A stretch of 64,000 nt of DNA. It comes from an uncultured Gemmataceae bacterium (GTDB lineage Bacteria; Planctomycetota; Planctomycetia; Gemmatales; Gemmataceae). The translations under genes and the position numbers were made by a program. Location: NCBI GenBank assembly GCA_963750165.1, contig CAVVPN010000004.1, positions 1,152,001-1,216,000 of the forward strand, in the 5' to 3' direction. Within the stretch, counting starts at the first letter, position 1. Every line of letters begins with the position of its first letter. The notes beneath the pieces were generated by a model, which searched no databases, was not told where the DNA came from, and worked only from the letters and a program-made list of their open reading frames with translations. Below are positions 1 through 64,000 of the stretch, in pieces.

Positions 1-261
1 CGGGTCGATCAAGACCGCGTGCAAGATCCTCTTGACCGGCAACGATCCCGGGCCGGTGCAAACCACCGTCCCGGGATCGACCGTTCTGCGGCCCCCGTCG
101 CGCAGGTAGCGCTGAAGCTCCTCGTAAACGTCCTCGCCCTTAGGGCGTACGATGATCCCCAGGTTGACGCCGCCGGTCATCTGTAACCACGGGTTGGCGG
201 TCGCCACCAACACGTCGGCAGGGACGTCGAGGATATTCCCAGCAAGGATCTCAAGCCTCAT
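1..261 (-). CDS. Macro (ADP-ribose-binding) domain protein, 3' end outside window
   Basis: Manual translation MRLEILAGNILDVPADVLVATANPWLQMTGGVNLGI...GTVVCTGPGSLPVKRILHAV fits the macrodomain pattern GDI..AD..V..AN..L..GGV / LP.K.IIHAV. Not in the ORF track. Confidence 0.8.
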   Translation of the reverse strand, partial: MRLEILAGNILDVPADVLVATANPWLQMTGGVNLGIIVRPKGEDVYEELQRYLRDGGRRTVDPGTVVCTGPGSLPVKRILHAVLIDP

Positions 262-431
262 CTCCAGCCCCCAGAATGCGCTGCCTCTTGTGGCCGAACG
301 ACCCAACTCTGCGGCGGGCCACTCGACGCAATGTTTCCAGATTGACCTCAGATGGCCCGTCCGCAGCAGCGTCTGGTTCGGCCAGTTACTTCATGCCGAC
401 GCCGTTTCTTCTGGCTAATCTCACGTCGTAA

Positions 432-1138
432 TTAGCGGCCGACTTTCACATTATTGAGGATCAGAGGCACCTCGTTATCCATTCCGATGAAACCACGAAG
501 AAGTTCAATCCTTGCGACTTCTTTGACTCTGTCCGCCACACGTCCCATGTTCAGCTTAATCTGAATCTTGACGCCTTCAGGAAGCTTAACGGGTTGGGGC
601 ATGAGTGGCATCGTGGGTTTGCCGAGCGCATAGGTTTTGCCGTCTTCGAGGATTGCCCTGCACCGGCCGAAAAAAACTAGGACGGCAATCCTGACTGGAG
701 CCGTGGAGTTCCCCAGGGAATAATGGCGGTGCTCATTAGTCCATCTGTCTGAATACACAGGGAATTCTGTCCACTCCAGTCAGGATTGCTGTCCTAGAAA
801 AAAACCATCTTGTCGCCATCTTCACTGAGTGCGGTCAGGGTCAACTCCCAATTCGGCCCATTCATCTGCGTCTTGGTCACCTCATACGTCACGCCGTCAA
901 GAGTGCCCTTCACGGTCGTAGTACCCTTCGCAGACTTCTCCTTTTTGCCTCCACCCTTCTTGAGAAGTTCATTCTCCCGCTTGAGGAGATCGTTCTCCCG
1001 CTTCAAGAGTTCGATCTCCCGCTTGAGGAGTTCGATCTCTTTCTTGTACTGCCCTTCTTGACCCGATTGAGCATCCGCAACTCGTGGGAGTGCCAAGGAC
1101 ACGCAAGCAACACAGATGAGAGCAAAGCAACGGGCCAT
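432..1138 (-). pseudogene. Secreted coiled-coil protein interrupted by a MITE
   Basis: Signal-peptide-like start MARCFALICVACVSLAL with a GGAGG RBS, and a 21-nt repeat encoding ELLKRE heptads. Removing 677-797 plus one duplication copy restores ...KMVFF-GRCRA in frame. Confidence 0.8.
677..797. mobile_element. MITE, about 120 bp
   Basis: Terminal inverted repeats CTAGGAC(G/A)GCAATCCTGACTGGAG (23/24 match). Flanked by duplicated A7, or 9-bp GAAAAAAAC if the ends are 678/796. Confidence 0.9.
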
Positions 1139-1372
1139 CTGAACCTCCCCCATTAGGAAATTCCGATCGAGCTTCGCCGAAAGGCCAGGGGCTCGCACCC
1201 TGTCCCGCCCACCCTCGACTCCGAAGGCGGCCGCCGAACAACCTAGCTCTGCGGCGGGCCACTCGACTCAATGTGTCCGAATAGACTCAGATGGCCCGTC
1301 CGCAGCAGCATCTGGTTCGGGTCTGATGTTTTCCAGATTCGACTCCCGACCCTCTTAGTTTTTCCGGCAAAG

Positions 1373-2290
1373 TCACCCGAACAATCGCCATTTCGGACGC
1401 CTCGCACTGAAATTCCGAAGCTCCGACGCCAACTCCAGGCCGCTTGAATAACGTCGGGCAGGATCTTTGTTCAGGCATTTCAGACAGATTGCCTCCAGAT
1501 TGCGGTCTATGTGCGAATTGAACCGTCGGGGCGGCTCGGGATCACTGTCGATTGCTTGCTTCAGTGTCTCAAGGACCGTTTCCCCTCGGTACGGCGGACG
1601 GCCGGTCAACAGCTCATAGAGAATCGCTCCCAGGCCGTGGATGTCGGTGGCTGGTCCGATGGCGTCCAGACGCGCTTGGGCTTGTTCAGGAGCCATGTAT
1701 GCCGGAGTTCCACGAATCGTTCCCTCAGACAACTCTGCGATTTCATCATGTCGCAGCGCAAGCTCAAAGCCGGCAACCTTCGGGATGCCGAAGACTTCTT
1801 CATACCCTACTGCGTCCGGGTCGCTCATAGTCTCGGTTGAAGGTGGCACGGCCAACCAGATTCGGCTCGGCTTCAAGTCACAGTGCAGGATGCCGCGCTC
1901 ATGGATGTAGGCAACCGTGCGAGCCAGGCGTTCCACCAAGCCCGCACTTGGTCTACAGAACTGTCCAAGTTTTTGGATTCGTAGACCCAGGCTTCCTCCA
2001 TCCACAGCCTCGAGTACGAGGTATACCCGGCCCTGGTGTTGGACACGATCATGTATCTGGACGACATGCGGATGTCGGAACGAAGCGAGAACCTCGCCTT
2101 CCCGCTCAACGTATCGTTGGCTGTCCACCCCGGCAGTCGTCAGGATTGTGTAGAGGGTTACAATTCGGTCCAAGCTGTGCTGGCGAGCGCGATAGTAGAC
2201 GCCCATGCCATCTCTAAGCTCCGCCAAGACGTCATAGCCAGGGAGCTTTTTCGAGTCGTCATCGTTCCAAGTAGATGTCGCGACGCTCAT
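1373..2290 (-). CDS. Ser/Thr protein kinase-fold protein, probable pseudokinase
   Basis: HCDLKPS, GTPAYMAPEQ, TDIHGLGAILYELLTG and ICLKCLNKDPARRY motifs are present. The catalytic Lys and DFG are absent. Confidence 0.9.
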   Translation of the reverse strand: MSVATSTWNDDDSKKLPGYDVLAELRDGMGVYYRARQHSLDRIVTLYTILTTAGVDSQRYVEREGEVLASFRHPHVVQIHDRVQHQGRVYLVLEAVDGGSLGLRIQKLGQFCRPSAGLVERLARTVAYIHERGILHCDLKPSRIWLAVPPSTETMSDPDAVGYEEVFGIPKVAGFELALRHDEIAELSEGTIRGTPAYMAPEQAQARLDAIGPATDIHGLGAILYELLTGRPPYRGETVLETLKQAIDSDPEPPRRFNSHIDRNLEAICLKCLNKDPARRYSSGLELASELRNFSARRPKWRLFG

Positions 2291-2503
2291 GGTAGCATTT
2301 CGTACTTTGCGTGCCGAACGACATAGCTCTGCGGCGGGCCACTTGACTTAATGTTATCCGATTGATCTCAGATGGCCCGTCCGCAGCAGCACCTTGGTTC
2401 GGCTCTGATGTTTTCAGGAATCGACTCCCGACCCCTTTGATTTTCCTTTCCGACTTCCGACCCCTTTTCTGTTCTCTCTCCCAGTCTCTGTCCTCTCGTC
2501 TAT

Positions 2504-4017
2504 CTTGGCAGTCGCACTTTTCCGAGTGCTCAAACCGCGAGATTTACGCAGTTTTTCAGCGCTCGATGAGTTTCAGGAGTTCCGTTGCATCGGCCGACTT
2601 GGGTTTAATTAGGGCGTTCAAAGTCGCCCGCCGCAACACGGCAACCATATGACGCAACGACCATTCACTCTCCCAGGGTCCCATCACTTGGCGCAATTCC
2701 TCCGCCTCCGGCAACTGCCGACCGGCGGTAAGATACCACACCATCACGACGCTCTGCAACGACCACACCCACGGCGCCACCTTCTCCACCGCTTCCCGAC
2801 TGTAGTGTTGTGGCGCCTCGAGGTCCAGCACCTGTTTGCTCGCCCGGAACAGTACCTCAATGGACCAGCCCAGGCGAACTGCGTAATCACCCACCCCACG
2901 TCCGCACGCACGTCGGTCGTGAACAGGTAGGCATCGTCCAACTTCCCGTCCGGGTCGCGCACCACCACCACCTGCACCGGCCGCAACCCCAACACCCGCG
3001 GCCACACCGCCCGGTAGGCGAACGCCCGCAGGACGCGCTGCTCCCCGTAGACGGTCACCGTCACCGCCTGCCACACCCAGTCCCCGGTGGCCACGCGCTT
3101 ACGGTCGGCCTTGGCGGCGGCTGCTTTGGGGTTGGGCAGACGCGGCCCCTTCTGCGCCTTGCGGCCGCGCCGGCCGGGCTTGGCCTGAGGCAGACGCGGG
3201 TCGTACACGGCCGCGTCGCCGCGCAACCGGCCGACGAAGGTCACGCGCTCGTCCAGGTCCGCCAGCAGCGCTTGGGCCGCGTAAGCGCCGTCGGCCACCA
3301 GGGTAAAGCGCCGGCCGGGGAACCAGGCCAGCACTTCGGCGAGCACCCACGCAGCAGTGGGCAGGACGGCTGCGCCTGGCCGGGCCGGTGCAACCGGGCC
3401 AGCAAGGGCAACGCCAGGATCGGGGCGTTCGCGAAGGGCAGGCAGACGGCGACGGCGACGACCACCCAGTTGTGCCCCGCGGCCGTGGCGGTGCGTTTGC
3501 GGGTCGAGGCGACGGCATCGCGGAACCAGCCGAGGCCCCAGACGTGCTTGCCGCGCTTGTGGGCCAGGGTGTCGTCCACCAACAGCGTGATGGTGCCGCC
3601 CAGGTGGAGGCGCGTCAGGATGAGGACGGCGACGTGGTAGGCCAACCCGGTCACGGTCCAGGCGGAGCGCGCAAAGAAGTTGTAGGTGGTGTCCAGGCCG
3701 TGGCGCCGGGAATGGTCCCGCAAGTCTTGGGGTTGGGCGGTGTCGGCGACGCGACAGAGGCGGTGCTGGCCCAGGCACATCACCCAGCCGAGCACGAGTT
3801 GGCAGTGGGTGTGGAACGAGGGCAGGGTGAAGGCCGGGGCGAGGGCTTGGACGATGGGCTGGAGAGAAGCTATCATCAGCCACATGAGGGGCTCCTTCCG
3901 GCGAGTGCATGGCTTGAGAACCTATGCACAAACTTAGGAGGAACCCCTCTCTCTTTCTGCGACAGCCCCGTGACACTATCGGTGTTCGTCTGTTCATGGA
4001 AGCGTGCGACAGTTCAG
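2504..4017 (-). mobile_element. IS701-like DDE insertion sequence, frameshifted copy
   Basis: Near-identical to 31010-32529. Imperfect 20-bp IRs, 4-bp TSD CTAT (2500-2503 / 4018-4021), and small deletions that break the transposase frame. Confidence 0.9.
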
Positions 4018-4020
4018 CTA

Positions 4021-5836
4021 TCATGGACCCTTATTATTGCCTTGTGGGGTTGCGGTCCCCTTTCCCTTACGAGCAGGGTAGAGCATGATCCCCCACGTGT
4101 CATCAATCGTGTAAACTGCGCCGACGTGATCGACAATCGAATCCAAAAACCTCTGGTAAGTCATCCCCTTTCTCGCGACGACGCTGATCCTCAATTCCTT
4201 AATATTCTTGCCGTCTTTGTCGAAAATCTCTTCTTCAAAACAGAAAAACACCTCAATCTGGTTGTGAATCCACAGCAGGATTTCCTCAAAACTCTCACGT
4301 TCAAACTTCTTTTCGGCCTGAATCCTGTTAGGAAGTTTTGACTTTGCAACCGCCCCAAGACCCTTTGGAAGGTTTTCTTCGGATTGCAATTTCTTGTCAT
4401 CAGCAGGGCTAAGGCAGCCGTTCAAAATTAGTCCGCAGCTTACACCTGGGTGCTGATGTTAGAATATTGTCCAACGTGGCTTGATGGTGTAATTCCAACT
4501 GGGGCAGACGGCATGCCTTTGGAGGCGCCACGTCTGCATTTCTGCGTCCGGCACCTTGACCCCCTTCGCGTACTCCGCGTCCAGCAACGTCGCACGTACC
4601 GCCCAACCGGCGTCCGTCTCCGTGCCCCGGATGCAGGCCAACAGCGTCTCCACGGTTCGCAGCGGCTCCCCCGCCCAGTTGACGCTGATGCGGCTGAACA
4701 GCCGGTGCTCCACCGGGTTCCACTTCGACGCCCCCCGCGGGTAATGGCACACCGTCACCCACAGCCCCCAGCGGTCGGCCAACTCCTCCTGGAGGCGCTG
4801 TTTCCACAACCGCACGCGGCAACTGTTGCTCCCGCCCGCGTCGCACAGGATCAGCAACTCGTCGGCCTGCGGGTACCACAGCCGTCCCTCGCCGCGCCAC
4901 CACCGGCCGATCACGTCCCCCGCGAACGCCGCGGTGTCGGCGGACAACCCCACGTAGACATGGCCGCGGTCCTGGCGCACGTCGTAGACCCCGTAGGGGA
5001 CGGCCCGGCCCAAGGCGTCGTCCAGGAAGTCGTGGGCGTTGACCTCCGTCCGCGCCGGCACCACTGCCGCCCTGCATTCTTGAAGTTGCCGATCAACTCC
5101 TTTTTCTTGCTGTCCACGCTGATCACCGGCTGGCCGAGGATGGCGAAGCGGCGCCGCTGCCCGGCGATGTACGCGAACTGCCGGTCCCGGTCTGGGTGAG
5201 GCGGGCCGGTGAAGCGCTTGCGGTTGGCCTTGAGCGAATAGCCCAGGTCGTCCAACAGGCGATAGACCGTGGCGGGGCTGACGGCGAAGCCTTGGCCTTG
5301 CAACCGCGTGCTCAGGTAGGCGACGCTGTGGCGCACCCACTTCTGACAGGTTTGCGGGCTGCCGGCGGTCTGCTCCTGGACCAAGCTGCCTCAAAGCGTT
5401 CATGAGGCCCGGCACTTTTTTTTCACAGCGGGCCGTCCTGCCCCGGGCCGGCGGATGCGATCCGGGGGGCAGTCCCGCAGGGAGTCCTCGAGTTCCCGGC
5501 GACCGCGCCGGATGGTTTCCACGTTCAGGCCGGTGATGAGGGACAGTAGGCGGTCGCCGCCGCGGCCGACCTTCTGGGACTCCCAGGCTGCCAACCACCG
5601 GCGTTGGTGCTCATCCAACCGGCTCAGGAGAAGGTTGAGCCGGTAATGGAGGGCGCGTTCGGGGTGGTCCGCACCTTGTCGGCAGTGAGGGCATTGGCAT
5701 TGGTGGATGTCCACGGCTCTGCCTCCCTTCCAAACCAGGCCCCCGGTTGGGCCAGGGTTATTGTAGAAGGGAACTGCGGATTAATTTTGAAACGTTGCCT
5801 AATGGCAAGCGCCATCAAGACGACGATGGTTGGCAT
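4021..5836 (-). pseudogene. Secreted hypothetical cassette protein interrupted by ISAzo13
   Basis: Removing the IS restores MPTIVVLMALAI-SPADDKKLQSEE in frame. Confidence 0.8.
4413..5799 (-). mobile_element. ISAzo13-family insertion sequence (transposase split over three frames)
   Basis: Motifs VISVDSKKKELIGNFKN, ILCDAGGSNS and HYPRGASKWNPVEHRLFS. IRs GGCAGCCGTTCAAAATTA / GGCAACGTTTCAAAATTA. TSD TAA (4410-4412 / 5800-5802). Confidence 0.92.
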
Positions 5837-5915
5837 CTGGTTTCTCACTTCTTAGGAATGGGAATAAAAATCATCGGGTTCCCATTATCGAACGGGAATT
5901 GTTCGGAGTAAAGAG

Positions 5916-5985
5916 ATAAGAAAAGGGGTCGGGAGTCGATATTACGAATCTGAAAAACGTGTTATCGACTCCCGACCCCTTTTCT
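5916..5985. repeat. 70-bp REP-doublet-like palindrome, copy 1 of 4
   Basis: Perfect 23-bp IR AGAAAAGGGGTCGGGAGTCGATA around a 21-bp spacer. Confidence 0.92.
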
Positions 5986-6243
5986 GTCCCAGCTTTCGCC
6001 ACCCCGAAGCCCTCCGGTGGCGGAACAAAGGACGAAGCGCACCGAGTGTAACCACCACGCCATTGGATTTCAAGCGGTGCTCAGGGTTCAGAAAAACCCA
6101 TCGACGGAGTCTCTTGAACGGGCGCCGCTCGGGCGCCCTCCGGCGCGTCCGAACGATAAGCTCAGCAGCGGCCCCCAGAGCTGTTCTGATTCTACGAGGG
6201 CGTGCTGGGGCCGTCTGCTGGAGCACCTGGTTCGGCCCTTGAA

Positions 6244-6972
6244 CTACTTGCTCCCGAACTTTCGACAGAACTCCAAAGCATCTCGGGCCATCTTGGCGAA
6301 GTGCTTGTCGGGGCTCTCGGCAATCTGCTTCAACACAGCCTCGGCCTTCGCACGGTTGAAACCAGGCTCTGCCAACCGCGCAATGGCCAGCGGGCGATAG
6401 TCGGCTGACTCCGTCAGGGGGATGAACTCGCCGGACGCCACCTTACTCAACAGATCGAAGTCGGTCGTCTTCGACACCAGAAGATAACTGAGATCATCGT
6501 GACTGACCATCCCTTTGCCCGCGTTGGACAGGGGTAGGCTTTCGCCATCAATTCGATAGCGCACCTTCGCCTTGAATCCGGCCGCAGCCACATAGCCATG
6601 TACGATCAGGTAGGTTTCGTCAGGCACCTTCACAAGTCTCAGGTCGTTGCCACATAAGGGGCAGTCGAGCACCCGCGCGGCTTTCCACTTGCCAGGTTCG
6701 GCCTCATATTCCACGGCGATGAGCGGTTGCCCCTGATTGGTGACAAACTCTACGGGCTTGCCGGTCCGATTGATAAGGTAGAGTGGAACGCCGATACGGT
6801 CCTTGTTCTTGAAATCGGCGAACAACGAAAGTTGGCCGCGCGGCGCCGGGACGTGAGCGGGTAACTTCGTCGTCCGGATGCCAGGGCCCACTTTGGCCTT
6901 AGGCGGATCGGTGGCACTCACCAATCCGAAGGAGAACGACAAAGCCACAACGAAACTCACAGGGCCTCTCAT
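6244..6972 (-). CDS. Secreted hypothetical cassette protein
   Basis: Fills the interval between two attC sites, with RBS and hydrophobic N-terminus MRGPVSFVVALSFSFGLVSA. Confidence 0.75.
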   Translation of the reverse strand: MRGPVSFVVALSFSFGLVSATDPPKAKVGPGIRTTKLPAHVPAPRGQLSLFADFKNKDRIGVPLYLINRTGKPVEFVTNQGQPLIAVEYEAEPGKWKAARVLDCPLCGNDLRLVKVPDETYLIVHGYVAAAGFKAKVRYRIDGESLPLSNAGKGMVSHDDLSYLLVSKTTDFDLLSKVASGEFIPLTESADYRPLAIARLAEPGFNRAKAEAVLKQIAESPDKHFAKMARDALEFCRKFGSK

Positions 6973-7117
6973 CTGCACTCCTCTTCTGTGGCCGAACGAC
7001 ATAGCTCTGCGGCGGGCCACTCGACTCAATGTGTCCGAGTAGACTTAGATGGCCCGTCCGCAGCAGCACCTGGTTCGGCTCTGTACTTTTCTCTTCCAAC
7101 TCGGACCCTGCAATACC

Positions 7118-7633
7118 TCAGTTGCCTGAGCGACCTGCTGCGCCAGGTTCAGGGCATCTCTGCCCTTCGGGGGAGAACTCCGCAAACCAGGGTGTTGCAT
7201 CCGCGAATCCGCTGCTCGCACTGACAACCCGCTCTCCCGTCGCGGGGTGGGCGAACTCGCCACTCCCGGGGATCGGAACAACCTCAGTCGAACCGCACTC
7301 AAGGCAATGTGGCGGGCTGACGCGGTGGCGTCGCCAGCGCAAACGCCTCTGGAGTTCTGCCAATGACTCCTCCGCTTTCTTTCGTTGTCCGGCCTTCCTC
7401 GGCTGCCGCTCGTTCAGCCAAGACTCCAACTGGCCAATCTCGACCTCAAGCGCTTCGCAAGGCCGGAGCAGTTCCGCTGTCACGAAGGAACCGCAGGCCC
7501 GACACCAAGCCGGCTGTTGCTCGACGTGCAACTTCGAGCCGTCTTCCAAGCGGTAGTCAAGGAATGCGGAGTACAACACCCAGGCGTTGCCCCCAGAATC
7601 GGGCAAGTCGTATTCGACGTACCCACGCCCCAT
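7118..7633 (-). CDS. Hypothetical protein with two CxxC motifs (zinc-ribbon-like)
   Basis: WCRACG and HCLECGS motifs; fills its cassette. Confidence 0.7.
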   Translation of the reverse strand: MGRGYVEYDLPDSGGNAWVLYSAFLDYRLEDGSKLHVEQQPAWCRACGSFVTAELLRPCEALEVEIGQLESWLNERQPRKAGQRKKAEESLAELQRRLRWRRHRVSPPHCLECGSTEVVPIPGSGEFAHPATGERVVSASSGFADATPWFAEFSPEGQRCPEPGAAGRSGN

Positions 7634-7746
7634 GCCAAACTCCGTGAAGCCGAACGCCGAAGCTCTGCGGCGTTGGGGCCTGGGAGCCCTTGACTCGGAG
7701 TAGCCCGAAAGGCCCCAACGTCCGCAGCAGCAGCTTGTTCGCGCGA

Positions 7747-8194
7747 TTACGTCGATCCGTACAGCAACTCAATCGAAGCCGGGGATTGCTGTGCCACGGC
7801 CTTGAGCGCGGCAGACCTGGTGATGAACTTACGGAACGCCGCCAGCTCGTCCAGCGACCAGCACCAACGATTACTCTCCCCCGCCTCCGCCCCCACTGAG
7901 GGCTCAAACCGGAAAACGAGCCGTAGCTGCCAGATTTCCTTTTCCTTGGTGTCGGTTCTGATCAACTGCCGGGTTATATCAAACTCGAAGGCGGGTCCTT
8001 TCCCCCAGTCGTAGGTGCCCCATTGAAAGAGGAGGCTGTCCCTATCCCCCTTGAAGGGGCACCCCTCGGCACGCTCCTCAACGTAGTATGCCAGCATGGC
8101 CTCAACACCAGTGTTCGGGGTCAGGGTGTCAAGCGATAAGACCAGCCGCCTCCAGCCGTTTGAGGAACCGCGTCTTGGCCGCACGGGGCTTCAT
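7747..8194 (-). CDS. Hypothetical cassette protein (probable frameshift near 5' end)
   Basis: ATG at 8194 (MKPRAAKTRFLKRLEAAG) lies in a different frame from the body 7747-8130. Confidence 0.6.
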
Positions 8195-8361
8195 AGGTTG
8201 ACACCGTGTCTCTTTCTGCGAACGACCATGCTCAGCAGCCGGCTCACGCGGGCGCGACTAGCGAACCGCGACGAACCGGGTGTCGCGTGGCCGGTCGGCT
8301 GCAGCGACTGGTTCGGCCTCAATGGTCTTTCATTCGACTCCCGACTCCTTTCTCTTCACCA

Positions 8362-9262
8362 CTAGGTTTCCGTCAAATTGACAAACACCTGAAACTGATC
8401 AGTCATCGTAATGTGGTTGATCTTGATTTTTCCGTCCACGGAACTAGGAGTTGACCACAAAGTGTGAGGGTCAGCAGTTGTGTTAATAATGTTCACGCCA
8501 ACATTAAATGGAGGTGCTGGTAATTCAATGATTACCCCGGCTGGAGTGATCCGGCATTCAGGCCCGCGTTGTTGGAACAGCTGCCAGAACTGTGGATTTC
8601 CCTCCGTATACCAGTACCAAGTCCCACCCGGTTGAAGCGTGATACTCTTGGAGGCGTCGTTCAGGTGCCATGTAAAGTTTAGCACCTGATTATGATTGGA
8701 CTGATTGATAAAGCGGGCGACGACGTATTCTGTTGGCGTCGAAGGGTGTGGTGGGGGAATTGTTTGAACAACACGAACCGCCACATATGGGCAGTACGAC
8801 AGAGTAGTGGTGCTAGTCTGCCAGAAGCCTCCGTCTGGGCTGAAATTTGGCACCCAAAACTGATTCTGACCATTGTATTCGGAGACGCCAGCCTTGAACT
8901 CAAAGCCCTCGGACTGAAGTGATTGCACGCCCTCTTGAGGATTCCCGCCCAGCAATCCCTTCAGCGTAGTCATCGCCAATTGGATCGCCTGCTGTAGGAC
9001 AATCTGTGTAAAGACGGTCTGGACGTTCTGCTCAAAAACAGCGATTGATTGATCGATCAGATCATCGAGCCATGCCTCAAATGGCGCATGGGTCATCGAT
9101 AAAGATTGAGACGCCAGCCGCAACGGCACCTTGGATAGCGTCTGTCTCGATCAGTTCCCGGCCGTAAGCAACGCTCCACGGTGGGGTGCCAGATTGCACT
9201 TGGTTGATCTTGTCCCCCTTGTTCGTCACAAACTGTGTATCTCCCGGAGCTGGCATGGACAT
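8362..9262 (-). CDS. Low-GC hypothetical protein (two overlapping ORFs, possibly one frameshifted gene)
   Basis: ORFs 9077-9262 and 8362-9129 fill one cassette. Confidence 0.55.
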
Positions 9263-9447
9263 CCCCTCTTTCTTACAAACAGCATGTACTGACGTACCGA
9301 CCGCTCGTCAGCTGAACGACATAGCTGTCCAGCGGGGTGGGCCGCCGTTGACAGCGTACCCCCGGGAACCGCCACGGCCCGTTCCGTCTGCTGTAGCGAC
9401 TGGTTCAGCCGCCCCATTGGAGGCGTCTCACCAAGAGCGGGATCGGC

Positions 9448-9788
9448 TCAAGCGAGACGTAGCGTGAACTCTTCATTGCCCGTGCCGTCATGGTCAACGC
9501 GATCAGCATCCGAACTGATGGTGATGTTGGCCGCAGCGTTGCAGATGCCGGTCAGCGTGTTGGACTCACTTTCCAGGCACACGACGACCGTGGTCTCGGA
9601 CCCCATCCCCGAGCCGTTTAGGTGTTCGACGTTCAAGACGCGCTTGTCCAGTCGCATCCTGATACCGAAGGTTGCTGCCGGGTCATTCTCCACCAAGATC
9701 CCGTCACCGATCGCCCAGACTCCGGAGCCGGGCCGGATAAGAAACCACGCCGCGGGCTGGTTTTGATCTGGATCTTGTACGTTTTCAT
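9448..9788 (-). CDS. Hypothetical cassette protein (probable frameshift near 9762)
   Basis: RBS plus MKTYKIQIK start, with the body in another frame. Confidence 0.5.
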
Positions 9789-10024
9789 AATATCTCCTTG
9801 ATTGGACATCGAGCCATCTGAGTGACTTCGGTCTTCGCCGCCGAACAACATAGCTCAGGTGCGGGCCGAGTGACCTCGGCGTGTCCGGTTGACCTCAGTT
9901 GGCCCGTCACCTGCAGCGGCTGGTTCGGGGAAGTTCTTCTTTAACTTCGGCCCTTCTTCCTTCAGCGCGGATAGTGCCTTCAGGGGACAACCCTGTGATC
10001 GAGCCCCCTATCAATTCCGCGCTG

Positions 10025-10420
10025 CTACTCCTCCCATTGCACCGACGGATCAAGTTCCCCGCGCTCGGCGTAATGGCGGGCCACCTGTAAGACCAACTCC
10101 AATTCATAGGTGACATACCGCTCGCTTGGGTAGAACCCCTGGTCGCTGGTCCATACTGGCACTTCGCCGCCAGTGTGGCTCGGGTCGCAGTACTGGAGCC
10201 AAGCCCCGCGCTTGTCGGCGGCGGTGATCGCATAGCCCTTCGGGCCGCCAAGCACGCTCAGGCAATCCTCCCCGTGGCATTCCTCCTGCAAGCCGATGAA
10301 GATGAACGGCAAGCAGTAGTGGTTGAGTGCGCGGATCGCCGACTCCACTTGCGCCACGTCGGGTTCGGTACGACTTGAGTGTCGTACCCGTGGCCCGTAG
10401 GCGGGTATTCGGTGATCTCA
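10025..10420 (-). CDS. Imm1-like immunity protein (5' end uncertain or frameshifted)
   Basis: C-terminus VARHYAERGELDPSVQWEE resembles the Imm1 family ending; recognised by pattern only. Confidence 0.4.
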
Positions 10421-10790
10421 AGCACTTTGATGGCCAACGACTTTTGCACAGATCGCCTCTGCTTTGCCGAACCGCGCCCCTTGACCAGAGCCACTTCATG
10501 GGCTCCACCTCGGTCTGGAAGGCGCCAAGCATTTGCGCCGCTTGGACGCGCTTTATTTGGGCTCTTCCGTTTTTAGGTGCGAAACACTGGATTTTCTGTG
10601 AACGGACGATCACGTGCCCCACGATTTTTCCAGGGAAAATTGAGAATCGGGCCGATAACCCGCACCTAAAAACGGAAGAGCCTTTATTTGTCCCCGAACG
10701 ACCAAGCTCAGCAGCGGCCCCAAGAGCCATGCTTATTCTACAAAGACATGTTGGGGCCGTCTGCTGAAGCTTTTGGTTCGGTCCGGTTGC

Positions 10791-11222
10791 TCACTCGGCA
10801 CGCCGACACGAGGGACCAGCCATACGTCTCACGGTCATCCTGCGCGGTCCAATCGTATCCGTATGCTGTCCAGACCGCATACGCGGAGGCGACCGCAGCA
10901 CCCGTCCCGGCACGGGAATCAACCTGACCCTGGACGGGCGCAACTCGACGCACCAACCGACCCGGCCGGCGGCCCGGCTGGCAAAACTGGCGCCCGACCA
11001 AGCCCCGGCCCGGCAAGCGTCGAACATGCTGGTCCCGTCCCAGTCGAGGACGTCGTGCTCGTAATCCCACTGGCTCGGCAGGTAAACGACGTCGAACCCA
11101 TCGGTCGGCAAACATTCCCTCATGCCGCACACCTGGGAAGCGGCGAGGTCAACGCACACGCGCACGGTCATGCGGTGGTCTGTGCCGCGCTTCTCGACGG
11201 TTGCTTCTGCCTCGACCAGCAA
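10791..11222 (-). CDS. Hypothetical cassette protein
   Basis: Fills cassette between attC sites. Confidence 0.6.
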   Translation of the reverse strand: MLVEAEATVEKRGTDHRMTVRVCVDLAASQVCGMRECLPTDGFDVVYLPSQWDYEHDVLDWDGTSMFDACRAGAWSGASFASRAAGRVGWCVELRPSRVRLIPVPGRVLRSPPRMRSGQHTDTIGPRRMTVRRMAGPSCRRAE

Positions 11223-11349
11223 CTTTCACCCCTCACCACCCGAACGACTGCGTTCACCTGCCGGGCCGCCTGCAACGGCGTGGTGTCGCGCAAAACCAAA
11301 ATGGCGGCCCGGTCAGGTGCAACGCTTGGTTCGCCGGCGTCGCATTCGG

Positions 11350-11892
11350 CTACGAGTGGGCCAGTTCCAATTGCCGGCCGCGTTCCTCGAACACTGACAA
11401 CTCTCGTCTTGTAATTCGGGACTCATCAGCCACGGCCCACTCTTCGCTCTTCCGAAACGATGCGTACCACGAATAACCCTCTGCGCCCGACAGGTAGAGC
11501 ATCAAGCTGCCGATCTTGTTGGTCGCCGTGTTCCCGCTGTACCAAATGAAAGCGGCAGATTCCGAAAACCGGTCGATCGGCTGCGCGAGCCACGGGCGAC
11601 CCGGCTGGCGAATGTGGAGCGGCTTTTGCAACTCAACGCTATCCCACACCGAGGTCTCCGCATTCCAGACGAAGTGCTTTTCCGAAAGGACGCGGTTGGG
11701 CGTGAATGTGGGAACCCGTAGTTCCTCGTCCTTCCTGCTCCACCAGCCGAGCCACTTGTGATCGAACCAGTTATCGACATGCACAAGGAAGACTTCGCGC
11801 ATTCGCAGTTCGGCGACGGCACCGTTCATGAGCCGCTGGGCCAGCGCCAGGAATGTCACGTCGTCATGCTCTGTCGGAACAAGCTCGATCAC
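11350..11892 (-). CDS. Hypothetical cassette protein
   Basis: Fills cassette; start codon uncertain. Confidence 0.65.
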   Translation of the reverse strand: MIELVPTEHDDVTFLALAQRLMNGAVAELRMREVFLVHVDNWFDHKWLGWWSRKDEELRVPTFTPNRVLSEKHFVWNAETSVWDSVELQKPLHIRQPGRPWLAQPIDRFSESAAFIWYSGNTATNKIGSLMLYLSGAEGYSWYASFRKSEEWAVADESRITRRELSVFEERGRQLELAHS

Positions 11893-12071
11893 CGCATCAC
11901 CTCGATAGGTAGCCACGAGAACCTTGCCGGCGAACAACCCAGCTCTGCTGCGGGCCACTGGACTGGGCGTGCCTACTTGCCCTCGGTCGGCCCGTCAGCA
12001 GCAGCGGCCGGTTCGAGAAAGTTCTCTCTTGCCTTCGATCCTGCTTCCTCGGCCACTCTCTGGCGCTCAGC

Positions 12072-12830
12072 TTACTCCTTGCCGAGTAGCAAGTCCACCG
12101 CCCAGCAGCCACGGACGTGCGGGCCGGGGTCGCGGCAGTGGCCGAGGATGGCGGCGTCGGCGCAGCCGGCTTCTTCCAGGGCGCCGGCCAAGAGAGCGAG
12201 GTTGGTAGGGTTGAGGGTGCCATCAGGCAGGGACCGCTCGGCATAAGCCTTCTCGGCCAGCGACCGAACTCGCGCATTTACCCAGCCGGGGTCAAGGCAA
12301 CTGCGGCGAAACGGATTGCCTCGAACGTCTTGCAACAGCCCGCACTGCGCGCGCCATTCCTCGCCAAGGTAGTCGGTGGGGAATTCCTCGACGTTGGCGA
12401 ATTCCTCCACGGTCGGGGGGCCGGGGCAAGCAAGCCGGGCCGCTTCGTCGCGGGCGAGGGCGGCGCAGCCGGAGCAAGTGTCTTCGTCCGGGGCTTCCAG
12501 ATTACAGCAGTTGGCAATCGCGCAACAGTAATGATCAAAGAGGAGGTATCGATCTTCCTCTACCTCTGCCCCCTCCTCAGGGTCGTCAAGCACCGCCATC
12601 GAGGCCTCGTCTGCGGATGTCAGTTCGTCATCGGTCGCGAGCCCATCGGCATGCCTCTCGGCAACCTCGATAGCTGCTCTGGCCTCTGGGTAGAGCGACT
12701 GCCAGATACGCCGACAACAGGCACAGCAGAATAACCGGCCTTTGCGCACCGAAAGGGTTGCACCTTGCGCACGCAAGCATGCAAACATCTGCTCCGGCAC
12801 GGTACACGTCAGCCATTCCGCCTCGGTCAT
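12072..12830 (-). CDS. Gemmataceae-type expanded-family protein (MTEAEWL...HCRxPGPHVRGCW)
   Basis: Shares N- and C-terminal motifs with 25875-26627 and 39544-40227. Confidence 0.85.
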   Translation of the reverse strand: MTEAEWLTCTVPEQMFACLRAQGATLSVRKGRLFCCACCRRIWQSLYPEARAAIEVAERHADGLATDDELTSADEASMAVLDDPEEGAEVEEDRYLLFDHYCCAIANCCNLEAPDEDTCSGCAALARDEAARLACPGPPTVEEFANVEEFPTDYLGEEWRAQCGLLQDVRGNPFRRSCLDPGWVNARVRSLAEKAYAERSLPDGTLNPTNLALLAGALEEAGCADAAILGHCRDPGPHVRGCWAVDLLLGKE

Positions 12831-13091
12831 GCGCCCGCCCTCCGGTACTTCGCCTGTGCCCCCTACGTAATTATGGCGGTGAAATCTGCCAAAATGAGTG
12901 CCGGAATTCGCAACCGATTCCGGCCTCGAAGGGCACTTCTCCCGACCGGACCGCGCCAATACGCCGCCATCACCACCGTGCATCCTGCCCGAACGAAATA
13001 GCTCAGCAGCGGACCGGCCTCGCGCGACGTTGACCCACGAGAAGCCGTAACGGCCGGTCCGTCTGCTGCAGCGACTGGTTCGGCGCTCGCC

Positions 13092-13610
13092 TCACGGGTT
13101 CGCGTCGTCAGACTTCCCAAGCGCGGGGTCCAGCTCCGTTGCCTTCTGCCGATCCGCCTGGGCCTGTGCGGCATCGCCCTTCTTGGCGTAGACCCAGCCT
13201 CGCGCGCGATACGCTCGTGCGTAGGCTGGGTTGAGGCGAATCGCTTCCCCGAAGTCCGTCAGCGCCCGGTCATAATCCCCCGCCCGGGAGTAGGCCACGC
13301 CCCGGTCATACGGGGTGCGGGCGTCGGTCGGGTCGAGCCGAATCGCCTCACTGAAGTCCGCAATGGCTCGGTCCAACTCCCCCTGATTAAAGTGGGCCAC
13401 TCCCCGTCCGTGGTAGGCCGGCGCATACTCCGCGTCGATCTCGATGGCCCGGTTGAAGGAGTCGATCGCCTGGGTGTAATCCTTGCTGTTAACCAAGGCC
13501 CTCCCGCGCTGGGTGAGGGCTTCCGGCGCCCGGCGATCGACGTAGAAGATCGCGATCGCTCCTAGAAGGAGGATCCCAACCAGTACCCAGCGCCAAGGAA
13601 ACCGCCTCAT
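13092..13610 (-). CDS. Membrane-anchored TPR protein
   Basis: N-terminal TM segment and four TPR units (AIADFSEAIRLDP). Confidence 0.9.
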   Translation of the reverse strand: MRRFPWRWVLVGILLLGAIAIFYVDRRAPEALTQRGRALVNSKDYTQAIDSFNRAIEIDAEYAPAYHGRGVAHFNQGELDRAIADFSEAIRLDPTDARTPYDRGVAYSRAGDYDRALTDFGEAIRLNPAYARAYRARGWVYAKKGDAAQAQADRQKATELDPALGKSDDANP

Positions 13611-13782
13611 TGGGACCACGCTCTCGCGACTGTCCGCCGAACGCCATAGCTCAGCAGCCGGCCCCCTGAGTGACCTGCAAATCTCTTGCACCTCAAGGGG
13701 GGCCGGTCTGCTGCAGCGGTTGGTTCGAGATTGTAACCTACGATTTCCGCTTTTCTTGTCTTTTGTCAACCTAAAAAACGAG

Positions 13783-14397
13783 CTAGGTCCCCTTTGATTT
13801 CTCAATACCAGCTGCGTCACCTTTGTTTTTTGCGGCTTCGTGGCCCTTGTTCAATTCGACTCCCGACCCCTTTTGTCTTGCTCCCGCTTCGTCCCCCTTC
13901 CGCGCGTTTGCCATGCGCTCCCGCAGGAACTGGTGGATCTCGTCGAAGGCAACCCGCGACGGTAACAGGTAGGACCGAATAGTTACCAGGCCGCCGGAAT
14001 GGCAGACGTGCAAGTCGCGGAAGTGTCGGATCTGGTGGAGTTCAATTTTGGTAATCGACCCGAATGGCACAGCCAACTCGTCGGCAGACCAGCGCGACCG
14101 GGGCACGAGCAGCGCCGTGCGCGTGAAGGCGATGCGCTGAGAACGCATCAACCGGTGGACGGCGAGACTGCCAACGAAGACGAAAAAGCAACCGAAGAAG
14201 GCGGCGAGTACCCAGAAGAATATGGCCGCCCCGCGCGGCGACAACTCGATAATGGGGGCGGGGTGGCCGATGATGAGTCCGCCTCGATTGGTCAAGGCGA
14301 ACAGCACGCACGCCAGGAGCAGCATCCCGAAGAAGAATCCTCCCCCGAGGATGAGTCTCCACCTTGCCCGGTAAGGGACTTCCCATACGTCTGCCAT
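13783..14397 (-). CDS. Two-TM membrane protein; C-terminal tail encoded by stacked REP-like units
   Basis: Two hydrophobic segments, then tail KGDEA..KGSGV..KGHEA..KGDAA..KGT. Confidence 0.7.
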   Translation of the reverse strand: MADVWEVPYRARWRLILGGGFFFGMLLLACVLFALTNRGGLIIGHPAPIIELSPRGAAIFFWVLAAFFGCFFVFVGSLAVHRLMRSQRIAFTRTALLVPRSRWSADELAVPFGSITKIELHQIRHFRDLHVCHSGGLVTIRSYLLPSRVAFDEIHQFLRERMANARKGDEAGARQKGSGVELNKGHEAAKNKGDAAGIEKSKGT

Positions 14398-14628
14398 CCG
14401 AGTCTCCCGTCAGCAGCCGAGACCCACCAAAGTATCAGGAACCATTTTCACCCAAACGGACCGGAAACGGCTCCTGACACCCGCCCGCTCATCTCGCCGC
14501 CGAACGATAAGGATAAGCTGCCGGGGCCGCCTGCAATACCTAGATACCGCGCGAAACCAGGATGGCGGCCCCGGTCAGCTTCATCCGTTGGTTCGCCGAC
14601 GGCCCTCTCGCACCCGCCGCCGCGCCGC

Positions 14629-16541
14629 TCATTTTCGCTTCTTCAAGGATGCGCAATAGCTGTCATACGCGGTTCGAACATCAGAATCCGACAAAGTCAC
14701 CGTTGCCGACTGGAGGGGCTCAGTGCCCGTTTTTTTGAGCCATTTCAGACACTTGTCAACATTGCTAATTCTACTGTGCTACTTTCCTCTTTTCGGTCGG
14801 CCGCGCGGCCGCGGCCGACGCGGCGGGAACTGCCCGGTCGCGTTGTGCCAGTGGTAGATGCGTGCCTCCTCGTTACGCCGCAGCACTTGGCTCACCATCT
14901 CCGCGATCCCGGGCCGCGCTGGGGCGCGGCTCGCCGCAGCAGTTCCGTGAAGATCTGCCGCACCTGCGGCACCGTCACCGGCGGCGTTTTTTCCCCCCAA
15001 CCGCAGCTTCTCGGTCTGCAAGAACCACAGGGCCAACAGCGACAGCGTCATGTGGTGGTGCCAGCCCGCCCAGCTGCGCACCTCGTAGTGGCTCAGGCCC
15101 ACCTCCGCCCTTGCCTCCGCCAATAACTCCTCGACCCCGTGCCGCGCCCCGTGTACCCGCACCACCTCGCCCGCGGCGCGTCCGGTGCGGCGTTGCTCAG
15201 CGTGTACCACGTCTGCGGCTTCGTCTCGCAACTCTTGCGGATCGCCAGACGTTCGCGTGGCCCCACGCAGCCGTCCTCGTCCTTGGTCTGCACCGCCGCC
15301 AACAGCACCTTGCACCCCCTGCGGCCCCTTGTCTCCGTCGCGCAGCTTCACCTTGCGCCACCGCCCCGCCGGCTGCCGCGCCGCCCACCTCGACCCGCTC
15401 GAACGCCGGCAACCGCTGCCGGCCGCCGGCCCGCGCCGGCGGTCGACCGCTCGGCCAGGTCGCGCACCAGGGTGTTGCAGGGCACGTCCAGCACGTACGC
15501 TGCCGCCGCTGCCGCAGGGCCGCCCGCAGTTCCGTGCAGCGGCCGAACTCGTCGTCGCCGGCCACCCAGCCGCCCGGCAAGTCGGCCGGGCGCGGTCGAA
15601 GCAACTCCAGGCCGATCCGCCAGCTTCTCTGCGAAGGCCACCGTCCTCGGGCACATAGCGTCGGCGGCGGTGGCGGCCGGGTCGTCGGCCCAGTCCTGGT
15701 CCAGGTAGAGGCTGGGCGTCGAGCAGGGTCTGGCCGCGCGGGGCGACGTAGGCCAGGAAGACGCCGACCTGACAGTTCTCGATCTTGCCCAGGCGGCCGC
15801 ACCACTGGCGGGCCACGCCGCACGAGGCCTCCCCCTTCTTGGGGAACGCCGAGGGGTCCAGGACCAAGACGGCGTCGGGGTCGGCCAATTCCTCGGCGAC
15901 GTGGCGGCGGAGTTCGTCCAGGACGGCCTGGTCGTCCCAGCCGCCGGCGCCGACGAAGAGCTGCAGGGGGCGGCGTTCGGCCGGCCTGGGTGGCGATGGG
16001 CTCGGTGGTCTTGCGCTGCAGGCCGGTGAGCTTGCCGCGCAGCATGGTCAGGGCGTGGCCGCGCTGCTCCTCGCGGTAGAACCGGGGAGGTAGCGCTGGA
16101 CGAAGGCGGTCAACTGGTCCGCGCAGGAGCGGACGGCGGCAGCGGAGAGTTCGGCGTCGTTCAGCAGGGCCTGCGCGTCGGGGTGGTCGAGGATGTCCAT
16201 GGCGGCCTCCAGAAAGATACCGCCGTTCAGTGTAGCCACCGCGTCAGCTGCCGGCTAGAATCATGTTGCACAGTAGAACTAAACAAGCCACCCTTCCCCC
16301 CAAGAGCCTTCCTTACTGCGCGCGACCGATTACGAGCCAAAAGATATCGGTCATTCTTCACTTGGACGATGCCACAGTCAACGAGCCTGGAGAACGCCCG
16401 CGATAGCTCTCCGGCCGTTGGGATCGCATGGTTGATCACGTCGGCGGCACCAATGATCTCGGCGAGCGTCGCCCCGCCCCTTTTGTGCATGAGCGACGTG
16501 ACCGTTAGGATCCAGGCATCATTCCAGGCCCATTGCGACAT
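14629..16541 (-). pseudogene. IS-disrupted duplicate of cassette gene 30133-30531
   Basis: Flanks of the IS match 30009-30550 apart from one substitution seen at 16501 vs 30491. Confidence 0.9.
14769..16278 (-). mobile_element. IS701-family insertion sequence, multiply frameshifted transposase
   Basis: Motif VLVLDPSAFPKKGEASCGVARQWCGRLGKIENCQVGVFLAY. IR TTCTACTGTGC(T/A)AC. TSD CTAA (14765-14768 / 16279-16282). The empty site is visible near 30269. Confidence 0.95.
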
Positions 16542-16649
16542 AGTTTGTTTAGTTGGCGAACGCCACAGCTCAGCAGCCGGCGGCCCCGGAAGACGTTGAA
16601 CCGCGCGAAACCGTATGGGCCGCCGGTCTGCTGTAGCACGTGGTTCGGC

Positions 16650-16952
16650 CTAGCTCACCTTCTGCCAGAGTATCGTGGCGTTGGGCTTGTCGCCCTCGTC
16701 CCGGACCACCACCTTCAGCCAGTGCCAGGCGAGGTTGCCGATCGCCACCTCCACGTAGTACACCCGACCGCCGGGCTCGCCCTTGTTCCGGACCTCGTTC
16801 TCGGCCGGCTCTTCCAACGACGAGCGGACGATCAACACGGCCGGGGAAGCCATGCGCCCTCGTTTGATTTGCTGCATCCGGGCGTGAACGAACTCGTAGT
16901 TGGCGGCCTTCATGCTGGCCGGGGTCTTGACCCCGGGAATATCGGTATACAA
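16650..16952 (-). pseudogene. 5'-truncated cassette gene
   Basis: The open frame runs directly into palindrome copy 2, and there is no cassette 5' end. Confidence 0.5.
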
Positions 16953-17022
16953 ATAAGAAAAGGGGTCGGGAGTCGATATTACGAATCTGAAAAACGTGTT
17001 ATCGACTCCCGACCCCTTTTCT
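16953..17022. repeat. 70-bp palindrome, copy 2
   Basis: Identical to 5916-5985; next to a half attC. Confidence 0.92.
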
Positions 17023-17044
17023 GTTCTTTTCTGTTCCAGAAAGC

Positions 17045-17409
17045 CTACATGCCCCCGCCGTCTGCTGCAGCGTCTGGTTCGGCCTCTGGTGCCTTCTCCT
17101 CCAGCCACGGCCAATCTTCTGGGAACGGCTGGCCCGGCGCGAAGCGCTCGTGACTGACGGTGGAGTAGATCCGCAGCCGCCGATCTTGGCCGGACTCATC
17201 GTACCCGGCGCGGGCCAGGGCTTGGTCGAAGTACCCCCACATCATCCCGGGGTGGTAAAGGATGTCCAGCCCCTCATCAAGAAATCGCGTGATGACCGCC
17301 GCAATCACGTCCCGGTCCTCGCCCGCGGCCCGGAGGGCGGCGGACGTCCGCTCGACGAGAGACCCCATCCGGCGGCGGACGTCGGCTTGCCCTTCCTCTT
17401 CCTCCACGT
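17045..17409 (-). CDS. Hypothetical cassette protein
   Basis: Fills cassette and reads into its truncated attC; start uncertain. Confidence 0.5.
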
Positions 17410-17611
17410 TCAAGCCCGAAGCCCTCCGGTGGCCGAACGCCATAGCTCACGTGCGGGCCGAGTGGACTGGGCGTGTCCGTGTAGACTGCGATGGCCCGTC
17501 ACGTGCAGCGGTTGGTTCGGGCTGGTCTTCACTCGGCTTCGACCCCTTCATCCACTGCAGTGCGACCTCGGCCGCAACTCTCCCGCCCCAATCCCGAGCC
17601 CCAAGCCGCGC

Positions 17612-18094
17612 TCAGGTTAGTTCTCGAGGCCGCCGTTTGCTGTTGTGTACCTCCAAGCCGCAAGGAGAGCCGTACACAGACAGCAACTTCTCCACGTCCC
17701 GTATGTGCCACGAATGGTCGTCGGTCGGATCAGCCACAAACGTTCTGACCAGATATTCGCCCCCAACCGTAAGGGTCAGGTCGTTCGAGCGCTCGTCAAG
17801 TTCGATGGCTGTAACTGGTAGCCCAATTAGGGATTTCAGCGGTACTCCGACTCGGTCCAACTCTTCTTTGGTTGCTCCCGCCTCACCTGTTCCTTGAGCC
17901 TGGCGAGAGCCGACCAACACACCCTTGAACGAGGACATATGCCAGGTGGGCTCGAACCAGACGGCAAACCCGCGTTCGTCGCTGGGCTGGCCATCAATGT
18001 AGAGGATCAGGGAGTTTGCTGCCAACCGCGTGAACGTGATACGGCGCCCTATCAGCGCCTGGCGAAACTCCTTAAACAGTTTGTGTGCATCCAT
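17612..18094 (-). CDS. Hypothetical cassette protein
   Basis: GAGGAGG RBS right after the cassette boundary. Confidence 0.75.
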   Translation of the reverse strand: MDAHKLFKEFRQALIGRRITFTRLAANSLILYIDGQPSDERGFAVWFEPTWHMSSFKGVLVGSRQAQGTGEAGATKEELDRVGVPLKSLIGLPVTAIELDERSNDLTLTVGGEYLVRTFVADPTDDHSWHIRDVEKLLSVYGSPCGLEVHNSKRRPRELT

Positions 18095-18298
18095 CGACCC
18101 TCCTCGGGTGACCGAACAACATAGTTCACGTGCGGGCCGCTCGACTTAATGTGTCCGTGCAGACTCAGTTGGCCCGTCACGTGCAACGCCTGGTTCGGAC
18201 GGTTCTCTCTCGACTCTGACCCTTCCGCTCAGACCCAGTTAAGACCTCGGTGGCAACCGACTAATTCGAGTTCCGCTGCCAGAGTGGCTCACCCGAAC

Positions 18299-18661
18299 TC
18301 AAGCTAGCCCATCTGTAGTAGAGCTTGGCTCGGCACCTGCCTTTCTCCCCTTTCGGATGCACCACTTCAATTTGGCAACTACCTGCGGGGAGAGTTCCGC
18401 CTCGGGCACGACCTCGCCCGTTCCGGTGAGCATCTCCACCTCGCCAAGGCGGTTCAAGCGCAGGGCATAATCCCCATTGCACCGGGCGAGCTGATGCCGA
18501 GTGGACCGCCAGGCCACGAGGAACGGCCCTTTCCGGAAAAATGCCAGGGCGAGGCACGAACAACTCGGGGCGTAGAGACATTCCCTGCGGAAGAACCCCC
18601 GGCCGAGCAACTGGTAAAGCCGGATGCACATGACGGCGGCCCAGCATGCGACTCTATCCAT
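18299..18661 (-). CDS. YidD-like (membrane insertion factor / haemolytic-domain-like) protein
   Basis: IRLYQ...CLYAPSCS...LARCN matches the YidD Cys pattern. Confidence 0.6.
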   Translation of the reverse strand: MDRVACWAAVMCIRLYQLLGRGFFRRECLYAPSCSCLALAFFRKGPFLVAWRSTRHQLARCNGDYALRLNRLGEVEMLTGTGEVVPEAELSPQVVAKLKWCIRKGRKAGAEPSSTTDGLA

Positions 18662-18941
18662 GGCCTCTGACCCACTGCACGGCGGTCCCCCAGGCGAACA
18701 CCTCGAACACCTGCTTCGCGGTGCCGCAGCCCTGTGCGCTAGCCACGCGACTCTGAAAGCTCACGAACAAGAGCCCGTCGGCGTCGAGAGCGCTGGCGCC
18801 TTCCTCCAGCCGTTCGAGCGCTTTGCGGTAGACGGACTCCACCTTGATCGTCCCCTGGCAGCCCTCCGTTTTGCTCGCGAACCCCACGACGAGATCGAGA
18901 ACCTTGAACGGGCGACCTGCATCGCCTGAGCTTACGAGCAA
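18654..18941 (-). CDS. Small YbjQ-like protein
   Basis: ALERLEEGASALDADGLLFVSF...VFAWGTAV resembles the YbjQ family; overlaps the next gene. Confidence 0.5.
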   Translation of the reverse strand: MLVSSGDAGRPFKVLDLVVGFASKTEGCQGTIKVESVYRKALERLEEGASALDADGLLFVSFQSRVASAQGCGTAKQVFEVFAWGTAVQWVRGHG

Positions 18942-19146
18942 CGAGCACCTCCCTCGCGAGTCCGAACAACAAAGCTCTGCGGCGGGCCGCTCGACCTGGG
19001 CGTATTCTACTAACCTCAGATGGCCCGTCCGCAGCAGCGCCTGGTTCGGGTCGGTTTCTTCTCGACTTCGACCCTGATTTCTCAGCCCGGTTGCGACCAC
19101 GGCGGTGGTGCTGAAGACTTGGCCTCGGCCCGCCCAACTCGGCCTC

Positions 19147-19647
19147 CTACCCGCGAAACAACCGCGCCACCATCTCTCGCAACCCCGCAGACTGAACTCC
19201 GCTCAGGTCAGACCACACAGCCGGGGGCTCGGGCAACCGCAACAACTCTCGGCCCGTGTCCGCAAACGCCCACTCGCAGGACCAACTCGCCGCCCCGATG
19301 ACCCATGCCACTCTGGACCGGGGTCTGAGCCACGGCTCGAACGCCTCCGGGCCGAACGGGAAGTGGGACGCAATGGTTTGGATGCCCTCGACAATTCCGA
19401 TTGTGGTGACTTCCCGTGCCTGCTCGTCCCCTTCTGCCAGGCACTTCTCGAGCGCCGCGAAGGCGGCAGGGAACTCGGCGTGGTCCCCCGCCGCGTACCG
19501 CTCCACCAGGAAATCCGCGATGACCGCCGTGTCGTTGTAGACGCCGCGGTCGGTGTGGCCCTCCCAGGAGGTCAAGTACTCCGCCCAGGGGGCGGACAGC
19601 CCGGGGCAAGCAGCGAGGAATGCAGGGACGATGTCATCGGCGGTCAT
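19147..19647 (-). CDS. Hypothetical cassette protein
   Basis: Fills cassette. Confidence 0.7.
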   Translation of the reverse strand: MTADDIVPAFLAACPGLSAPWAEYLTSWEGHTDRGVYNDTAVIADFLVERYAAGDHAEFPAAFAALEKCLAEGDEQAREVTTIGIVEGIQTIASHFPFGPEAFEPWLRPRSRVAWVIGAASWSCEWAFADTGRELLRLPEPPAVWSDLSGVQSAGLREMVARLFRG

Positions 19648-19906
19648 GCGTCAGCGCCCGGCGGCCGAACAACGGATAAGGCGCGGCTTTCTCATACACC
19701 CACTGCCGGAGTCACTTGGACGTGGGCGGTTGGGGCGCCCTCCGGCGCGTCCGAACGACCCAGTTCACGTGCGGGCCACTCGACTCAATGTTTTCCGATT
19801 GACCTCAGATGGCCCGTCACGTGCAACACCTGGTTCGGCTGGTCTCACCCGCCTGATGTCGAATCGAGTTGCTTCCTCTTTTCTTTCCCTTTTCTTTCCC
19901 GGATCG

Positions 19907-20245
19907 CTATTTGTGCCCCTTGGAATGAGCCTGCATAGCCGCCTCGCGCGAGAACCCTTCGGCCCGAGACCCTCGCAGCGTCACGACGATGTGGCCCTTC
20001 ATGAAGCTCATGTGCGGCAAGCAGAAGTACTCGAAGCCAATCGCGTCGCTGGCCTGGCTGAACTCCACGGGGTCCGACGTTTCATTCTGACCGAGTAACT
20101 GGGTCATGAACGCCGGCGCGTCGTTGCGCTGGGCGTTGTGCATTGCCGGGTCGAGGTTCTGCCACTGGATCGAGTCACCGACCGCTATCACGACCGTCTC
20201 GGGCACGAACGCGAAACCCTGCATCTTCACGACGACGGTGGCCAT
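19907..20245 (-). CDS. Plastocyanin/amicyanin-like cupredoxin
   Basis: FVPETVVIAVGDSIQWQN..MHN and YFCLPHMSFMKG give the His/Cys/His/Met ligands. Confidence 0.88.
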   Translation of the reverse strand: MATVVVKMQGFAFVPETVVIAVGDSIQWQNLDPAMHNAQRNDAPAFMTQLLGQNETSDPVEFSQASDAIGFEYFCLPHMSFMKGHIVVTLRGSRAEGFSREAAMQAHSKGHK

Positions 20246-20409
20246 GCCACTCCCTCCATAATCAGGAAACATCAACCTTTGGCTTCATTTCGCCGAACGA
20301 ACCAGTTAAGCTGCCGGGCCGGCTGCCACGACTTCAATCCGCGAGAGACCGTGGTGCCGGCCCGGTCAGCTTCAACGCTGGATTCGGCTGGCCTATCTTA
20401 ATCCCCATT

Positions 20410-21372
20410 TCAAGGCTGGTAGGAAAATTGTGGAAGGATGCCCGCCTTGATCAATGCGACCCCGGCTGTGCGTAACTGGAACATCGTCGAAAAAATGACG
20501 GATTTGATATCAAATCCGCTCGTCCAGCAGTCTTGCAACTGTTTGAGCACGGCTGTCAACGCCTGGATGAACGCGGTCTGGTCAGCTCCCGGCACAGCTT
20601 GGAAGGGAAACACCGTTGGCATCTGGATGGGGTGCGCGTCAGAATACTGGAACCCACCTCCTTGAACCGGAACCAGTTGTTTACCGAAGTAGATTGTGCT
20701 GAAGGCATAGTAGTGAGCCAACTCAGCCAGATCGACCGTCCCTTCTTCAGGAGTTCCGGAGGCGCCTTCTCCTTGGGCCTTGATGACGTTTTTCATGGCG
20801 TTGACGGCGTCCTGCACGTTAGTGATGGCCGTCAGGGAATCTCTATCCACCGACGCCGTAACCTGATGGGCCGGTGGGCTTGGAAACTGGCCCGTTGGAA
20901 ATAGTGCAACGAATGCGTCGGCAATCTTGTCGTAAAACTCTCCAATGGTCGGCGGTTGAGGGCCTGGGGGTGGCGGCGGCTGCGGAATGATGCTGCCATT
21001 TTCCGGGTATTCAATCTGAAGAAAGGTACCAAGCGAAGGCAATCCCAATGGCAACAGATCAACCACCAGACCAGGATGCACACCACCAGGCAGAGGGCCG
21101 GGATAGGTCGGAATAAAGTGAGGATTGGCAAAGTTTGGAACGCCGCCGATCGCCGTAAGCAAGTTACAGGCAAACCCAAAGTGCAGCATTTCCTGAATCA
21201 CGACACCGTGGACGATAGATCCAGCGCCACTTGGATCACTGTTGATCGACCATTCGGCGCACAAGTAAGGCGGAATGGTGGAGAACTCGAGCTGAATGGC
21301 CGTGTGCAATGCGTCCTGTAACTCCGCGACCGTGTTGATGCCGGTCGCCAGGGTGTCCCGCACGGTTCGCAT
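20410..21372 (-). CDS. Ferritin-like domain protein (VioB C-terminal-like)
   Basis: AIQLEFSTIPPYL, QEMLHFGFACNLL, QGEG and ELAHYYAF motifs. Confidence 0.85.
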   Translation of the reverse strand: MRTVRDTLATGINTVAELQDALHTAIQLEFSTIPPYLCAEWSINSDPSGAGSIVHGVVIQEMLHFGFACNLLTAIGGVPNFANPHFIPTYPGPLPGGVHPGLVVDLLPLGLPSLGTFLQIEYPENGSIIPQPPPPPGPQPPTIGEFYDKIADAFVALFPTGQFPSPPAHQVTASVDRDSLTAITNVQDAVNAMKNVIKAQGEGASGTPEEGTVDLAELAHYYAFSTIYFGKQLVPVQGGGFQYSDAHPIQMPTVFPFQAVPGADQTAFIQALTAVLKQLQDCWTSGFDIKSVIFSTMFQLRTAGVALIKAGILPQFSYQP

Positions 21373-21660
21373 GAGCGTGCTCCTTGGTTGAAGCCGAACT
21401 ACCCAGTTCATGTGCGGGCCGAGTGACCTGGGCGTGTCCATGTAGACTCAGTTGGCCCGTCACGTGCAACACCTGGTTCGGGGCTGTTAATCTTGAATGT
21501 CCCCTTTTCTTTTCCGAGAATGGTTTCTCCGTTGGCCTCCACCTCGGATTCCTGGACTTGGTGTGCGTTTGGGACTGCCACTCCTCTGACTCCCCCGCGC
21601 GCGACGGCTGCGCCCCTGCTGCCTGCGACCAAGCCAGTGCCTTCCGCGACCGCATGGGCT

Positions 21661-21981
21661 TCACGCCTGCGGGTCAGCGGTCACTGACGACACCAATTGA
21701 AACTCGCCGTCGGCGTAGGCAACCTTGATGGATCGAAAAACCTTGGGGGACACATCAAAGGTCTTCGTGTACGGATCCGAGTGATTGGGGTCATCGGCGA
21801 AAGCGGAAAAATACACCGCCGAACAATTAGGAACGTTGGGGAGCCCGATTGGGAGGTTCTGCCCGGGACTCACTCGGTTGTCCTTTGCTTGCAGGGTACC
21901 AGGGGGAGCTTCGATCGTGACTAGCACGTCGAAGACAGTTTCGTCGTTCCGGAAATCGACCTCGGTAAAGGGAACGCTCAT
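21661..21981 (-). CDS. Hypothetical cassette protein
   Basis: AAGGAG RBS; 106 aa. Confidence 0.7.
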   Translation of the reverse strand: MSVPFTEVDFRNDETVFDVLVTIEAPPGTLQAKDNRVSPGQNLPIGLPNVPNCSAVYFSAFADDPNHSDPYTKTFDVSPKVFRSIKVAYADGEFQLVSSVTADPQA

Positions 21982-22015
21982 GTGGGACTCCTTGTAAATC
22001 TCGGTATTCGCCGAA

Positions 22016-22554
22016 CATGGAGTTCACGTGCTGGAGGCGCGCTTGACCGACTGGCAATTTGCAACGACAGAAGGGCGCGCCTCCAGTCATGTGCAACGCA
22101 GGGTTCGGCTTGGCGGCCGCAGCAACGTGAGACTCCATGTTCCAAGTGGCTAGCCGGTTGCCCTTTGACGAACCGGAGGTGGGCTGGCGGCAACCACGAT
22201 CCAGTGCCCACCCGCTAGCGTCGGGGGCGCGCGGCCTGCGCGTAACGCCAGGCCCGAGACTGACAACCATCGGCCGGGGCGCGCCGGTCAGGCCGGGACA
22301 GCTGGGACGAGGCGGGCGACGGCTGGGTGCCGCTGGCGCCTGCTATCCTGGATTCGGACGACAACGCGCGGGGCGACGGCCTGGGGTGCAGCCTCGGTCG
22401 CTGCGGACGCAAGGCACCCCGACGCTCTCGGACTGGACGCCACAGCCGGTGGACCTCGGTCGCCGCCGCTGCACCGCCGCGCGTCTATAGCCTCGCGGCC
22501 GCAATCGTCGTAAACCTATGGTACTACACAACTTATGACGCCAGCCAAGCCGAA
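22016..22554 (-). other. Apparently non-coding cassette, copy 1
   Basis: Identical to 23727-24265, with no RBS-led ORF. Its ends are complementary (GTTCGGCTTGGC / GCCAAGCCGAAC). Confidence 0.8.
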
Positions 22555-22703
22555 CGACAAAGCTCAGCAGCCGGGGCCGCTGAGGAAATATTGTACCGCG
22601 CGAAACCGTAATGCGGCCCCGGTCTGCTGAAGCGACTGGTTCGGCGGCTACTCGCAGACAACACAAACCGACAGCAACGCCGCGCCATGTTCCTCGTCCA
22701 CCC

Positions 22704-23027
22704 TCACGCCTCAGCGATGAACTCGATGCATACGGAACCGGCGTAGTGGCTGCGTTTCTCGATCAAAACTTCGCCGGTTTGGTCGCTGAACAGTTGCTCG
22801 GACGCTTGATTCGCCATTGTGCCGGTCACTCCCATGTATACCGTTGCATGTTCGATTATCCGCTTACCTTCGGGCGATGTCGGCTTCGGGATCCGTGGGG
22901 TGCCTCGTATTTGAAGGCAATACGTTCCATAGTACGGATAACCGTTCTTGCTACGCTGGACGATCGCGCTGACAAGGTTGTCCGCCGCTCGCTTCAGATT
23001 TTGCATGGAGAACCTACCAACGCCCAA
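22704..23027 (-). CDS. Hypothetical cassette protein
   Basis: Fills cassette. Confidence 0.6.
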   Translation of the reverse strand: MGVGRFSMQNLKRAADNLVSAIVQRSKNGYPYYGTYCLQIRGTPRIPKPTSPEGKRIIEHATVYMGVTGTMANQASEQLFSDQTGEVLIEKRSHYAGSVCIEFIAEA

Positions 23028-23423
23028 TCACCAAGCCGCCGAACGACTTTGCTCAGTGGCCCCGCCGGAAACATCCGACGCGAATCGAGCAAGCCACTGA
23101 GCGCCGTAATCGATCAAGCTGGCGGGGTCCACTGCAGCATCTGGTTCGGCTCGCCTTGCCGAAGAACCAGCCACCTCACGCGCCAGTGCCAAGCATGACC
23201 GCGACGGCACGTCTCTGACAGTGCGGCAGTGTCAACGCATTGTCACTGAGCCGACTCTTCCGCTGCGAACGCCCGGAACCTTCCAAGCCGAACGACAAGC
23301 TCGCCTGCCGGCGGGCGGGAGAGCCGCGGACATTGTAGGGCCGTCAAGCCCGCCGGTCAGGTGTAGCAACTGGTTCGGCCGCCTCTGCCGTCGGCTCGCT
23401 CTCGCGGCCATCTCCCAGCCGGG

Positions 23424-23705
23424 TCACGACCGGCGGAACGACTGGAGGAGAATGCGCAGCAGCCGGTCGTGTTGGGCGTCTTTGCCCTTCTTTGTCGTGC
23501 CGATCTTACCCGACACCTTGCGCCCGGTCGGCCGGTGGGTCACCGACATCCAGACGATCCGCTGGTGTGCAATGAACGCCAGGCCGAACCCGGATTGCAC
23601 CTCGAATTCGTGAGCGTTCAGCCCGAACTCGGCGAACACGTCCGGCCCGGCCGGCGGCACCCCGGTCGGTGACCTTGCTCGCCTCCTTGGCTGCCGATCC
23701 CCCAT
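23424..23705 (-). CDS. Hypothetical cassette protein
   Basis: GGAGG RBS after the boundary; 93 aa. Confidence 0.6.
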   Translation of the reverse strand: MGDRQPRRRARSPTGVPPAGPDVFAEFGLNAHEFEVQSGFGLAFIAHQRIVWMSVTHRPTGRKVSGKIGTTKKGKDAQHDRLLRILLQSFRRS

Positions 23706-23726
23706 CGGAAGCCTCCCCTAGCCGAA

Positions 23727-24265
23727 CATGGAGTTCACGTGCTGGAGGCGCGCTTGACCGACTGGCAATTTGCAACGACAGAAGGGCGCGCCTCCAGTCA
23801 TGTGCAACGCAGGGTTCGGCTTGGCGGCCGCAGCAACGTGAGACTCCATGTTCCAAGTGGCTAGCCGGTTGCCCTTTGACGAACCGGAGGTGGGCTGGCG
23901 GCAACCACGATCCAGTGCCCACCCGCTAGCGTCGGGGGCGCGCGGCCTGCGCGTAACGCCAGGCCCGAGACTGACAACCATCGGCCGGGGCGCGCCGGTC
24001 AGGCCGGGACAGCTGGGACGAGGCGGGCGACGGCTGGGTGCCGCTGGCGCCTGCTATCCTGGATTCGGACGACAACGCGCGGGGCGACGGCCTGGGGTGC
24101 AGCCTCGGTCGCTGCGGACGCAAGGCACCCCGACGCTCTCGGACTGGACGCCACAGCCGGTGGACCTCGGTCGCCGCCGCTGCACCGCCGCGCGTCTATA
24201 GCCTCGCGGCCGCAATCGTCGTAAACCTATGGTACTACACAACTTATGACGCCAGCCAAGCCGAA
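23727..24265 (-). other. Apparently non-coding cassette, copy 2
   Basis: Identical to 22016-22554 (offset 1711). Confidence 0.8.
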
Positions 24266-24451
24266 CTACCAAGTTCACGTGCGGGCCACTTGACGTAAAC
24301 GATTCGCTGCAACCGTAGTTGGCCCGTCATGTGCAACGACTGGTTCGAGAAAGTTCTCTCTCGACTTCGACCCTTCTGTCTGCCGCGCTGGAAGCGCTCC
24401 AGCCGGACAACTCGAAGTCCTCAAACCCAGCCGCAGGTTGCTCGGCCCACT

Positions 24452-25051
24452 TCATTGATTACTTCGCAGAGCCAACTCTGCCGCCGCCATTTCCGCGGCT
24501 TGACGCCAATTCCCGACAGTTGCATCAACAATGGCCTCTGGGTGCCGTCCCGTATACTCAATGAACCACGAAAGCATACCATCCCACTCCGAGATGTTGC
24601 CGGGACTGACGAGTTGCCAGCCAAGTTCCTCAATGGTCCAGTTCGATTTCGCGCTGTTACGTGCCCAAGATGTCGTCACCCAGTTCGTCTGGTCATCGGC
24701 GCCTCCTCGCGTAACCGGGACCACGTGATCCAGCGTAGTGCTCAATTCCCAGTATGCGGGATGCGTCTGATCCGTCTTCCAATTGGGATGGTACGGAAAT
24801 GCCTCCGGGAGTGCGAATGACAGCACTCGAAAGACCGGCGTGTAGACCAGCCGCGCTCCGGAGTAGCGGTCGATAAACCCATCACGTATGAATACCCGGG
24901 TGTAGTCGATCATGCTGAAGCGGCGTGGCGTGGCCTTCACTGGGGCAAACGGGTAATCCCGTCGGATGATGGCTTCGGCAGCGGCTCTACCTTCGTCCAT
25001 CAGAGCCCGGCAAACAGCGGTGAGCGCCGAACTCTTGTCGTGAAGTTTCAT
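24452..25051 (-). CDS. HNH endonuclease
   Basis: FIRDGFIDRYSG...TLDHVVPVTRGGADDQTNWVTTSWARNSAKSN. Confidence 0.88.
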   Translation of the reverse strand: MKLHDKSSALTAVCRALMDEGRAAAEAIIRRDYPFAPVKATPRRFSMIDYTRVFIRDGFIDRYSGARLVYTPVFRVLSFALPEAFPYHPNWKTDQTHPAYWELSTTLDHVVPVTRGGADDQTNWVTTSWARNSAKSNWTIEELGWQLVSPGNISEWDGMLSWFIEYTGRHPEAIVDATVGNWRQAAEMAAAELALRSNQ

Positions 25052-25193
25052 AGTCGCCCTCCGCGCGCTCGAACGCAACAGCTCTGCGGCTTTCGGGGGC
25101 CGAGCTGCCGCTGAAGTTTGACTGACGGAATGGCCCCCGAAAGTCCGCAGCAGCGTTTTGTTCGGTGTTCTTCTGCTTGGCGACCTACCGGAC

Positions 25194-25763
25194 CTACTTT
25201 GGCGGGCCTTTTCGTTGTGGACCGGAACGAGTTTCAATGATCTCGCGAAGCAGCTCGGCTTGGGCGGCGCGCTCGCGGGTTCTGGTTCCCGGGACTTCGT
25301 CGCTGCTGCGGGCGACCGCCTCAGCCGCGAACCGGGAGGCGATATCTGCATGGGTCCGGTCGGAGAGGCACCGAACCGCAAAGGCTGCCGCCTGGGCTGC
25401 ATTGTATGCGGGGTCGTGGGCGGCCATCATCTCGAAGGGATCAGGCCCTGACCGCATTATTCGTATTTGCCGCGCGAACTCCTGCTCCCCGAGAATGGGA
25501 ACGCAAACGGCTACCACAGCCTGCGCTACCGCAGCATCCGCCTCGCGGATGGCGTGTTCAATCTCCTCGCGCCTGGCTCCCCCCTGGACAGCACCACGCA
25601 ACAGCTCCACGGCACGCATGCTTCTCGGGTCCTGCATCAGCCGCCGGATGCGGTCGCAACAAGCACATGCAAAGAGGCAGAGGTCGGAGGAGCCGGCATT
25701 CTCAGGCAGGGAGCGCAGCATCGGGGTCGGATCAATTGCAACCCTCCACTCCACCTCAGTCAT
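25194..25763 (-). CDS. Gemmataceae-type family protein lacking the C-terminal HVRGCW motif
   Basis: MTEVEW..DP..ML, LFACACCDRI and ERAAQAELLREI motifs. Confidence 0.75.
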   Translation of the reverse strand: MTEVEWRVAIDPTPMLRSLPENAGSSDLCLFACACCDRIRRLMQDPRSMRAVELLRGAVQGGARREEIEHAIREADAAVAQAVVAVCVPILGEQEFARQIRIMRSGPDPFEMMAAHDPAYNAAQAAAFAVRCLSDRTHADIASRFAAEAVARSSDEVPGTRTRERAAQAELLREIIETRSGPQRKGPPK

Positions 25764-25874
25764 GGATCACCTCGGCACACCGAACTACCCAGTTCACGTG
25801 CGGGCCACTCGACGTAAACGATTCGCTGCAACCGTAGTCGGCCCGTCACGTGCAACACCTGGTTCGGACTGAGT

Positions 25875-26627
25875 TTACTCTTTTCCGAGCAACAAATCCA
25901 CTATCCAGCAGCCGCGGACGTGAGGCCCTGAGCCGCGACAGTGGGCAAGCATTTCGGCATTTGCACACCCCGCCTCCTCCAGCGCGTCAGCCAAGATCGG
26001 GAGTAGGCCGAACCCCCGCTCCTCGTAGATTCTCTCGGCCATCGCGACCACCGTGGGCGTACGCCAACCCGGATCGAAGTTCGGCGGGCGGAACGGGTTG
26101 CCGAAGATGTCGTGCAACATTAGTAACTGCTGGCCTATCTCGTCGTCCGAACCGGGAACGCCCGCCGCGACAGCGACCATCTCCGCGGCCCAACCCCCGA
26201 CCAGGTATCTGACTCTGGCCCCCAGTTGTTCGGGCTGGGCGAGCTTCGCTGCCAGTTCCAGACCGGCGTTCGTCAGCGGGTCGGGCGGTGGGCGAGGCAG
26301 GAAGTCGGGAGGTGGGCCATATTGGTCCATCTCCGCTGAAAGCTCGTAGAGTGTCGGCAGGGGGGTGACCGCAAGCGGGCCACCTGCCGCGTCGGCCGCG
26401 GCCTCGGCGAGATCAACCGTGCGGCGGCACAGGTTGCTGGGCAGCAGGTGGGCGACGCGGCGGGCGCACGCGACCTCGAACAGATAGACCTTGCGGTCCG
26501 TGAGCCAGGCGCAGCCATCGAGCACAAGACCTTGCAGACCACTGCCAAGGGCGTACGAATCCTTGCAGGTGAGCCACACCTCCTCGGTGAACCACTCAGC
26601 GTAACGGCGCGGCCTTTTCCTCGCCAT
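25875..26627 (-). CDS. Gemmataceae-type expanded-family protein
   Basis: LPILADALEEAGCANAEMLAHCRGSGPHVRGCWIVDLLLGKE. Confidence 0.85.
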   Translation of the reverse strand: MARKRPRRYAEWFTEEVWLTCKDSYALGSGLQGLVLDGCAWLTDRKVYLFEVACARRVAHLLPSNLCRRTVDLAEAAADAAGGPLAVTPLPTLYELSAEMDQYGPPPDFLPRPPPDPLTNAGLELAAKLAQPEQLGARVRYLVGGWAAEMVAVAAGVPGSDDEIGQQLLMLHDIFGNPFRPPNFDPGWRTPTVVAMAERIYEERGFGLLPILADALEEAGCANAEMLAHCRGSGPHVRGCWIVDLLLGKE

Positions 26628-26844
26628 CCGATACGCCCTCCGCGTGTCCGAACACCCCAGCTCACGTGCGGGCCACTCGACTCAAGTTCTTACTACAGCC
26701 TCAGTTGGCCCGTCATGTGCAGCGGCTGGTTCGAGCTGGTCCTCTCTTACTTTCGACCCTTCTTCCCTCACACCGCTGGAGCCTGCAAGGGCACTCCCGC
26801 GCCTCCGCCAAGGTGACTCACCCGCCGCGGGTCGCTCCCCTTAT

Positions 26845-27318
26845 CTACTCGTCGCCTGGATCACCCGGCGACGCCGAACGCTCTTTCTCGCCTCGCGCCG
26901 CGAAAACCAGCGCCCTGGCGCCCCCGGCTAGCAACGCCTTGAAGTAGCTGGCCGTACTCAATTCCGGGCAACCCAGCACCGCCTGGCAGAACTCCTGCGG
27001 CGGGGCGTAGCCGTGCGCGTTCATGTAGTGGGCGACCAGCTCCGGGCAGACGTACACGACCCCGTCGCCGGGGAGGAACAGGTTCCTCCGGCCGCTGCGC
27101 CCGGGCTCGTAATGGCACAACTGGCAGCCGTGGGTGCCGAGGAGCAGGAACGGCTCCCAGGGTGACTGTAGCAACTCCACCAGCCGGCGGTAGATGAGGA
27201 CGTCAACCGGCCCCGTGGCGAAGGCGTGCCCGCGCTCCAGCCAGCCGACCGCACGCAGGAAGCTGGCGAACTCCTGCCCGAAATACGTACATGGGGACAG
27301 GTCGGCGAACCACGCCAT
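26845..27318 (-). CDS. Conserved hypothetical protein with HxCxxC motif
   Basis: AVGWLE, GTHGCQLC and PELVAHYMNAHGYAPP motifs; RBS present. Confidence 0.75.
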   Translation of the reverse strand: MAWFADLSPCTYFGQEFASFLRAVGWLERGHAFATGPVDVLIYRRLVELLQSPWEPFLLLGTHGCQLCHYEPGRSGRRNLFLPGDGVVYVCPELVAHYMNAHGYAPPQEFCQAVLGCPELSTASYFKALLAGGARALVFAARGEKERSASPGDPGDE

Positions 27319-27388
27319 AGCCCCTCCGGCGCGATCGAACGGACCAGTTCACCTGCTGCGGCGGCAGGCGAGACGTCGAACCCTGATT

Positions 27389-27814
27389 TCACGTAGTGCC
27401 GCCGCAGTCAGGTGCAACATTTGGTTCGGCGATATCGCAAGTTCCGACAGGCCGCAATTTTCTGATGTCCGGAAGCAATGTCGCGTCACCCAGGCCATCT
27501 TGCGACCAAACTTCCAACCCGGCAAGCAGACCGCTGCGCTCGAACACAAATACCCCAAATAGCTCACCGCCAGCGGCCCGCCATTCGTAGTCGGCCAAAA
27601 TGCTGATGGCATTTCCGCGAGCGGGAACAACACCTTCGATCGCGAAGTCGATGCTGGCACAACCGCAGTAGCAGCGGGAGGCGATGCGTGCTTGATCAAG
27701 CTGGGGCAGGTAACGCGACGCCTGCGCACTGCCATGCTGCAACAACCATCGTACGAGTGTCACTTCGGCAACAGTCAGCGGCCGGTCCTCCGGAATTGCT
27801 GTCGTAGTCGTCAT
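27389..27814 (-). CDS. Hypothetical cassette protein
   Basis: CYCGCASIDF motif; reads into its attC. Confidence 0.7.
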   Translation of the reverse strand: MTTTTAIPEDRPLTVAEVTLVRWLLQHGSAQASRYLPQLDQARIASRCYCGCASIDFAIEGVVPARGNAISILADYEWRAAGGELFGVFVFERSGLLAGLEVWSQDGLGDATLLPDIRKLRPVGTCDIAEPNVAPDCGGTT

Positions 27815-27901
27815 GCACCCTCGCCGCCGAACGACTCAGCTCCCACGAAAATGTATTTCTGGGACTGTGTCCACCGAGGGGACCGTCGTGGGTGGTCCTG
27901 C

Positions 27902-29149
27902 TCAGGCCGCCGGTTCCGCCACGGTCACCTCATAGCCCATTCTCTGCAGCCGCCGCACCAGCCTCTCCTTCAGCCGGTCCTTGTCTGCCGTCCGGTAATA
28001 GTCCGGCCCCTCTTCCTGGTACGGCCGGCGCTTGCTCAGTAGTGTGTAGGCCATCCGCAAGATCCGGTGCCCCACCGCCAGGCAGGCCCGCTTGTCCCCG
28101 CGGCGTGCCTTGATCCGATGGTACGTCGCCCGCAGACTGCTCTCCTTGGTGTTCGCCGCTCCCCGCGCCGCCTCCACCAGCGCCTGCCGCAGCCAGCGGT
28201 TGCCCTTGCGCGTCTTGCCGCTCTTCTGCTTGCCAGCGCTCTCGTGGTTGCCTGGACACATCCCCGCCCACGACGCCAACTGCCCCTCCGATTGAAAGCG
28301 GCTCATGTCCAGGCCGACCTCCGCCACGATCACCTGCGCCGTCCGCTGGTTCACCCCGGGAATCTGGTCCAACAGCGCTAGCGCCTGCGCGAACGGGAGG
28401 CACACCTCGGCGATCTTCGCATCCAAGCGGACGATGGCGTCGTCCAGGTCGCTCACCTTCTGTAATTGCTCCCGCAGCAACCAGCGCTGCGTCGCGCTCA
28501 TCACCCCGCGCAGCGCTTCCTCCAATTCCGGGATCTTCGCACGCAGCTGGCCCCGCGCCAGGTTGGCCAGTACGGCGGGGCTGTCCACGCCCTCGGCCAG
28601 GCTGCGTAACATGTCTCGGCCACTGGCTCCCAGTACGTCGCTGGCCACGCCGGCCAACTTGATGTTGCAGTTCTCCAGCAACTTCTGGATACGGTTGCTC
28701 TCGTCGGCGCGCTGGCGGATCACTTGCGTGCGGTAGCGCGTCAAGTCCCGCAGTTCCCGGATTTCCTTGGGGGGCACGAAACTACTGCGCAACAGGCCCA
28801 CACGCAACAGGGTGGCGAGCCACTCGGCATCCTTGACATCGGTCTTGCGTCCGGGCACGTTCTTGACGTGCTGGGCGTTGACCAGGACGACCTCAATGCC
28901 GGCCTGCTCCAGGATGTTGAACACCGGCTTCCAATACACGCCGGTGCTCTCGATGGCCACGTGCCGACAGTCCGCCTGCACCAACCACTGCGCCAACTCC
29001 TGCAAGGCGCTGGTCATGGTCCGAAAGACCCGGCGCTCGACGAGCGCATCGCCCGAGGCACCCGACTTCAAGAGGCAGGCGGTCAGGGTCTTCTTGTGGA
29101 CATCAATGCCGCAGCAAATGGTCAGCACGACAGGGAGCAGCGCGTCCAT
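27902..29149 (-). CDS. IS110-family DEDD recombinase/transposase
   Basis: GIDVHKK, IESTGVYW, KTDVKDA and GNHESAGK motifs; GGAG RBS before ATG 29149. Confidence 0.95.
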   Translation of the reverse strand: MDALLPVVLTICCGIDVHKKTLTACLLKSGASGDALVERRVFRTMTSALQELAQWLVQADCRHVAIESTGVYWKPVFNILEQAGIEVVLVNAQHVKNVPGRKTDVKDAEWLATLLRVGLLRSSFVPPKEIRELRDLTRYRTQVIRQRADESNRIQKLLENCNIKLAGVASDVLGASGRDMLRSLAEGVDSPAVLANLARGQLRAKIPELEEALRGVMSATQRWLLREQLQKVSDLDDAIVRLDAKIAEVCLPFAQALALLDQIPGVNQRTAQVIVAEVGLDMSRFQSEGQLASWAGMCPGNHESAGKQKSGKTRKGNRWLRQALVEAARGAANTKESSLRATYHRIKARRGDKRACLAVGHRILRMAYTLLSKRRPYQEEGPDYYRTADKDRLKERLVRRLQRMGYEVTVAEPAA

Positions 29150-29160
29150 CGGAGTTCTCC

Positions 29161-29325
29161 AGACGCCCAGGGAGCATGCAGACGCCGGCGGTGGTGGAGT
29201 CTCCCACACGGGCATATGGGCGCTGCGCCCAAATCAGGGTGCCTCGCGGCGTCCGGGTCCAACTCTGCGTCGGGCACGATGCACCAGCTAAGTCACGACC
29301 ACAGCACGTCCCCAGACGCCCTCTA
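29161..29325 (-). ncRNA. Predicted bridge RNA of the IS110 element
   Basis: Outer stem GGGCGUCUGGGGA/UCCCUGGGCGUCU. An internal loop carries GACUUAGCU (29286-29294) and CGCAGAG (29263-29269), matching both halves of the attC insertion site. Boundaries approximate. Confidence 0.8.
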
Positions 29326-29719
29326 TCCTAGCTCGCCTCCTTTTCATCGATCAGGGGGAAATTGGTTTCATGGAGAACTCTGCGGCGGGCCACTCGGCTC
29401 AATGCTATCCGATTGACCTCATATGGCCCGTCCGCAGCAGCACCTGGTTCGGTTTGTTTTTTCTCTTGGCCTCAATCTCTCTTTGCTGGACGCCGTCTGC
29501 GTTTCAGACTCCAACTCCGCTTCGGCCAGCGCTGACTCCAGTCTGACCTGCTGCTCCCCCAGAACCCAACCACTCACCGCCGCCCAACCTCTGAATCGCC
29601 AACTTGCTCACAACCCGGCACCCCTCCGGGCACGAACCCCAACGCTCCCCGAATGCGCCAAGCCAGCGCTGCCGCACGGGAGCACCCCTCACCCTGCCGA
29701 AGCGCCACCGCGGCCGGGG

Positions 29720-29983
29720 TCAGCTGCACTTGATGGTTCGGCCCGCCTTCCGTTGGGCCGCCTTGTGCTCCTGCGCACGCTCCTTTCGTTCGGCCAGGTC
29801 TCGGAGCCGTTTGGCACGCCGCCGCAGCCACCGCGGATCGTCGGCGGGGTCGGAGTAACCGGAGCGGCGATCCAATCGGTCAGCCCAGGCGTGCAATTCC
29901 TCGGCGGGGTGCGCGTCCATTCCCGCAAACCCACCGAACCGAGGTCGGAGAACGACGATCCGTCCCCGAAACAGTTTCGCCAT
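29720..29983 (-). CDS. Small hypothetical cassette protein
   Basis: AGGAGG RBS; ends in a half-attC-like segment at 29710-29742. Confidence 0.55.
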   Translation of the reverse strand: MAKLFRGRIVVLRPRFGGFAGMDAHPAEELHAWADRLDRRSGYSDPADDPRWLRRRAKRLRDLAERKERAQEHKAAQRKAGRTIKCS

Positions 29984-30132
29984 TGCATGCCCCTCCTGTG
30001 CATCCGAACGATAAGGATAAGCTGCCGGGGCCGCCTGCAATACCTAGATACCGCGCGAAACCAGGATGGCGGCCCCGGTCAGCTTCATCCGTTGGTTCGC
30101 CGACGGCCCTCTCGCACCCGCCGCCGCGCCGC

Positions 30133-30531
30133 TCATTTTCGCTTCTTCAAGGATGCGCAATAGCTGTCATACGCGGTTCGAACATCAGAATCCGACAAAG
30201 TCACCGTTGCCGACTGGAGGGGCTCAGTGCCCGTTTTTTTGAGCCATTTCAGACACTTGTCAACATTGCTAAACAAGCCACCCTTCCCCCCAAGAGCCTT
30301 CCTTACTGCGCGCGACCGATTACGAGCCAAAAGATATCGGTCATTCTTCACTTGGACGATGCCACAGTCAACGAGCCTGGAGAACGCCCGCGATAGCTCT
30401 CCGGCCGTTGGGATCGCATGGTTGATCACGTCGGCGGCACCAATGATCTCGGCGAGCGTCGCCCCGCCCCTTTTGTGCATGAGCGACGTGGCCGTTAGGA
30501 TCCAGGCATCATTCCAGGCCCATTGCGACAT
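30133..30531 (-). CDS. Hypothetical cassette protein (intact copy)
   Basis: Fills cassette; duplicated at 14629-16541. Confidence 0.75.
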   Translation of the reverse strand: MSQWAWNDAWILTATSLMHKRGGATLAEIIGAADVINHAIPTAGELSRAFSRLVDCGIVQVKNDRYLLARNRSRAVRKALGGKGGLFSNVDKCLKWLKKTGTEPLQSATVTLSDSDVRTAYDSYCASLKKRK

Positions 30532-31009
30532 AGTTTGTTTAGTTGGCGAACGACAAAGTTCACGTGCGGGCCGCTCGACTTAATGTGTCCGTGTGGACTC
30601 AGTTGGCCCGTCACGTGCAACGCCTGGTTCGGAAATGTTTTCTCCCGGCTTTATCTCTTATTTCGTGGAGCTAATTCAAGCTGCGTCCTCTTTTCCGTTT
30701 CAACTGAGCGGCATGAGGATCCCTTTCTTTATTTCGTTCCACGTTTAGTTTTTGCTTCTTCAAGGAGGTATTCTGCTTCAAGGCGATCCGAGGTGGCCAA
30801 AAAAAGCGCACGATCCGCCGCCAACCTCTTTGAATGTAATTTCTTGACCAATCCCTCAAATTCAGTCATGCGGTTGAGGTGCCCCTTGTAGGCTTCTTGC
30901 TCCTTTTGAGGCGAATCCGCAAGAACAAGCTGCGCTTTCAACATCCTCTCGGAAAGATTGTAAAGTCCTTCTCCCGCGCTTCTCGCATCCTTCACCTCAC
31001 GGTACATAG

Positions 31010-32529
31010 CTGAACTGTCGCACGCTTCCATGAACAGACGAACACCGATAGTGTCACGGGGCTGTCGCAGAAAGAGAGAGGGGTTCCTCCTAAGTTTGTG
31101 CATAGGTTCTCAAGCCATGCACTCGCCGGAAGGAGCCCCTCATGTGGCTGATGATAGCTTCTCTCCAGCCCATCGTCCAAGCCCTCGCCCCGGCCTTCAC
31201 CCTGCCCTCGTTCCACACCCACTGCCAACTCGTGCTCGGCTGGGTGATGTGCCTGGGCCAGCACCGCCTCTGTCGCGTCGCCGACACCGCCCAACCCCAA
31301 GACTTGCGGGACCATTCCCGGCGCCACGGCCTGGACACCACCTACAACTTCTTTGCGCGCTCCGCCTGGACCGTGACCGGGTTGGCCTACCACGTCGCCG
31401 TCCTCATCCTGACGCGCCTCCACCTGGGCGGCACCATCACGCTGTTGGTGGACGACACCCTGGCCCACAAGCGCGGCAAGCACGTCTGGGGCCTCGGCTG
31501 GTTCCGCGATGCCGTCGCCTCGACCCGCAAACGCACCGCCACGGCCGCGGGGCACAACTGGGTGGTCGTCGCCGTCGCCGTCTGCCTGCCCTTCGCGAAC
31601 GCCCCGATCCTGGCGTTGCCCTTGCTGGCCCGGTTGCACCGGCCCGGCCAGGCGCAGCCGTCCTGCCCACTGCTGGCGCGCGCGCTGCTCGCCGAAGTGC
31701 TGGCCTGGTTCCCCGGCCGGCGCTTTACCCTGGTGGCCGACGGCGCTTACGCGGCCCAAGCGCTGCTGGCGGACCTGGACGAGCGCGTGACCTTCGTCGG
31801 CCGGTTGCGCGGCGACGCGGCCGTGTACGACCCGCGTCTGCCTCAGGCCAAGCCCGGCCGGCGCGGCCGCAAGGCGCAGAAGGGGCCGCGTCTGCCCAAC
31901 CCCAAAGCAGCCGCCGCCAAGGCCGACCGTAAGCGCGTGGCCACCGGGGACTGGGTGTGGCAGGCGGTGACGGTGACCGTCTACGGGGAGCAGCGCGTCC
32001 TGCGGGCGTTCGCCTACCGGGCGGTGTGGCCGCGGGTGTTGGGGTTGCGGCCGGTGCAGGTGGTGGTGGTGCGCGACCCGGACGGGAAGTTGGACGATGC
32101 CTACCTGTTCACGACCGACGTGCGTGCGGACGTGGGGTGGGTGATTACGCAGTTCGCCTGGCGCTGGTCCATTGAGGTACTGTTCCGGGCGAGCAAACAG
32201 GTGCTGGACCTCGAGGCGCCACAACACTACAGTCGGGAAGCGGTGGAGAAGGTGGCGCCGTGGGTGTGGTCGTTGCAGAGCGTCGTGATGGTGTGGTATC
32301 TTACCGCCGGTCGGCAGTTGCCGGAGGCGGAGGAATTGCGCCAAGTGATGGGACCCTGGGAGAGTGAATGGTCGTTGCGTCATATGGTTGCCGTGTTGCG
32401 GCGGGCGACTTTGAACGCCCTAATTAAACCCAAGTCGGCCGATGCAACGGAACTCCTGAAACTCATCGAAGCGCTGAAAAACTGCGTAAATCTCGCGGTT
32501 TGAGCACTCGGAAAAGTGCGACTGCCAAG
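31010..32529 (+). mobile_element. IS701-like insertion sequence, intact copy
   Basis: Imperfect IRs CTGAACTGTCGCAC / CTTGGCAGTCGCAC; TSD ATAG (31006-31009 / 32530-32533). Confidence 0.92.
31142..32503 (+). CDS. DDE transposase (IS701-like)
   Basis: LLVDDT, VADGAY and RWSIEVLFRASKQ motifs; 453 aa. Confidence 0.92.
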   Translation: MWLMIASLQPIVQALAPAFTLPSFHTHCQLVLGWVMCLGQHRLCRVADTAQPQDLRDHSRRHGLDTTYNFFARSAWTVTGLAYHVAVLILTRLHLGGTITLLVDDTLAHKRGKHVWGLGWFRDAVASTRKRTATAAGHNWVVVAVAVCLPFANAPILALPLLARLHRPGQAQPSCPLLARALLAEVLAWFPGRRFTLVADGAYAAQALLADLDERVTFVGRLRGDAAVYDPRLPQAKPGRRGRKAQKGPRLPNPKAAAAKADRKRVATGDWVWQAVTVTVYGEQRVLRAFAYRAVWPRVLGLRPVQVVVVRDPDGKLDDAYLFTTDVRADVGWVITQFAWRWSIEVLFRASKQVLDLEAPQHYSREAVEKVAPWVWSLQSVVMVWYLTAGRQLPEAEELRQVMGPWESEWSLRHMVAVLRRATLNALIKPKSADATELLKLIEALKNCVNLAV

Positions 32530-32703
32530 ATAGCATCGTAGGCTTTTTCAGCAGCATTCAGTTTTGCGTTCGCCAATTCTCGCAGTGTTTTCTTGTCTCC
32601 AGCTGAAGACACACCACTAGCCAGGGCGAGGACGATAGGAATTAGAACGCTGTATCTCATGATTCATCACCTCTGAAATAATGTATGAAGAATGAAGCAG
32701 CGA

Positions 32704-32773
32704 ATAAGAAAAGGGGTCGGGAGTCGATATTACGAATCTGAAAAACGTGTTATCGACTCCCGACCCCTTTTCT
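32704..32773. repeat. 70-bp palindrome, copy 3
   Basis: Identical to 5916-5985; lies in a cassette 5' leader. Confidence 0.92.
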
Positions 32774-32926
32774 CCCCCAGACGCTCTTTGGGCTTCCTCG
32801 GCATTAACTCTCAAGCGGCCGAACGACAGAGCTCAGCAGCCGGCTCACGCGGGCTAAAGCTTTGACGCACGACGAACCTTCCTTCGCGTGGCCGGTCGGC
32901 TGCAGCGTTTGGTTCGGCTCGGCTCG

Positions 32927-33586
32927 CTACCCCAACTGCCGGAGCGCCTTTTCCAGCCAGAAACAATACCACTCCAGAAAGGTGACCCGCTCTTGGCCAC
33001 CTTGTTGTAGGGGTCTGAGGCCGCCGTGGTCTGTTCGGTCATCATCCCACACATGGCCCGCCTCGGCGCCTGTTATAACCAACCACTGTCGCAACGCGCA
33101 ACCAAGATGGCAGATGGGAACTGCCCCATTGACATTGGCCGTGTTCCAGTACACGTGGTCCTCCCAAGCGTCCAGCTGACGTTGGTATTCGTCCTCCCAT
33201 TCGGGGTCGTTCTCTCGGGATTCATCATAGACCGGCTCCGCAGACAGGTCATTCCAGGGGCCGGTATGTGGGAACGGCTCGGAGAGAACGCCGACAAACC
33301 CATCGTTCTCGGTCCACGCCTTGTGTCCAAAGCCGTCGTCCATTTCGCCAAGTTTGAACAGCCCGTATGCAGGCCCTGCTCCGCCATTACCGACGCTGAT
33401 GAGGAAACCCCGGTAGTCTTGAGGCAAGGCGACACGATGACGAGCCTCAAAATCTCGCACGACTTCTTCCGGCAGTGGCGGGTGAGTGCGAAAGCCGTGC
33501 GCCTGGGAGCCGAATACCTTTAGTGGTGCGGCAGACTCCCGCAACCGACAAAGCCCTTCGCGGATCATGGCGAAGTCTTCTCTCAT
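32927..33586 (-). CDS. SMI1/KNR4 (SUKH) family protein
   Basis: LPEEVVRDFEARHRVALPQDYRGFLISVGNGGAGP...TFLEWY. Confidence 0.88.
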   Translation of the reverse strand: MREDFAMIREGLCRLRESAAPLKVFGSQAHGFRTHPPLPEEVVRDFEARHRVALPQDYRGFLISVGNGGAGPAYGLFKLGEMDDGFGHKAWTENDGFVGVLSEPFPHTGPWNDLSAEPVYDESRENDPEWEDEYQRQLDAWEDHVYWNTANVNGAVPICHLGCALRQWLVITGAEAGHVWDDDRTDHGGLRPLQQGGQERVTFLEWYCFWLEKALRQLG

Positions 33587-33822
33587 CCATCGCCTCCAGT
33601 GTAGCCGAACTACCCAGTTCACGTGCGGGCCACTTGACGTAAACTATTCGCTGCAACCGTAGTCGGCCCGTCACGTGCAACGGCTGGTTCGGGCATGTTC
33701 TCTCTTGCCTTCGACCCTTCTTCCTCGGACCCAGTGTTGCTCTCAGCGGCAGCTCCCCGTCATGGTAGTTCCGCAACAGCACCCGATCCGGGCAGGCCAA
33801 CCGCGTCAAGCCGGCATCCGCC

Positions 33823-34233
33823 TCAAGTGTCCTTGGACGGTTTGTGCAGGGGTCGCTTCCACGTATCGTACAGTGATTGCAATTCTTGCTGCCAGTAGGC
33901 TTCCTCTTCAGCGGGGCCGCCGGTAAACCGACCGAGTTGCCTCGCCAGTCCGAAGAAGCCCGGGCCAGGCTTCCCACTCACGACCGATACTGCAACCGCG
34001 CTGAGCATCGGCCGCTTTGCTTTGACCTCATCCTCGGCGATCTCCCCAAGGATCTGCCCGGTCTCCCCGGCCATATATCCGCCCTGCAGCGGGAGGCCCA
34101 TGATGACCGCAATGTCCTGGTAGGTCGTCACGCCACGGTACTCTGCGGCGCGGATGAGTTCCGCAAGCACGCGGATGTAATTGGTCGTCCCGCGGTACTT
34201 GTCTTTGACGGGGAAGTGATCGAGGATTTGCAT
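33823..34233 (-). CDS. Hypothetical cassette protein
   Basis: GGAGG RBS; TTYQDIA and PMLSAVAV..SGKPGPGFF motifs. Confidence 0.75.
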   Translation of the reverse strand: MQILDHFPVKDKYRGTTNYIRVLAELIRAAEYRGVTTYQDIAVIMGLPLQGGYMAGETGQILGEIAEDEVKAKRPMLSAVAVSVVSGKPGPGFFGLARQLGRFTGGPAEEEAYWQQELQSLYDTWKRPLHKPSKDT

Positions 34234-34329
34234 GCTGCCTCCACAGGACGACGCCGTGCGTTCCGGGCTACTCGCTCATGACGACGGGTACCGCCGGGGC
34301 GCCTTCCGGCGCGCCCGAACGACCCAGCT

Positions 34330-35866
34330 CCCACGAAAATGTATTTCTGGGACTGTGTCCACCGAGGGGACCGTCGTGGGTGGTCCTGCTCAGGCCGCCG
34401 GTTCCGCCACGGTCACCTCATAGCCCATTCTCTGCAGCCGCCGCACCAGCCTCTCCTTCAGCCGGTCCTTGTCTGCCGTCCGGTAATAGTCCGGCCCCTC
34501 TTCCTGGTACGGCCGGCGCTTGCTCAGTAGTGTGTAGGCCATCCGCAAGATCCGGTGCCCCACCGCCAGGCAGGCCCGCTTGTCCCCGCGGCGTGCCTTG
34601 ATCCGATGGTACGTCGCCCGCAGACTGCTCTCCTTGGTGTTCGCCGCTCCCCGCGCCGCCTCCACCAGCGCCTGCCGCAGCCAGCGGTTGCCCTTGCGCG
34701 TCTTGCCGCTCTTCTGCTTGCCAGCGCTCTCGTGGTTGCCTGGACACATCCCCGCCCACGACGCCAACTGACCCTCCGACTGGAACCGGCTCATGTCCAG
34801 CCCGATCTCCGCCACGATCACCTGCGCCGTCCGCTGGTTCACCCCGGGAATCTGGTCCAACAGCGCTAGCGCCTGCGCGAACGGGAGGCACACCTCGGCG
34901 ATCTTCGCATCCAAGCGGACGATGGCGTCGTCCAGGTCGCTCACCTTCTGTAATTGCTCCCGCAGCAACCAGCGCTGCGTCGCGCTCATCACCCCGCGCA
35001 GCGCTTCCTCCAATTCCGGGATCTTCGCACGCAGCTGGCCCCGCGCAGGTTGGCCAGTACGGCGGGGCTGTCCACGCCCTCGGCCAGGCTGCGTAACATG
35101 TCTCGGCCACTGGCTCCCAGTACGTCGCTGGCCACGCCGGCCAACTTGATGTTGCAGTTCTCCAGCAACTTCTGGATACGGTTGCTCTCGTCGGCGCGCT
35201 GGCGGATCACTTGCGTGCGGTAGCGCGTCAAGTCCCGCAGTTCCCGGATTTCCTTGGGGGGCACGAAACTACTGCGCAACAGGCCCACACGCAACAGGGT
35301 GGCGAGCCACTCGGCATCCTTGACATCGGTCTTGCGTCCGGGCACGTTCTTGACGTGCTGGGCGTTGACCAGGACGACCTCAATGCCGGCCTGCTCCAGG
35401 ATGTTGAACACCGGCTTCCAATACACGCCGGTGCTCTCGATGGCCACGTGCCGACAGTCCGCCTGCACCAACCACTGCGCCAACTCCTGCAAGGCGCTGG
35501 TCATGGTCCGAAAGACCCGGCGCTCGACGAGCGCATCGCCCGAGGCACCCGACTTCAAGAGGCAGGCGGTCAGGGTCTTCTTGTGGACATCAATGCCGCA
35601 GCAAATGGTCAGCACGACAGGGAGCAGCGCGTCCATCGGAGTTCTCCAGACGCCCAGGGAGCATGCAGACGCCGGCGGTGGTGGAGTCTCCCACACGGGC
35701 ATATGGGCGCTGCGCCCAAATCAGGGTGCCTCGCGGCGTCCGGGTCCAACTCTGCGTCGGGCACGATGCACCAGCTAAGTCACGACCACAGCACGTCCCC
35801 AGACGCCCTCTATCCTAGCTCGCCTCCTTTTCATCGATCAGGGGGAAATTGGTTTCATGGAGAACT
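34330..35866 (-). mobile_element. IS110-family element inserted in attC, copy 2 (1-bp frameshift near 35046)
   Basis: Near-identical to copy 1; removal restores CCGAACGACCCAG-CT-CTGCGGCGGGCC. Confidence 0.95.
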
Positions 35867-35987
35867 CTGCGGCGGGCCACTCGACTTAATGTGTCCGAGT
35901 AGACTCATATGGCCCGTCCGCAGCAGCACCTGGTTCGGACGGTTACTTTTCGACTTGGCCCCGTTCGCGCTTGGCCCAACAGGGGCT

Positions 35988-36509
35988 TCACGTGGGGCTC
36001 TCGCGCTCGCCACTGTCTGCGGCTGCGAAGGCCGCATGCATCTCGGCAGCCAAGTCCACCAGCGGCCGCCACTGGGCCGGCCACTCCGACCACCAGTGGA
36101 ACCGCCACCCCGACCACAAATCCCCGAAGACCGACAACTCATACCCGGTGCCGTCCGCCCCGCCGTACCCGCTGAGGTCCGGTTGGAGCGGCAGGGTGAG
36201 CGCCGTGACCCGGCGGAAGAACGCCTCCAACTCAGCCGAAACGAATGGGACCACCTCCAAGCCAACCAGCAGCAGCTCCGGCTCCGTCCGGACGGCGCGT
36301 GGCCGGGTCAGCGTCCACCCCTGGGCTTGCCGGACTTCCCACACCGAGGGCTGCCCGAATGAGGGGGCCACGATCAGTTGCAACCGCCGCACACCGATGC
36401 CCCGGGCGTGTACGTCGCGGCCGGCCGGGCGCGGCTCAGTGCGGATGCGCTCCCAGTCGGCCTCGTCGGCCTGTTGTAGCGTGAAGGCCCTCGCCCGACG
36501 GTTGCCCAC
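35988..36509 (-). CDS. Hypothetical cassette protein
   Basis: Fills cassette. Confidence 0.65.
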   Translation of the reverse strand: MGNRRARAFTLQQADEADWERIRTEPRPAGRDVHARGIGVRRLQLIVAPSFGQPSVWEVRQAQGWTLTRPRAVRTEPELLLVGLEVVPFVSAELEAFFRRVTALTLPLQPDLSGYGGADGTGYELSVFGDLWSGWRFHWWSEWPAQWRPLVDLAAEMHAAFAAADSGERESPT

Positions 36510-36642
36510 TCGCTCCGCCTCCGCTTCTGCATGTCCGAACGATAAGGATAAGCTGCCGGGGCCGCCTGCAACGCCTACGAGCCGCGCGAAACCATGATGG
36601 CGGCCCCGGTCAGCTTCATCCGTTTGTTATGCGGCACTTCGG

Positions 36643-37049
36643 CTAATCGCCAGAGACGATCAACCTCAGCTTCTCCGCCCTTGCAAACTCGATAAGCCAG
36701 ATCATCTTGGCGATGATCTCCAAAAGCTCCGTTTTCTTGACGACCCGCCAGATTTCGTTCTCACGGGCAGGTGTTTCATTCCAACCAGTTAGAACCTTCC
36801 ATTCATCGGGCCTGTGGGTTGCGTCTTCCCGTGCCGCTTTCAACTCGTCTTCAAGTCGATCAAGTTCATAACCGTCGATTTCGGCACCGCCATACAAGTC
36901 GACGAGTTCCTCGGCTCGCTGGACTTTGCGCCCTCGAAATAGCGATACAAATGCCAGTAGCAGCCAGTGTCATCGAGCCAAACAGACCGCTCGGGCGGAT
37001 TCACACGCGACGCGCGAAAGTTCTCGGCGACGTAGATATCGGCGGCCAT
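36643..37049 (-). CDS. Hypothetical cassette protein (frameshift near 36900)
   Basis: ORFs 36840-37049 and 36643-36897 fill one cassette. Confidence 0.55.
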
Positions 37050-37266
37050 TGGTTCGCACCCGTCTATACCGGCGAGGACTCGTCTTGCCGCATAACAACA
37101 GAGTTCACATGCGGGCCACTTGCCTCAATGTTCAACTCTCGCCTCAGATGGCCCGTCATGTGCAACATCTGGTTCGGGCATTTTCTCTCTCGACTCCGCC
37201 CCTTCTTCCTCGGCCCCGCTCTCGCGCTCACCCGCGAATCTCCACCGGGCAGTCGTGGTTCTGGCC

Positions 37267-37710
37267 TCAACGCTCGGCTCGCTGCGGGAAATCCTGAAGT
37301 TGCCGGCGCAGCGAAGCGACAGCCGCTTTCAACTCGGGTTCCCTCAGCGGGAACTCGACATAAACCTCCTCCTCTCGATTGGCCCACGGCGGCCGGGCCT
37401 CAATGGCGAAGGAGACGCGCAACTGGCGAGTCGCTCCCGTTCCGACTACCTCAAAACTCAGGTTCGGCTCGATGAAACCGCAGTACGGCTTCGCCTCGGC
37501 GCCAGCTGCGACCGCCTCCAGCCAGTCCGCCAGTTGTGTGACCTCGTAGGTGAGCAAGCTCGGGTCTCGGAACCGCCAATTGCCCCGGGGGTGTTGGACG
37601 GCCCCTTCGATGACCAACCAGTTCGAGTCGTACAAGGCAGTCGCTGCGCCAGGGAACTGATACCCGGCAATGCGCAACTCAAGCGCCATGTCACCGGTTG
37701 CCAACCTCAT
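37267..37710 (-). CDS. WapI-like immunity protein
   Basis: ELRIAGYQFP..DSNWLVI..DPSLLTYEVTQLADWL..FIEPNLSF; recognised by pattern only. Confidence 0.55.
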   Translation of the reverse strand: MRLATGDMALELRIAGYQFPGAATALYDSNWLVIEGAVQHPRGNWRFRDPSLLTYEVTQLADWLEAVAAGAEAKPYCGFIEPNLSFEVVGTGATRQLRVSFAIEARPPWANREEEVYVEFPLREPELKAAVASLRRQLQDFPQRAER

Positions 37711-37734
37711 CGCCGTCTTCTCCTCCGGCGCACT

Positions 37735-37815
37735 CGAACCTCTGATTATAGTGCGCTCTGCGCAACGTAGCACGGCCAAGCGCAACGTAGCAAGGGCATG
37801 CGCAACGTAGCAAAG
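37735..37815 (-). other. Second, internal attI site (three direct repeats)
   Basis: Same as 46334-46434 except that one 20-bp unit is missing. Confidence 0.85.
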
Positions 37816-37966
37816 GGAACGCGTTTCCCATCGCCTTTTTCTTGTACCCTCCCTCCGCGGTTCGGACAAGGAAAAAAAATTCCGCAGCGGCGTTTTTTCC
37901 TGGCACCGCCTGGCACACGCCCGTACACTAACGATAATATGCATTCCTGGTTGGAGGAGATCAGCC

Positions 37967-38720
37967 ATGTCGCCGGAAACCGTACCCCAACCGCCTCGTC
38001 TGCTCGATCAACTTCGCCAGGCAGCGTTGACCCAGTTCGGCCGACCGGAACCCGGCGAGCGTTACGCGCGCTGGGCGACCCGATTTATCCTCTTCCACCA
38101 CAAGCGCCACCCCCGCGACCTCGGCGCCGACGAGGTGCAGCACTTCCTCGAACACGTTGGCAAAACCGAAGAGCGGCCGGTGGACGCCCTCTTCGCGGCG
38201 CGCGAAGCCCTGGCCTTCCTGTATCAACAGGTGCTGGGCATCCCCCTGGAGGAAGTTCGCCTGCCCGAACCGCCCCGCCTGCTGGAGCGGGTGCGGTTGG
38301 CCCTGCGCGTGCGGCACTACTCCCCGGCCACGGAAAATTGCTACGTCACCTGGGCGGAACGCTTCATCCGCTTCCACCACCTGCGCCACCCCCGCGACAT
38401 GGGGGCCGCGGAGGTCAACGCCTTCCTGACCCACCTGGCGGTCCAGGAGCGGGTCGCCGCCAGCACCCAGAACCAGGCCCTGAATGCCCTGGTCTTCCTG
38501 TTCCAGCAGGTGCTCGATCTGGACCTGGGCCGGTTAGAGGCGGTGCGGGCGCGGCGGCCGAAGCGCCTGCCGGTGGTCCTGGCCCCCGAAGAAGTCCGGC
38601 GCGTGCTGGAAGCCGTCACGGGAGGTTCCGGGGTGCTGCGACTCATGGCCAGCCTGCTGTACGGCGCCGGGTTGCGCCGGGCCGAGTGTTGTGGCCTGCG
38701 CGTGCAGGACGTGGACCTGG
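37967..38720 (+). pseudogene. intI: Truncated duplicate of integron integrase
   Basis: Protein is identical to 46586-47339 up to VQDVDL, then cut by palindrome copy 4; lacks the catalytic K, HxxR, H and Y. Confidence 0.95.
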
Positions 38721-38790
38721 ATAAGAAAAGGGGTCGGGAGTCGATATTACGAATCTGAAAAACGTGTTATCGACTCCCGACCCCTTTTCT
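38721..38790. repeat. 70-bp palindrome, copy 4
   Basis: Identical to 5916-5985; joins the truncated intI to a half attC. Confidence 0.92.
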
Positions 38791-38837
38791 GTTCCTGGTG
38801 AGACTTCGAACCCTGATTTCACGTCATGCCGCCGCAG

Positions 38838-39371
38838 TCAGGTGCAACTTTTGGTTCGGCCGGCTTGTCCTTGCACGATATCGAAATCGGTTGAAGCGGC
38901 CGGAAGTATAGTGTCACTGCCGAGCGATTTCACATTCCAGACAAGGCGTACGTCCACAATTGAAACACCGCCAAGCGATTGTTCCACTCGCCCTGTTTTT
39001 TCGCAAATCAAATTCGGACCGAATTTCTCGCAAAAAACAATGCCCGTCCCTTCGCGATAGAACTTGATGAGCGGGAACTGATAATAAACCCGATCGGTTC
39101 TGTCGGCCTCGTTGAAATCGTCAATGTAACGCGGAAGTTCTCGATAGGGCACTGACCGGCAACCTGTTTCGTCAGCCAACCACCAACCCTTGATAATGCC
39201 ACCGATTGCGCCTTTCAGGTCGCCTTCGAGGGCTTCCGCCAAGCATAATTTTTCAAAGACAGGGAGTTCCGCGAGTGCCGTCGAGTAGGTCAACGACAGG
39301 TAGTCGAGGAAAGCCAGTTCTTGGCGACGCGGGAAGAACCATGCTAGCGAGCAAGCAATGGCGTCGGACAT
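38838..39371 (-). CDS. Hypothetical cassette protein
   Basis: Fills cassette; lower GC. Confidence 0.65.
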   Translation of the reverse strand: MSDAIACSLAWFFPRRQELAFLDYLSLTYSTALAELPVFEKLCLAEALEGDLKGAIGGIIKGWWLADETGCRSVPYRELPRYIDDFNEADRTDRVYYQFPLIKFYREGTGIVFCEKFGPNLICEKTGRVEQSLGGVSIVDVRLVWNVKSLGSDTILPAASTDFDIVQGQAGRTKSCT

Positions 39372-39543
39372 TTCGCCTTCATTCATCCGCTCGCTCCAAG
39401 GCCGAACAACCCAGTTCACGTGCGGGCCACTTGACTGGGCGTGTCCGTGTAGACTCAGTTGGCCCGTCACGTGCAACGACTGGTTCGGGCTGGTTTTTTC
39501 TTGCCTTCGACCCTTCTTCCTCGATCCCGCTCACGCGCCCAGC

Positions 39544-40227
39544 CTACACCTTGCCGAGCAACAAGTCCACCACCCAACAACCGCGGACGTGCGGGCCGGG
39601 ACCGCGGCAGTGTGACAGCATGTCGGCGTTGTCGCACCCCGCCTCCTCCAAAGCGTCAGCGAGGATCGGGAGCCGGTCGAAGGCCCGGTCGGCATAGACC
39701 CCGGCGGCGAACTGTACGACCGTGGAGGCGAGCCAGGACGGTTCAACCGAAACCGTCCGGAACGGATCCCCGACGATATCGGCGATCAGCCGGGCGACGC
39801 CCGCCCGGTCAGCCTCCCTCTGCCGGTGGATGGACTCCCCGCCCCCGGAGCGGAAGTCCCCGAAGACGGCCTCCCCGCGGAGCCGGACCACGAGCGCGGC
39901 GAACTCCTGGGCCGACTGCCAGACCATGCGGCGTGGGGAGAGCAGGAGTTGGCGGATCTTGTTCTCGGTCCGTATACCCTCCGTCATCACGAACGCGATG
40001 ACCCGCTCCGACCGCAGGCGGTTCAGCTTGTCGATTGTCACCTGCCCATCCGCGCACCCCTCAGCGGCGGCACACGCTTCGGCCAAGGTTGCCGAGGTGT
40101 ACCCCTCCGGTAGCAGGCGAAAGTACCCACAGGCCAGCAGCCGCAGTTTCCGCTCGCTCGCCTTCCCGCGTAGGCACTCCACCATCTGAGCCGGGTGGGC
40201 ACAAGCCAGCCATTCCGACTCAGTCAC
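39544..40227 (-). CDS. Gemmataceae-type expanded-family protein
   Basis: VTESEWLAC...LPILADALEEAGCDNADMLSHCRGPGPHVRGCWVVDLLLGKV. Confidence 0.85.
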   Translation of the reverse strand: MTESEWLACAHPAQMVECLRGKASERKLRLLACGYFRLLPEGYTSATLAEACAAAEGCADGQVTIDKLNRLRSERVIAFVMTEGIRTENKIRQLLLSPRRMVWQSAQEFAALVVRLRGEAVFGDFRSGGGESIHRQREADRAGVARLIADIVGDPFRTVSVEPSWLASTVVQFAAGVYADRAFDRLPILADALEEAGCDNADMLSHCRGPGPHVRGCWVVDLLLGKV

Positions 40228-40410
40228 CGCACGCCCTCCGCGCGTCCGAACAACATAGTTCACGTGCGGGCCACTCGACTCAATGTTCAGTTGCAGCCGT
40301 AGTTGGCCCGTCACGTGCAACGCCTGGTTCGGCGTTGTTTTCTCTCGACTATGTCTCTTTTACTCACGAAGCCGATTCGAGCTGCGTCCTCTTTTCTTCT
40401 CCTTTTCTTC

Positions 40411-40812
40411 TCAGGCCAACTGTCGAATAAACCATCCGATTCCAACAAGGGATAGGGTGTACACAACCCGAACGACTGCCTGAAGCAACTGCGGCGATGA
40501 GGAATTCTCAATCTTCGCCGGCGCCGCCTCCCCGCGGTGACGATCATTTGAAGCGAGACCTGAAAGCGGGTCGAGTACGAACTGCACAAGTCGCAGAAGG
40601 AGGACGAGGCCAGACGCCTGGACGATGGTCAAGATCGGTAGCTGAAAGGCAGGGACTGCAAACCAGGCCCAAAGCAAGCTCGCCCCCCAGCCAATAACTA
40701 ACAGACTAATGAGTTCCGCAAAACCGTGCGCGAGCCAGAGCAAACAGCCAGTGAGCGGCCTCGCACTACTCGGAGGGGGCTGCGTCGCGGCCGGTTTTTC
40801 GTCGCTCATCAC
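40411..40812 (-). CDS. Membrane protein
   Basis: Three hydrophobic segments; AGGAG RBS. Confidence 0.7.
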   Translation of the reverse strand: MMSDEKPAATQPPPSSARPLTGCLLWLAHGFAELISLLVIGWGASLLWAWFAVPAFQLPILTIVQASGLVLLLRLVQFVLDPLSGLASNDRHRGEAAPAKIENSSSPQLLQAVVRVVYTLSLVGIGWFIRQLA

Positions 40813-40931
40813 GTTTCATCTCCTAGTGCCGAACTCCAAGGCTAAGCTGCCGGGGCCGCCTGCAAGGCCGTTAAAGCTCGCAAACCAGAGTGGCGGCCCC
40901 GGTCAGCTTCAGCCGCTGGTTAGCCACCCCA

Positions 40932-41823
40932 TCACCACACGTTGACAAAAAGCTGCGTCTCCATCTGGCCTTGCGGCTGCACCAAGGTGATGCCCACCGT
41001 GTAGGTGGGCGTCTTGACGTTCAAGAAGCGGACGTGCGCGGCAGGCAATCCTGCTTGCACCGCGCTGTTGAAACCGCGAAACATCAGGTATTCGAGCTTG
41101 TTCCCGTCGGGCGTGGTGTACGGCGACTTGGCCAGCGTTATGGTACCGTTGGGAACATCGCACTTCTTGTAGTAAAAGCTTGCCACCTTGTCGAAATCAT
41201 CGGTCGTCAGTCCGACGAAACCGCCGGCCATGTCGTTGCTGTCGTGCCAGCTCGATACCGTCTTGGTAATGTTCGGATACTTCCATTCCTCCCACTGGCT
41301 GATTTTTCCGGCCTTGGGCAAGGCAATCTCGGTCTTTTCCTTGTCCTCTTCGTCGAGGTCCACCTGGAACTTCGGATTGCCCGGATCAGGAATGGCCTTG
41401 CCAATGGCGATGCGTGTGATCGGTTTGTGGTTGGGCGGCTCCGGACCAAAGTTGGGACCATACTCCATGTGCATCGCGATGGCGAACCCGGGACTGAGGC
41501 GGTAAATCCAATGGTGCGACGAATTCTTGCCGCTCCCACCTCCACCGAGATTGACGTTCTTGTCAAGGCGCGCCTTGTCAACGCCAAGCAGCAAGAAGGC
41601 GTTATCCTGAGAAATCGGCAAGGGCAACGCCATCAGCTTTTTCCGAATCAGGGCGACCTCCTCGTCCCTGTACAACCCGTCCGAAGGTCCTTTGCCATCC
41701 GCGTTGGGACCGCGCGTCCTCGCCGGTGGGCGACCCCTGCTGATGGATGGCGAACAGGTAGCCCGCGCCGGCACCGGCCGCAAACAGCAACAGCAGGCCA
41801 ATGATGACAAGAGCTTTGCGCAT
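40932..41823 (-). CDS. Exported hypothetical protein (frameshift after signal region)
   Basis: MRKALVIIGLLLLFAAG start in one frame, body in another. Confidence 0.6.
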
Positions 41824-41926
41824 CGAATACCCCTCGACGGATACAAGACAGCGCTGGGGACACGGCGGCTAACGACAAGGCTCTGCGGCGTTGGGGGCCA
41901 GGGTGGGCGTCAAAGCACGCAAGGCG

Positions 41927-42448
41927 TCACGGCCCCCAACGTCCGCAGCAGCCGCTTGTTCGGGGTTGATCGCCGACCTGTTCCGCTTTCGTCGTTACAT
42001 CCGTGGCCGCTGGTTCAGCGGCAGGCCACAGCGGCTCATCCGCTTCATCGTACAGGACCCCACAGTTGACGGACACCACCCGGCCGAACTCGACCTGCAA
42101 CTCCACCCAGTTGCGGGGGTAGAAGAAGGTTTCCAGAGAGCCGTAGTCGTCGTGTTCGGGCTCCTCCCCCAGCACCGCCGAGACGAGGGCAAGCACCGAG
42201 GCAATCGGCTCACCCACGACTCGGTGCCCGAATAGGGTGGCATCCGGGCTATGCACTTCAACCCAGCCGAAGCGGTCACCGTTGTCCGGCTCAATCGAGA
42301 ACTCGGTCCGCGAGCCGAAATACTGCAACCGAAGTGCGTTGGAGTCCGTGCGGTATCGCTTGTCAGGCGGACCGAGGACGCAGACCAACTCCGGCTCGGT
42401 GAGGCCGAAGAGGAGTTGTCCCACGCTTTTGCCCGGACGGATCTCCAT
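41927..42448 (-). CDS. Hypothetical cassette protein
   Basis: GGAGG RBS; MEIRPGKSVGQLLFGLT start. Confidence 0.7.
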   Translation of the reverse strand: MEIRPGKSVGQLLFGLTEPELVCVLGPPDKRYRTDSNALRLQYFGSRTEFSIEPDNGDRFGWVEVHSPDATLFGHRVVGEPIASVLALVSAVLGEEPEHDDYGSLETFFYPRNWVELQVEFGRVVSVNCGVLYDEADEPLWPAAEPAATDVTTKAEQVGDQPRTSGCCGRWGP

Positions 42449-42575
42449 CTACTCGCCTCCGCCCCCCGAACGACTGCGTTCACCTGCCGGGCCGCCTGCA
42501 ACGGCGTGGTGTCGCGGAAAACCAGAATGGCGGCCCGGTCAGGTGCAACGCTTGGTTCGCAGTGCCTCGCCTCCT

Positions 42576-42875
42576 CTACGCTTGTACTCCAACTTCGGTG
42601 AATTCCTCGCCGTCTTCGATGGCGCGAATGCTCTTCACCGGCCGAAACGAGAAATGGTACTTGCCATCCTCGTGTAGATCGTAGGCGCTCGGTGGACCAG
42701 TACCGAACACGAGCGATTCCTCGACTTGCCAATCATCGCCTCTCGACGTGGAGCGTGCGATGAATTTTCTTCCAAGGCAGCCCTCCAACAGTGTTCCGGC
42801 GACGAGCACCAGCTCCCGTTGCTGAATCACCGCTGCGACATTCACACGGATGCGAACAAGCGGCTCGTTTTGCAT
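42576..42875 (-). CDS. Small hypothetical protein (second gene of a two-gene cassette)
   Basis: 99 aa; no attC between it and 42891. Confidence 0.5.
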   Translation of the reverse strand: MQNEPLVRIRVNVAAVIQQRELVLVAGTLLEGCLGRKFIARSTSRGDDWQVEESLVFGTGPPSAYDLHEDGKYHFSFRPVKSIRAIEDGEEFTEVGVQA

Positions 42876-42890
42876 TACGCACCCAGACGG

Positions 42891-43094
42891 CTAACCCTCT
42901 CCGACACCGAGATCGTCCAACGCCTTGTCAATCTCGGGATGGACGCGGCGAAGGTCCGTCCCGTCCATGTCGCAACGCTGAAAGAAATCGATCAAATCGC
43001 GCACAAACTCGGCACGGAAATCATCTTCCGGAACGTTCCGCTGGATCAACGGCCACATTTCGCGGAACAGCTTTGCGCCAGCACGCCAGCTCAT
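42891..43094 (-). CDS. Small acidic hypothetical protein
   Basis: MSWRAGAKLFREMW; GGAG RBS. Confidence 0.6.
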   Translation of the reverse strand: MSWRAGAKLFREMWPLIQRNVPEDDFRAEFVRDLIDFFQRCDMDGTDLRRVHPEIDKALDDLGVGEG

Positions 43095-43230
43095 GACCGA
43101 AGCTCCAGGGAAAGCACTCGCCGAGTCTGCGAACGACACCGTTCACCTGCCGCGGCGGCTGGTGAGACGTTGAACCCTGAAAAACCGTCGTGCCGCCGCG
43201 GTCAGGTGCAACGGCTGGTTCGCGTTGACT

Positions 43231-43869
43231 TCACGCCGGTGGCAGACCCCAAAGTTTGCCGATCTCATCGGGGAAGCGCCACCAAGTCCGCAGGGATTCC
43301 ATTCTTTCCCAGCCTACGTTCTCACGCCAGGACTCGATCCACGAGGAGAGCATGTACAACGGCTGCGGCGGTCTCCAGTATATCCAACTTCGTACAGCGA
43401 CGGCAGTGCGGACCGGACCAGCGTTGGCACCAAAGAACCCGCACATGCGCCCGATGTCAAAAAACTGGCGAACAATGATTGGGGAGTAGCCATAGATGGA
43501 AGCGCGGTGTCGCGTCGGTTCATTGCACATCCATGCGCCACCTGAATCCATTACGTATCGGTTCCACTCGGGCGATCGCTCAGATTCCCAGAGTTGGCCA
43601 CCGCTTGGCGTCAACTCGACGGACCGATCCGTCTTCGACCACGGGCTTGAATAGTCCCGGCCAGTTGTCCAACCCAGCTTCTCGAAACGATCCAGCGTGC
43701 TAAACAGCGTGACATCGTCAAGACCGTGACAGGGGCGGTTGTATTGCTCCCCAAAGAACTCTGATCGGTACGACGCGCGGCTGCCCCACCGCCAGACAGC
43801 TTGGTCGAGCAATTCAAGCTCAGCGTCCGTCAGGCCGGAGACGCCCGTTCGACGACTTGTGTCTGCCAT
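43231..43869 (-). CDS. Hypothetical cassette protein
   Basis: Fills cassette. Confidence 0.7.
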   Translation of the reverse strand: MADTSRRTGVSGLTDAELELLDQAVWRWGSRASYRSEFFGEQYNRPCHGLDDVTLFSTLDRFEKLGWTTGRDYSSPWSKTDRSVELTPSGGQLWESERSPEWNRYVMDSGGAWMCNEPTRHRASIYGYSPIIVRQFFDIGRMCGFFGANAGPVRTAVAVRSWIYWRPPQPLYMLSSWIESWRENVGWERMESLRTWWRFPDEIGKLWGLPPA

Positions 43870-43991
43870 GTCTCATCGGGACGAACCCGAAAACGCGAAC
43901 GACCCAGCTCAGCAGCGGCGGGGGCCGAGTGAGCTACAAGTCTGGGAAAGCCTACCTGCCCCCGCCGTCTGCTGCAGCGCCTGGTTCGGCG

Positions 43992-44390
43992 TCAGGGCCA
44001 CCCCGCGCGAACTCGAACTCGTCCTCGTGGCAGTAGAACAGCGCCACCCGCCGGCGGCCGGGAAGATAACCACGTCGTCCCGCGACGGGCAGAACATGTC
44101 CTGCCAGCGGTCGAGGAACAGCGGGGCGGGCATTTGGAACACCTCGTCCCGGCCGAACACCACCAGTAACTTGCCGCCACCGACCCGCTCGGCCAGCCAC
44201 CGCCGCGCCTCCGGCCCCGGATCCTCCACATCCAGCCGCTCGATGTCAGCGAACGCCGTCTCGCTCAACCCGTACCGCGACTGGCTGGAGCAGTCCCACG
44301 CGTGGCGGAAGGCGGTGAGGGCATCCGCGTCGCTCAGGGGGACGATCTCGGGGCCGAACGCTACCAGTTCCGAGTGCCGCCAACCCACCG
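43992..44390 (-). CDS. Hypothetical cassette protein (frameshift near 3' end)
   Basis: Fills cassette; boundaries approximate. Confidence 0.5.
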
Positions 44391-44536
44391 CACGCCTCCG
44401 CCGCCGAACTACCCAGTTCACGTGCGGGCCACTCGACTGGGCGTGTCGGTTTAGACTCAGTTGGCCCGTCACGTGCAACATCTGGTTCGGGCCGGTTTCT
44501 CAAAACGACTCCCGACCCCTTTTCTTATTTTCCTCT

Positions 44537-45418
44537 CTATTTCTTATACCTGTCGTTCACACACTTCGCCGCGTCCTTGACTGGCGGCAGACTCCCGCCT
44601 CGCTCGGCGAGGTTTTCGACCAACGCGCAGATGCCTGCGGAGGTAATGCGGTAGTTGACCTCGAGGCGTCCGACCACGTCTACGGTAATTTCCTCGACCA
44701 TTCCCAGGTCTATGAGTCCGGGGACTCGTTCGCCACCTGTCGAGTTGTGACCTCCGTTCAGCGCGCGGCAAAGAGTTCCGCTGAACTCGGTGTAACCGAC
44801 CCGCTCGTTGAGGGCGGCGCGGTTGTAGGTCGGCCAGTCGGTGCAGTGGTCGTCCCGGTCTCTAGGGCAAAGCGCGTGGAGGACGCGGATCTGCGGGGTA
44901 AGTAACTTCCGGTTCGTAGCGACGCCCTTGACGGCGCCCTCCAGGTTCGCTTCGATGACCTTGATGGCGTCAACGATTTTCTTGAATAGGGCCTTTTCCT
45001 TCTCGTCGGTTTTTTCCAGCATATCCTTTGCCCGGAGTTTGTCTTCCTCCGCTTTCTTGGCGAGATCGACTGCTGCTTTCTTGGCCGCCTGGACCTCCCG
45101 AGCTTCTTCGCAGAGCTTCGCATTCGCCTCGCTCAGCACGGACACACCTGTGTCGGGCGCGGACTCCTCCCGAGCTTCTTCGTCGAGTTTCGCCTCCGCC
45201 TCAACCTCGTCGAGCTTCGGCTTCGCCTCGTCGATTACCTCGACCACGATCTTGTTGCCCGTGTCAATTATCCTGACGCGCACCCCGCAGCTCGACGCGT
45301 AGTTGCGAATCATCTGAGCCATTGTCGATTGCGAGCAGTCGTAGTGGACACCGCTAACTAGTTTGGTTAGCGGCTTGCTGAACCACTCCTCCCACGGATA
45401 CTTCCGTTTAGCTGCCAC
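44537..45418 (-). CDS. Hypothetical protein with central coiled coil
   Basis: 293 aa; GGAGG RBS; repeated EAKLDEE segments. Confidence 0.75.
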   Translation of the reverse strand: MAAKRKYPWEEWFSKPLTKLVSGVHYDCSQSTMAQMIRNYASSCGVRVRIIDTGNKIVVEVIDEAKPKLDEVEAEAKLDEEAREESAPDTGVSVLSEANAKLCEEAREVQAAKKAAVDLAKKAEEDKLRAKDMLEKTDEKEKALFKKIVDAIKVIEANLEGAVKGVATNRKLLTPQIRVLHALCPRDRDDHCTDWPTYNRAALNERVGYTEFSGTLCRALNGGHNSTGGERVPGLIDLGMVEEITVDVVGRLEVNYRITSAGICALVENLAERGGSLPPVKDAAKCVNDRYKK

Positions 45419-45581
45419 CCACCGGTCCTCCCCTTTGGGAAGAAAAAGGGGTCCAGTTAATTTTGTACGTTAACTGGTCTCGAAACTCCCAAAAATCTAA
45501 CCTGACCCCTTTTCCCTTCCTTTAAACCCGAACGATTCAGTTCACCGGCTGCGGCGGCTGGTGAGACTTTGAACCTTGATT

Positions 45582-45902
45582 TCACGTGATGCCGCCGCAG
45601 TCAGGTGCAATTGATGGTTCGGCGTCTTGGCCACCGGGCAGAGACCGCAAGAATCGCCGCAACTCAGCGACAACCACCGATACCTGCTCGGTATCAATGA
45701 ACTCTTCCTCGCCGACCGAGCAATGAGCGACAACGAGCCGATGGCACAAGCGCCGCGACTCGTGAACCTCCCGCAGACCGATCCGCTCCAGTCCCTCCAT
45801 GTGTGACTCGATGAATCGCTCCACCTGCTCCGACGACAGCCGACCCGCCTCGTACTCGTCGACGGCGTGAAGCATCCGGCTGATCAGGGACGCAATAGCC
45901 AT
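45582..45902 (-). CDS. Hypothetical cassette protein
   Basis: Fills cassette and reads into attC. Confidence 0.65.
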   Translation of the reverse strand: MAIASLISRMLHAVDEYEAGRLSSEQVERFIESHMEGLERIGLREVHESRRLCHRLVVAHCSVGEEEFIDTEQVSVVVAELRRFLRSLPGGQDAEPSIAPDCGGIT

Positions 45903-46018
45903 CGGTGCGCCCTCTTTCCCGAACGACCAAGCTCAGTGGGCGCGGCGGCTCGGCGAGCTTGAAGTCTGAAAAGCGCCAATGCCGCCGCGGTCCACTGCAG
46001 TTCCTGGGGCGGCGTGTA

Positions 46019-46315
46019 TTACCTGGGGTGGCAAGCCCACCGCCACTCCTCCGGCACGCCGGCCAGCTCCTCCACCTCGGCCAAGTCCCACTCAGCGGTC
46101 CCGCACAGCGGGCAAGGGAACGGGCCGGTGTCGGCCCTGTCCCGCAACAGGCTGACCCGCCGGGAGAGGTCGGCGGGGTCGAGGTACAGGTCGGACAGCT
46201 CGTCGTCCTCGACGCAGTACCCGCCGCAACAGGTGGTCCGGTGCAAGCGGTAGTCCGAGTTGCTGCACCCGGCCCCGCCCCGCTTCTCGAACCGGTACTT
46301 ATCGATGACTCCCAT
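46019..46315 (-). CDS. First cassette: small Cys-rich protein
   Basis: TCCGGYC and CPLCG motifs; directly after attI. Confidence 0.7.
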   Translation of the reverse strand: MGVIDKYRFEKRGGAGCSNSDYRLHRTTCCGGYCVEDDELSDLYLDPADLSRRVSLLRDRADTGPFPCPLCGTAEWDLAEVEELAGVPEEWRWACHPR

Positions 46316-46331
46316 CGTCCACTTCCGCGCC

Positions 46332-46432
46332 GCCGAACCTCTGATTATAGTGCGCTCTGCGCAACGTAGCACGGCCAAGCGCAACGTAGCAAGGGCATGC
46401 GCAACGTAGCACGGCCATGCGCAACGTAGCAA
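46332..46432 (-). other. attI site with four direct repeats
   Basis: Minus strand reads CTATAAT-CAGAG-G|TTCGGC at the array start. GCGCAACGTAGCA recurs at a 20-bp period (GCAACGTAGC at 46361, 46381, 46401, 46421). Confidence 0.85.
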
Positions 46433-46585
46433 AGGGAACGCGTTTCCCATCGCCTTTTTCTTGTACCCTCCCTCCGCGGTTCGGACAAGGAAAAAAAATT
46501 CCGCAGCGGCGTTTTTTCCTGGCACCGCCTGGCACACGCCCGTACACTAACGATAATATGCATTCCTGGTTGGAGGAGATCAGCC

Positions 46586-47911
46586 ATGTCGCCGGAAACC
46601 GTACCCCAACCGCCTCGTCTGCTCGATCAACTTCGCCAGGCAGCGTTGACCCAGTTCGGCCGACCGGAACCCGGCGAGCGTTACGCGCGCTGGGCGACCC
46701 GATTTATCCTCTTCCACCACAAGCGCCACCCCCGCGACCTCGGCGCCGACGAGGTGCAGCACTTCCTCGAACACGTTGGCAAAACCGAAGAGCGGCCGGT
46801 GGACGCCCTCTTCGCGGCGCGCGAAGCCCTGGCCTTCCTGTATCAACAGGTGCTGGGCATCCCCCTGGAGGAAGTTCGCCTGCCCGAACCGCCCCGCCTG
46901 CTGGAGCGGGTGCGGTTGGCCCTGCGCGTGCGGCACTACTCCCCGGCCACGGAAAATTGCTACGTCACCTGGGCGGAACGCTTCATCCGCTTCCACCACC
47001 TGCGCCACCCCCGCGACATGGGGGCCGCGGAGGTCAACGCCTTCCTGACCCACCTGGCGGTCCAGGAGCGGGTCGCCGCCAGCACCCAGAACCAGGCCCT
47101 GAATGCCCTGGTCTTCCTGTTCCAGCAGGTGCTCGATCTGGACCTGGGCCGGTTAGAGGCGGTGCGGGCGCGGCGGCCGAAGCGCCTGCCGGTGGTCCTG
47201 GCCCCCGAAGAAGTCCGGCGCGTGCTGGAAGCCGTCACGGGAGGTTCCGGGGTGCTGCGACTCATGGCCAGCCTGCTGTACGGCGCCGGGTTGCGCCGGG
47301 CCGAGTGTTGTGGCCTGCGCGTGCAGGACGTGGACCTGGCCCGCAAGCAAATCATGGTCCGCCACGGCAAGGGGGGCAAGGATCGGATCGTCATGTTGCC
47401 GAAATCCCTGGTGCCGGAGCTGGAAAAGCAGCTGGGGTCGCGGCGGGCGCTGCACGACCGCGACCTGGCCCGCGGCGTGGCCCGGGTGGCCCTGCCCACG
47501 GCCTTCGGCCGGAAATTCCCGAGGGCGGCCCAGGAGTTCGGCTGGCAATTCCTGTTCGCCTCGCGCCAACTATCCACCGACCCCAGGACGGGGGACACGG
47601 GCCGCCATCACCTCCACGAAGGGGTGCTGGCGCGGGCCATGACCCAGGCCCGGCGGCGGGCCGGCGTGAACCGCCAGGTGGGCTGCCACACCCTGCGGCA
47701 CAGCTTCGCCACCCACCTCGTCGAGCGCGGCGTCGATCTGCGCACCATTCAGGTCCTGCTGGGCCACGAGAGCGTGGAAACCACCATGATCTACACGCAC
47801 GTCGCCCGCCAGGGCCCGCCCGGCGTCACCAGCCCGCTCGACCTGCTCCACGACCTCACCGACGCCGACGTCCGGGCCGCCTGCGACGCCAACGGGCGAC
47901 TGACCCCCTGA
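46586..47911 (+). CDS. intI: Integron integrase with duplicated N-terminal domain
   Basis: YGAGLR, GKGGKDR, HTLRHSFATH, LLGH and TMIYTHV motifs, plus the IntI-specific insert VALPTAFGRKFPRAAQEFGWQFLF; GGAGG RBS. Confidence 0.97.
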   Translation: MSPETVPQPPRLLDQLRQAALTQFGRPEPGERYARWATRFILFHHKRHPRDLGADEVQHFLEHVGKTEERPVDALFAAREALAFLYQQVLGIPLEEVRLPEPPRLLERVRLALRVRHYSPATENCYVTWAERFIRFHHLRHPRDMGAAEVNAFLTHLAVQERVAASTQNQALNALVFLFQQVLDLDLGRLEAVRARRPKRLPVVLAPEEVRRVLEAVTGGSGVLRLMASLLYGAGLRRAECCGLRVQDVDLARKQIMVRHGKGGKDRIVMLPKSLVPELEKQLGSRRALHDRDLARGVARVALPTAFGRKFPRAAQEFGWQFLFASRQLSTDPRTGDTGRHHLHEGVLARAMTQARRRAGVNRQVGCHTLRHSFATHLVERGVDLRTIQVLLGHESVETTMIYTHVARQGPPGVTSPLDLLHDLTDADVRAACDANGRLTP

Positions 47912-47953
47912 ACCGACCTTCCCAGCGCCCGCCCCGTCTGCGAAAATGCAGGG

Positions 47954-49117
47954 GTGGGCTGTTCTCCCTTCCCCCTCCCTTCTCCCTTCCAGTGTCCCCA
48001 TGCAACCGACCCCCTCCCCGCCCCGCGGCGCCGCGCCGCCCATCGCCGACATCCCCGCACAAACGTTTCAGTGGCTGGTGCCCGGCTGGCTGCGCGCGGC
48101 GTGCTGACCCTGCTCGACGGCGACCCCGGCGTCGGCAAGTCCACGCTCGCCGTCGAGCTGGCCGCCCACGTCAGCCGCGGCACCAGCATCGTCGTGCCGC
48201 CGCCCGTCCTGCCCGAGCCGCCGCCCTACTATGGCGACCGGCCGCGCGAGCAAAAACGACCGCCGGCGCCGCCGCCGCCCGCGCCGCCACGGCCGCCCGC
48301 GGGTGTGCTGCTGCTATCCGCCGAGGACGACCCCGCCCGCGTGATCCGGCCGCGCCTGGAAGCCGCCGGCGCTGATCTGCAGCGCGTCTTCGTCCTCGAC
48401 CACCTGCCCGGCCGCGGCGACCAGCCCGTGCAGCTGCCCCGGGACGTGGCGGCGCTGCGGAAGATCATCGAGCGGCAGGGGGTGGCGCTGCTGGTCATCG
48501 ACCCGCTGATGGCGTACCTGGGGCGCGGCATCAACGTCGCCAGCGACCCCCACGTGCGGCGGGCGCTGCACCGGCTCAAGGTGCTGGCGGAGCAGACGCA
48601 GTGTGCCCTGCTCATCATCCGCCACCTGAACAAGACGGCGCACCTGCCGGCGCTGTACCGCGGCGGCGGCAGCATTGGCATCCTGGGGGCGTGCCGGCTG
48701 GCGCTGGTCGTGGGCAAGGACCCGACCGACGAAAACCGCCGCGTGCTGGCCATGAACAAGTGCAACCTGTCCGAGCGGCCGCCGAGCCTGTGCTTTCATC
48801 TGGAGGCGCGCGGCACGGCGTCGGCGCTGGTCTGGGACGGCGCATGCGACTGGACGGCGGAGGAGGTGTTGACGCGCGTGTCGGACGAGGTGGCCGAGCA
48901 GCTCAGCCGTGTGGACGAGTGCGCCGCCTTCATCCGCCAGTTGCTGGAGACAAATGGCGAGATGTGGTCGCGCGATCTGGAGAGCTGGTGCAGGTCGCAA
49001 CGGTTTGCGGAGCGGACGATCATTCGGGCGCAAGAAACTGCCGCTCAAGGTCACCAAGGATGCCTACCTGGGCTGGAAGCTCGAATTGAAACCGGAGGCC
49101 AGGGCGGCAAATCTTGA
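47954..49117 (+). CDS. AAA-family ATPase (RepA/AAA_25-like; likely frameshifts near both ends)
   Basis: Walker A GDPGVGKS, LLSAEDD, LLVIDPL and IIRHLNK motifs. Confidence 0.85.
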   Translation: MGCSPFPLPSPFQCPHATDPLPAPRRRAAHRRHPRTNVSVAGARLAARGVLTLLDGDPGVGKSTLAVELAAHVSRGTSIVVPPPVLPEPPPYYGDRPREQKRPPAPPPPAPPRPPAGVLLLSAEDDPARVIRPRLEAAGADLQRVFVLDHLPGRGDQPVQLPRDVAALRKIIERQGVALLVIDPLMAYLGRGINVASDPHVRRALHRLKVLAEQTQCALLIIRHLNKTAHLPALYRGGGSIGILGACRLALVVGKDPTDENRRVLAMNKCNLSERPPSLCFHLEARGTASALVWDGACDWTAEEVLTRVSDEVAEQLSRVDECAAFIRQLLETNGEMWSRDLESWCRSQRFAERTIIRAQETAAQGHQGCLPGLEARIETGGQGGKS

Positions 49118-49161
49118 CGTATGAAAAAGTTGGCTCCCTTGGCTCCCTTGGCTCCCTTGCT
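49108..49161. repeat. 54-bp dispersed repeat containing (TTGGCTCCC)3
   Basis: 53/54 identical to 60442-60495. Confidence 0.85.
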
Positions 49162-49202
49162 GCGAAACGCCAGGCCGTTCGGTGACCCGCGTTGCCAGCG
49201 GT

Positions 49203-50957
49203 TCACGCCTTGATGATGTCGCGCACGGTCATGCCGCCGGGGATCATCGGCAGCACGTGCTCCTGGTACGGCACCATGACGTTGAGCACGTACGGCTGTT
49301 TGCTGTCGATCATCTCGTTGAGGGCCGCGTCGAGGTCCTCCTTGGCGGAGACGGTGCGGGCGGCGCACTTGAAACCCTTGACCATCGTCTCGAAGTCCGG
49401 GTACGGCTCCTGGTCGTGGCCGGCCCCCAGGTAAGTGTGGGCGCGGTTGCTTTCGTAAAAGCGGTCCTCCCACTGCATCACCATGCCCAGGTGCTGGTTG
49501 TTCAGCAGCAGTACCTTGACCGGCAGGTGTTCGGTATAAGCACACGCCAGCTCCTGGATGTTCATCAGGAAACTGCCGTCGCCGTCGATGTCGATGACGG
49601 TCTTGTGCGGGAACGCGGCCTGGGCGCCCATCGCCGCGGGCAGGCCGAAGCCCATCGAACCGAGGCCGCCACTGGTGAACCACGACCGCGGCTTGTTGAA
49701 ATGGAAGTACTGCGCTGCCCACATCTGGTGCTGGCCCACGCCGGTGGTGACGATGGTGTCGTCCAGCTGGCCGCGGTCGCGCAGCACCTGCCACAGCCGC
49801 TCGATGGCGTACTGCGGCACAATGGCGTCCTCGCGGTCCTGGTAGCACAGCGGCTCCGTCGCGCGCCAGTCCTCGATCTGCCGCACCCAGTCCGTCAGGC
49901 GGTCGCCGCGCTGCACGTCCGCCGCCGCCGGCTCGTCGAGCAACTTCACCAGCTCCGGCAGCGCCTGGCCCAGGTCCGCGATGATCGGCACATGCGCCGC
50001 CTTGATCTTGTTGATCTCCGACGGATCGATGTCGATGTGGACGATCTTGCCGTGCTTGGCGAACTCGCTGACCTTGCCCGTGACGCGGTCGTCGAACCGG
50101 ACGCCGAAGGCCAGCAGCAGGTCCGCCTCGTTGATGGCGTAGTTGGCGTAAATGGTGCCGTGCATGCCCAGCATTTGCAGGCACAGGAAGTGCTCGCTGG
50201 GGAAGGCGCCCAGGCCGTGGACCGTCAGCGCCACCGGGATGCCGGTGCGCTCCGCGAAGGCCCGCAGTGCCGCGGAGGCGTTGGCGGTGATGACGCCGCC
50301 GCCGGCGTAGATGATCGGCTTGCGGCTGCGGCGCACCATGTCGAGCACGACCAGCAACTGCTCGCGCGTGGCGGCGCGCTGGGGGCGGTAGCCGGGCAGG
50401 TTCATGGGCGGGTCGTAGTCCGGCACGATGCAGCGGTTCTGGACGTCCTTGGGCAGATCGACGATGACCGGGCCGGGCCGACCGGTGGTGGCGAGGTAGA
50501 ACGCCTCCTTGACGACGCGGGCGATGTCCTCGGTGCGCGTCACGAGGTAGTGGTGCTTGGTGATGGGCCGGCAGATTTCGACAATGGGCGTCTCCTGAAA
50601 CGCATCGGTGCCAATGACGTGCGTGCCGACCTGGCCGGTGATGGCGAGCAGCGGCACGGAGTCCATCTTGGCGTCGGCGAGGCTGGTGACGAGGTTGGTG
50701 GCACCGGGGCCGCTGGTGGCCATGCAGACGCCGACCTTGCCGCTGGCGCGGGCGTAGCCCTCGGCCGCGAAACCGCCCCCCTGCTCGTGTCGCGGCAGAA
50801 TGGTGCGCACCTGGTGCTGGAAGCGCGTCAGGGCCTGGTGCAGCGGCATGCTGGCGCCGCCTGGATAGGCGAACACCACTTCGATGCCGTGGTTGACCAG
50901 GCACTGCACCAGGATGTCGGCACCGGACTGCGGTTTCACTGTCGGCTCACTCATCAA
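49203..50957 (-). CDS. ilvB: Acetolactate synthase large subunit
   Basis: [48 protein letters not shown] and IDGDGSF motifs. Confidence 0.97.
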
Positions 50958-51226
50958 TGACCTCGAATGCGTGTGCGGGGCGTGTGACGGCGGAGGCGTT
51001 TGAGGTAATCATAGCAGGTGCGGCCAGAGGGGAAGGTGAAAAGTGAAAAGTTTAGGAGTTACGTACACCTGAAAGGTGGCAAATTAGCTCTCTTGTCCTA
51101 ACTCGACGATGGGAGTAGACTTAAGGTGAGGGAAGCGCGACCGGTTGCGATGCCTCGGACAACACTCCAATCCGCATTTGTGTTCTTTGTGTCTTTGTGG
51201 TGAAATCCCTCTTCCGAGATGCGTTC

Positions 51227-52069
51227 ATGTTTCAAGTGTTCAAGAAGCTGAAGTATGCCGCCCGCGTGTTGCTATCGCGCGGCGGCGGGCAGCCCGAGAC
51301 CATCGAGGTCGCCGGCCGGCCCACCGTCCTGATGCACGGCGGCGATGGGCCGCCCCTGGTGTACCTGCACAGCACCCTCGGCGAGTCGCAGATGTGGCTG
51401 CCGTTCTACCAGACGTGGGCGAAGCAGTTCCGCACCCTGGTGCCGACGCACCCCGGCTTCGGCAAGAGCGGCGGCTTTGACCTGATCGACACGATTGAGG
51501 ACATGGCCTTCCATTATCTGGAGCTGTTCGACACCCTCGGCCTGGACGAAGTGTGTCTGGGCGGCGTCAGCCTCGGCGGCTGGATCGCGGCGGAGTTCGC
51601 GGTGCGCTGGCCGGAGCGTGTCAAGAAGCTGTGGATCTGCAACGCCCCGGGGCTGCGCGTCGAGAGCACGCCGCTCGGCGATCTGTTCCGCTACCTGCAG
51701 GACCGCGACAAGCTCCGCGAACTGCTCTTCCACGATCCGAAGTCGGCGCTGGCGACGCTCATCCTCAGGGACAACCCGGACGAGGAGACGCTGCTGAACG
51801 CTTACCAGGCGATGACGGTGCTGGCCCGGTTGACCTGGGAGCGGCCCTACGACCCGAAACTGGCGGCCCGGCTGCACCGCGTTCGCTGCCCCACGCTGCT
51901 GCTCTGGGGGGCGCACGACCGATTGGTGCCGCCGGCCTACGGCGAGGAGTATCGCAAGTACATCGCCGGCGCGGAACTGCAATTGATCCCGGACTGCGGC
52001 CACCTGCCGATGTTCGAGCAGGAAAAAGCGTTTGTGGCGGCGGTGGCGCGGTTCTGCGCCGCGGCGTAA
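51227..52069 (+). CDS. Alpha/beta fold hydrolase
   Basis: GVSLGG nucleophile elbow, WGAHDRLVP and CGHLP motifs. Confidence 0.92.
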   Translation: MFQVFKKLKYAARVLLSRGGGQPETIEVAGRPTVLMHGGDGPPLVYLHSTLGESQMWLPFYQTWAKQFRTLVPTHPGFGKSGGFDLIDTIEDMAFHYLELFDTLGLDEVCLGGVSLGGWIAAEFAVRWPERVKKLWICNAPGLRVESTPLGDLFRYLQDRDKLRELLFHDPKSALATLILRDNPDEETLLNAYQAMTVLARLTWERPYDPKLAARLHRVRCPTLLLWGAHDRLVPPAYGEEYRKYIAGAELQLIPDCGHLPMFEQEKAFVAAVARFCAAA

Positions 52070-52080
52070 GGCAAACTCCC

Positions 52081-53118
52081 ATGTGGTACGGCTACCTCCT
52101 CTCCCTGGTGACCCTGACGGCCCCCGCCCAGCCAGGACCGGCGCTCGTGACGTTCAAGGGCCACACGCTCCCCGTCTGGGGCGTGGCGTTCTCGCCCGAC
52201 GGCTCCTTGCTGGCCTCCGCCAGTTCGGACCGCACCGTCAAGGTCTGGGACGTGGCCGTTGGCAAGGCGAAGTTCACCCTGACCGGCCACAAGAATTTCG
52301 TCACCTGCGTGGCCTTTTCGCCCGACGGCGCCACGCTGGCCTCGGGCGGTTACGACGGCACGGTACGGCTGTGGGACGCGGCCACGGGCAAGGAGCGGCG
52401 GGTACTGCACCAGGGCCGCGGCCTGGTGTGTGCCCTGGCGTTTTCGCCGTGTGGCAAATTACTGGCGTGGGGCTGCACGGACGGCACGGTGCGGCTGTGG
52501 GACGTGGCCGCCGGCAAGGGACGGCCGCCCCTGCGCGGCCACGACGAGGCGGTGCCGGCGCTGGCGTTCTCGGCGGACGGCCGGCTGCTGGCGACCGGCG
52601 GCGAAGACCGGACCATCCGTCTCTGGGACGTGGCGACGCGCCGGGAGCTGGCGACGCTGACCGGCCACGGCAAGGGCGTGACCGGGCTGGCGTTCAGCGG
52701 CGATGGCAAGGTGCTGGCGTCCACGGGGCTGGACCGGCACGTCAAGCTGTGGTCGGTGCCGCTGTTGAACGAACTGCTGGACCGGAGCGGTGGCGGTTCG
52801 GGACCGGCGGCGCTGGCGCCGTTCGCGGGCTGCAAGGCACTGGTGCAACGGGCGGGGCCGCTGGTCCGGACGCTGACGGGGCACAAGCAGTGGGCGACCG
52901 CGGTGGCGGTGCGGCCCGACGGCCGGGTGCTGGCGACCGCGGGCGGCGAATTCACGCGCGCGGGCAGTGTCCGGCTGTGGCGGCTGGCGGACGGCCAGCT
53001 GCTGCGGACATTGGAGCAGACGGCGGGGCCGGCGCGGGGCGTGGCGTTCGCGCCGGACGGCCGGCGGTTGGCGTGCGCCGCGGGCAAGACGGTGTGCGTG
53101 TGGCTGATGCCGGAGTAA
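52081..53118 (+). CDS. WD40 repeat protein
   Basis: Repeated GH..V..VAFSPDG..LAS...D.TV.LWD. Confidence 0.95.
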   Translation: MWYGYLLSLVTLTAPAQPGPALVTFKGHTLPVWGVAFSPDGSLLASASSDRTVKVWDVAVGKAKFTLTGHKNFVTCVAFSPDGATLASGGYDGTVRLWDAATGKERRVLHQGRGLVCALAFSPCGKLLAWGCTDGTVRLWDVAAGKGRPPLRGHDEAVPALAFSADGRLLATGGEDRTIRLWDVATRRELATLTGHGKGVTGLAFSGDGKVLASTGLDRHVKLWSVPLLNELLDRSGGGSGPAALAPFAGCKALVQRAGPLVRTLTGHKQWATAVAVRPDGRVLATAGGEFTRAGSVRLWRLADGQLLRTLEQTAGPARGVAFAPDGRRLACAAGKTVCVWLMPE

Positions 53119-53183
53119 GGGTCCGAGCCCGAGCGCTCGCGCGGGGCCTGCTTGGCCCCTCGCGGGCGCTCGGGCTCGGACCC
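53119..53183. repeat. Intergenic inverted repeat between convergent genes
   Basis: GGGTCCGAGCCCGAGCGC...GCGCTCGGGCTCGGACCC. Confidence 0.7.
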
Positions 53184-53190
53184 CGGAACC

Positions 53191-54402
53191 TTAGCGGTAA
53201 AATGCCACGCTCGCGAAGCTGACGCTCTCGACGCCGCGCGGGTGGACGTACTGATCGTAGTGCAGCACCTGGCCGCAGCGCGGCTTCAGCGCCTCCAGCA
53301 GCGTGTAGGTCGGCGGCAGACCGCAGATGCGGCGGGCGTCGAGTTCGTCGGCGATCACGCGGAAGTAACCGTGCGGGTCGCCCGCCTCCAGGTGGTACAG
53401 CAGCGACAGGTCCTGGTTGCGGCTCTGCTCCAGCAGCGGCGGCGTCACCGGCACCGGGTCGCGGAACTTCGGCCCGATGTGCGCCAGGTCGCCGCTAATC
53501 AAGTAGCAAATCGGCTCGTCGATCTCCGCCTCCACGCACCGCAGCGCCGCGACCATGCGACCGACCTCCGGCTGCGCCGTCGGCGCCCGTCCCTCCTCCA
53601 CACAATCCTGGAACGACCCCACCACCAGCGGCACAATGCGAATCGGCCGCTTCTGTTCGTACAGGTATTGCAGAAACACCACCTCCAGTTCGATGGAGTG
53701 CTCCGGCAAGTGGGCCATCTCGTCGTCGAACAGGCCAGCGCCGTAGTGGTGGACGAGGCGGTCGATGTAGCGCTGGTCGGTCGGGGCGACGCCGAGCGGT
53801 GTCTGGAAATCCTTGCGCGTCAGGGTGAAACGGTGGCCGCTGTAGTGCGACGTGCCGATGATGACGAACAGCGCCGCCGGTGTGCGCTCGTAAACCTCCT
53901 TGAAGCCCCAGGCGTAGGTGCCGCCACCGCGCTGATAGTCGATGTGCGGCACCAGGGCGGCGCGCAGCGCGTTGTCGGGCCGCAGATCGCGCGGCGTACC
54001 CGGCCCGCGCGGACCGGTGAACAGCTGCCCCAGCTGCCGCCGCAGCGCCGCCGGTTCGCCCTCATAGCAGCCGACATGGCGCGGCGGCCGCACTGGCGCC
54101 TCGGCCAGCTCGCGGAAGCGCGGCCCCTCCAGGTATAGATCCTCGTCGAGCCGGCGGACCAGCTCGGTCAGGGGTTCGAGCGGCAACAATTCGTCGCCGC
54201 ACTGACGCAGGACTTCCTGGTGGATGTCGCGGACGGTACGGCGGCCGTCGAACCAGCGCAGCAAGTGGAACTCGGTCGGCGACAGCCGCCGCGGCGTCGG
54301 ACTCAGCCCCAGGTGATCGACAAGGTAGCCGGACTGGGGGTCACGCGGGTCCTGCACGGAAGCGACGTGCGGACGAAGCTGCGGGCGACTCATGGTGAGC
54401 AT
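53191..54402 (-). CDS. amrB: AmmeMemoRadiSam system protein B (MEMO1 family) with N-terminal extension
   Basis: VPHIDY, IGTSH, EHSIELE, SGDLAHIG and ICGLPP motifs. Confidence 0.9.
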   Translation of the reverse strand: MLTMSRPQLRPHVASVQDPRDPQSGYLVDHLGLSPTPRRLSPTEFHLLRWFDGRRTVRDIHQEVLRQCGDELLPLEPLTELVRRLDEDLYLEGPRFRELAEAPVRPPRHVGCYEGEPAALRRQLGQLFTGPRGPGTPRDLRPDNALRAALVPHIDYQRGGGTYAWGFKEVYERTPAALFVIIGTSHYSGHRFTLTRKDFQTPLGVAPTDQRYIDRLVHHYGAGLFDDEMAHLPEHSIELEVVFLQYLYEQKRPIRIVPLVVGSFQDCVEEGRAPTAQPEVGRMVAALRCVEAEIDEPICYLISGDLAHIGPKFRDPVPVTPPLLEQSRNQDLSLLYHLEAGDPHGYFRVIADELDARRICGLPPTYTLLEALKPRCGQVLHYDQYVHPRGVESVSFASVAFYR

Positions 54403-54590
54403 CCTTCGACTCCATACGGGGTGCGCACGGTGATCGAGCCGGGAAGAGACGGTGAAGAGATTATAAAATGTGTGTGGCTCAAAGCAATTTCCAAAATCGG
54501 CAATTTGGCGATTTTGTCGCCGCCCCTGGGAGCGCTTTGGCCAGTGGTTTTTCCTTCCCGCCGCCCGGGCCGGGTGGTAAACTAACGGGT

Positions 54591-55329
54591 ATGAACACCA
54601 CCATTCTCCCTCGCTGGACCTTCCTGGGCGTGCTGGCGCTCTGCCTGGCCGCCCCCGGCTGTTACCCCGACGACGAGGCGCACCAGGACGGCTCGGTCAA
54701 GCCGCCGAACCAGGGCGCCGGCGCCAAGCGCGTCGCCATGGGCAAGAACGTCACGCTGGAGATCGACGGCCCGACACGGCGCGTACTGGTCAACGCGGTC
54801 GTCTGCCGCCGTGCCGAACAACTGGAGCAGCTGCTGTGCCGCAAGCGCACCAAGGAACACGAGGCGGTGCTGGCCGCGGACGTGGACGCGCGGCACATCC
54901 ACGCCGCGCTGCTGGCCGCCGGCGCCGTGGCGGGCAGTCCGGTCAAGTTCCAGCCCAAGCTGACCGCGCCGACGGGCACCGTCATCAAGGTGTTGCTGCG
55001 CTACACGGCGAAGGGCCAGACGGTCACGGTGCCGGCGCAGCAGTGGATTCGTCAGCGCCAAGACCAAGAAGTTGCTGGAGCACGACTGGGTGTTCGCCGG
55101 CAGCGTCCTCTACCCCGACCCGTTCGACAAGACCAAGCCGCCGATCTACGCCGCCAACGAAGGCGACATCATCTGCGTCGCCAACTTCGAGAGCGCCATG
55201 CTCGACCTGGCCGTGGTCAGCACCAAGGACAACGACGACCTCGCCTACGAGGCCAACACCGAGCGCATCCCCGCCCTGGAGACGCCCGTGGTCGTGATCC
55301 TGGAGCCGGTGCCGGCGAAGAAGAAGTAG
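54591..55329 (+). CDS. YdjY-domain lipoprotein (frameshift near 55054)
   Basis: Lipobox-like APGC; LEQLLC..TKEHEAVL; DWVFAGS..GDIICVANF in the second frame. Confidence 0.75.
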
Positions 55330-55343
55330 CCGCTTTTTCAGAA

Positions 55344-55392
55344 GGTGTTGGCGAGCGGCGCGGCGTCAGCCCGCCGTGCGCTCGCCAACACC
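55344..55392. repeat. Intergenic inverted repeat
   Basis: GGTGTTGGCGAGCG...CGCTCGCCAACACC. Confidence 0.65.
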
Positions 55393-55401
55393 AACCGCCA
55401 T

Positions 55402-56475
55402 TCAATCCCCCGCCAGCGGCAGGTCGATCACCTCACCCGACTGGGCGCTGAGCGCCACCGCCTCGGTGAACTCCATGTACGCCACGCCGGTCGCGAAATC
55501 GGTGAAGCGCACTGGCGTGCCCGCGCGGATGGCCTCGACGAACTCCGCCTCCACCCGCCAGCCGCCCGCCTTCTCCTTCGGAATCGGAATCTCCGGCAGT
55601 TCATCGAGCCGCACCCCCTTGGGCGCGTCGCGGCGGTTGGCGCCCCGGATCCAGTCGGAGAGCAGATCGTAGCACAGCACGCCCTCGCTGCCGTACAGGT
55701 GGACCGCCAGTTGCTGGCCGAAGGGTGTCATGCCGCTGAAGTGATACGTGGCCCGCGCCCCGTTCTGCAGCACCGCCAGCACCTGCACGCTGTCCGGCGT
55801 GCCGACCGGCCGGCGCACGCCGCTCTCGGCGTCAATGCGCGACGGAATAAAGGCGTGGACCTGCGCCAGCACACGCACCGGCGGCGGCGCCCAGCGCAGC
55901 AGCGTCTCGTGGACGATGCCCAGCGTCAGCATGTTGAAGCCGGACAGGGCCGCGTCCTGCCGCCACGACAGCGGCGCTGCTGGGTCCGCCAGGGCCGCGT
56001 TCAGACCGACGACCTGTACCTCGCGCAGCTCGCCGAGGTAGCCGGCCTGGAGCAGCTCCGCCATGACGCGGTGGCCCTTGAGGCCGAACGGGCTGGGCAC
56101 CACCTGCGTGACCAGTTGCGGCCGGGCCTGGGCAGCGGCGAACATGCGCCGCGCCTCGGCGGTGGTCAGGCTGAGGCGGGCCTCGGTCAGCACATGCTTG
56201 CCGGCCTCCAGCGCCGCCAGCGTGATCGGGCAGTGCAGGTTCGGCCAGGTGCCGATGACCACCGCGTCGATGTCCGGGTTGGCGATCACGTCCTGCCAGT
56301 GTTCGTAGCAGCGCGGGATGTCGAAGTCGCGGGCCACGGCAATGGTCGATTCCGGCCGGCGGTTGCAGACCGCCAGCAGGCGCACCTCGGGCAGCGCTCG
56401 CAGGCCGGGGATGTGCCGCAGCCGGGTGTTCGCCCCCGCCCCGATCAGGCCGATGTTCAGCGTTTTGAGTGCCAT
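55402..56475 (-). CDS. Gfo/Idh/MocA family oxidoreductase
   Basis: IGLIGAG, DIDAVVIGTW..LH and AGKHVLTEARL motifs. Confidence 0.93.
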   Translation of the reverse strand: MALKTLNIGLIGAGANTRLRHIPGLRALPEVRLLAVCNRRPESTIAVARDFDIPRCYEHWQDVIANPDIDAVVIGTWPNLHCPITLAALEAGKHVLTEARLSLTTAEARRMFAAAQARPQLVTQVVPSPFGLKGHRVMAELLQAGYLGELREVQVVGLNAALADPAAPLSWRQDAALSGFNMLTLGIVHETLLRWAPPPVRVLAQVHAFIPSRIDAESGVRRPVGTPDSVQVLAVLQNGARATYHFSGMTPFGQQLAVHLYGSEGVLCYDLLSDWIRGANRRDAPKGVRLDELPEIPIPKEKAGGWRVEAEFVEAIRAGTPVRFTDFATGVAYMEFTEAVALSAQSGEVIDLPLAGD

Positions 56476-56580
56476 GCTCGCTCGCTCCTCCGCGCCGTCC
56501 CGGACAGTCACCCGGGGATTTTTTTATCCTGCCCCTATAATCTTGGCAAACGGCCGCACCCTCGTGACGGAGCCAACGCC

Positions 56581-58020
56581 ATGACCAACAACCCCGCCGC
56601 CCCGTCCCGGAAACAGCCGTGGGTCGCATTGGCGGTCGTCCTCGCCGCCAGCGGCATTGCTGTGTACACCTGCTGGCAGCACGCAACCGGCCCCGTCTCC
56701 CCCACGCCGGCCCCGGCGCCATTAAAATCCCTGGCCGTGAGCCGCACCTTGACCGGCCCACTCCACCGCTACCACTCCGTCGCTTTTTACACGAAAGGCG
56801 GGCAGTTAATTGCGCTGGACGAGCGCGGCGCCCTGCAATACTGGGACGTGAAAACGGCTCGGGTCACTTACACCAGCTTCCCGCGCACCGCGAGTTGGCG
56901 GCGGGGGGCCGCCTGGGTGCGGCCCTTCACCCGCGTCCGCGGGCAAGACCGGCCCCACCAGTTGCGGGCCACGGTGCTCGCGGTCGGCGCCCCCGCCGGC
57001 CTGGCGCCGACGCTGCTGCCGCTGGGGTTGACCGCCCACCTGCTCGACCGGGTACACCGCCAGGCCGCGTGGGAGCGGCGGCGCGTGCTCATCCAGGCGG
57101 GCTTGCTGTTCGGGCCGCTCTCGGAGCGGGCGGCGGCGCTGGCCCTCCCCCCGCAGGAGCTGGACCAGCTGGTCCCGCCCGACCCGGACCTGTGGCTGAC
57201 CGCCAGCTACTTTTTTGGCCCCTGGCACGTGGTCGGGGACCGGGACCAGCCGGGCGTGGTCATGATGTTTTCCCTCCTGTATCCGCCAGACCCGTCGGCG
57301 TTGACGACGAGATCCGAGGCTCGTCGGCAGGAGTTGTTCTGGTGTGAGTTGGCCCACCTTGGCGAAGATTACCATGAGAGCGAGCCGACGGCCACGTTCT
57401 GGTTGTTCGGCGAATTGCTCTGGCACATCAACTTTTCCCGGGACGGCACCCGGCTGTTACTCAGCGGCCGGGACAAGAGCTGGTATCTTCTGGAGAAGAA
57501 ACCCGGGCCGAACTGGGATTACGACCAGCGCAAGTTGACCTTCGCCCCCGAGGCCGGTCTGACCCCCCTGGCGTTGCTGCCGGACGGCAAGCACATTCTG
57601 GCCCACGACGCGGCCAGGGCCGTGGGCATCTGGGAGGCGGACACCGGCAAGCAGTTGCGGGCGCTGGCGGGCTCGGAGTACAGGGAGTCGCCCTTCGGTT
57701 TGAGCCCGGACGGCCAGCGCCTCGCGGTCTGTGATGGCACCGACGTGGTGGTGTGGGACCTCGGCACGGGCCAGCCGGAGAGCCGCCTGCTGGGGCTCGG
57801 GAAGCGAACCGAGCAGCTGGTGTTCGCGCCCAACGGTCGCCTCTTGCTTAGCGCCGGCGCCGGCCCCCTGCGCATCTGGGACGTGGACACGGGCCGGGAA
57901 CGCTACCGGCTGGTGTACGAGGGCGAGGCCCCAGCGTCGGTGGCGTTCGCTCCGGACGGCCGCCAGGTGGCCGCGGCGGTCGGGCGTGAGATACTGATCT
58001 GGAACCTGCCCGCGGACTGA
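56581..58020 (+). CDS. Membrane-anchored WD40 repeat protein
   Basis: N-terminal TM segment; C-terminal FAPNGR/FAPDGR..IWD repeats. Confidence 0.85.
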   Translation: MTNNPAAPSRKQPWVALAVVLAASGIAVYTCWQHATGPVSPTPAPAPLKSLAVSRTLTGPLHRYHSVAFYTKGGQLIALDERGALQYWDVKTARVTYTSFPRTASWRRGAAWVRPFTRVRGQDRPHQLRATVLAVGAPAGLAPTLLPLGLTAHLLDRVHRQAAWERRRVLIQAGLLFGPLSERAAALALPPQELDQLVPPDPDLWLTASYFFGPWHVVGDRDQPGVVMMFSLLYPPDPSALTTRSEARRQELFWCELAHLGEDYHESEPTATFWLFGELLWHINFSRDGTRLLLSGRDKSWYLLEKKPGPNWDYDQRKLTFAPEAGLTPLALLPDGKHILAHDAARAVGIWEADTGKQLRALAGSEYRESPFGLSPDGQRLAVCDGTDVVVWDLGTGQPESRLLGLGKRTEQLVFAPNGRLLLSAGAGPLRIWDVDTGRERYRLVYEGEAPASVAFAPDGRQVAAAVGREILIWNLPAD

Positions 58021-58042
58021 CCGCGGGGCGCCTTCTTTTCTT

Positions 58043-58086
58043 CGTTTACGTTTCGCGCGAACTGCTACCCGCGCGAAACGTAAACG
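58043..58086. terminator. Hairpin between convergent genes
   Basis: CGTTTACGTTTCGCGCG...CGCGCGAAACGTAAACG. Confidence 0.55.
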
Positions 58087-58101
58087 GGCTCTGGTGTCGT
58101 C

Positions 58102-60411
58102 TCAGCGCCCGCCGGCCGGTAGGTTCTGCTGCAGATAGCGCGTCAACAATCCAAACAGGTGCCGCCGCGTGTTCCGGCCCTCGCTGATGCTGTGCGACCG
58201 ATTCGGATACGCCATCATCGTGAAGTGCTTGTTGTGCGCGATCAGTTCATCGATCAGTGCCTCGGTGCCGGCGTAGTGGCAGTTATCGTCGCCGGTGCCG
58301 TGGACGAGCAGCAGGTTGCCCTTGAGCTTGTGAGCGTGTGTGATCGGCGAGCCGTCGCGGTAGCCGGCCGGGTTGTCCTCCGGCAAACCCATGAAACGCT
58401 CCTGATAGATCGTATCGTAATAGCGCTGGTTGGGCACCGGCGCGATCGCCATTGCGGTGTGATAGAGGTCGGGATAGCGGAAGATGGCGTTCAGGCTCAT
58501 GGAACCGCCGCCGCTCCAGCCCCAGATGCCGACGCGCGTCGGATCGACGAACGCCCAGCGCTTCTGAATCGCCTTGACCGCCTCGGCCTGGTCGCGCGCC
58601 GCCAGGATGCCGACCTGGCGGTAAATGCATTTGCGCCAGTCGCGGCCGCGCGGCGCCGGCGTGCCGCGGTTATCCACGCTCATCACCAGGTAGCCGTGTT
58701 GCGCGAGCATCTGGTGCCAGAGGTAATTGGTGCCACCCCAGTGGTCCTGCACCGTGTTGCCGGCCGGCTCGCCGTAGACGTGGAACAGGACAGGGTATTT
58801 TTTCGTCGCGTCGAAGTCCGGCGGCTTGATGACCCAGCCATCCAGCTCGACACCGTTGCCGATGTCCACGCGGAAGAACTCCGGCGACCGAATTTTCAGG
58901 GATTTGAGTTTGGCGCTCAGGTTCTTGTTGTCCGCCAGTGTCCGCAGGGATTTGTGGTCCGGCAGTGTGACGAGATCAATCACCGGCGGCGTGGCGGCGC
59001 TGGAATAGGTGTGGATGGCGTAACGGCCGTCGGGCGAAATGTTGTAGTTGTGCCAGCCGGGCTGCTCGGCGGGCGAGACCTGCTGGGCGGCGCTGCCGTC
59101 GAGCTTGACGCGCCAGAGGTATTTTTGCGTGGCGTTCTTGGGCGAGGCGTAGTAGTAGAGCCAGCCGCTCTTTTCGTGGACGGCGGCCACGTCGATGATG
59201 TCGGCGCCGGGTGGGGTGATGGGTTTCAGTGCCCCGTCAGCGCGGTTGACCTTGTAGGCGCGCTTGCGGCCGTCGCGGTCGCTGACCCAGGTGAAAGTCT
59301 TGTTACTGTCTAGCCAGTGGACGTGGTCGCACACGTCTACCCAGGCTTTATCTTTTTCTGCAAGAACAACGTTGCCGGGAATTCCTGTTTTGTACGAATT
59401 GAACTCCCCCTGGGGTATATCAAACGGCCCACACAAGGCGACAATGTTGGTGTTTTGCAAGCGATTCAACTGCTGGACGACAACCGTTTTTTCATTGGGA
59501 ATCCAGTCCATGCGTGCAATATAGTGGCTTTGCGTCTCCTTCGGCGGGCTAACCCAATAGGGGGTGCCTCCACCGGCGTTGACGATCCGGATCGAACAGG
59601 TGGCATTGGGCCGGCCCGTCTTTGGGTACTTGAACTTGGCAAGTTGCTGGTACAATCCGTTGATGTTGTTCACCAGGAAATAATCGTCCACGCCGCTCGT
59701 GTCCAGTTGCCAGAACGCGATGTGCTTGCCGTCCGGGCTCCAGCGGAAGCCGTCGTACAGCGAAAACTCCTCCTCGTACACCCAGTCAAACGTGCCATTG
59801 ATGATGTGAGGCGATTTGGTTTCCGTGACTTGCTTGACCTTCTTCGAGTTCAAATCCTCCACGTAAATATTGCGGTCGTGGACATACGCCACACGGGTGT
59901 TGTCCGGTGAAAAGCGGGCGTGCATCAGCGTGGATGGCTTGGCGTCCACCCCGAGCTTACGCAGCTCGCGGCTGGTGGTGTCGTAGACGTAGTAATCGCC
60001 GCGCGTGTTCCTGCGCCAGACGCGCTTCGAGTTGGTGTAGATCAGCACCAGTGCCTCGTTGGCGGACCACTGATAATCGTCGATGCTCAGCGGCCGCGTC
60101 GCGTCCCGGGGGATCAGGTTGCCCGCGGACACCAGCACCGTCTGCTTGCCCGTGGCGGGGTCGATGCGCACGATGTCCTCGGCGCCCTTGGCGGTCTCGG
60201 ACGGCTCCAGGCGTGTGTAACCGCCCTGCTTCGGCAGCCAGTGAACGGAGCCGTAGCCCGCCGCGCCGAACTCGCCGGACGCGAAGATGCGGTCGATGCT
60301 CAGGCGGCCCGGGTCGGCCTCTTTTTGCTGGGCCGGCGCGACCGGGGCGGACGCCAGGAACAACAGCGCCAGCACTACGAAGCGCGGGCAAGCGTGGCGG
60401 ACGGCAAACAT
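58102..60411 (-). CDS. S9B dipeptidyl-peptidase IV family protein
   Basis: NGTFDWVYEEE, GIWGWSGGG, HGTGDDNCH and YPNRSH motifs; signal peptide. Confidence 0.95.
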   Translation of the reverse strand: MFAVRHACPRFVVLALLFLASAPVAPAQQKEADPGRLSIDRIFASGEFGAAGYGSVHWLPKQGGYTRLEPSETAKGAEDIVRIDPATGKQTVLVSAGNLIPRDATRPLSIDDYQWSANEALVLIYTNSKRVWRRNTRGDYYVYDTTSRELRKLGVDAKPSTLMHARFSPDNTRVAYVHDRNIYVEDLNSKKVKQVTETKSPHIINGTFDWVYEEEFSLYDGFRWSPDGKHIAFWQLDTSGVDDYFLVNNINGLYQQLAKFKYPKTGRPNATCSIRIVNAGGGTPYWVSPPKETQSHYIARMDWIPNEKTVVVQQLNRLQNTNIVALCGPFDIPQGEFNSYKTGIPGNVVLAEKDKAWVDVCDHVHWLDSNKTFTWVSDRDGRKRAYKVNRADGALKPITPPGADIIDVAAVHEKSGWLYYYASPKNATQKYLWRVKLDGSAAQQVSPAEQPGWHNYNISPDGRYAIHTYSSAATPPVIDLVTLPDHKSLRTLADNKNLSAKLKSLKIRSPEFFRVDIGNGVELDGWVIKPPDFDATKKYPVLFHVYGEPAGNTVQDHWGGTNYLWHQMLAQHGYLVMSVDNRGTPAPRGRDWRKCIYRQVGILAARDQAEAVKAIQKRWAFVDPTRVGIWGWSGGGSMSLNAIFRYPDLYHTAMAIAPVPNQRYYDTIYQERFMGLPEDNPAGYRDGSPITHAHKLKGNLLLVHGTGDDNCHYAGTEALIDELIAHNKHFTMMAYPNRSHSISEGRNTRRHLFGLLTRYLQQNLPAGGR

Positions 60412-60441
60412 TGGCACATCTCCTGAAGGCCGACCAGGGAT

Positions 60442-60495
60442 CAAATCTCGACGTATGAAAAAGTTGGCTCCCTTGGCTCCCTTGGCTCCCTTGCT
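60442..60495. repeat. 54-bp dispersed repeat, copy 2
   Basis: Matches 49108-49161. Confidence 0.85.
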
Positions 60496-60538
60496 CGGTC
60501 AGCCGGCGTCAGCGAGGGGCGGGCCGTGCCAGCCGGCT

Positions 60539-60610
60539 CTTCGTTCGTAGTACCGCCTTCAGGCGGAATCAGCGCCCGGATTCCGCCTGAAGGCGGTACT
60601 ACGAACGAAG
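60539..60610. repeat. GTAG-type REP doublet
   Basis: Perfect 32-bp IR; each arm carries GTAG followed by the inner palindrome CCGCCTTCAGGCGG. Confidence 0.8.
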
Positions 60611-60627
60611 ACAACGCGAACCGGCGG

Positions 60628-63600
60628 TCAGCTGAACTGCACCTGCACGTGCATCAGGTCGCCGGGGGCCACGTCGAACTGGGCCGCGTCGCCGCTGTGG
60701 CTGGCCTCCATGATGAGGTTGCCGCGCGCGTCCACCAGGGCGACGCGCTGCGGGTCGCGCACGCAGCGCAGCTCCGCGGTGCCGCTGAAGGCGGCGCACT
60801 CCAGCAGCCGTGCCGTCAGGGCGTCGCTGGTATCGACGCCCTCCGCGGGCCGCTCCAGACTGCCGGGCCGCAGCGTCGTCAGCAGCAGGTTGGGCGCGTC
60901 CAGGTGGAACAGCCAGCCGGTGGCGCCGATGTGCGGCGGTCCCTTCGTCGTCGGCACCACCACCACCGGCGAGACCACGCCAAGGGCCGTCTGCGCCGGC
61001 TGCTCGCGGTCCAGGCCGATGGTCAGATCGAAGGCAGTGCCGGTCTCGCCCTCCGGTTGCAGGATCACGTCGAGCATGCGGCTCTCGTGCCGCTGGTGGA
61101 ACGGCAGACCGCCGGTGAAAATCGTGGTGCTCTGCCGCGCCAGCCGCAGGTCCAGGTAGTCGGGGGTCTGCGGCCGCACGTGCGTGGTGATGTAGCCGGT
61201 GCCGTTGACGCAGCGCAGTAGCACGGCGCGCTCGTCGCGCCAGGCGAAACGGGCGCCATAGTAAGCATGCCAGGGGTAGCCCGCGGCCGGCTGCTCGGGG
61301 AAGAGTTCGATGCGCAGCTCCAGCACCGGCCGGCCCAGCCACACTCGGAAGCGCTGCCGGAAGCGCGCCAGCACCTGCTCCTGCTCGCCGTGGATGATCC
61401 CCTCGCTGACGACCTCGCCCAGCGCCGGGCCGGCGCTCGTCACCTTGATCTGCGTCGCCTTCATGGTGCCGCCGCCGGCCGGGTTGAACACCAGCCGCTG
61501 CGCCAGGCGGTTCAGGTTCGTGCGGTGGTCCTGGATGCCGCGCAAACCGCCCGAGGCGGCGTCGATCTCCGCCTCCAGATACTCGTTGCGCACGTGACGC
61601 TCGTCCGCCATCTTGATGCGGCTCGGCTGCGGCGGTGTGCCCTTCGGCCCGCTGCGTGGAATCCACGCGAAGCCCAGCGCCGGCACGTCCACCACCAGCC
61701 GCAACTTGTCGCCGTCGATCTGGCAAGCCTTGACCGGGCCGCCGATCGGCAGCGGTTGCTGGGCGCCGTCCAGCTCCAGCGTCACGCGGCGGATGAAACT
61801 GCATTGGTTGAGTAGCAAATAACCCGGCTCGTCGCTGGCGGCGCGCGATTGCAGTCGCGCCGCCAGCGTGGCGGCGATCTGCGTTTCCACCTCCGTCAAC
61901 CGGGCGTTGAGCGGCTCCGGTTCGGTGAGGTTGGGGCCGCCGCGCTCGACCTGGCTTTCGAGGTCGGTCAGGGTCGCTTCGATGCGCTGCGGGTCGCTGC
62001 GGCCGGCGAGACCACGGTGGATGGCGGCCAGCGTCCAGCAGGTATCGAGGCGGCGGCGCAGGCGGGCATGGCGGGCGAAACCGCTCACCGGCTGGTGCGC
62101 GGCGGGGCTCTCCCTTGTTGTGGCCGGGTCTCCCGACCCGGCCACGGCGCCGCTCTCGGTCGGGTTCTTCTGGTGGACGCGCTCGCTCAGGTAATCGTAA
62201 TGGAACTCGTCCGCGGCCAGCGCCGAGGCGTACTCGCCGGGCGGCACCTCGTTAAGGAAGCGCGACATCGTTTCCCACTGGCCGAAGATGGGGCCGAAGC
62301 GAGACAGCGCGAGCCAGTCGTCGTACCACGGTGACGGTTTGTGGCCACTGTGCAACAGGGCGACGACTGCGGTGTGGTCCTCGCGGATGGTCTTGAACAG
62401 CGTGTTGCCGAGGTTGAAGAAAGTTTCGGCGCTGTCGGCCGGCAGCGGCTTGCGGGCGAACGCCTCGATCTGCTTGCCGTCCGGTGATGGCCAGCTGATG
62501 ACGGGAGTCTGGTGCGGCGGCAGGGCCGAGTCGTCGAAGGCCAGGAACAGCGCCCGCGTCAGGCCGGTGCTGTGCAGCAACAGTGGCATCTGCGGGTGCA
62601 GGCCGAAGCGCTTGCGGGCGAAGACGCGCACGTCGGTGCCGAGCAAATCACGCGACACCACCTGACCGCGGAGCAGGTTCCACAGTTGCGACTCCAGCGG
62701 CAACAGCACGTCCTCGCGTTCGAGGTAGCCGCCGCCGCAGACTTCCACCTGCTCCGCCTGCACGCGCTCGCGCAACTCGGCGAAGCGCTCCGGCTGCTCC
62801 GCGGCCAGCCGTTCCAGCAGCGCCCCCGACACCACGATGCTGAGCGGCGAGCCGTGGCGCAAACGCCGCCGGCCAACACTCCGTCCATTTTTTCTCGTCC
62901 AGCAGCATCAGGTCGAGCAGGTGAATCGGCACCGGATACAGCACCTCGCGCGCCGATTGCAACCGCTGCGCCGCCGTCTGCAGGAAGCGCCGCCAGTCTT
63001 GCATCTCCTCCGTGGCGGGGGTCGGGGAGGTGTCGCCGTAGGACGGCTCCGCGTCCGAGCCGGCGCTCGGGTCGTCGTAAGGCGGCGAATCGAACGACGG
63101 CGGCTCCGGCGGTGGCGCTTCGCCTTCCAGGGGGGCTTCGGGGTCGGGCTCGTTGCTGGTGTCGGTGGCCGCGTCCGGCGTGGGCGCATCGAAGGGCAGG
63201 TCCGCCAGCGTGGCAATGGCCTGGCGGACGTGCTGCCAGAAGTCGGCGGCGTCGAGCAGGTTTTCGTGCTCCATCGCCTCGCAGAGCGTGGCGCCGAGCA
63301 GGTGGCCCAGGCCGATGCCGAAGAACGGCGCCACGTCCGCCGCCGGCAGCGCCAGCAGTTTCGCGGTGGCACCGTGTTCGTCGGGCGGCAGCGCTTCCAG
63401 GGCGGCCTTGAGGTTGGCGAGGGTGGCGGCGCGGTCGGGTGTGGCGCGGAAGGCGAGGGCGCCGGCGGCCTGGACACGCTGGTCCCAGTCGTCGGGCATC
63501 ATCAACGGCGGCGACTCCGGCACCGCGAAAATCTGGCCGGCCTGCGGTTGCTCATAGTCGTAGGGGGCCGAGACGACCGGCGGCCCGGCGGCGCCCCACA

Positions 63601-63727
63601 GCAGTGCGGGGTGCCACAGAGCCGAGTAGCCGTTGAGCCAGCAGGCCATGTCTTCCGCGGCCAGCGTCAGCGGATGCTGGCCGGGCAGCGGATACGGGGT
63701 CAAGAGGATCAGTTTGCGCTCGTTCAT
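60628..63727 (-). CDS. Large protein with glycoside hydrolase 38-like segments (frameshift near 62860)
   Basis: ORFs 62648-63727 and 60628-62862 join; EVCGGGYLE..LLPLESQLWNLLRG and LHPQMPLLL resemble the GH38 N-terminal domain. Confidence 0.6.
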
Positions 63728-63773
63728 GGTGGCGTCGGCCGGCCGGCAGCCCGAAGCCGCCGCGGCCGCCGCG

Positions 63774-64000
63774 TCACCTGACGCGCTTCAGCTCGTAGAC
63801 GGTCCAGTCGCCGGTCTTCGGAGTGAGTTCCGTCGGTCGTTCCTTCCCTCTGGAGAGGGTAATGGTCAGTTCGTCGTTATTCAAGGAGTAGACGCCGGCG
63901 CGCGCGCCGTCGGGGTTGAGCCAGTCGATGGTTTTGGGCTTGGCCTTCGGGTTCAGCTTGAACGCGCCCTTCGGTGCCGCCTCGGAGCCGCCGCTGTCGA
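63774..64000 (-). CDS. TIGR03067 planctomycete domain protein, 5' end outside window
   Basis: Manual translation GAFKLNPKAKPKTIDW...GVYSLNNDELTI...RPTELT...YELKRVR*. Confidence 0.8.
   Translation of the reverse strand, partial: DSGGSEAAPKGAFKLNPKAKPKTIDWLNPDGARAGVYSLNNDELTITLSRGKERPTELTPKTGDWTVYELKRVR

Follow-up and report, generated by a model that had tools for sequence, protein, structure and literature searches.

Single TIRtron arms beside attC point to TIRYT cutting and re-joining of integron cassette ends in a Gemmataceae bacterium

In the genome of an uncultured Gemmataceae bacterium many integron cassettes carry, on the gene side of attC, motifs that by sequence comparison are single arms of the terminal inverted repeats (TIRs) of TIRtrons, the elements of the TIRYT family of Y1/HUH transposases. 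Their placement points to TIRYT cutting and re-joining cassette ends, not yet to building cassettes. The first-pass annotation of the window, the 64,000-nucleotide stretch of DNA that was analysed, had proposed that a REP/HUH system may build or remodel cassettes. Remodelling is supported by our results, whereas building lacks such support, as 28 of the 47 attC in the window carry neither an arm nor the inherited flank described below (form A) and the attC of relatives are rarely armed.

The cassette array and its inherited flank

The cassette array extends from 297 to 46330 on the minus strand and comprises 39 strict attC, or 47 R'' halves when relaxed and hand-added sites are included. The sites have R', L', L'' and R'' boxes and extrahelical bases on one strand, and the array lies upstream of intI, which encodes an integron integrase of 441 aa (46586..47911, plus strand; TIGR02249, 465 bits for a cut-off of 265). 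The cassettes were assigned to the minus strand because the bulges are on the right arm of the plus strand and because the duplicated cassettes 14503/30007 and 22014/23725 retain their attC with the right-hand flank. The plus strand of the window is the attC bottom strand, and the motifs lie between the stop codon and R''. An IS110/IS1111-family element, unrelated to the TIR arms, sits inside an attC at 27822..29452 (minus strand), with a second copy at 34300-35938.

All 17 motif positions and distances listed in the first-pass annotation hold: form A at 12 sites, 19-20 nt from the G of the R'' GTT, a variant of it at 21496 at the same distance (its actual start is 21495), and a second form at 1341, 2423, 8336 and 44507, 22-26 nt away; three armed window sites (13723, 30627 and 40327) had been missed, however. 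Form A reads GACTTCGACCCTT, with 0-4 mismatches at the 12 window sites. Its flank at 9926..9985 (minus strand) is conserved over ~35 nt from R'' and weakly to ~60 nt, and the further sites are at 12031, 17535, 18212, 19064, 24363, 26749, 33707, 35952, 37192, 39503 and 40347. It is present in 12 of the 22 CGGGCC-family attC of the window and in none of the 25 others, as the suggested tie to this family would have it. Its spacing is identical in metagenomic kin, and the CGGGCC family is nearly confined to the lineage of the source bacterium. On this comparative evidence form A is one inherited flank, conserved as an extension of a single attC family, and its fixed spacing is due to descent. The near-fixed distance reported earlier is therefore a property of inherited lineages only; genome-wide, the foot of the arms lies 23-66 nt from R''. 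Form A is possibly a decayed TIR arm; its best TIR match is the B arm (P ~0.08 against shuffles). A column periodicity that might hint at a coding origin is weak.

TIR arms and doublets in the source genome

Between gene and attC the source genome has arms of at least six TIR families, and for each family a TIRYT gene with matching ends occurs there or in relatives. Arms of families B, C, D and E and the TCCTGACACC arm share 13-15 of their 15 nt with the TIRs beside TIRYT genes (30 loci): the B arm with those in genome G019 (L178, L190, L203), the C arm with those in G002, G001 and G008, the D arm with those in G019 and at C4:530793 of the source genome, the E arm with that in G014, and TCCTGACACC with the TIR of the source genome's intact TIRYT gene, C11:133772. 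The arm feet read AAAAGGGG; the D arm fits GGGGWSAS fully, and the B, C and E arms and the intact gene's own TIR fit it at 7 of 8 positions. In TIRtrons, inverted repeats whose foot resembles GGGGWSAS enclose a Y1/HUH gene, and the TIRs occur as singles, dimers and groups (Di Nocera, De Gregorio and Rocco 2013, PMC3733652). The source genome resembles them in the enclosed gene and in the grouping of the TIRs, and its feet come close to the consensus as just described. A difference is that single arms are here polarised at attC and common to unrelated cassettes.

A profile search gave four Y1 matches only in the source genome. C11:133772 lies between TIRs and has the HUH motif (NHWH) and the catalytic Tyr (in YVERN) expected of TIRYT; it matches PF01797 at 50.9 bits, over the cut-off, and NF047646 at 53.9 bits, for a cut-off of 80. 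TIRYT is probably the TnpA-Y1 subclass 2.1 of Quentin et al. (2018, PMC6006769), which is marked by the signatures NH[YF]H and Y[IV]HLNP and a C-terminal HTH. The source protein agrees in length, ~232 aa against a subclass median of 238, but its motifs are NHWH and YVERN. None of the four Y1 genes in this 93%-complete genome is flanked by B or C arms, which counts against TIRYT as the origin of the scars. Y1/HUH genes and free doublets are present in the genome, as the REP/HUH proposal held, but the elements are TIRtron TIRs, not GTAG-type REPs. Classical REP/BIME was rejected, the AAAAGGGG feet lacking GTAG/CGTC and the single arms not being self-folding palindromes of 20-40 nt; only doublets form a hairpin.

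At 14/15 or better, the TIRs of the source genome comprise 29 doublet arms plus tandem arms and singles. The window holds four identical B-family doublets of 70 nt, two of them in cassette 5' regions (5916..5985 and 32704..32773), one joined to an attC R'' half (16953..17022, with the half at about 17040-17079) and one (38721..38790; hairpin z = -11.6) joining an intI fragment to an attC R'' half (38796-38856). This fragment, a second copy of the 5' half of intI together with its upstream region (37735..38720, plus strand; 97.5% to 46334-47339), stops exactly at the doublet, as read at the junction. Whole doublets thus create novel junctions, inside attC loops and in the intI copy. A D-family pair lies in another cassette 5' region (45443..45513), and in the source genome a TIR-bounded element with chromosomal DNA has moved.

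The arms before intact attC, all on the minus strand, are single B arms at 1338..1356 (attC 1237-1317), 8333..8351 (attC 8221-8313, of a different family) and 44504..44530 (attC 44407-44487; its 9-nt outer tail is that of the doublets), two tandem B arms at 2420..2467 (attC 2317-2399), three arms in tandem and in one orientation (E, E, B) at 13777..13873 (attC 13640-13725), the first resembling a TIRtron left end with a TTGACA box, a single C arm at 21489..21507 (attC 21397-21478), a single E arm at 30675..30693 (attC 30549-30629) and a decayed form A followed by an E arm at 40347..40394 (attC 40249-40329). At the first of these the linker retains the doublet loop; the resemblance of 1328-1341 to the doublet spacer, pointed out earlier, amounts to 13 of 14 nt.

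Polarity, spread and break-points of the arms

TIR arms are present at 18 of 59 distinct attC genome-wide and in reverse orientation at none, the foot always toward the gene and the inside toward attC. Controls on the R' side gave 1 and 0, and random 90-mers 5/3000; true TIR arms are thus enriched far beyond background. A score threshold of 13/15 is noisy genome-wide (290 matches against 179 in the control); at 14/15 (79 against 7), 11 of 59 attC are armed and none in reverse. Arms after any gene as a generic rule were rejected, since resident gene ends carry them in 11 and 9 of 2870 cases, without polarity.

In relatives, 4/35 (one pre-selected) and 3/29 attC are armed, none in reverse, and armed attC amount to 1-10%. 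Among the matches listed from other genomes, mostly one other attC family, the count is 1/163. A class-wide pattern search of 400 genomes gave 12 matches against 8 in the control, one being a true attC; the 31 attC-like sites of G012 have no short-range arm match; and of 15 B-arm matches in viral contigs none is in a doublet, TIRYT or attC context.

As the first-pass annotation suspected, arm and attC recur as a unit behind unrelated genes. Unrelated cassettes with a common unit part ~5-14 nt outside the CCCC of the arm, near the outer end of intact elements; identical doublets stop sharply 9-10 nt outside CCCC. This clustering partly restates where the element ends, because the tail is common to unrelated TIRtrons. 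Short UTRs limit carry-over outside the arm anyway. A top-strand crossover by IntI with a doublet was rejected: R'' is intact and the junctions lie 8-60 nt outside it, and IntI, which crosses over at R', cannot make an R''-side junction of this kind.

Proposed remodelling of cassette ends and other readings

We favour, at a probability of roughly 0.55, the reading that true arms are cut-and-join scars left by TIRYT in remodelling cassette ends in the source lineage. The chemistry is borrowed by analogy from E. coli TnpA-REP, which acts on single-stranded DNA only, binds one REP, cleaves both the linker and the inverted partner, and performs strand transfer (Ton-Hoang et al. 2012, PMC3333891); E. 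coli REPs differ from the source arms, which lack the GTAG foot and fold only as doublets. TIRYT would hold one arm on single-stranded DNA and cut the partner arm or the loop, and the cut end would be joined to DNA at the base of a folded attC, giving gene, arm, part of the loop and attC in this order. The arm+attC unit could then be re-joined at the outer end of the element to other DNA, and arms might attract further arms, producing tandem pile-ups. TIRYT would thereby provide a remodelling route for cassette 3' ends, heavily used in this lineage and sometimes putting attC behind a new gene, and would not be a general cassette-building machine. Neither an empty allele nor an intermediate turned up, which counts against this reading.

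A less probable but still plausible course is that TIR elements insert into the AT-rich 3' UTRs of cassettes and close to attC hairpins, that host deletion removes the attC-proximal part while selection keeps gene and attC, and that the scar is copied with attC plus flank onto genes by the process that normally copies those. Whole doublets do occur in cassette 5' regions and attC loops, G035 has a TIRtron 3' of a cassette stop codon, G009 has a TIR pair upstream of intI, single arms also lie 3' of accessory genes without attC, and form A is proof that an attC can spread with its flank when no intact arm is present. Armed array cassettes are moreover AT-richer (GC 0.55, n=8, against 0.62, n=27; P=0.02) and not more host-like; a plain preference for AT-rich targets predicts this, which counts against TIRYT scars. 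Random decay, however, should leave some attC-proximal arms, and there are 0 against 18, and 0 against 7 in relatives and kin; nor did the window show a whole doublet in any interval from a stop codon to an intact attC.

It is rather unlikely that TIRYT is one real route of cassette birth, welding attC to a retained arm behind any gene. Arm+attC units would be re-joined to new genes, IntI would then excise from an upstream GTT site, and the arm would decay, with form A as the old end state; we regard this whole sequence as similarly doubtful.

More improbable is TIRYT as the cassette builder, with attC joined into a doublet behind a chromosomal gene and IntI excising the new cassette. The geometry fits, arm plus loop being retained at 1315, 2397 and C12:1093785, and a gluconolactonase-like gene of the source genome has a C arm and attC 16 nt after its stop, both absent from its orthologues (nine loci, 60-77% identity). 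DNA is also more host-like upstream than downstream at 6/6 armed isolated attC against 2/8 unarmed, a post hoc comparison in which two of the six are IS. Yet an R'-like GTTCGG lies upstream of the gluconolactonase gene (20 nt; background 31/1757) and of a kinase gene, so these may be finished cassettes; the same motif weakened the idea, raised by the comparison of isolated attC, of a permuted circle (arm-attC-gene inserted behind resident genes). The SpoIIE gene of G084 was rejected as a proto-cassette, an upstream attC being present, and a host REP in the kinase UTR was dropped, the tested 16-mer having only 3 copies. The full doublet that the first-pass annotation expected after non-cassette homologues did not turn up at the nine gluconolactonase loci, nor did gene-plus-doublet precursors when homologues of 17 cassette proteins were sought in the source genome and further loci (most had no homologue). 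General cassette genesis is thus unsupported, since most attC lack arms, relatives are armed at the low rates given above (with 1/163 elsewhere, the near-control class-wide search and G012 in line), and no non-cassette homologue has a doublet.

A reading by descent alone, in which every motif is a functional extension conserved within a single attC family, was named beforehand as refuting the proposal; it is true of form A, with its kin spacing, CGGGCC restriction and lineage-confined family, but highly improbable overall, being refuted for the B-F arms by the six or more TIR families and the at least four other attC families carrying them. A TIR-attC-TIR mini-transposon carrying attC to new genes would account for the left arm facing attC, and shuffling by IntI might have carried the right arm away, but it is the least credible reading, as no partner arm lies within ~450 nt on the R' side at any of 20 armed sites (best 7-10 of 13) and reverse arms next to R' number 0/59.

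IS1111-attC elements and group IIC-attC introns are mobile elements tied to attC; the latter were reportedly proposed by Leon and Roy in 2009 as a cassette-forming agent. IS110-family copies lie in attC within the window too. Both kinds of element enter attC as a whole and at a defined point, whereas the TIR arm is a single end outside R'', at variable distance, with attC intact. IntI insertion at attG sites, as described in the part of Loot et al. used here (10.1101/2022.09.11.507474), accounts for the isolated cassettes around the source genome. The portions of PMC3733652 and PMC6006769 considered make no mention of integrons ('integron' has 0 occurrences in that of Quentin et al.), and we found no link between TIRtrons or TIRYT and attC in the literature.

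To our knowledge, how genes first acquire attC is an unresolved question. The strand-polarised scar names a candidate enzyme family for this step, and an intact gene with its own repeat in the source genome makes a direct test possible. It also gives a first hint of the geometry of the TIRYT reaction, with one arm kept and an end 9-10 nt outside the G run. On the modest reading TIRYT elements would join IS1111 and group II introns as a third type of element with an effect on attC arrays, and their activity would explain array breakage and intI duplication. Were TIRYT cassette birth true, arm decay would mean that the share of cassettes born in this way is underestimated.

TIRtron arms beside attC sites

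The genome of this bacterium (G000; 9.6 Mb, 12 contigs, 93% complete) carries in the window an integron integrase gene, intI (46586-47911; TIGR02249, 465 bits), and a cassette array on the minus strand. The strict detector found 39 attC sites in the window, each of which has the + strand for its bottom strand; the opposite strand gave none. Relaxed and hand-added sites bring the R'' halves (R'' and R' are the outer attC boxes, R'' facing the gene stop) to 47. A probable attI at 46334-46420, 5' of intI, contains a 12-13 nt unit directly repeated three to four times.

Pairing of attC with single terminal inverted repeats (TIRs) is real and strongly polarised. We scored attC flanks with a library of 20 TIR arms taken, independently of attC, from the ends of relatives' Y1 loci. 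Within 90 nt of R'', 18 of the 59 distinct strict sites of G000 (61 minus two duplicates) had an arm, always in one orientation and never in reverse. The R' side and positions 200 nt away each gave one same-orientation and no reverse arm, and 5 of 3000 random 90-mers had one. A stricter score gave 11/59 versus 0, and a plain regular expression 12/59 against a shuffle mean of 0.4; in the window alone 8 of 37 sites were armed. The ends of 2870 resident-like genes carried arms without polarity (11 and 9 by orientation).

G000 has four Y1 matches. An intact gene (C11:133772) is flanked by inverted repeats and a broken one by repeats, and the other two matches are a fragment and a gene of another type; relatives contain 30 Y1 loci between inverted repeats. 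TIRYT (TIR-associated Y1/HUH transposase) genes in the genome G019 have motif B as their TIR, and those in G002, G001 and G008 have motif C (family letters A-F are ours). The true arms are TIRs of TIRtrons, a class treated in Di Nocera 2013 (PMC3733652) and Quentin 2018 (PMC6006769), and not REPs, whose GTAG foot they lack. The first-pass annotation had proposed that a REP/HUH system may build or remodel cassettes; its Y1/HUH component stands, as arms matching the TIRs of TIRYT genes are joined to attC, but the REP label does not. The pairing involves six or more TIR families and several attC families, so descent of a single flank fails for the true arms.

Doublets (two inverted arms) of four TIR families, at C11:1082474, C3:3368544, C3:2673223, C4:387324 and in the window, have in common an ATTACGA...TCGTAAT-like inner hairpin, which suggests that they share an internal module or binding site. 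In two genomes (C3:2678110, C12:1304468 and C11:878494 of G000; locus L201) the same sequence, starting TGGTATGTGGG, is attached precisely to the C run of three different TIR families; it is possibly an element targeting TIR feet.

Form A and the cassette array

All 17 motif positions and distances in the first-pass annotation were correct, and because duplicated cassettes of the window keep attC with its right-hand flank, the motif is indeed part of the cassette and lies between stop and R''. Form A, starting 19-20 nt from the G of the R'' GTT, is present at 12 of the 22 CGGGCC-family sites of the window and at 0 of the 25 others, in agreement with the association proposed earlier. It is embedded in a flank whose conservation spans ~35 nt and extends weakly as far as 60 nt, and recurs at 19-20 nt in metagenomic kin. 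The family pattern has 37 matches in G000 and mostly 0-1 per genome in 400 others, and the family thus appears nearly restricted to this lineage. Given this family-bound flank, the same spacing in kin and the near confinement to one lineage, the fixed spacing reflects descent. It had been read as a candidate footprint of cassette genesis; the spacing is real, but as inheritance. The foot of true arms lies 23-66 nt from R''. Form A resembles a B arm in which two C runs are shortened (P ~0.08, not significant).

Large signalling genes occur as cassettes, namely Ser/Thr kinases and, in the genome G084, a 600-aa SpoIIE-domain phosphatase (window 1373-2290; L269:1383-3185; C12:1191070-1194570). Cassettes at 12072-12983, 25875-26627 and 39544-40320 encode one protein family with many non-cassette paralogues in G000 (35-60% identity). 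At 22014-22139 and 23725-23850 (also C12:347808, C3:2416884 and C12:1095576) the R''-adjacent flank contains a second complement of the R'/L' arm, co-varying between copies, and therefore two alternative attC folds are predicted; these cassettes apparently lack a long ORF. An IS110/IS1111-family element lies inside attC sites in three copies (27822-29452, 34300-35938; C3:2408182), and cassettes are further interrupted at 2496-4020, 31007-32532, 4409-5800 and 14748-16281 by multi-copy IS elements, of which one is ISAzo13-type, one is DDE_5 and one has no Pfam match.

Anatomy of arms and doublets

The doublets at 5916, 16953, 32704 and 38721 are identical across 70 nt, fold strongly (z = -11.6) and stop abruptly 9-10 nt beyond the C run. 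Two of them, and the near copy at C12:315494, are fused to an R'' half of attC whose other half is missing. At doublet 38721 a duplicated 1-kb stretch from the 5' part of intI also terminates. Together they span 37735-38790 within the array; the duplicate is a second promoter/attI copy plus half of intI and may serve for extra integration or as an internal promoter.

On the R' side, a search of about 450 nt at each of 20 armed sites revealed no partner arm. The doublet spacer and the linker at 1328-1341 agree at 13 of 14 nt, a resemblance that had been noticed. Cassettes with a common linker and arm diverge 5-14 nt beyond the C run (1315/2397, 44485/C12:346949, 30627/40327; likewise the C lineage), and their genes are unrelated (BLAST of 16 segments gave no convincing match). 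Co-oriented arms also stack in tandem (2423/2452; 13787/13816/13865).

A non-autonomous 370-nt TIR-ended element has four copies in G000 (C3:2672824-2673196, C3:2678105, C3:2668885, C12:63763). Its gene fragment, presumably a homocysteine methyltransferase tail, matches the sequence adjoining the broken TIRtron at C4:530280, and the element looks like a capture of flanking DNA. In the genome G035 a deleted TIRtron begins directly 3' of the last cassette's stop codon and closes the array. Directly 5' of intI in G009 there is a TIR pair, and no attC was found in the sequence examined there.

Origin of the joint and cassette birth

E. coli TnpA-REP acts on ssDNA, requires a single REP, cuts the inverted partner and linker, and performs strand transfer (Ton-Hoang 2012, PMC3333891). 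By analogy, TIRYT would join exactly one arm and part of the loop to new DNA, and a folded attC would offer single-stranded flanks for this. We give this cut-and-join route a probability of about 0.55. Insertion followed by decay is a less probable source of the single arms.

That TIRYT is the main cassette builder is improbable. A gluconolactonase-like gene, matched in 12 of the 18 family genomes, has arm C and attC 16 nt past its stop in G000 versus neither in the nine homologue loci read, and upstream DNA is more host-like than downstream at 6/6 isolated armed attC versus 2/8 unarmed (Fisher P = 0.01, post hoc). However, this gene and a large kinase gene already have an R'-like GTTCGG 5' of them, no non-cassette homologue followed by a full doublet, as the first-pass annotation envisaged, was found among the nine gluconolactonase-like loci or the homologues of 17 cassette proteins, the array's armed cassettes have a higher AT content than its unarmed ones, and neither form is present at 28 of 47 window sites. 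A G084 gene considered as a proto-cassette proved an ordinary cassette. IntI cannot have made the joint, because it crosses over at R' while R'' is intact.

Among the matches listed, 1 of 163 attC with flanks from other genomes was armed; these sites came mostly from one other, pattern-chosen attC family. A class-wide attC-plus-foot pattern matched 8 times in G000 and 12 times across 400 other genomes, versus 8 times for the control, one of the 12 being a real attC (G084), and ten further genomes yielded no additional true armed attC. With the library and a longer range, 4/35 attC of relatives (one the known G084 site) and 3/29 of metagenomic kin were armed, none in reverse; these kin are not independent, and some arm-attC units move with cassettes. 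One of eight further sites was armed, and two homologous units were recognised by eye in G446 and G471. The pairing thus recurs across genera with the same polarity, at roughly 1-10% and at 30% in G000.

Corneloup 2021 compares attC and REP purely as folded substrates, and a literature search, with most subscription journals outside its scope, found no reported TIRtron-integron link. The arm-attC pairing is apparently new to the literature, and a tie between TIR arms and cassette birth is hypothetical.

Follow-up and report, generated by a model that had tools for sequence, protein, structure and literature searches.

When insertion sequences are found inside the attC sites of an integron, the question arises of what brings them to one base of one kind of attC. 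In the 64,000-nt window (the whole stretch of DNA analysed here), two copies of an IS110-family element were seen at 27840-29379 and 34328-35866, at the same attC base and in the same orientation, just as the initial annotation had reported. The elements, the attC sites that they split and the integrase are located as follows.

27840..29379, minus strand: IS110-family element, copy 1, intact, with a core at each end (CT on the plus strand, AG on the coding strand); ends defined by comparing three copies, each in a different attC site
27902..29149, minus strand: DEDD recombinase, 415 aa (Pfam PF01548 and PF02371; alignment to 8wt6_A)
34328..35866, minus strand: IS110-family element, copy 2, the span taking in both CT cores; recombinase frameshifted
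34390..35636, minus strand: frameshifted recombinase gene of copy 2
27827..27841, minus strand (the cassette strand): split attC of copy 1, last L' base, spacer and R' box
29378..29452, minus strand: split attC of copy 1, R'', L'', central loop and most of L' (attC model match 29370-29452, E 2e-9)
34315..34329, minus strand: split attC of copy 2, R' part
35865..35938, minus strand: split attC of copy 2, remainder (attC model match 35857-35938, E 4e-9)
46586..47911, plus strand: integron integrase, 441 aa (PF13495 and PF00589), divergent from the cassette array at its left

The two copies differ by 6 substitutions and by a 1-nt deletion near 35045, overlooked initially, which frameshifts the copy 2 recombinase and could be a sequencing error. 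A third copy, with left flank GACATAG, lies elsewhere in the genome, and all three genome copies (3/3) are inserted at one and the same attC base. The element has the properties of the IS110 family, namely a DEDD RuvC domain (PF01548, E 4e-37) and a C-terminal Tnp domain with the catalytic serine (PF02371, E 6.5e-23), in which D16, E68, D105, D108 and S308 line up with the catalytic residues of IS621 (8wt6_A); site- and orientation-specific insertion with a two-base core at both ends in 3/3 copies; and a predicted non-coding RNA whose target loop covaries with both target halves. Its long non-coding region upstream of the transposase gene (228 nt, with 60 nt downstream), its place in the 395-455 aa subgroup and its lack of long subterminal repeats are those of the IS110 group sensu Siddiquee 2024, and the named relatives of the recombinase clade are of IS110 class in the source data. 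The CT core is read on the strand opposite the transposase, with AG on the coding strand, unlike in IS621. An Rfam scan found nothing on the element.

The sites that are split have the anatomy of integron attC, i.e., a palindrome of the form R''-spacer-L''...L'-spacer-R' whose L'' is longer by one base, and they lie in an array next to intI. The attC model found 48 intact attC-like sites in the window, from 294 to 46012, and by attC grammar 41 sites fit in one orientation versus 4 in the other. The insertion point is in L', near the 3' end of the attC, and the elements are sense to the cassettes. The CT-CTGCG right half that adjoins the elements is found in 8/48 intact sites (294, 1234, 2314, 6992, 7650, 18962, 25069 and 41868).

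A guide for such a target was then sought in the non-coding end, where the following parts are predicted, all on the minus strand.

29161..29321: predicted bridge RNA, a basal stem enclosing first the target loop and then the donor loop (fold, family alignment and covariation)
35648..35808: predicted bridge RNA of copy 2, counterpart of that of copy 1
29325..29330: inferred -10-like hexamer (TAnnnT), immediately upstream of where the RNA is predicted to start
29286..29294: left target guide, same sense as the attC spacer and CT core on the plus strand
29263..29271: right target guide, complementary to the core and L' box of attC
29261..29262: handshake guide UU, matching the two bases with which the left end begins
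29201..29209: right donor guide, complementary to the core and right end on the plus strand

The internal loop, both target guides and the GUGGGAG segment (29201-29207) are present as initially described. Both target guides in order occurred in 0/20000 dinucleotide shuffles of the non-coding end; singly, the left target guide occurred in 28, the right in 621 and the donor segment in 954. Judged by minimum energy alone, the fold of the non-coding end does not exceed shuffled sequences in stability (z -0.06); the loop draws its support from covariation, with two-sided changes in 3/9 consensus pairs among 35 relatives. When covariation of guide and flank across homologues was examined, as had been proposed at the outset, the target guides tracked the insertion flanks in about 50 relatives (p=1e-4). 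Cognate pairs outscored non-cognate ones for the right target guide (5.50 versus 3.78, n=50), the left target guide (5.48 versus 4.05, n=45) and the right donor guide (7.60 versus 6.08, n=45), each with p=1e-4, and the held-out right target guides scored 6.2 versus 3.8 (n=15). The right donor guide is matched at 7/8 or better in 41/45 relatives, in the IS621-type pairing with the top strand at core and right donor, whereas the left target guide fits loosely in many, reaching 7/8 in only 7/45. The guide core equals the junction core in 35/45 relatives, AC and AA cores included, and the variable handshake position matches in 22/25 versus 7.7 expected; the donor-loop handshake bases showed no clear match to the target flank (12/37 and 15/37). 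The TAnnnT hexamer is found in 46/50 relatives versus 14.4 expected, and a sigma-70 scan gave no full match in this element. Three runs with a low share of this contig gave no junction, most of the non-coding end being uncovered. It is to be noted that the guide which comes first complements the coding strand, an order that the available parts of the literature give for IS1111 seekRNAs, and that the IS110-group order (bottom-strand match before top-strand match, as in ISEc21) is not that of this element; the latter rule (Siddiquee 2024) rested on one IS110 element.

Guide/flank covariation, together with natural retargeting in one relative, argues for the initially claimed targeting of this integron's attC by a bridge RNA. 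In that relative (L191, 89% aa identity) the right guide is altered and matches a different attC subtype, and the element adjoins a second intact attC; on sequence grounds, L191 is reprogrammed to another attC subtype. A genome search bore out the statement that no empty site reads GACYYAGCTCTGCG, but the strict GACYYAG selectivity implied with it fell, since the GACATAG flank of the third copy is also that of the empty sites 2314 and 6992. Eight sites in the genome score at least 16/18 against the guides, two of them non-attC and six attC (three occupied, three empty), and because 6/8 of these best-scoring sites are attC, the guide alone would explain the attC preference.

What is most unusual about the element is its left donor guide, which the initial annotation had not found. 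The guide and the left-end and right-end elements that bear on it are listed here.

29233..29241, minus strand: left donor guide, agreeing in sense and at 8/9 positions with the inner motif 29350-29358, with no match to the flank beside the core
29350..29358, minus strand: inner motif, the stretch that the left donor guide matches, at 20-28 nt from the core
29358..29369, strand not assigned: left-end hairpin formed by a short inverted repeat, only 4 bp long in this element and 5-6 bp in most relatives
29340..29347, minus strand: inner inverted repeat ATGAAAA, counterpart of the one at the right end; in many relatives also a -35-like box
27845..27851, minus strand: right-end inverted repeat TTTTCGT (coding strand)

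The inner motif is on the non-canonical strand, between the conserved DNA hairpin and the inverted repeat that partners the right end. Left donor guides scored 6.42 against cognate versus 5.07 against non-cognate inner motifs (n=66), and column covariation gave a clean diagonal (n=59). In 13 held-out elements the scores were 7.0 versus 5.96, in contrast to 3.25 versus 3.10 for the canonical-flank control, and in 28 disjoint pairs 29/37 guide changes were mirrored in the motif versus 15/103 unchanged positions (odds ratio 21). The canonical flank beside the core showed no covariation with this guide (p 0.06-0.12, n=25), nor does the guide pair with the bottom strand directly beside the core as in IS621. 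A 9-nt candidate for the donor guide, lying at the ribosome-binding site (29153-29161) and complementary to the left end, was rejected, since it is conserved in none of L006, L007 and L191 and the same 9-mer occurs again within the gene. A left donor guide aimed at the inner motif would suggest a different way of recognising element ends, common to the family.

The hairpin is at least 4 bp long in 93/100 elements and at least 5 bp in 82/100 (6.7% in shuffles). Nearly all of its inner pairs are Watson-Crick (438, with 1 G-T, 1 A-C and 5 other), the pattern to be expected if it acts as DNA and not as RNA. The short subterminal repeat noted at first is real in this element, but the family-wide partner of the right end is the inner repeat, about 32 nt from the core; at two variable positions the inner and right-end repeats are complementary in 76/76 and 57/76. 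Predicted junction folds contain the repeat stem in 46-54/71 elements and the hairpin in 51-53/71, and the lengths of the two unpaired bubble arms are negatively correlated (rho -0.44, n=57, kin not being independent). For this element itself the predicted probability is 0.08-0.18 for the hairpin and 0.0 for the inner repeat stem, the minimum-energy fold taking the outer ATGAAA instead of the inner repeat.

Taken jointly, these results make it likely, in our view, that this insertion sequence is an RNA-guided member of the ISArsp3/ISAzo28-type clade of IS110, and that its target loop was reprogrammed, recently and independently of the IS1111-attC group, onto one subtype of the attC sites of this host. 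As the sequence shows, the three copies lie after the first L' base counted from the R' end, co-oriented with the cassettes. By covariation, the target guides of both sides, the right donor guide, the handshake dinucleotide and the core track their DNA partners family-wide, the CT-bearing 'top' strand being the strand opposite the transposase; the left donor guide, fitting the inner left-end motif, would pair with the donor top strand, where that of IS621 pairs with the bottom strand. By established attC biology, a split attC should be unable to fold for IntI, so that the two flanking cassettes would move as one unit, and copy-out would leave the attC blocked. Less likely than not, though still the likeliest reading of the left donor guide, is the further step in which the top strand would fold back at the conserved hairpin, the inner repeat pairing with the right-end repeat, so that the inner motif would stand in for the missing bottom strand. 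Such a fold-back donor would suit circles that are single-stranded and arise by copy-out, as reported for IS621 and CazIS110-1, the latter with top-strand copy-out and integration of single-stranded circles in the available parts of 10.1101/2025.10.25.684509. Against the fold-back, mutation of the palindrome did not stop circle formation in ISPpu9, of the sister clade, in an account (PMC12288879) that, in its available parts, leaves the role of the palindrome open and maps no donor guides. We offer only tentatively, as a whole that may well not hold, the view that the donor site in a very large IS110 clade is made from a single folded strand of DNA, natively for single-stranded circles, and that this member was convergently aimed at an attC position mirroring that of the IS1111-attC group.

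Alternatively, the inner motif might be an operator, just upstream of the element's own -35 box, which the left donor guide reads in double-stranded DNA, the recombinase-RNA complex repressing or timing its own transcription and recombination using the right donor guide alone ('half-match'). In keeping with this, the inner repeat as a -35-like box most often lies 17 nt before TAnnnT, the inner ATGAAA, which the motif abuts, lies 16-18 nt before it in 23/50 relatives, and a -35-like box would be another reason for conservation of the inner repeat; half-matched substrates are enough for IS621 (10.64898/2026.08.31.748434), and ISPpu9 is described, in the available parts of PMC12288879, with a strong native promoter and without a junction promoter. 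We nonetheless find the operator unlikely, as it leaves unexplained why there is a hairpin, why inner and right-end repeats are complementary and why the distance from core to inner repeat is fixed at 16-17 nt after hairpin subtraction (50/58), and the -35 to -10 spacing in this element is 11 nt. To a similar degree we doubt that the guide acts on the inner motif in recombination without a fold-back pseudo-duplex, either with the hairpin looped out so that core and motif become collinear or with the motif as an anchor three turns away in the duplex. The sum of the two spacers is indeed steadier than the whole distance (variance 0.66 versus 3.1), the spacers trade off, and the total distance peaks near three helical turns; yet there would be no partner opposite the displaced flank, the repeat pairing would go unused, and between core and guide duplex there would be 7-16 nt, a geometry other than that of IS621 in the available parts of PMC11208158.

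A functionless relic of internal duplication or shared descent, in an element working with three guides, would agree with the sharing of both sequences by related elements and with the near invariance of the first four guide bases. Nevertheless, the changes co-occur in the disjoint pairs and the held-out loci, and the covariation sits in the variable guide columns (mutual information 0.88 and 0.80), which renders the relic quite improbable. As for the attC hairpin structure or the host integrase driving insertion, with an incidental guide match, every copy does lie in a strongly folding repeat and both attC-targeting groups enter the same palindrome position, but we give this account hardly any credence: only the CT-CTGCG subtype is used (10/50 window sites), the guides match both strands, the left one without pairing to the opposite arm of the folded strand, and the guides, unmatched by shuffling, change along with their targets.

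Of the independent, attC-targeting lineage with an upstream non-coding region that was proposed initially, the independence and the upstream region stand, but not a lineage of any depth. Identity to ISPa21 is 24%, the recombinase falls outside the ISPa21/ISPst6/ISKpn4 clade, and a tree holding the element together with the IS1111-attC group was rejected (AU p=2.75e-9, from a quick tree with long branches and ISPa21 as its sole IS1111-attC member); a published matrix gives 17-18.5% between ISAzo28/ISGka2 and the ISPa21/ISPst6/ISKpn4 elements. Among the relatives whose contigs were examined, five at 70-75% identity have no attC at their junctions; of 120 listed proteins, 86 are at 70-86% identity. 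Since these relatives sit elsewhere, and the clade has named members and many targets unrelated to each other, a deep attC lineage is not indicated. Close relatives are few (2/401 genomes in a phylum scan and 4/252 in a family scan, own genome included), the clade itself accounts for 7493/8000 scored proteins at E 1e-100 or better, and a viral pattern scan gave one chance match, without a transposase. As a separate observation, L120 has the R' crossover box of attC as its target. L011, L026 and L157 end in GTT plus core, like an R' box, with no hairpin partner found, and an attC flagged for L032 by attC grammar, at another offset, was taken to be spurious, the attC model not confirming it.

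In the available parts of the sources, the IS1111-attC group (ISPa21, ISPst6, ISKpn4, ISPa25; PMC11187229, PMC3001079) shares with this element an insertion point, chosen by an RNA guide, that follows the first base of an L box in attC, and a transposase antisense to the strand reading R box, spacer, L box. It differs in its downstream RNA, 13-bp subterminal repeats and proteins of about 345 aa, and in entering L'' near the attC 5' end, antisense to the cassettes (PMC3001079), whereas this element, with upstream RNA and 415 aa, enters L' near the 3' end, in the sense direction; the downstream region and the 11-13 bp repeats with 7 + 3 extensions of the ISPa21 anatomy (L216) are not found here. 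Being unrelated to ISPa21 and entering the mirror position of the palindrome, the element is, by these comparisons, convergent with that group in its attC targeting. IS621 and ISCro4 (PMC11208160, PMC11208158, PMC13626964; 8wt6, 9t56), as far as available, share the DEDD and serine recombinase, an upstream RNA with target then donor loop, four guide positions, a two-base core and handshake bases, although the protein similarity to IS621 (328 aa) is only distant (E 2e-15). Also compared was the IS110-group cluster of ISArsp3, ISAzo28, ISGka2, ISCla1, ISCsa3 and ISAfe3 (ISfinder names, supplements of PMC11187229 and PMC11208160; the 'ISGka2' of PMC8024623 is an IS701 element). ISArsp3 (L218) is in the same protein clade at 43% identity, with the same RNA scaffold and left-end anatomy, the sub-branch of this element being planctomycete; a literature search found no attC target or donor-guide analysis for the cluster. 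ISPpu9 of Pseudomonas putida, placed beside and not inside this cluster, is also of the IS110 group, with an AG core on the coding strand, an upstream bridge RNA, a native promoter, a 43-bp left box with a short palindrome and a 16-bp right box, but targets REP sequences (PMC12288879, available parts). CazIS110-1, known by description, likewise has a long IS110 recombinase and a bridge RNA of about 170 nt, its guides being described as canonical junction pairing, unlike the left donor guide here.

The clade itself is thus already known under the ISfinder names ISArsp3 and ISAzo28; what is new, as far as sequence comparison goes, is a left donor guide that covaries with an inner motif and not with the flank beside the core. 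Papers of 2025-2026 dispute single- versus double-stranded IS110 circles and donor-loop engagement, and a clade whose left donor guide could pair with the top strand only would make strandedness directly testable. The IS621 rule would not serve to design donors for orthologues of this clade, since about 40 nt of left end would have to be included and the guides come in another order; should the fold be real, the recombinase would be suited to single-stranded cargo. Overall, RNA-guided parasitism of attC would have a second, and probably a third, independent origin (the L box here, the R' crossover box in L120), outside the proteobacteria.

A large integron fills the window, its attC array lying to the left of intI, where a search with an attC model trained on 29 window sites recovered 48 intact and two split attC-like sites. 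The attC grammar matched 41 sites when read in one direction against 4 in the opposite one, so the cassette (top) strand is the minus strand. The features of the window (its own coordinates) are:

27840-29379, copy 1 of the attC-IS110 element (the 1.54-kb IS110-family element studied here), splitting an attC
34328-35866, copy 2, splitting an attC at the identical base
46586-47911, intI
45919-46012, the attC closest to intI, a variant with the R'' end GGGGCGG in place of GGTTCGG (+ strand), also seen at 724-811 of the relative locus L191
37760-38720, a 961-bp duplicate (99.5% identical) that reproduces the promoter region of intI and its first 255 codons inside the cassette array
22010-22566 and 23721-24277; 16279-16572 and 30269-30562; 14500-14768 and 30004-30272, pairs of nearly identical duplicates of cassettes or parts of them
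31006-32533 and 2500-4021, a DDE transposase element (PF01609) in two 99.5% identical copies of opposite orientation, within cassettes
32694-32786, a strong hairpin with a GGGGTCGGGAGTCGATA-type palindrome, matched by microRNA hairpin models below threshold only; a similar motif occurs at 38766 and beside copy 3 of the element

The duplicated cassettes and cassette parts are a sign of recent integron activity, and the hairpin motif is possibly a REP-like repeat.

The recombinase encoded by copy 1 is a 415-aa IS110 protein, of which the DEDD and serine residues align to those of IS621. Copy 2 differs from copy 1 by a one-base deletion that causes a frameshift and by six clustered substitutions, all within 36 bp (34771-34806) and almost all silent, as might result from conversion by a related element absent from the assembly. 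Copy 3, one substitution from copy 1, resides on another contig of the host genome (G000), in a small attC cluster and at the same attC base. The nearest relatives that carry names place the host among the planctomycetes. The genome also holds a non-autonomous element of the same family (C3, about 1242430-1242780), with both ends and a predicted bridge RNA and without a transposase; a second non-autonomous copy without the left end (C4:1041450-1041604); and two more IS110 elements outside attC, at C3:527327-528550 (L004, 53% identity) and C3:536916-538214 (29%). Outside the left core of L004 and of another locus, L010, the sequence resembles the left end of another element, suggesting tandem or nested insertions.

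The initial annotation had described a predicted bridge RNA with a target loop programmed against attC, and this loop and its guides are indeed present in the sequence as claimed. In copy 1, the predicted RNA spans 29161-29321 (about 160 nt). The fold stability of the non-coding end is ordinary relative to shuffles (z -0.06); both target guides, in order, were recovered in 0 of 20000 shuffles of it. For covariation, 156 non-redundant relative loci (at least 44% identity, match starting within the first 25 residues) were drawn from genomes and metagenomes, and the loop was parsed by pattern in 57 of them, giving 51 distinct guide pairs. The right target guide scored 5.50 against its own flanks and 3.78 against those of others (n=50), the left target guide 5.48 against cognate and 4.05 against non-cognate flanks (n=45), and the right donor guide 7.60 and 6.08, respectively (n=45), each with p=1e-4 in 10000 permutations of relatives that are not independent, misparsed rows being retained. 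The core, mostly AG and in some relatives AC or AA, varies together with the guides. Moreover, the two bases that follow the right target guide match the first two of the left end, agreeing at the variable position in 22 of 25 (7.7 expected), and handshake pairing of this kind is described for IS621 (PMC11208158). The crossover is thereby placed at the outer core, and the 'top' strand that is exchanged is the window + strand, the one opposite the transposase. Judged from these sequence comparisons, the target loop of the attC-IS110 element is real.

A single attC subtype serves as target of the element: its right half, CT-CTGCG, is found in 10 of the 50 window attC sites, two of the 10 being occupied. 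When the 9.6-Mb genome was scored with both guides, only five empty sites scored as high as those occupied, three of them attC (window 1234, 2314 and 6992) and two non-attC. The guide thus accounts for the attC preference, and attC structure is not needed. The stricter rule proposed initially, that the left flank sets the occupied sites apart, fails, because copy 3 has the same left flank as sites 2314 and 6992, which are empty.

A left donor guide, which the initial annotation could not locate, does exist, as documented by its covariation with an inner motif of the left end; its canonical partner, the flank beside the core, is not borne out, as the donor loop shows no covariation with that flank in any of its parts (p 0.06-0.12, n=25). 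The 5' arm of the donor loop, equivalent in position to the left target guide, covaries in the same sense with the motif directly ahead of the inner repeat ATGAAAA, which lies some 32 nt inward of the core. In 100 of the 156 loci, the order of the left end is core, T, 4-5 variable bases, hairpin, guide-matched motif, two bases and ATGAAAA; of the loci left aside, 26 had little upstream sequence, 25 lacked the inner motif and 5 were duplicates. Hairpins of at least 4 bp were found in 93 of these 100 versus 24% of shuffles, and of at least 5 bp in 82 versus 6.7%; the hairpin sequence is variable, yet its inner pairs are Watson-Crick in 438 of 445, a type of pair that the search favored. Among the relatives, L033, L138 and ISArsp3 have a strong hairpin. 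Complementarity between the inner repeat and the right-end repeat holds at two variable positions in 76/76 and 57/76. The guide scored 6.42 against the cognate inner motif and 5.07 against non-cognate ones (n=66 of the 100, a few misparsed), and column-wise covariation of the two forms a diagonal. In held-out elements, found later by RNA model, the corresponding scores were 7.0 versus 5.96 in 13 of 15 with one bulge allowed, against 3.25 versus 3.10 for the canonical flank. In 28 disjoint pairs, with the register picked per element out of two options, the inner motif had changed at 29 of 37 positions where the guide had changed and at 15 of 103 where it had not. The left end of ISArsp3 has the same anatomy by eye. 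The left donor guide of the non-autonomous element likewise matches its own inner motif. The same-sense match implies that both donor guides would pair with one strand, the top, whereas the left donor guide of IS621 pairs with the bottom strand (PMC11208158).

By analogy with IS621, the recombinase and the predicted RNA would use both target guides to read double-stranded attC, with the top strands exchanged at the core. At the donor, the top strand may fold back, turning at the hairpin such that the inner repeat would pair with that of the right end, and the inner motif would oppose the unread flank, acting as a substitute bottom strand; this is the donor mode that we favor, tentatively and at somewhat less than an even chance. 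Computed junction folds of 71 relatives, with the repeat stem in 46-54 and the hairpin in 51-53, count for it, both stems being found in most. Counting against it, the attC-IS110 element's own junction does not adopt this fold unaided when computed, and the arm lengths trade off instead of matching. So does ISPpu9, which shares AG polarity and a left-end palindrome with this clade and of which palindrome mutants kept making circles, although its authors suggest a role in integration (PMC12288879). Alternatively, the left donor guide could read the inner motif in double-stranded DNA beside the element's own -35 box and regulate transcription, a reading supported by the resemblance of the inner repeat to a -35 box. 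The fold-back donor, if true, would suit the single-stranded top-strand circles reported for CazIS110-1 (10.1101/2025.10.25.684509) and IS621 (10.64898/2026.08.31.748434).

Independence from the IS1111-type attC elements, also proposed initially, was corroborated with ISPa21 from plasmid pME-1a; that record says only IS110 family, and the cassette order in PMC6739498 identifies the element as ISPa21. Its protein is 24% identical to that of the attC-IS110 element, and a tree grouping the two was rejected (AU p=2.75e-9) on a quick tree with long branches, a separate 47-row tree being likewise quick. The attC-IS110 element is placed in a group with relatives of ISArsp3, to which it is itself 43% identical, and it has motifs in common with ISAzo28, ISGka2, ISCla1, ISCsa3 and ISAfe3 (supplements of PMC11187229 and PMC11208160), and ISAzo28 and ISGka2 are 17-18.5% identical to ISPst6, ISKpn4 and ISPa21 in a published matrix. 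ISPa21 inserts after the first base of L'', antisense to the cassettes (sequence here; PMC3001079), whereas the attC-IS110 element takes the mirror position in L', sense to them. Given the separate clade and the mirrored position, attC targeting by the two is convergent.

Within the lineage, L191 (89% identity over 171 residues; contig covering one junction only) is inserted in a different attC subtype, its right guide changed to match. No attC was found at L006, L007, L119, L198 and L203 (70-75% identity), and of 133 loci only L002 (the element's own copy), L191 and L120 were matched by the attC model, which is host-derived and may let divergent sites escape. On these loci, attC targeting by the lineage is shallow. 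Among the protein matches listed, at least 86 lie at 70-86% identity. L120 (54% identity; 181-270) has entered a 92-bp attC at the R' box (GTT, then core AG), and the last bases of its right target guide are GTTAG; its placement as sister of the attC-IS110 element was rejected (AU p=7e-45, quick tree), and this one locus is probably a further case in which attC targeting arose separately within the clade. Right target guides also end in TTAG in L026, L042, L063, L170 and L011; the L026 junction resembles an R' box, although a search there for an attC hairpin gave none. Eight family-level relatives (L226, L229, L232-L235, L237, L239) have a common, conserved target ending in GGTGTCAG or GGTGACAG.

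RNA-guided targeting of attC, bridge RNAs encoded upstream, AG polarity and a palindrome at the left end have each been described in print. In the text of the literature searched, mostly openly available papers, no attC-targeting element of the IS110 group was found, nor any donor guide directed to an inner motif. For the integron itself, established integron biology suggests that the split L' should keep the attC strand from folding for IntI, thereby joining the neighboring cassettes.
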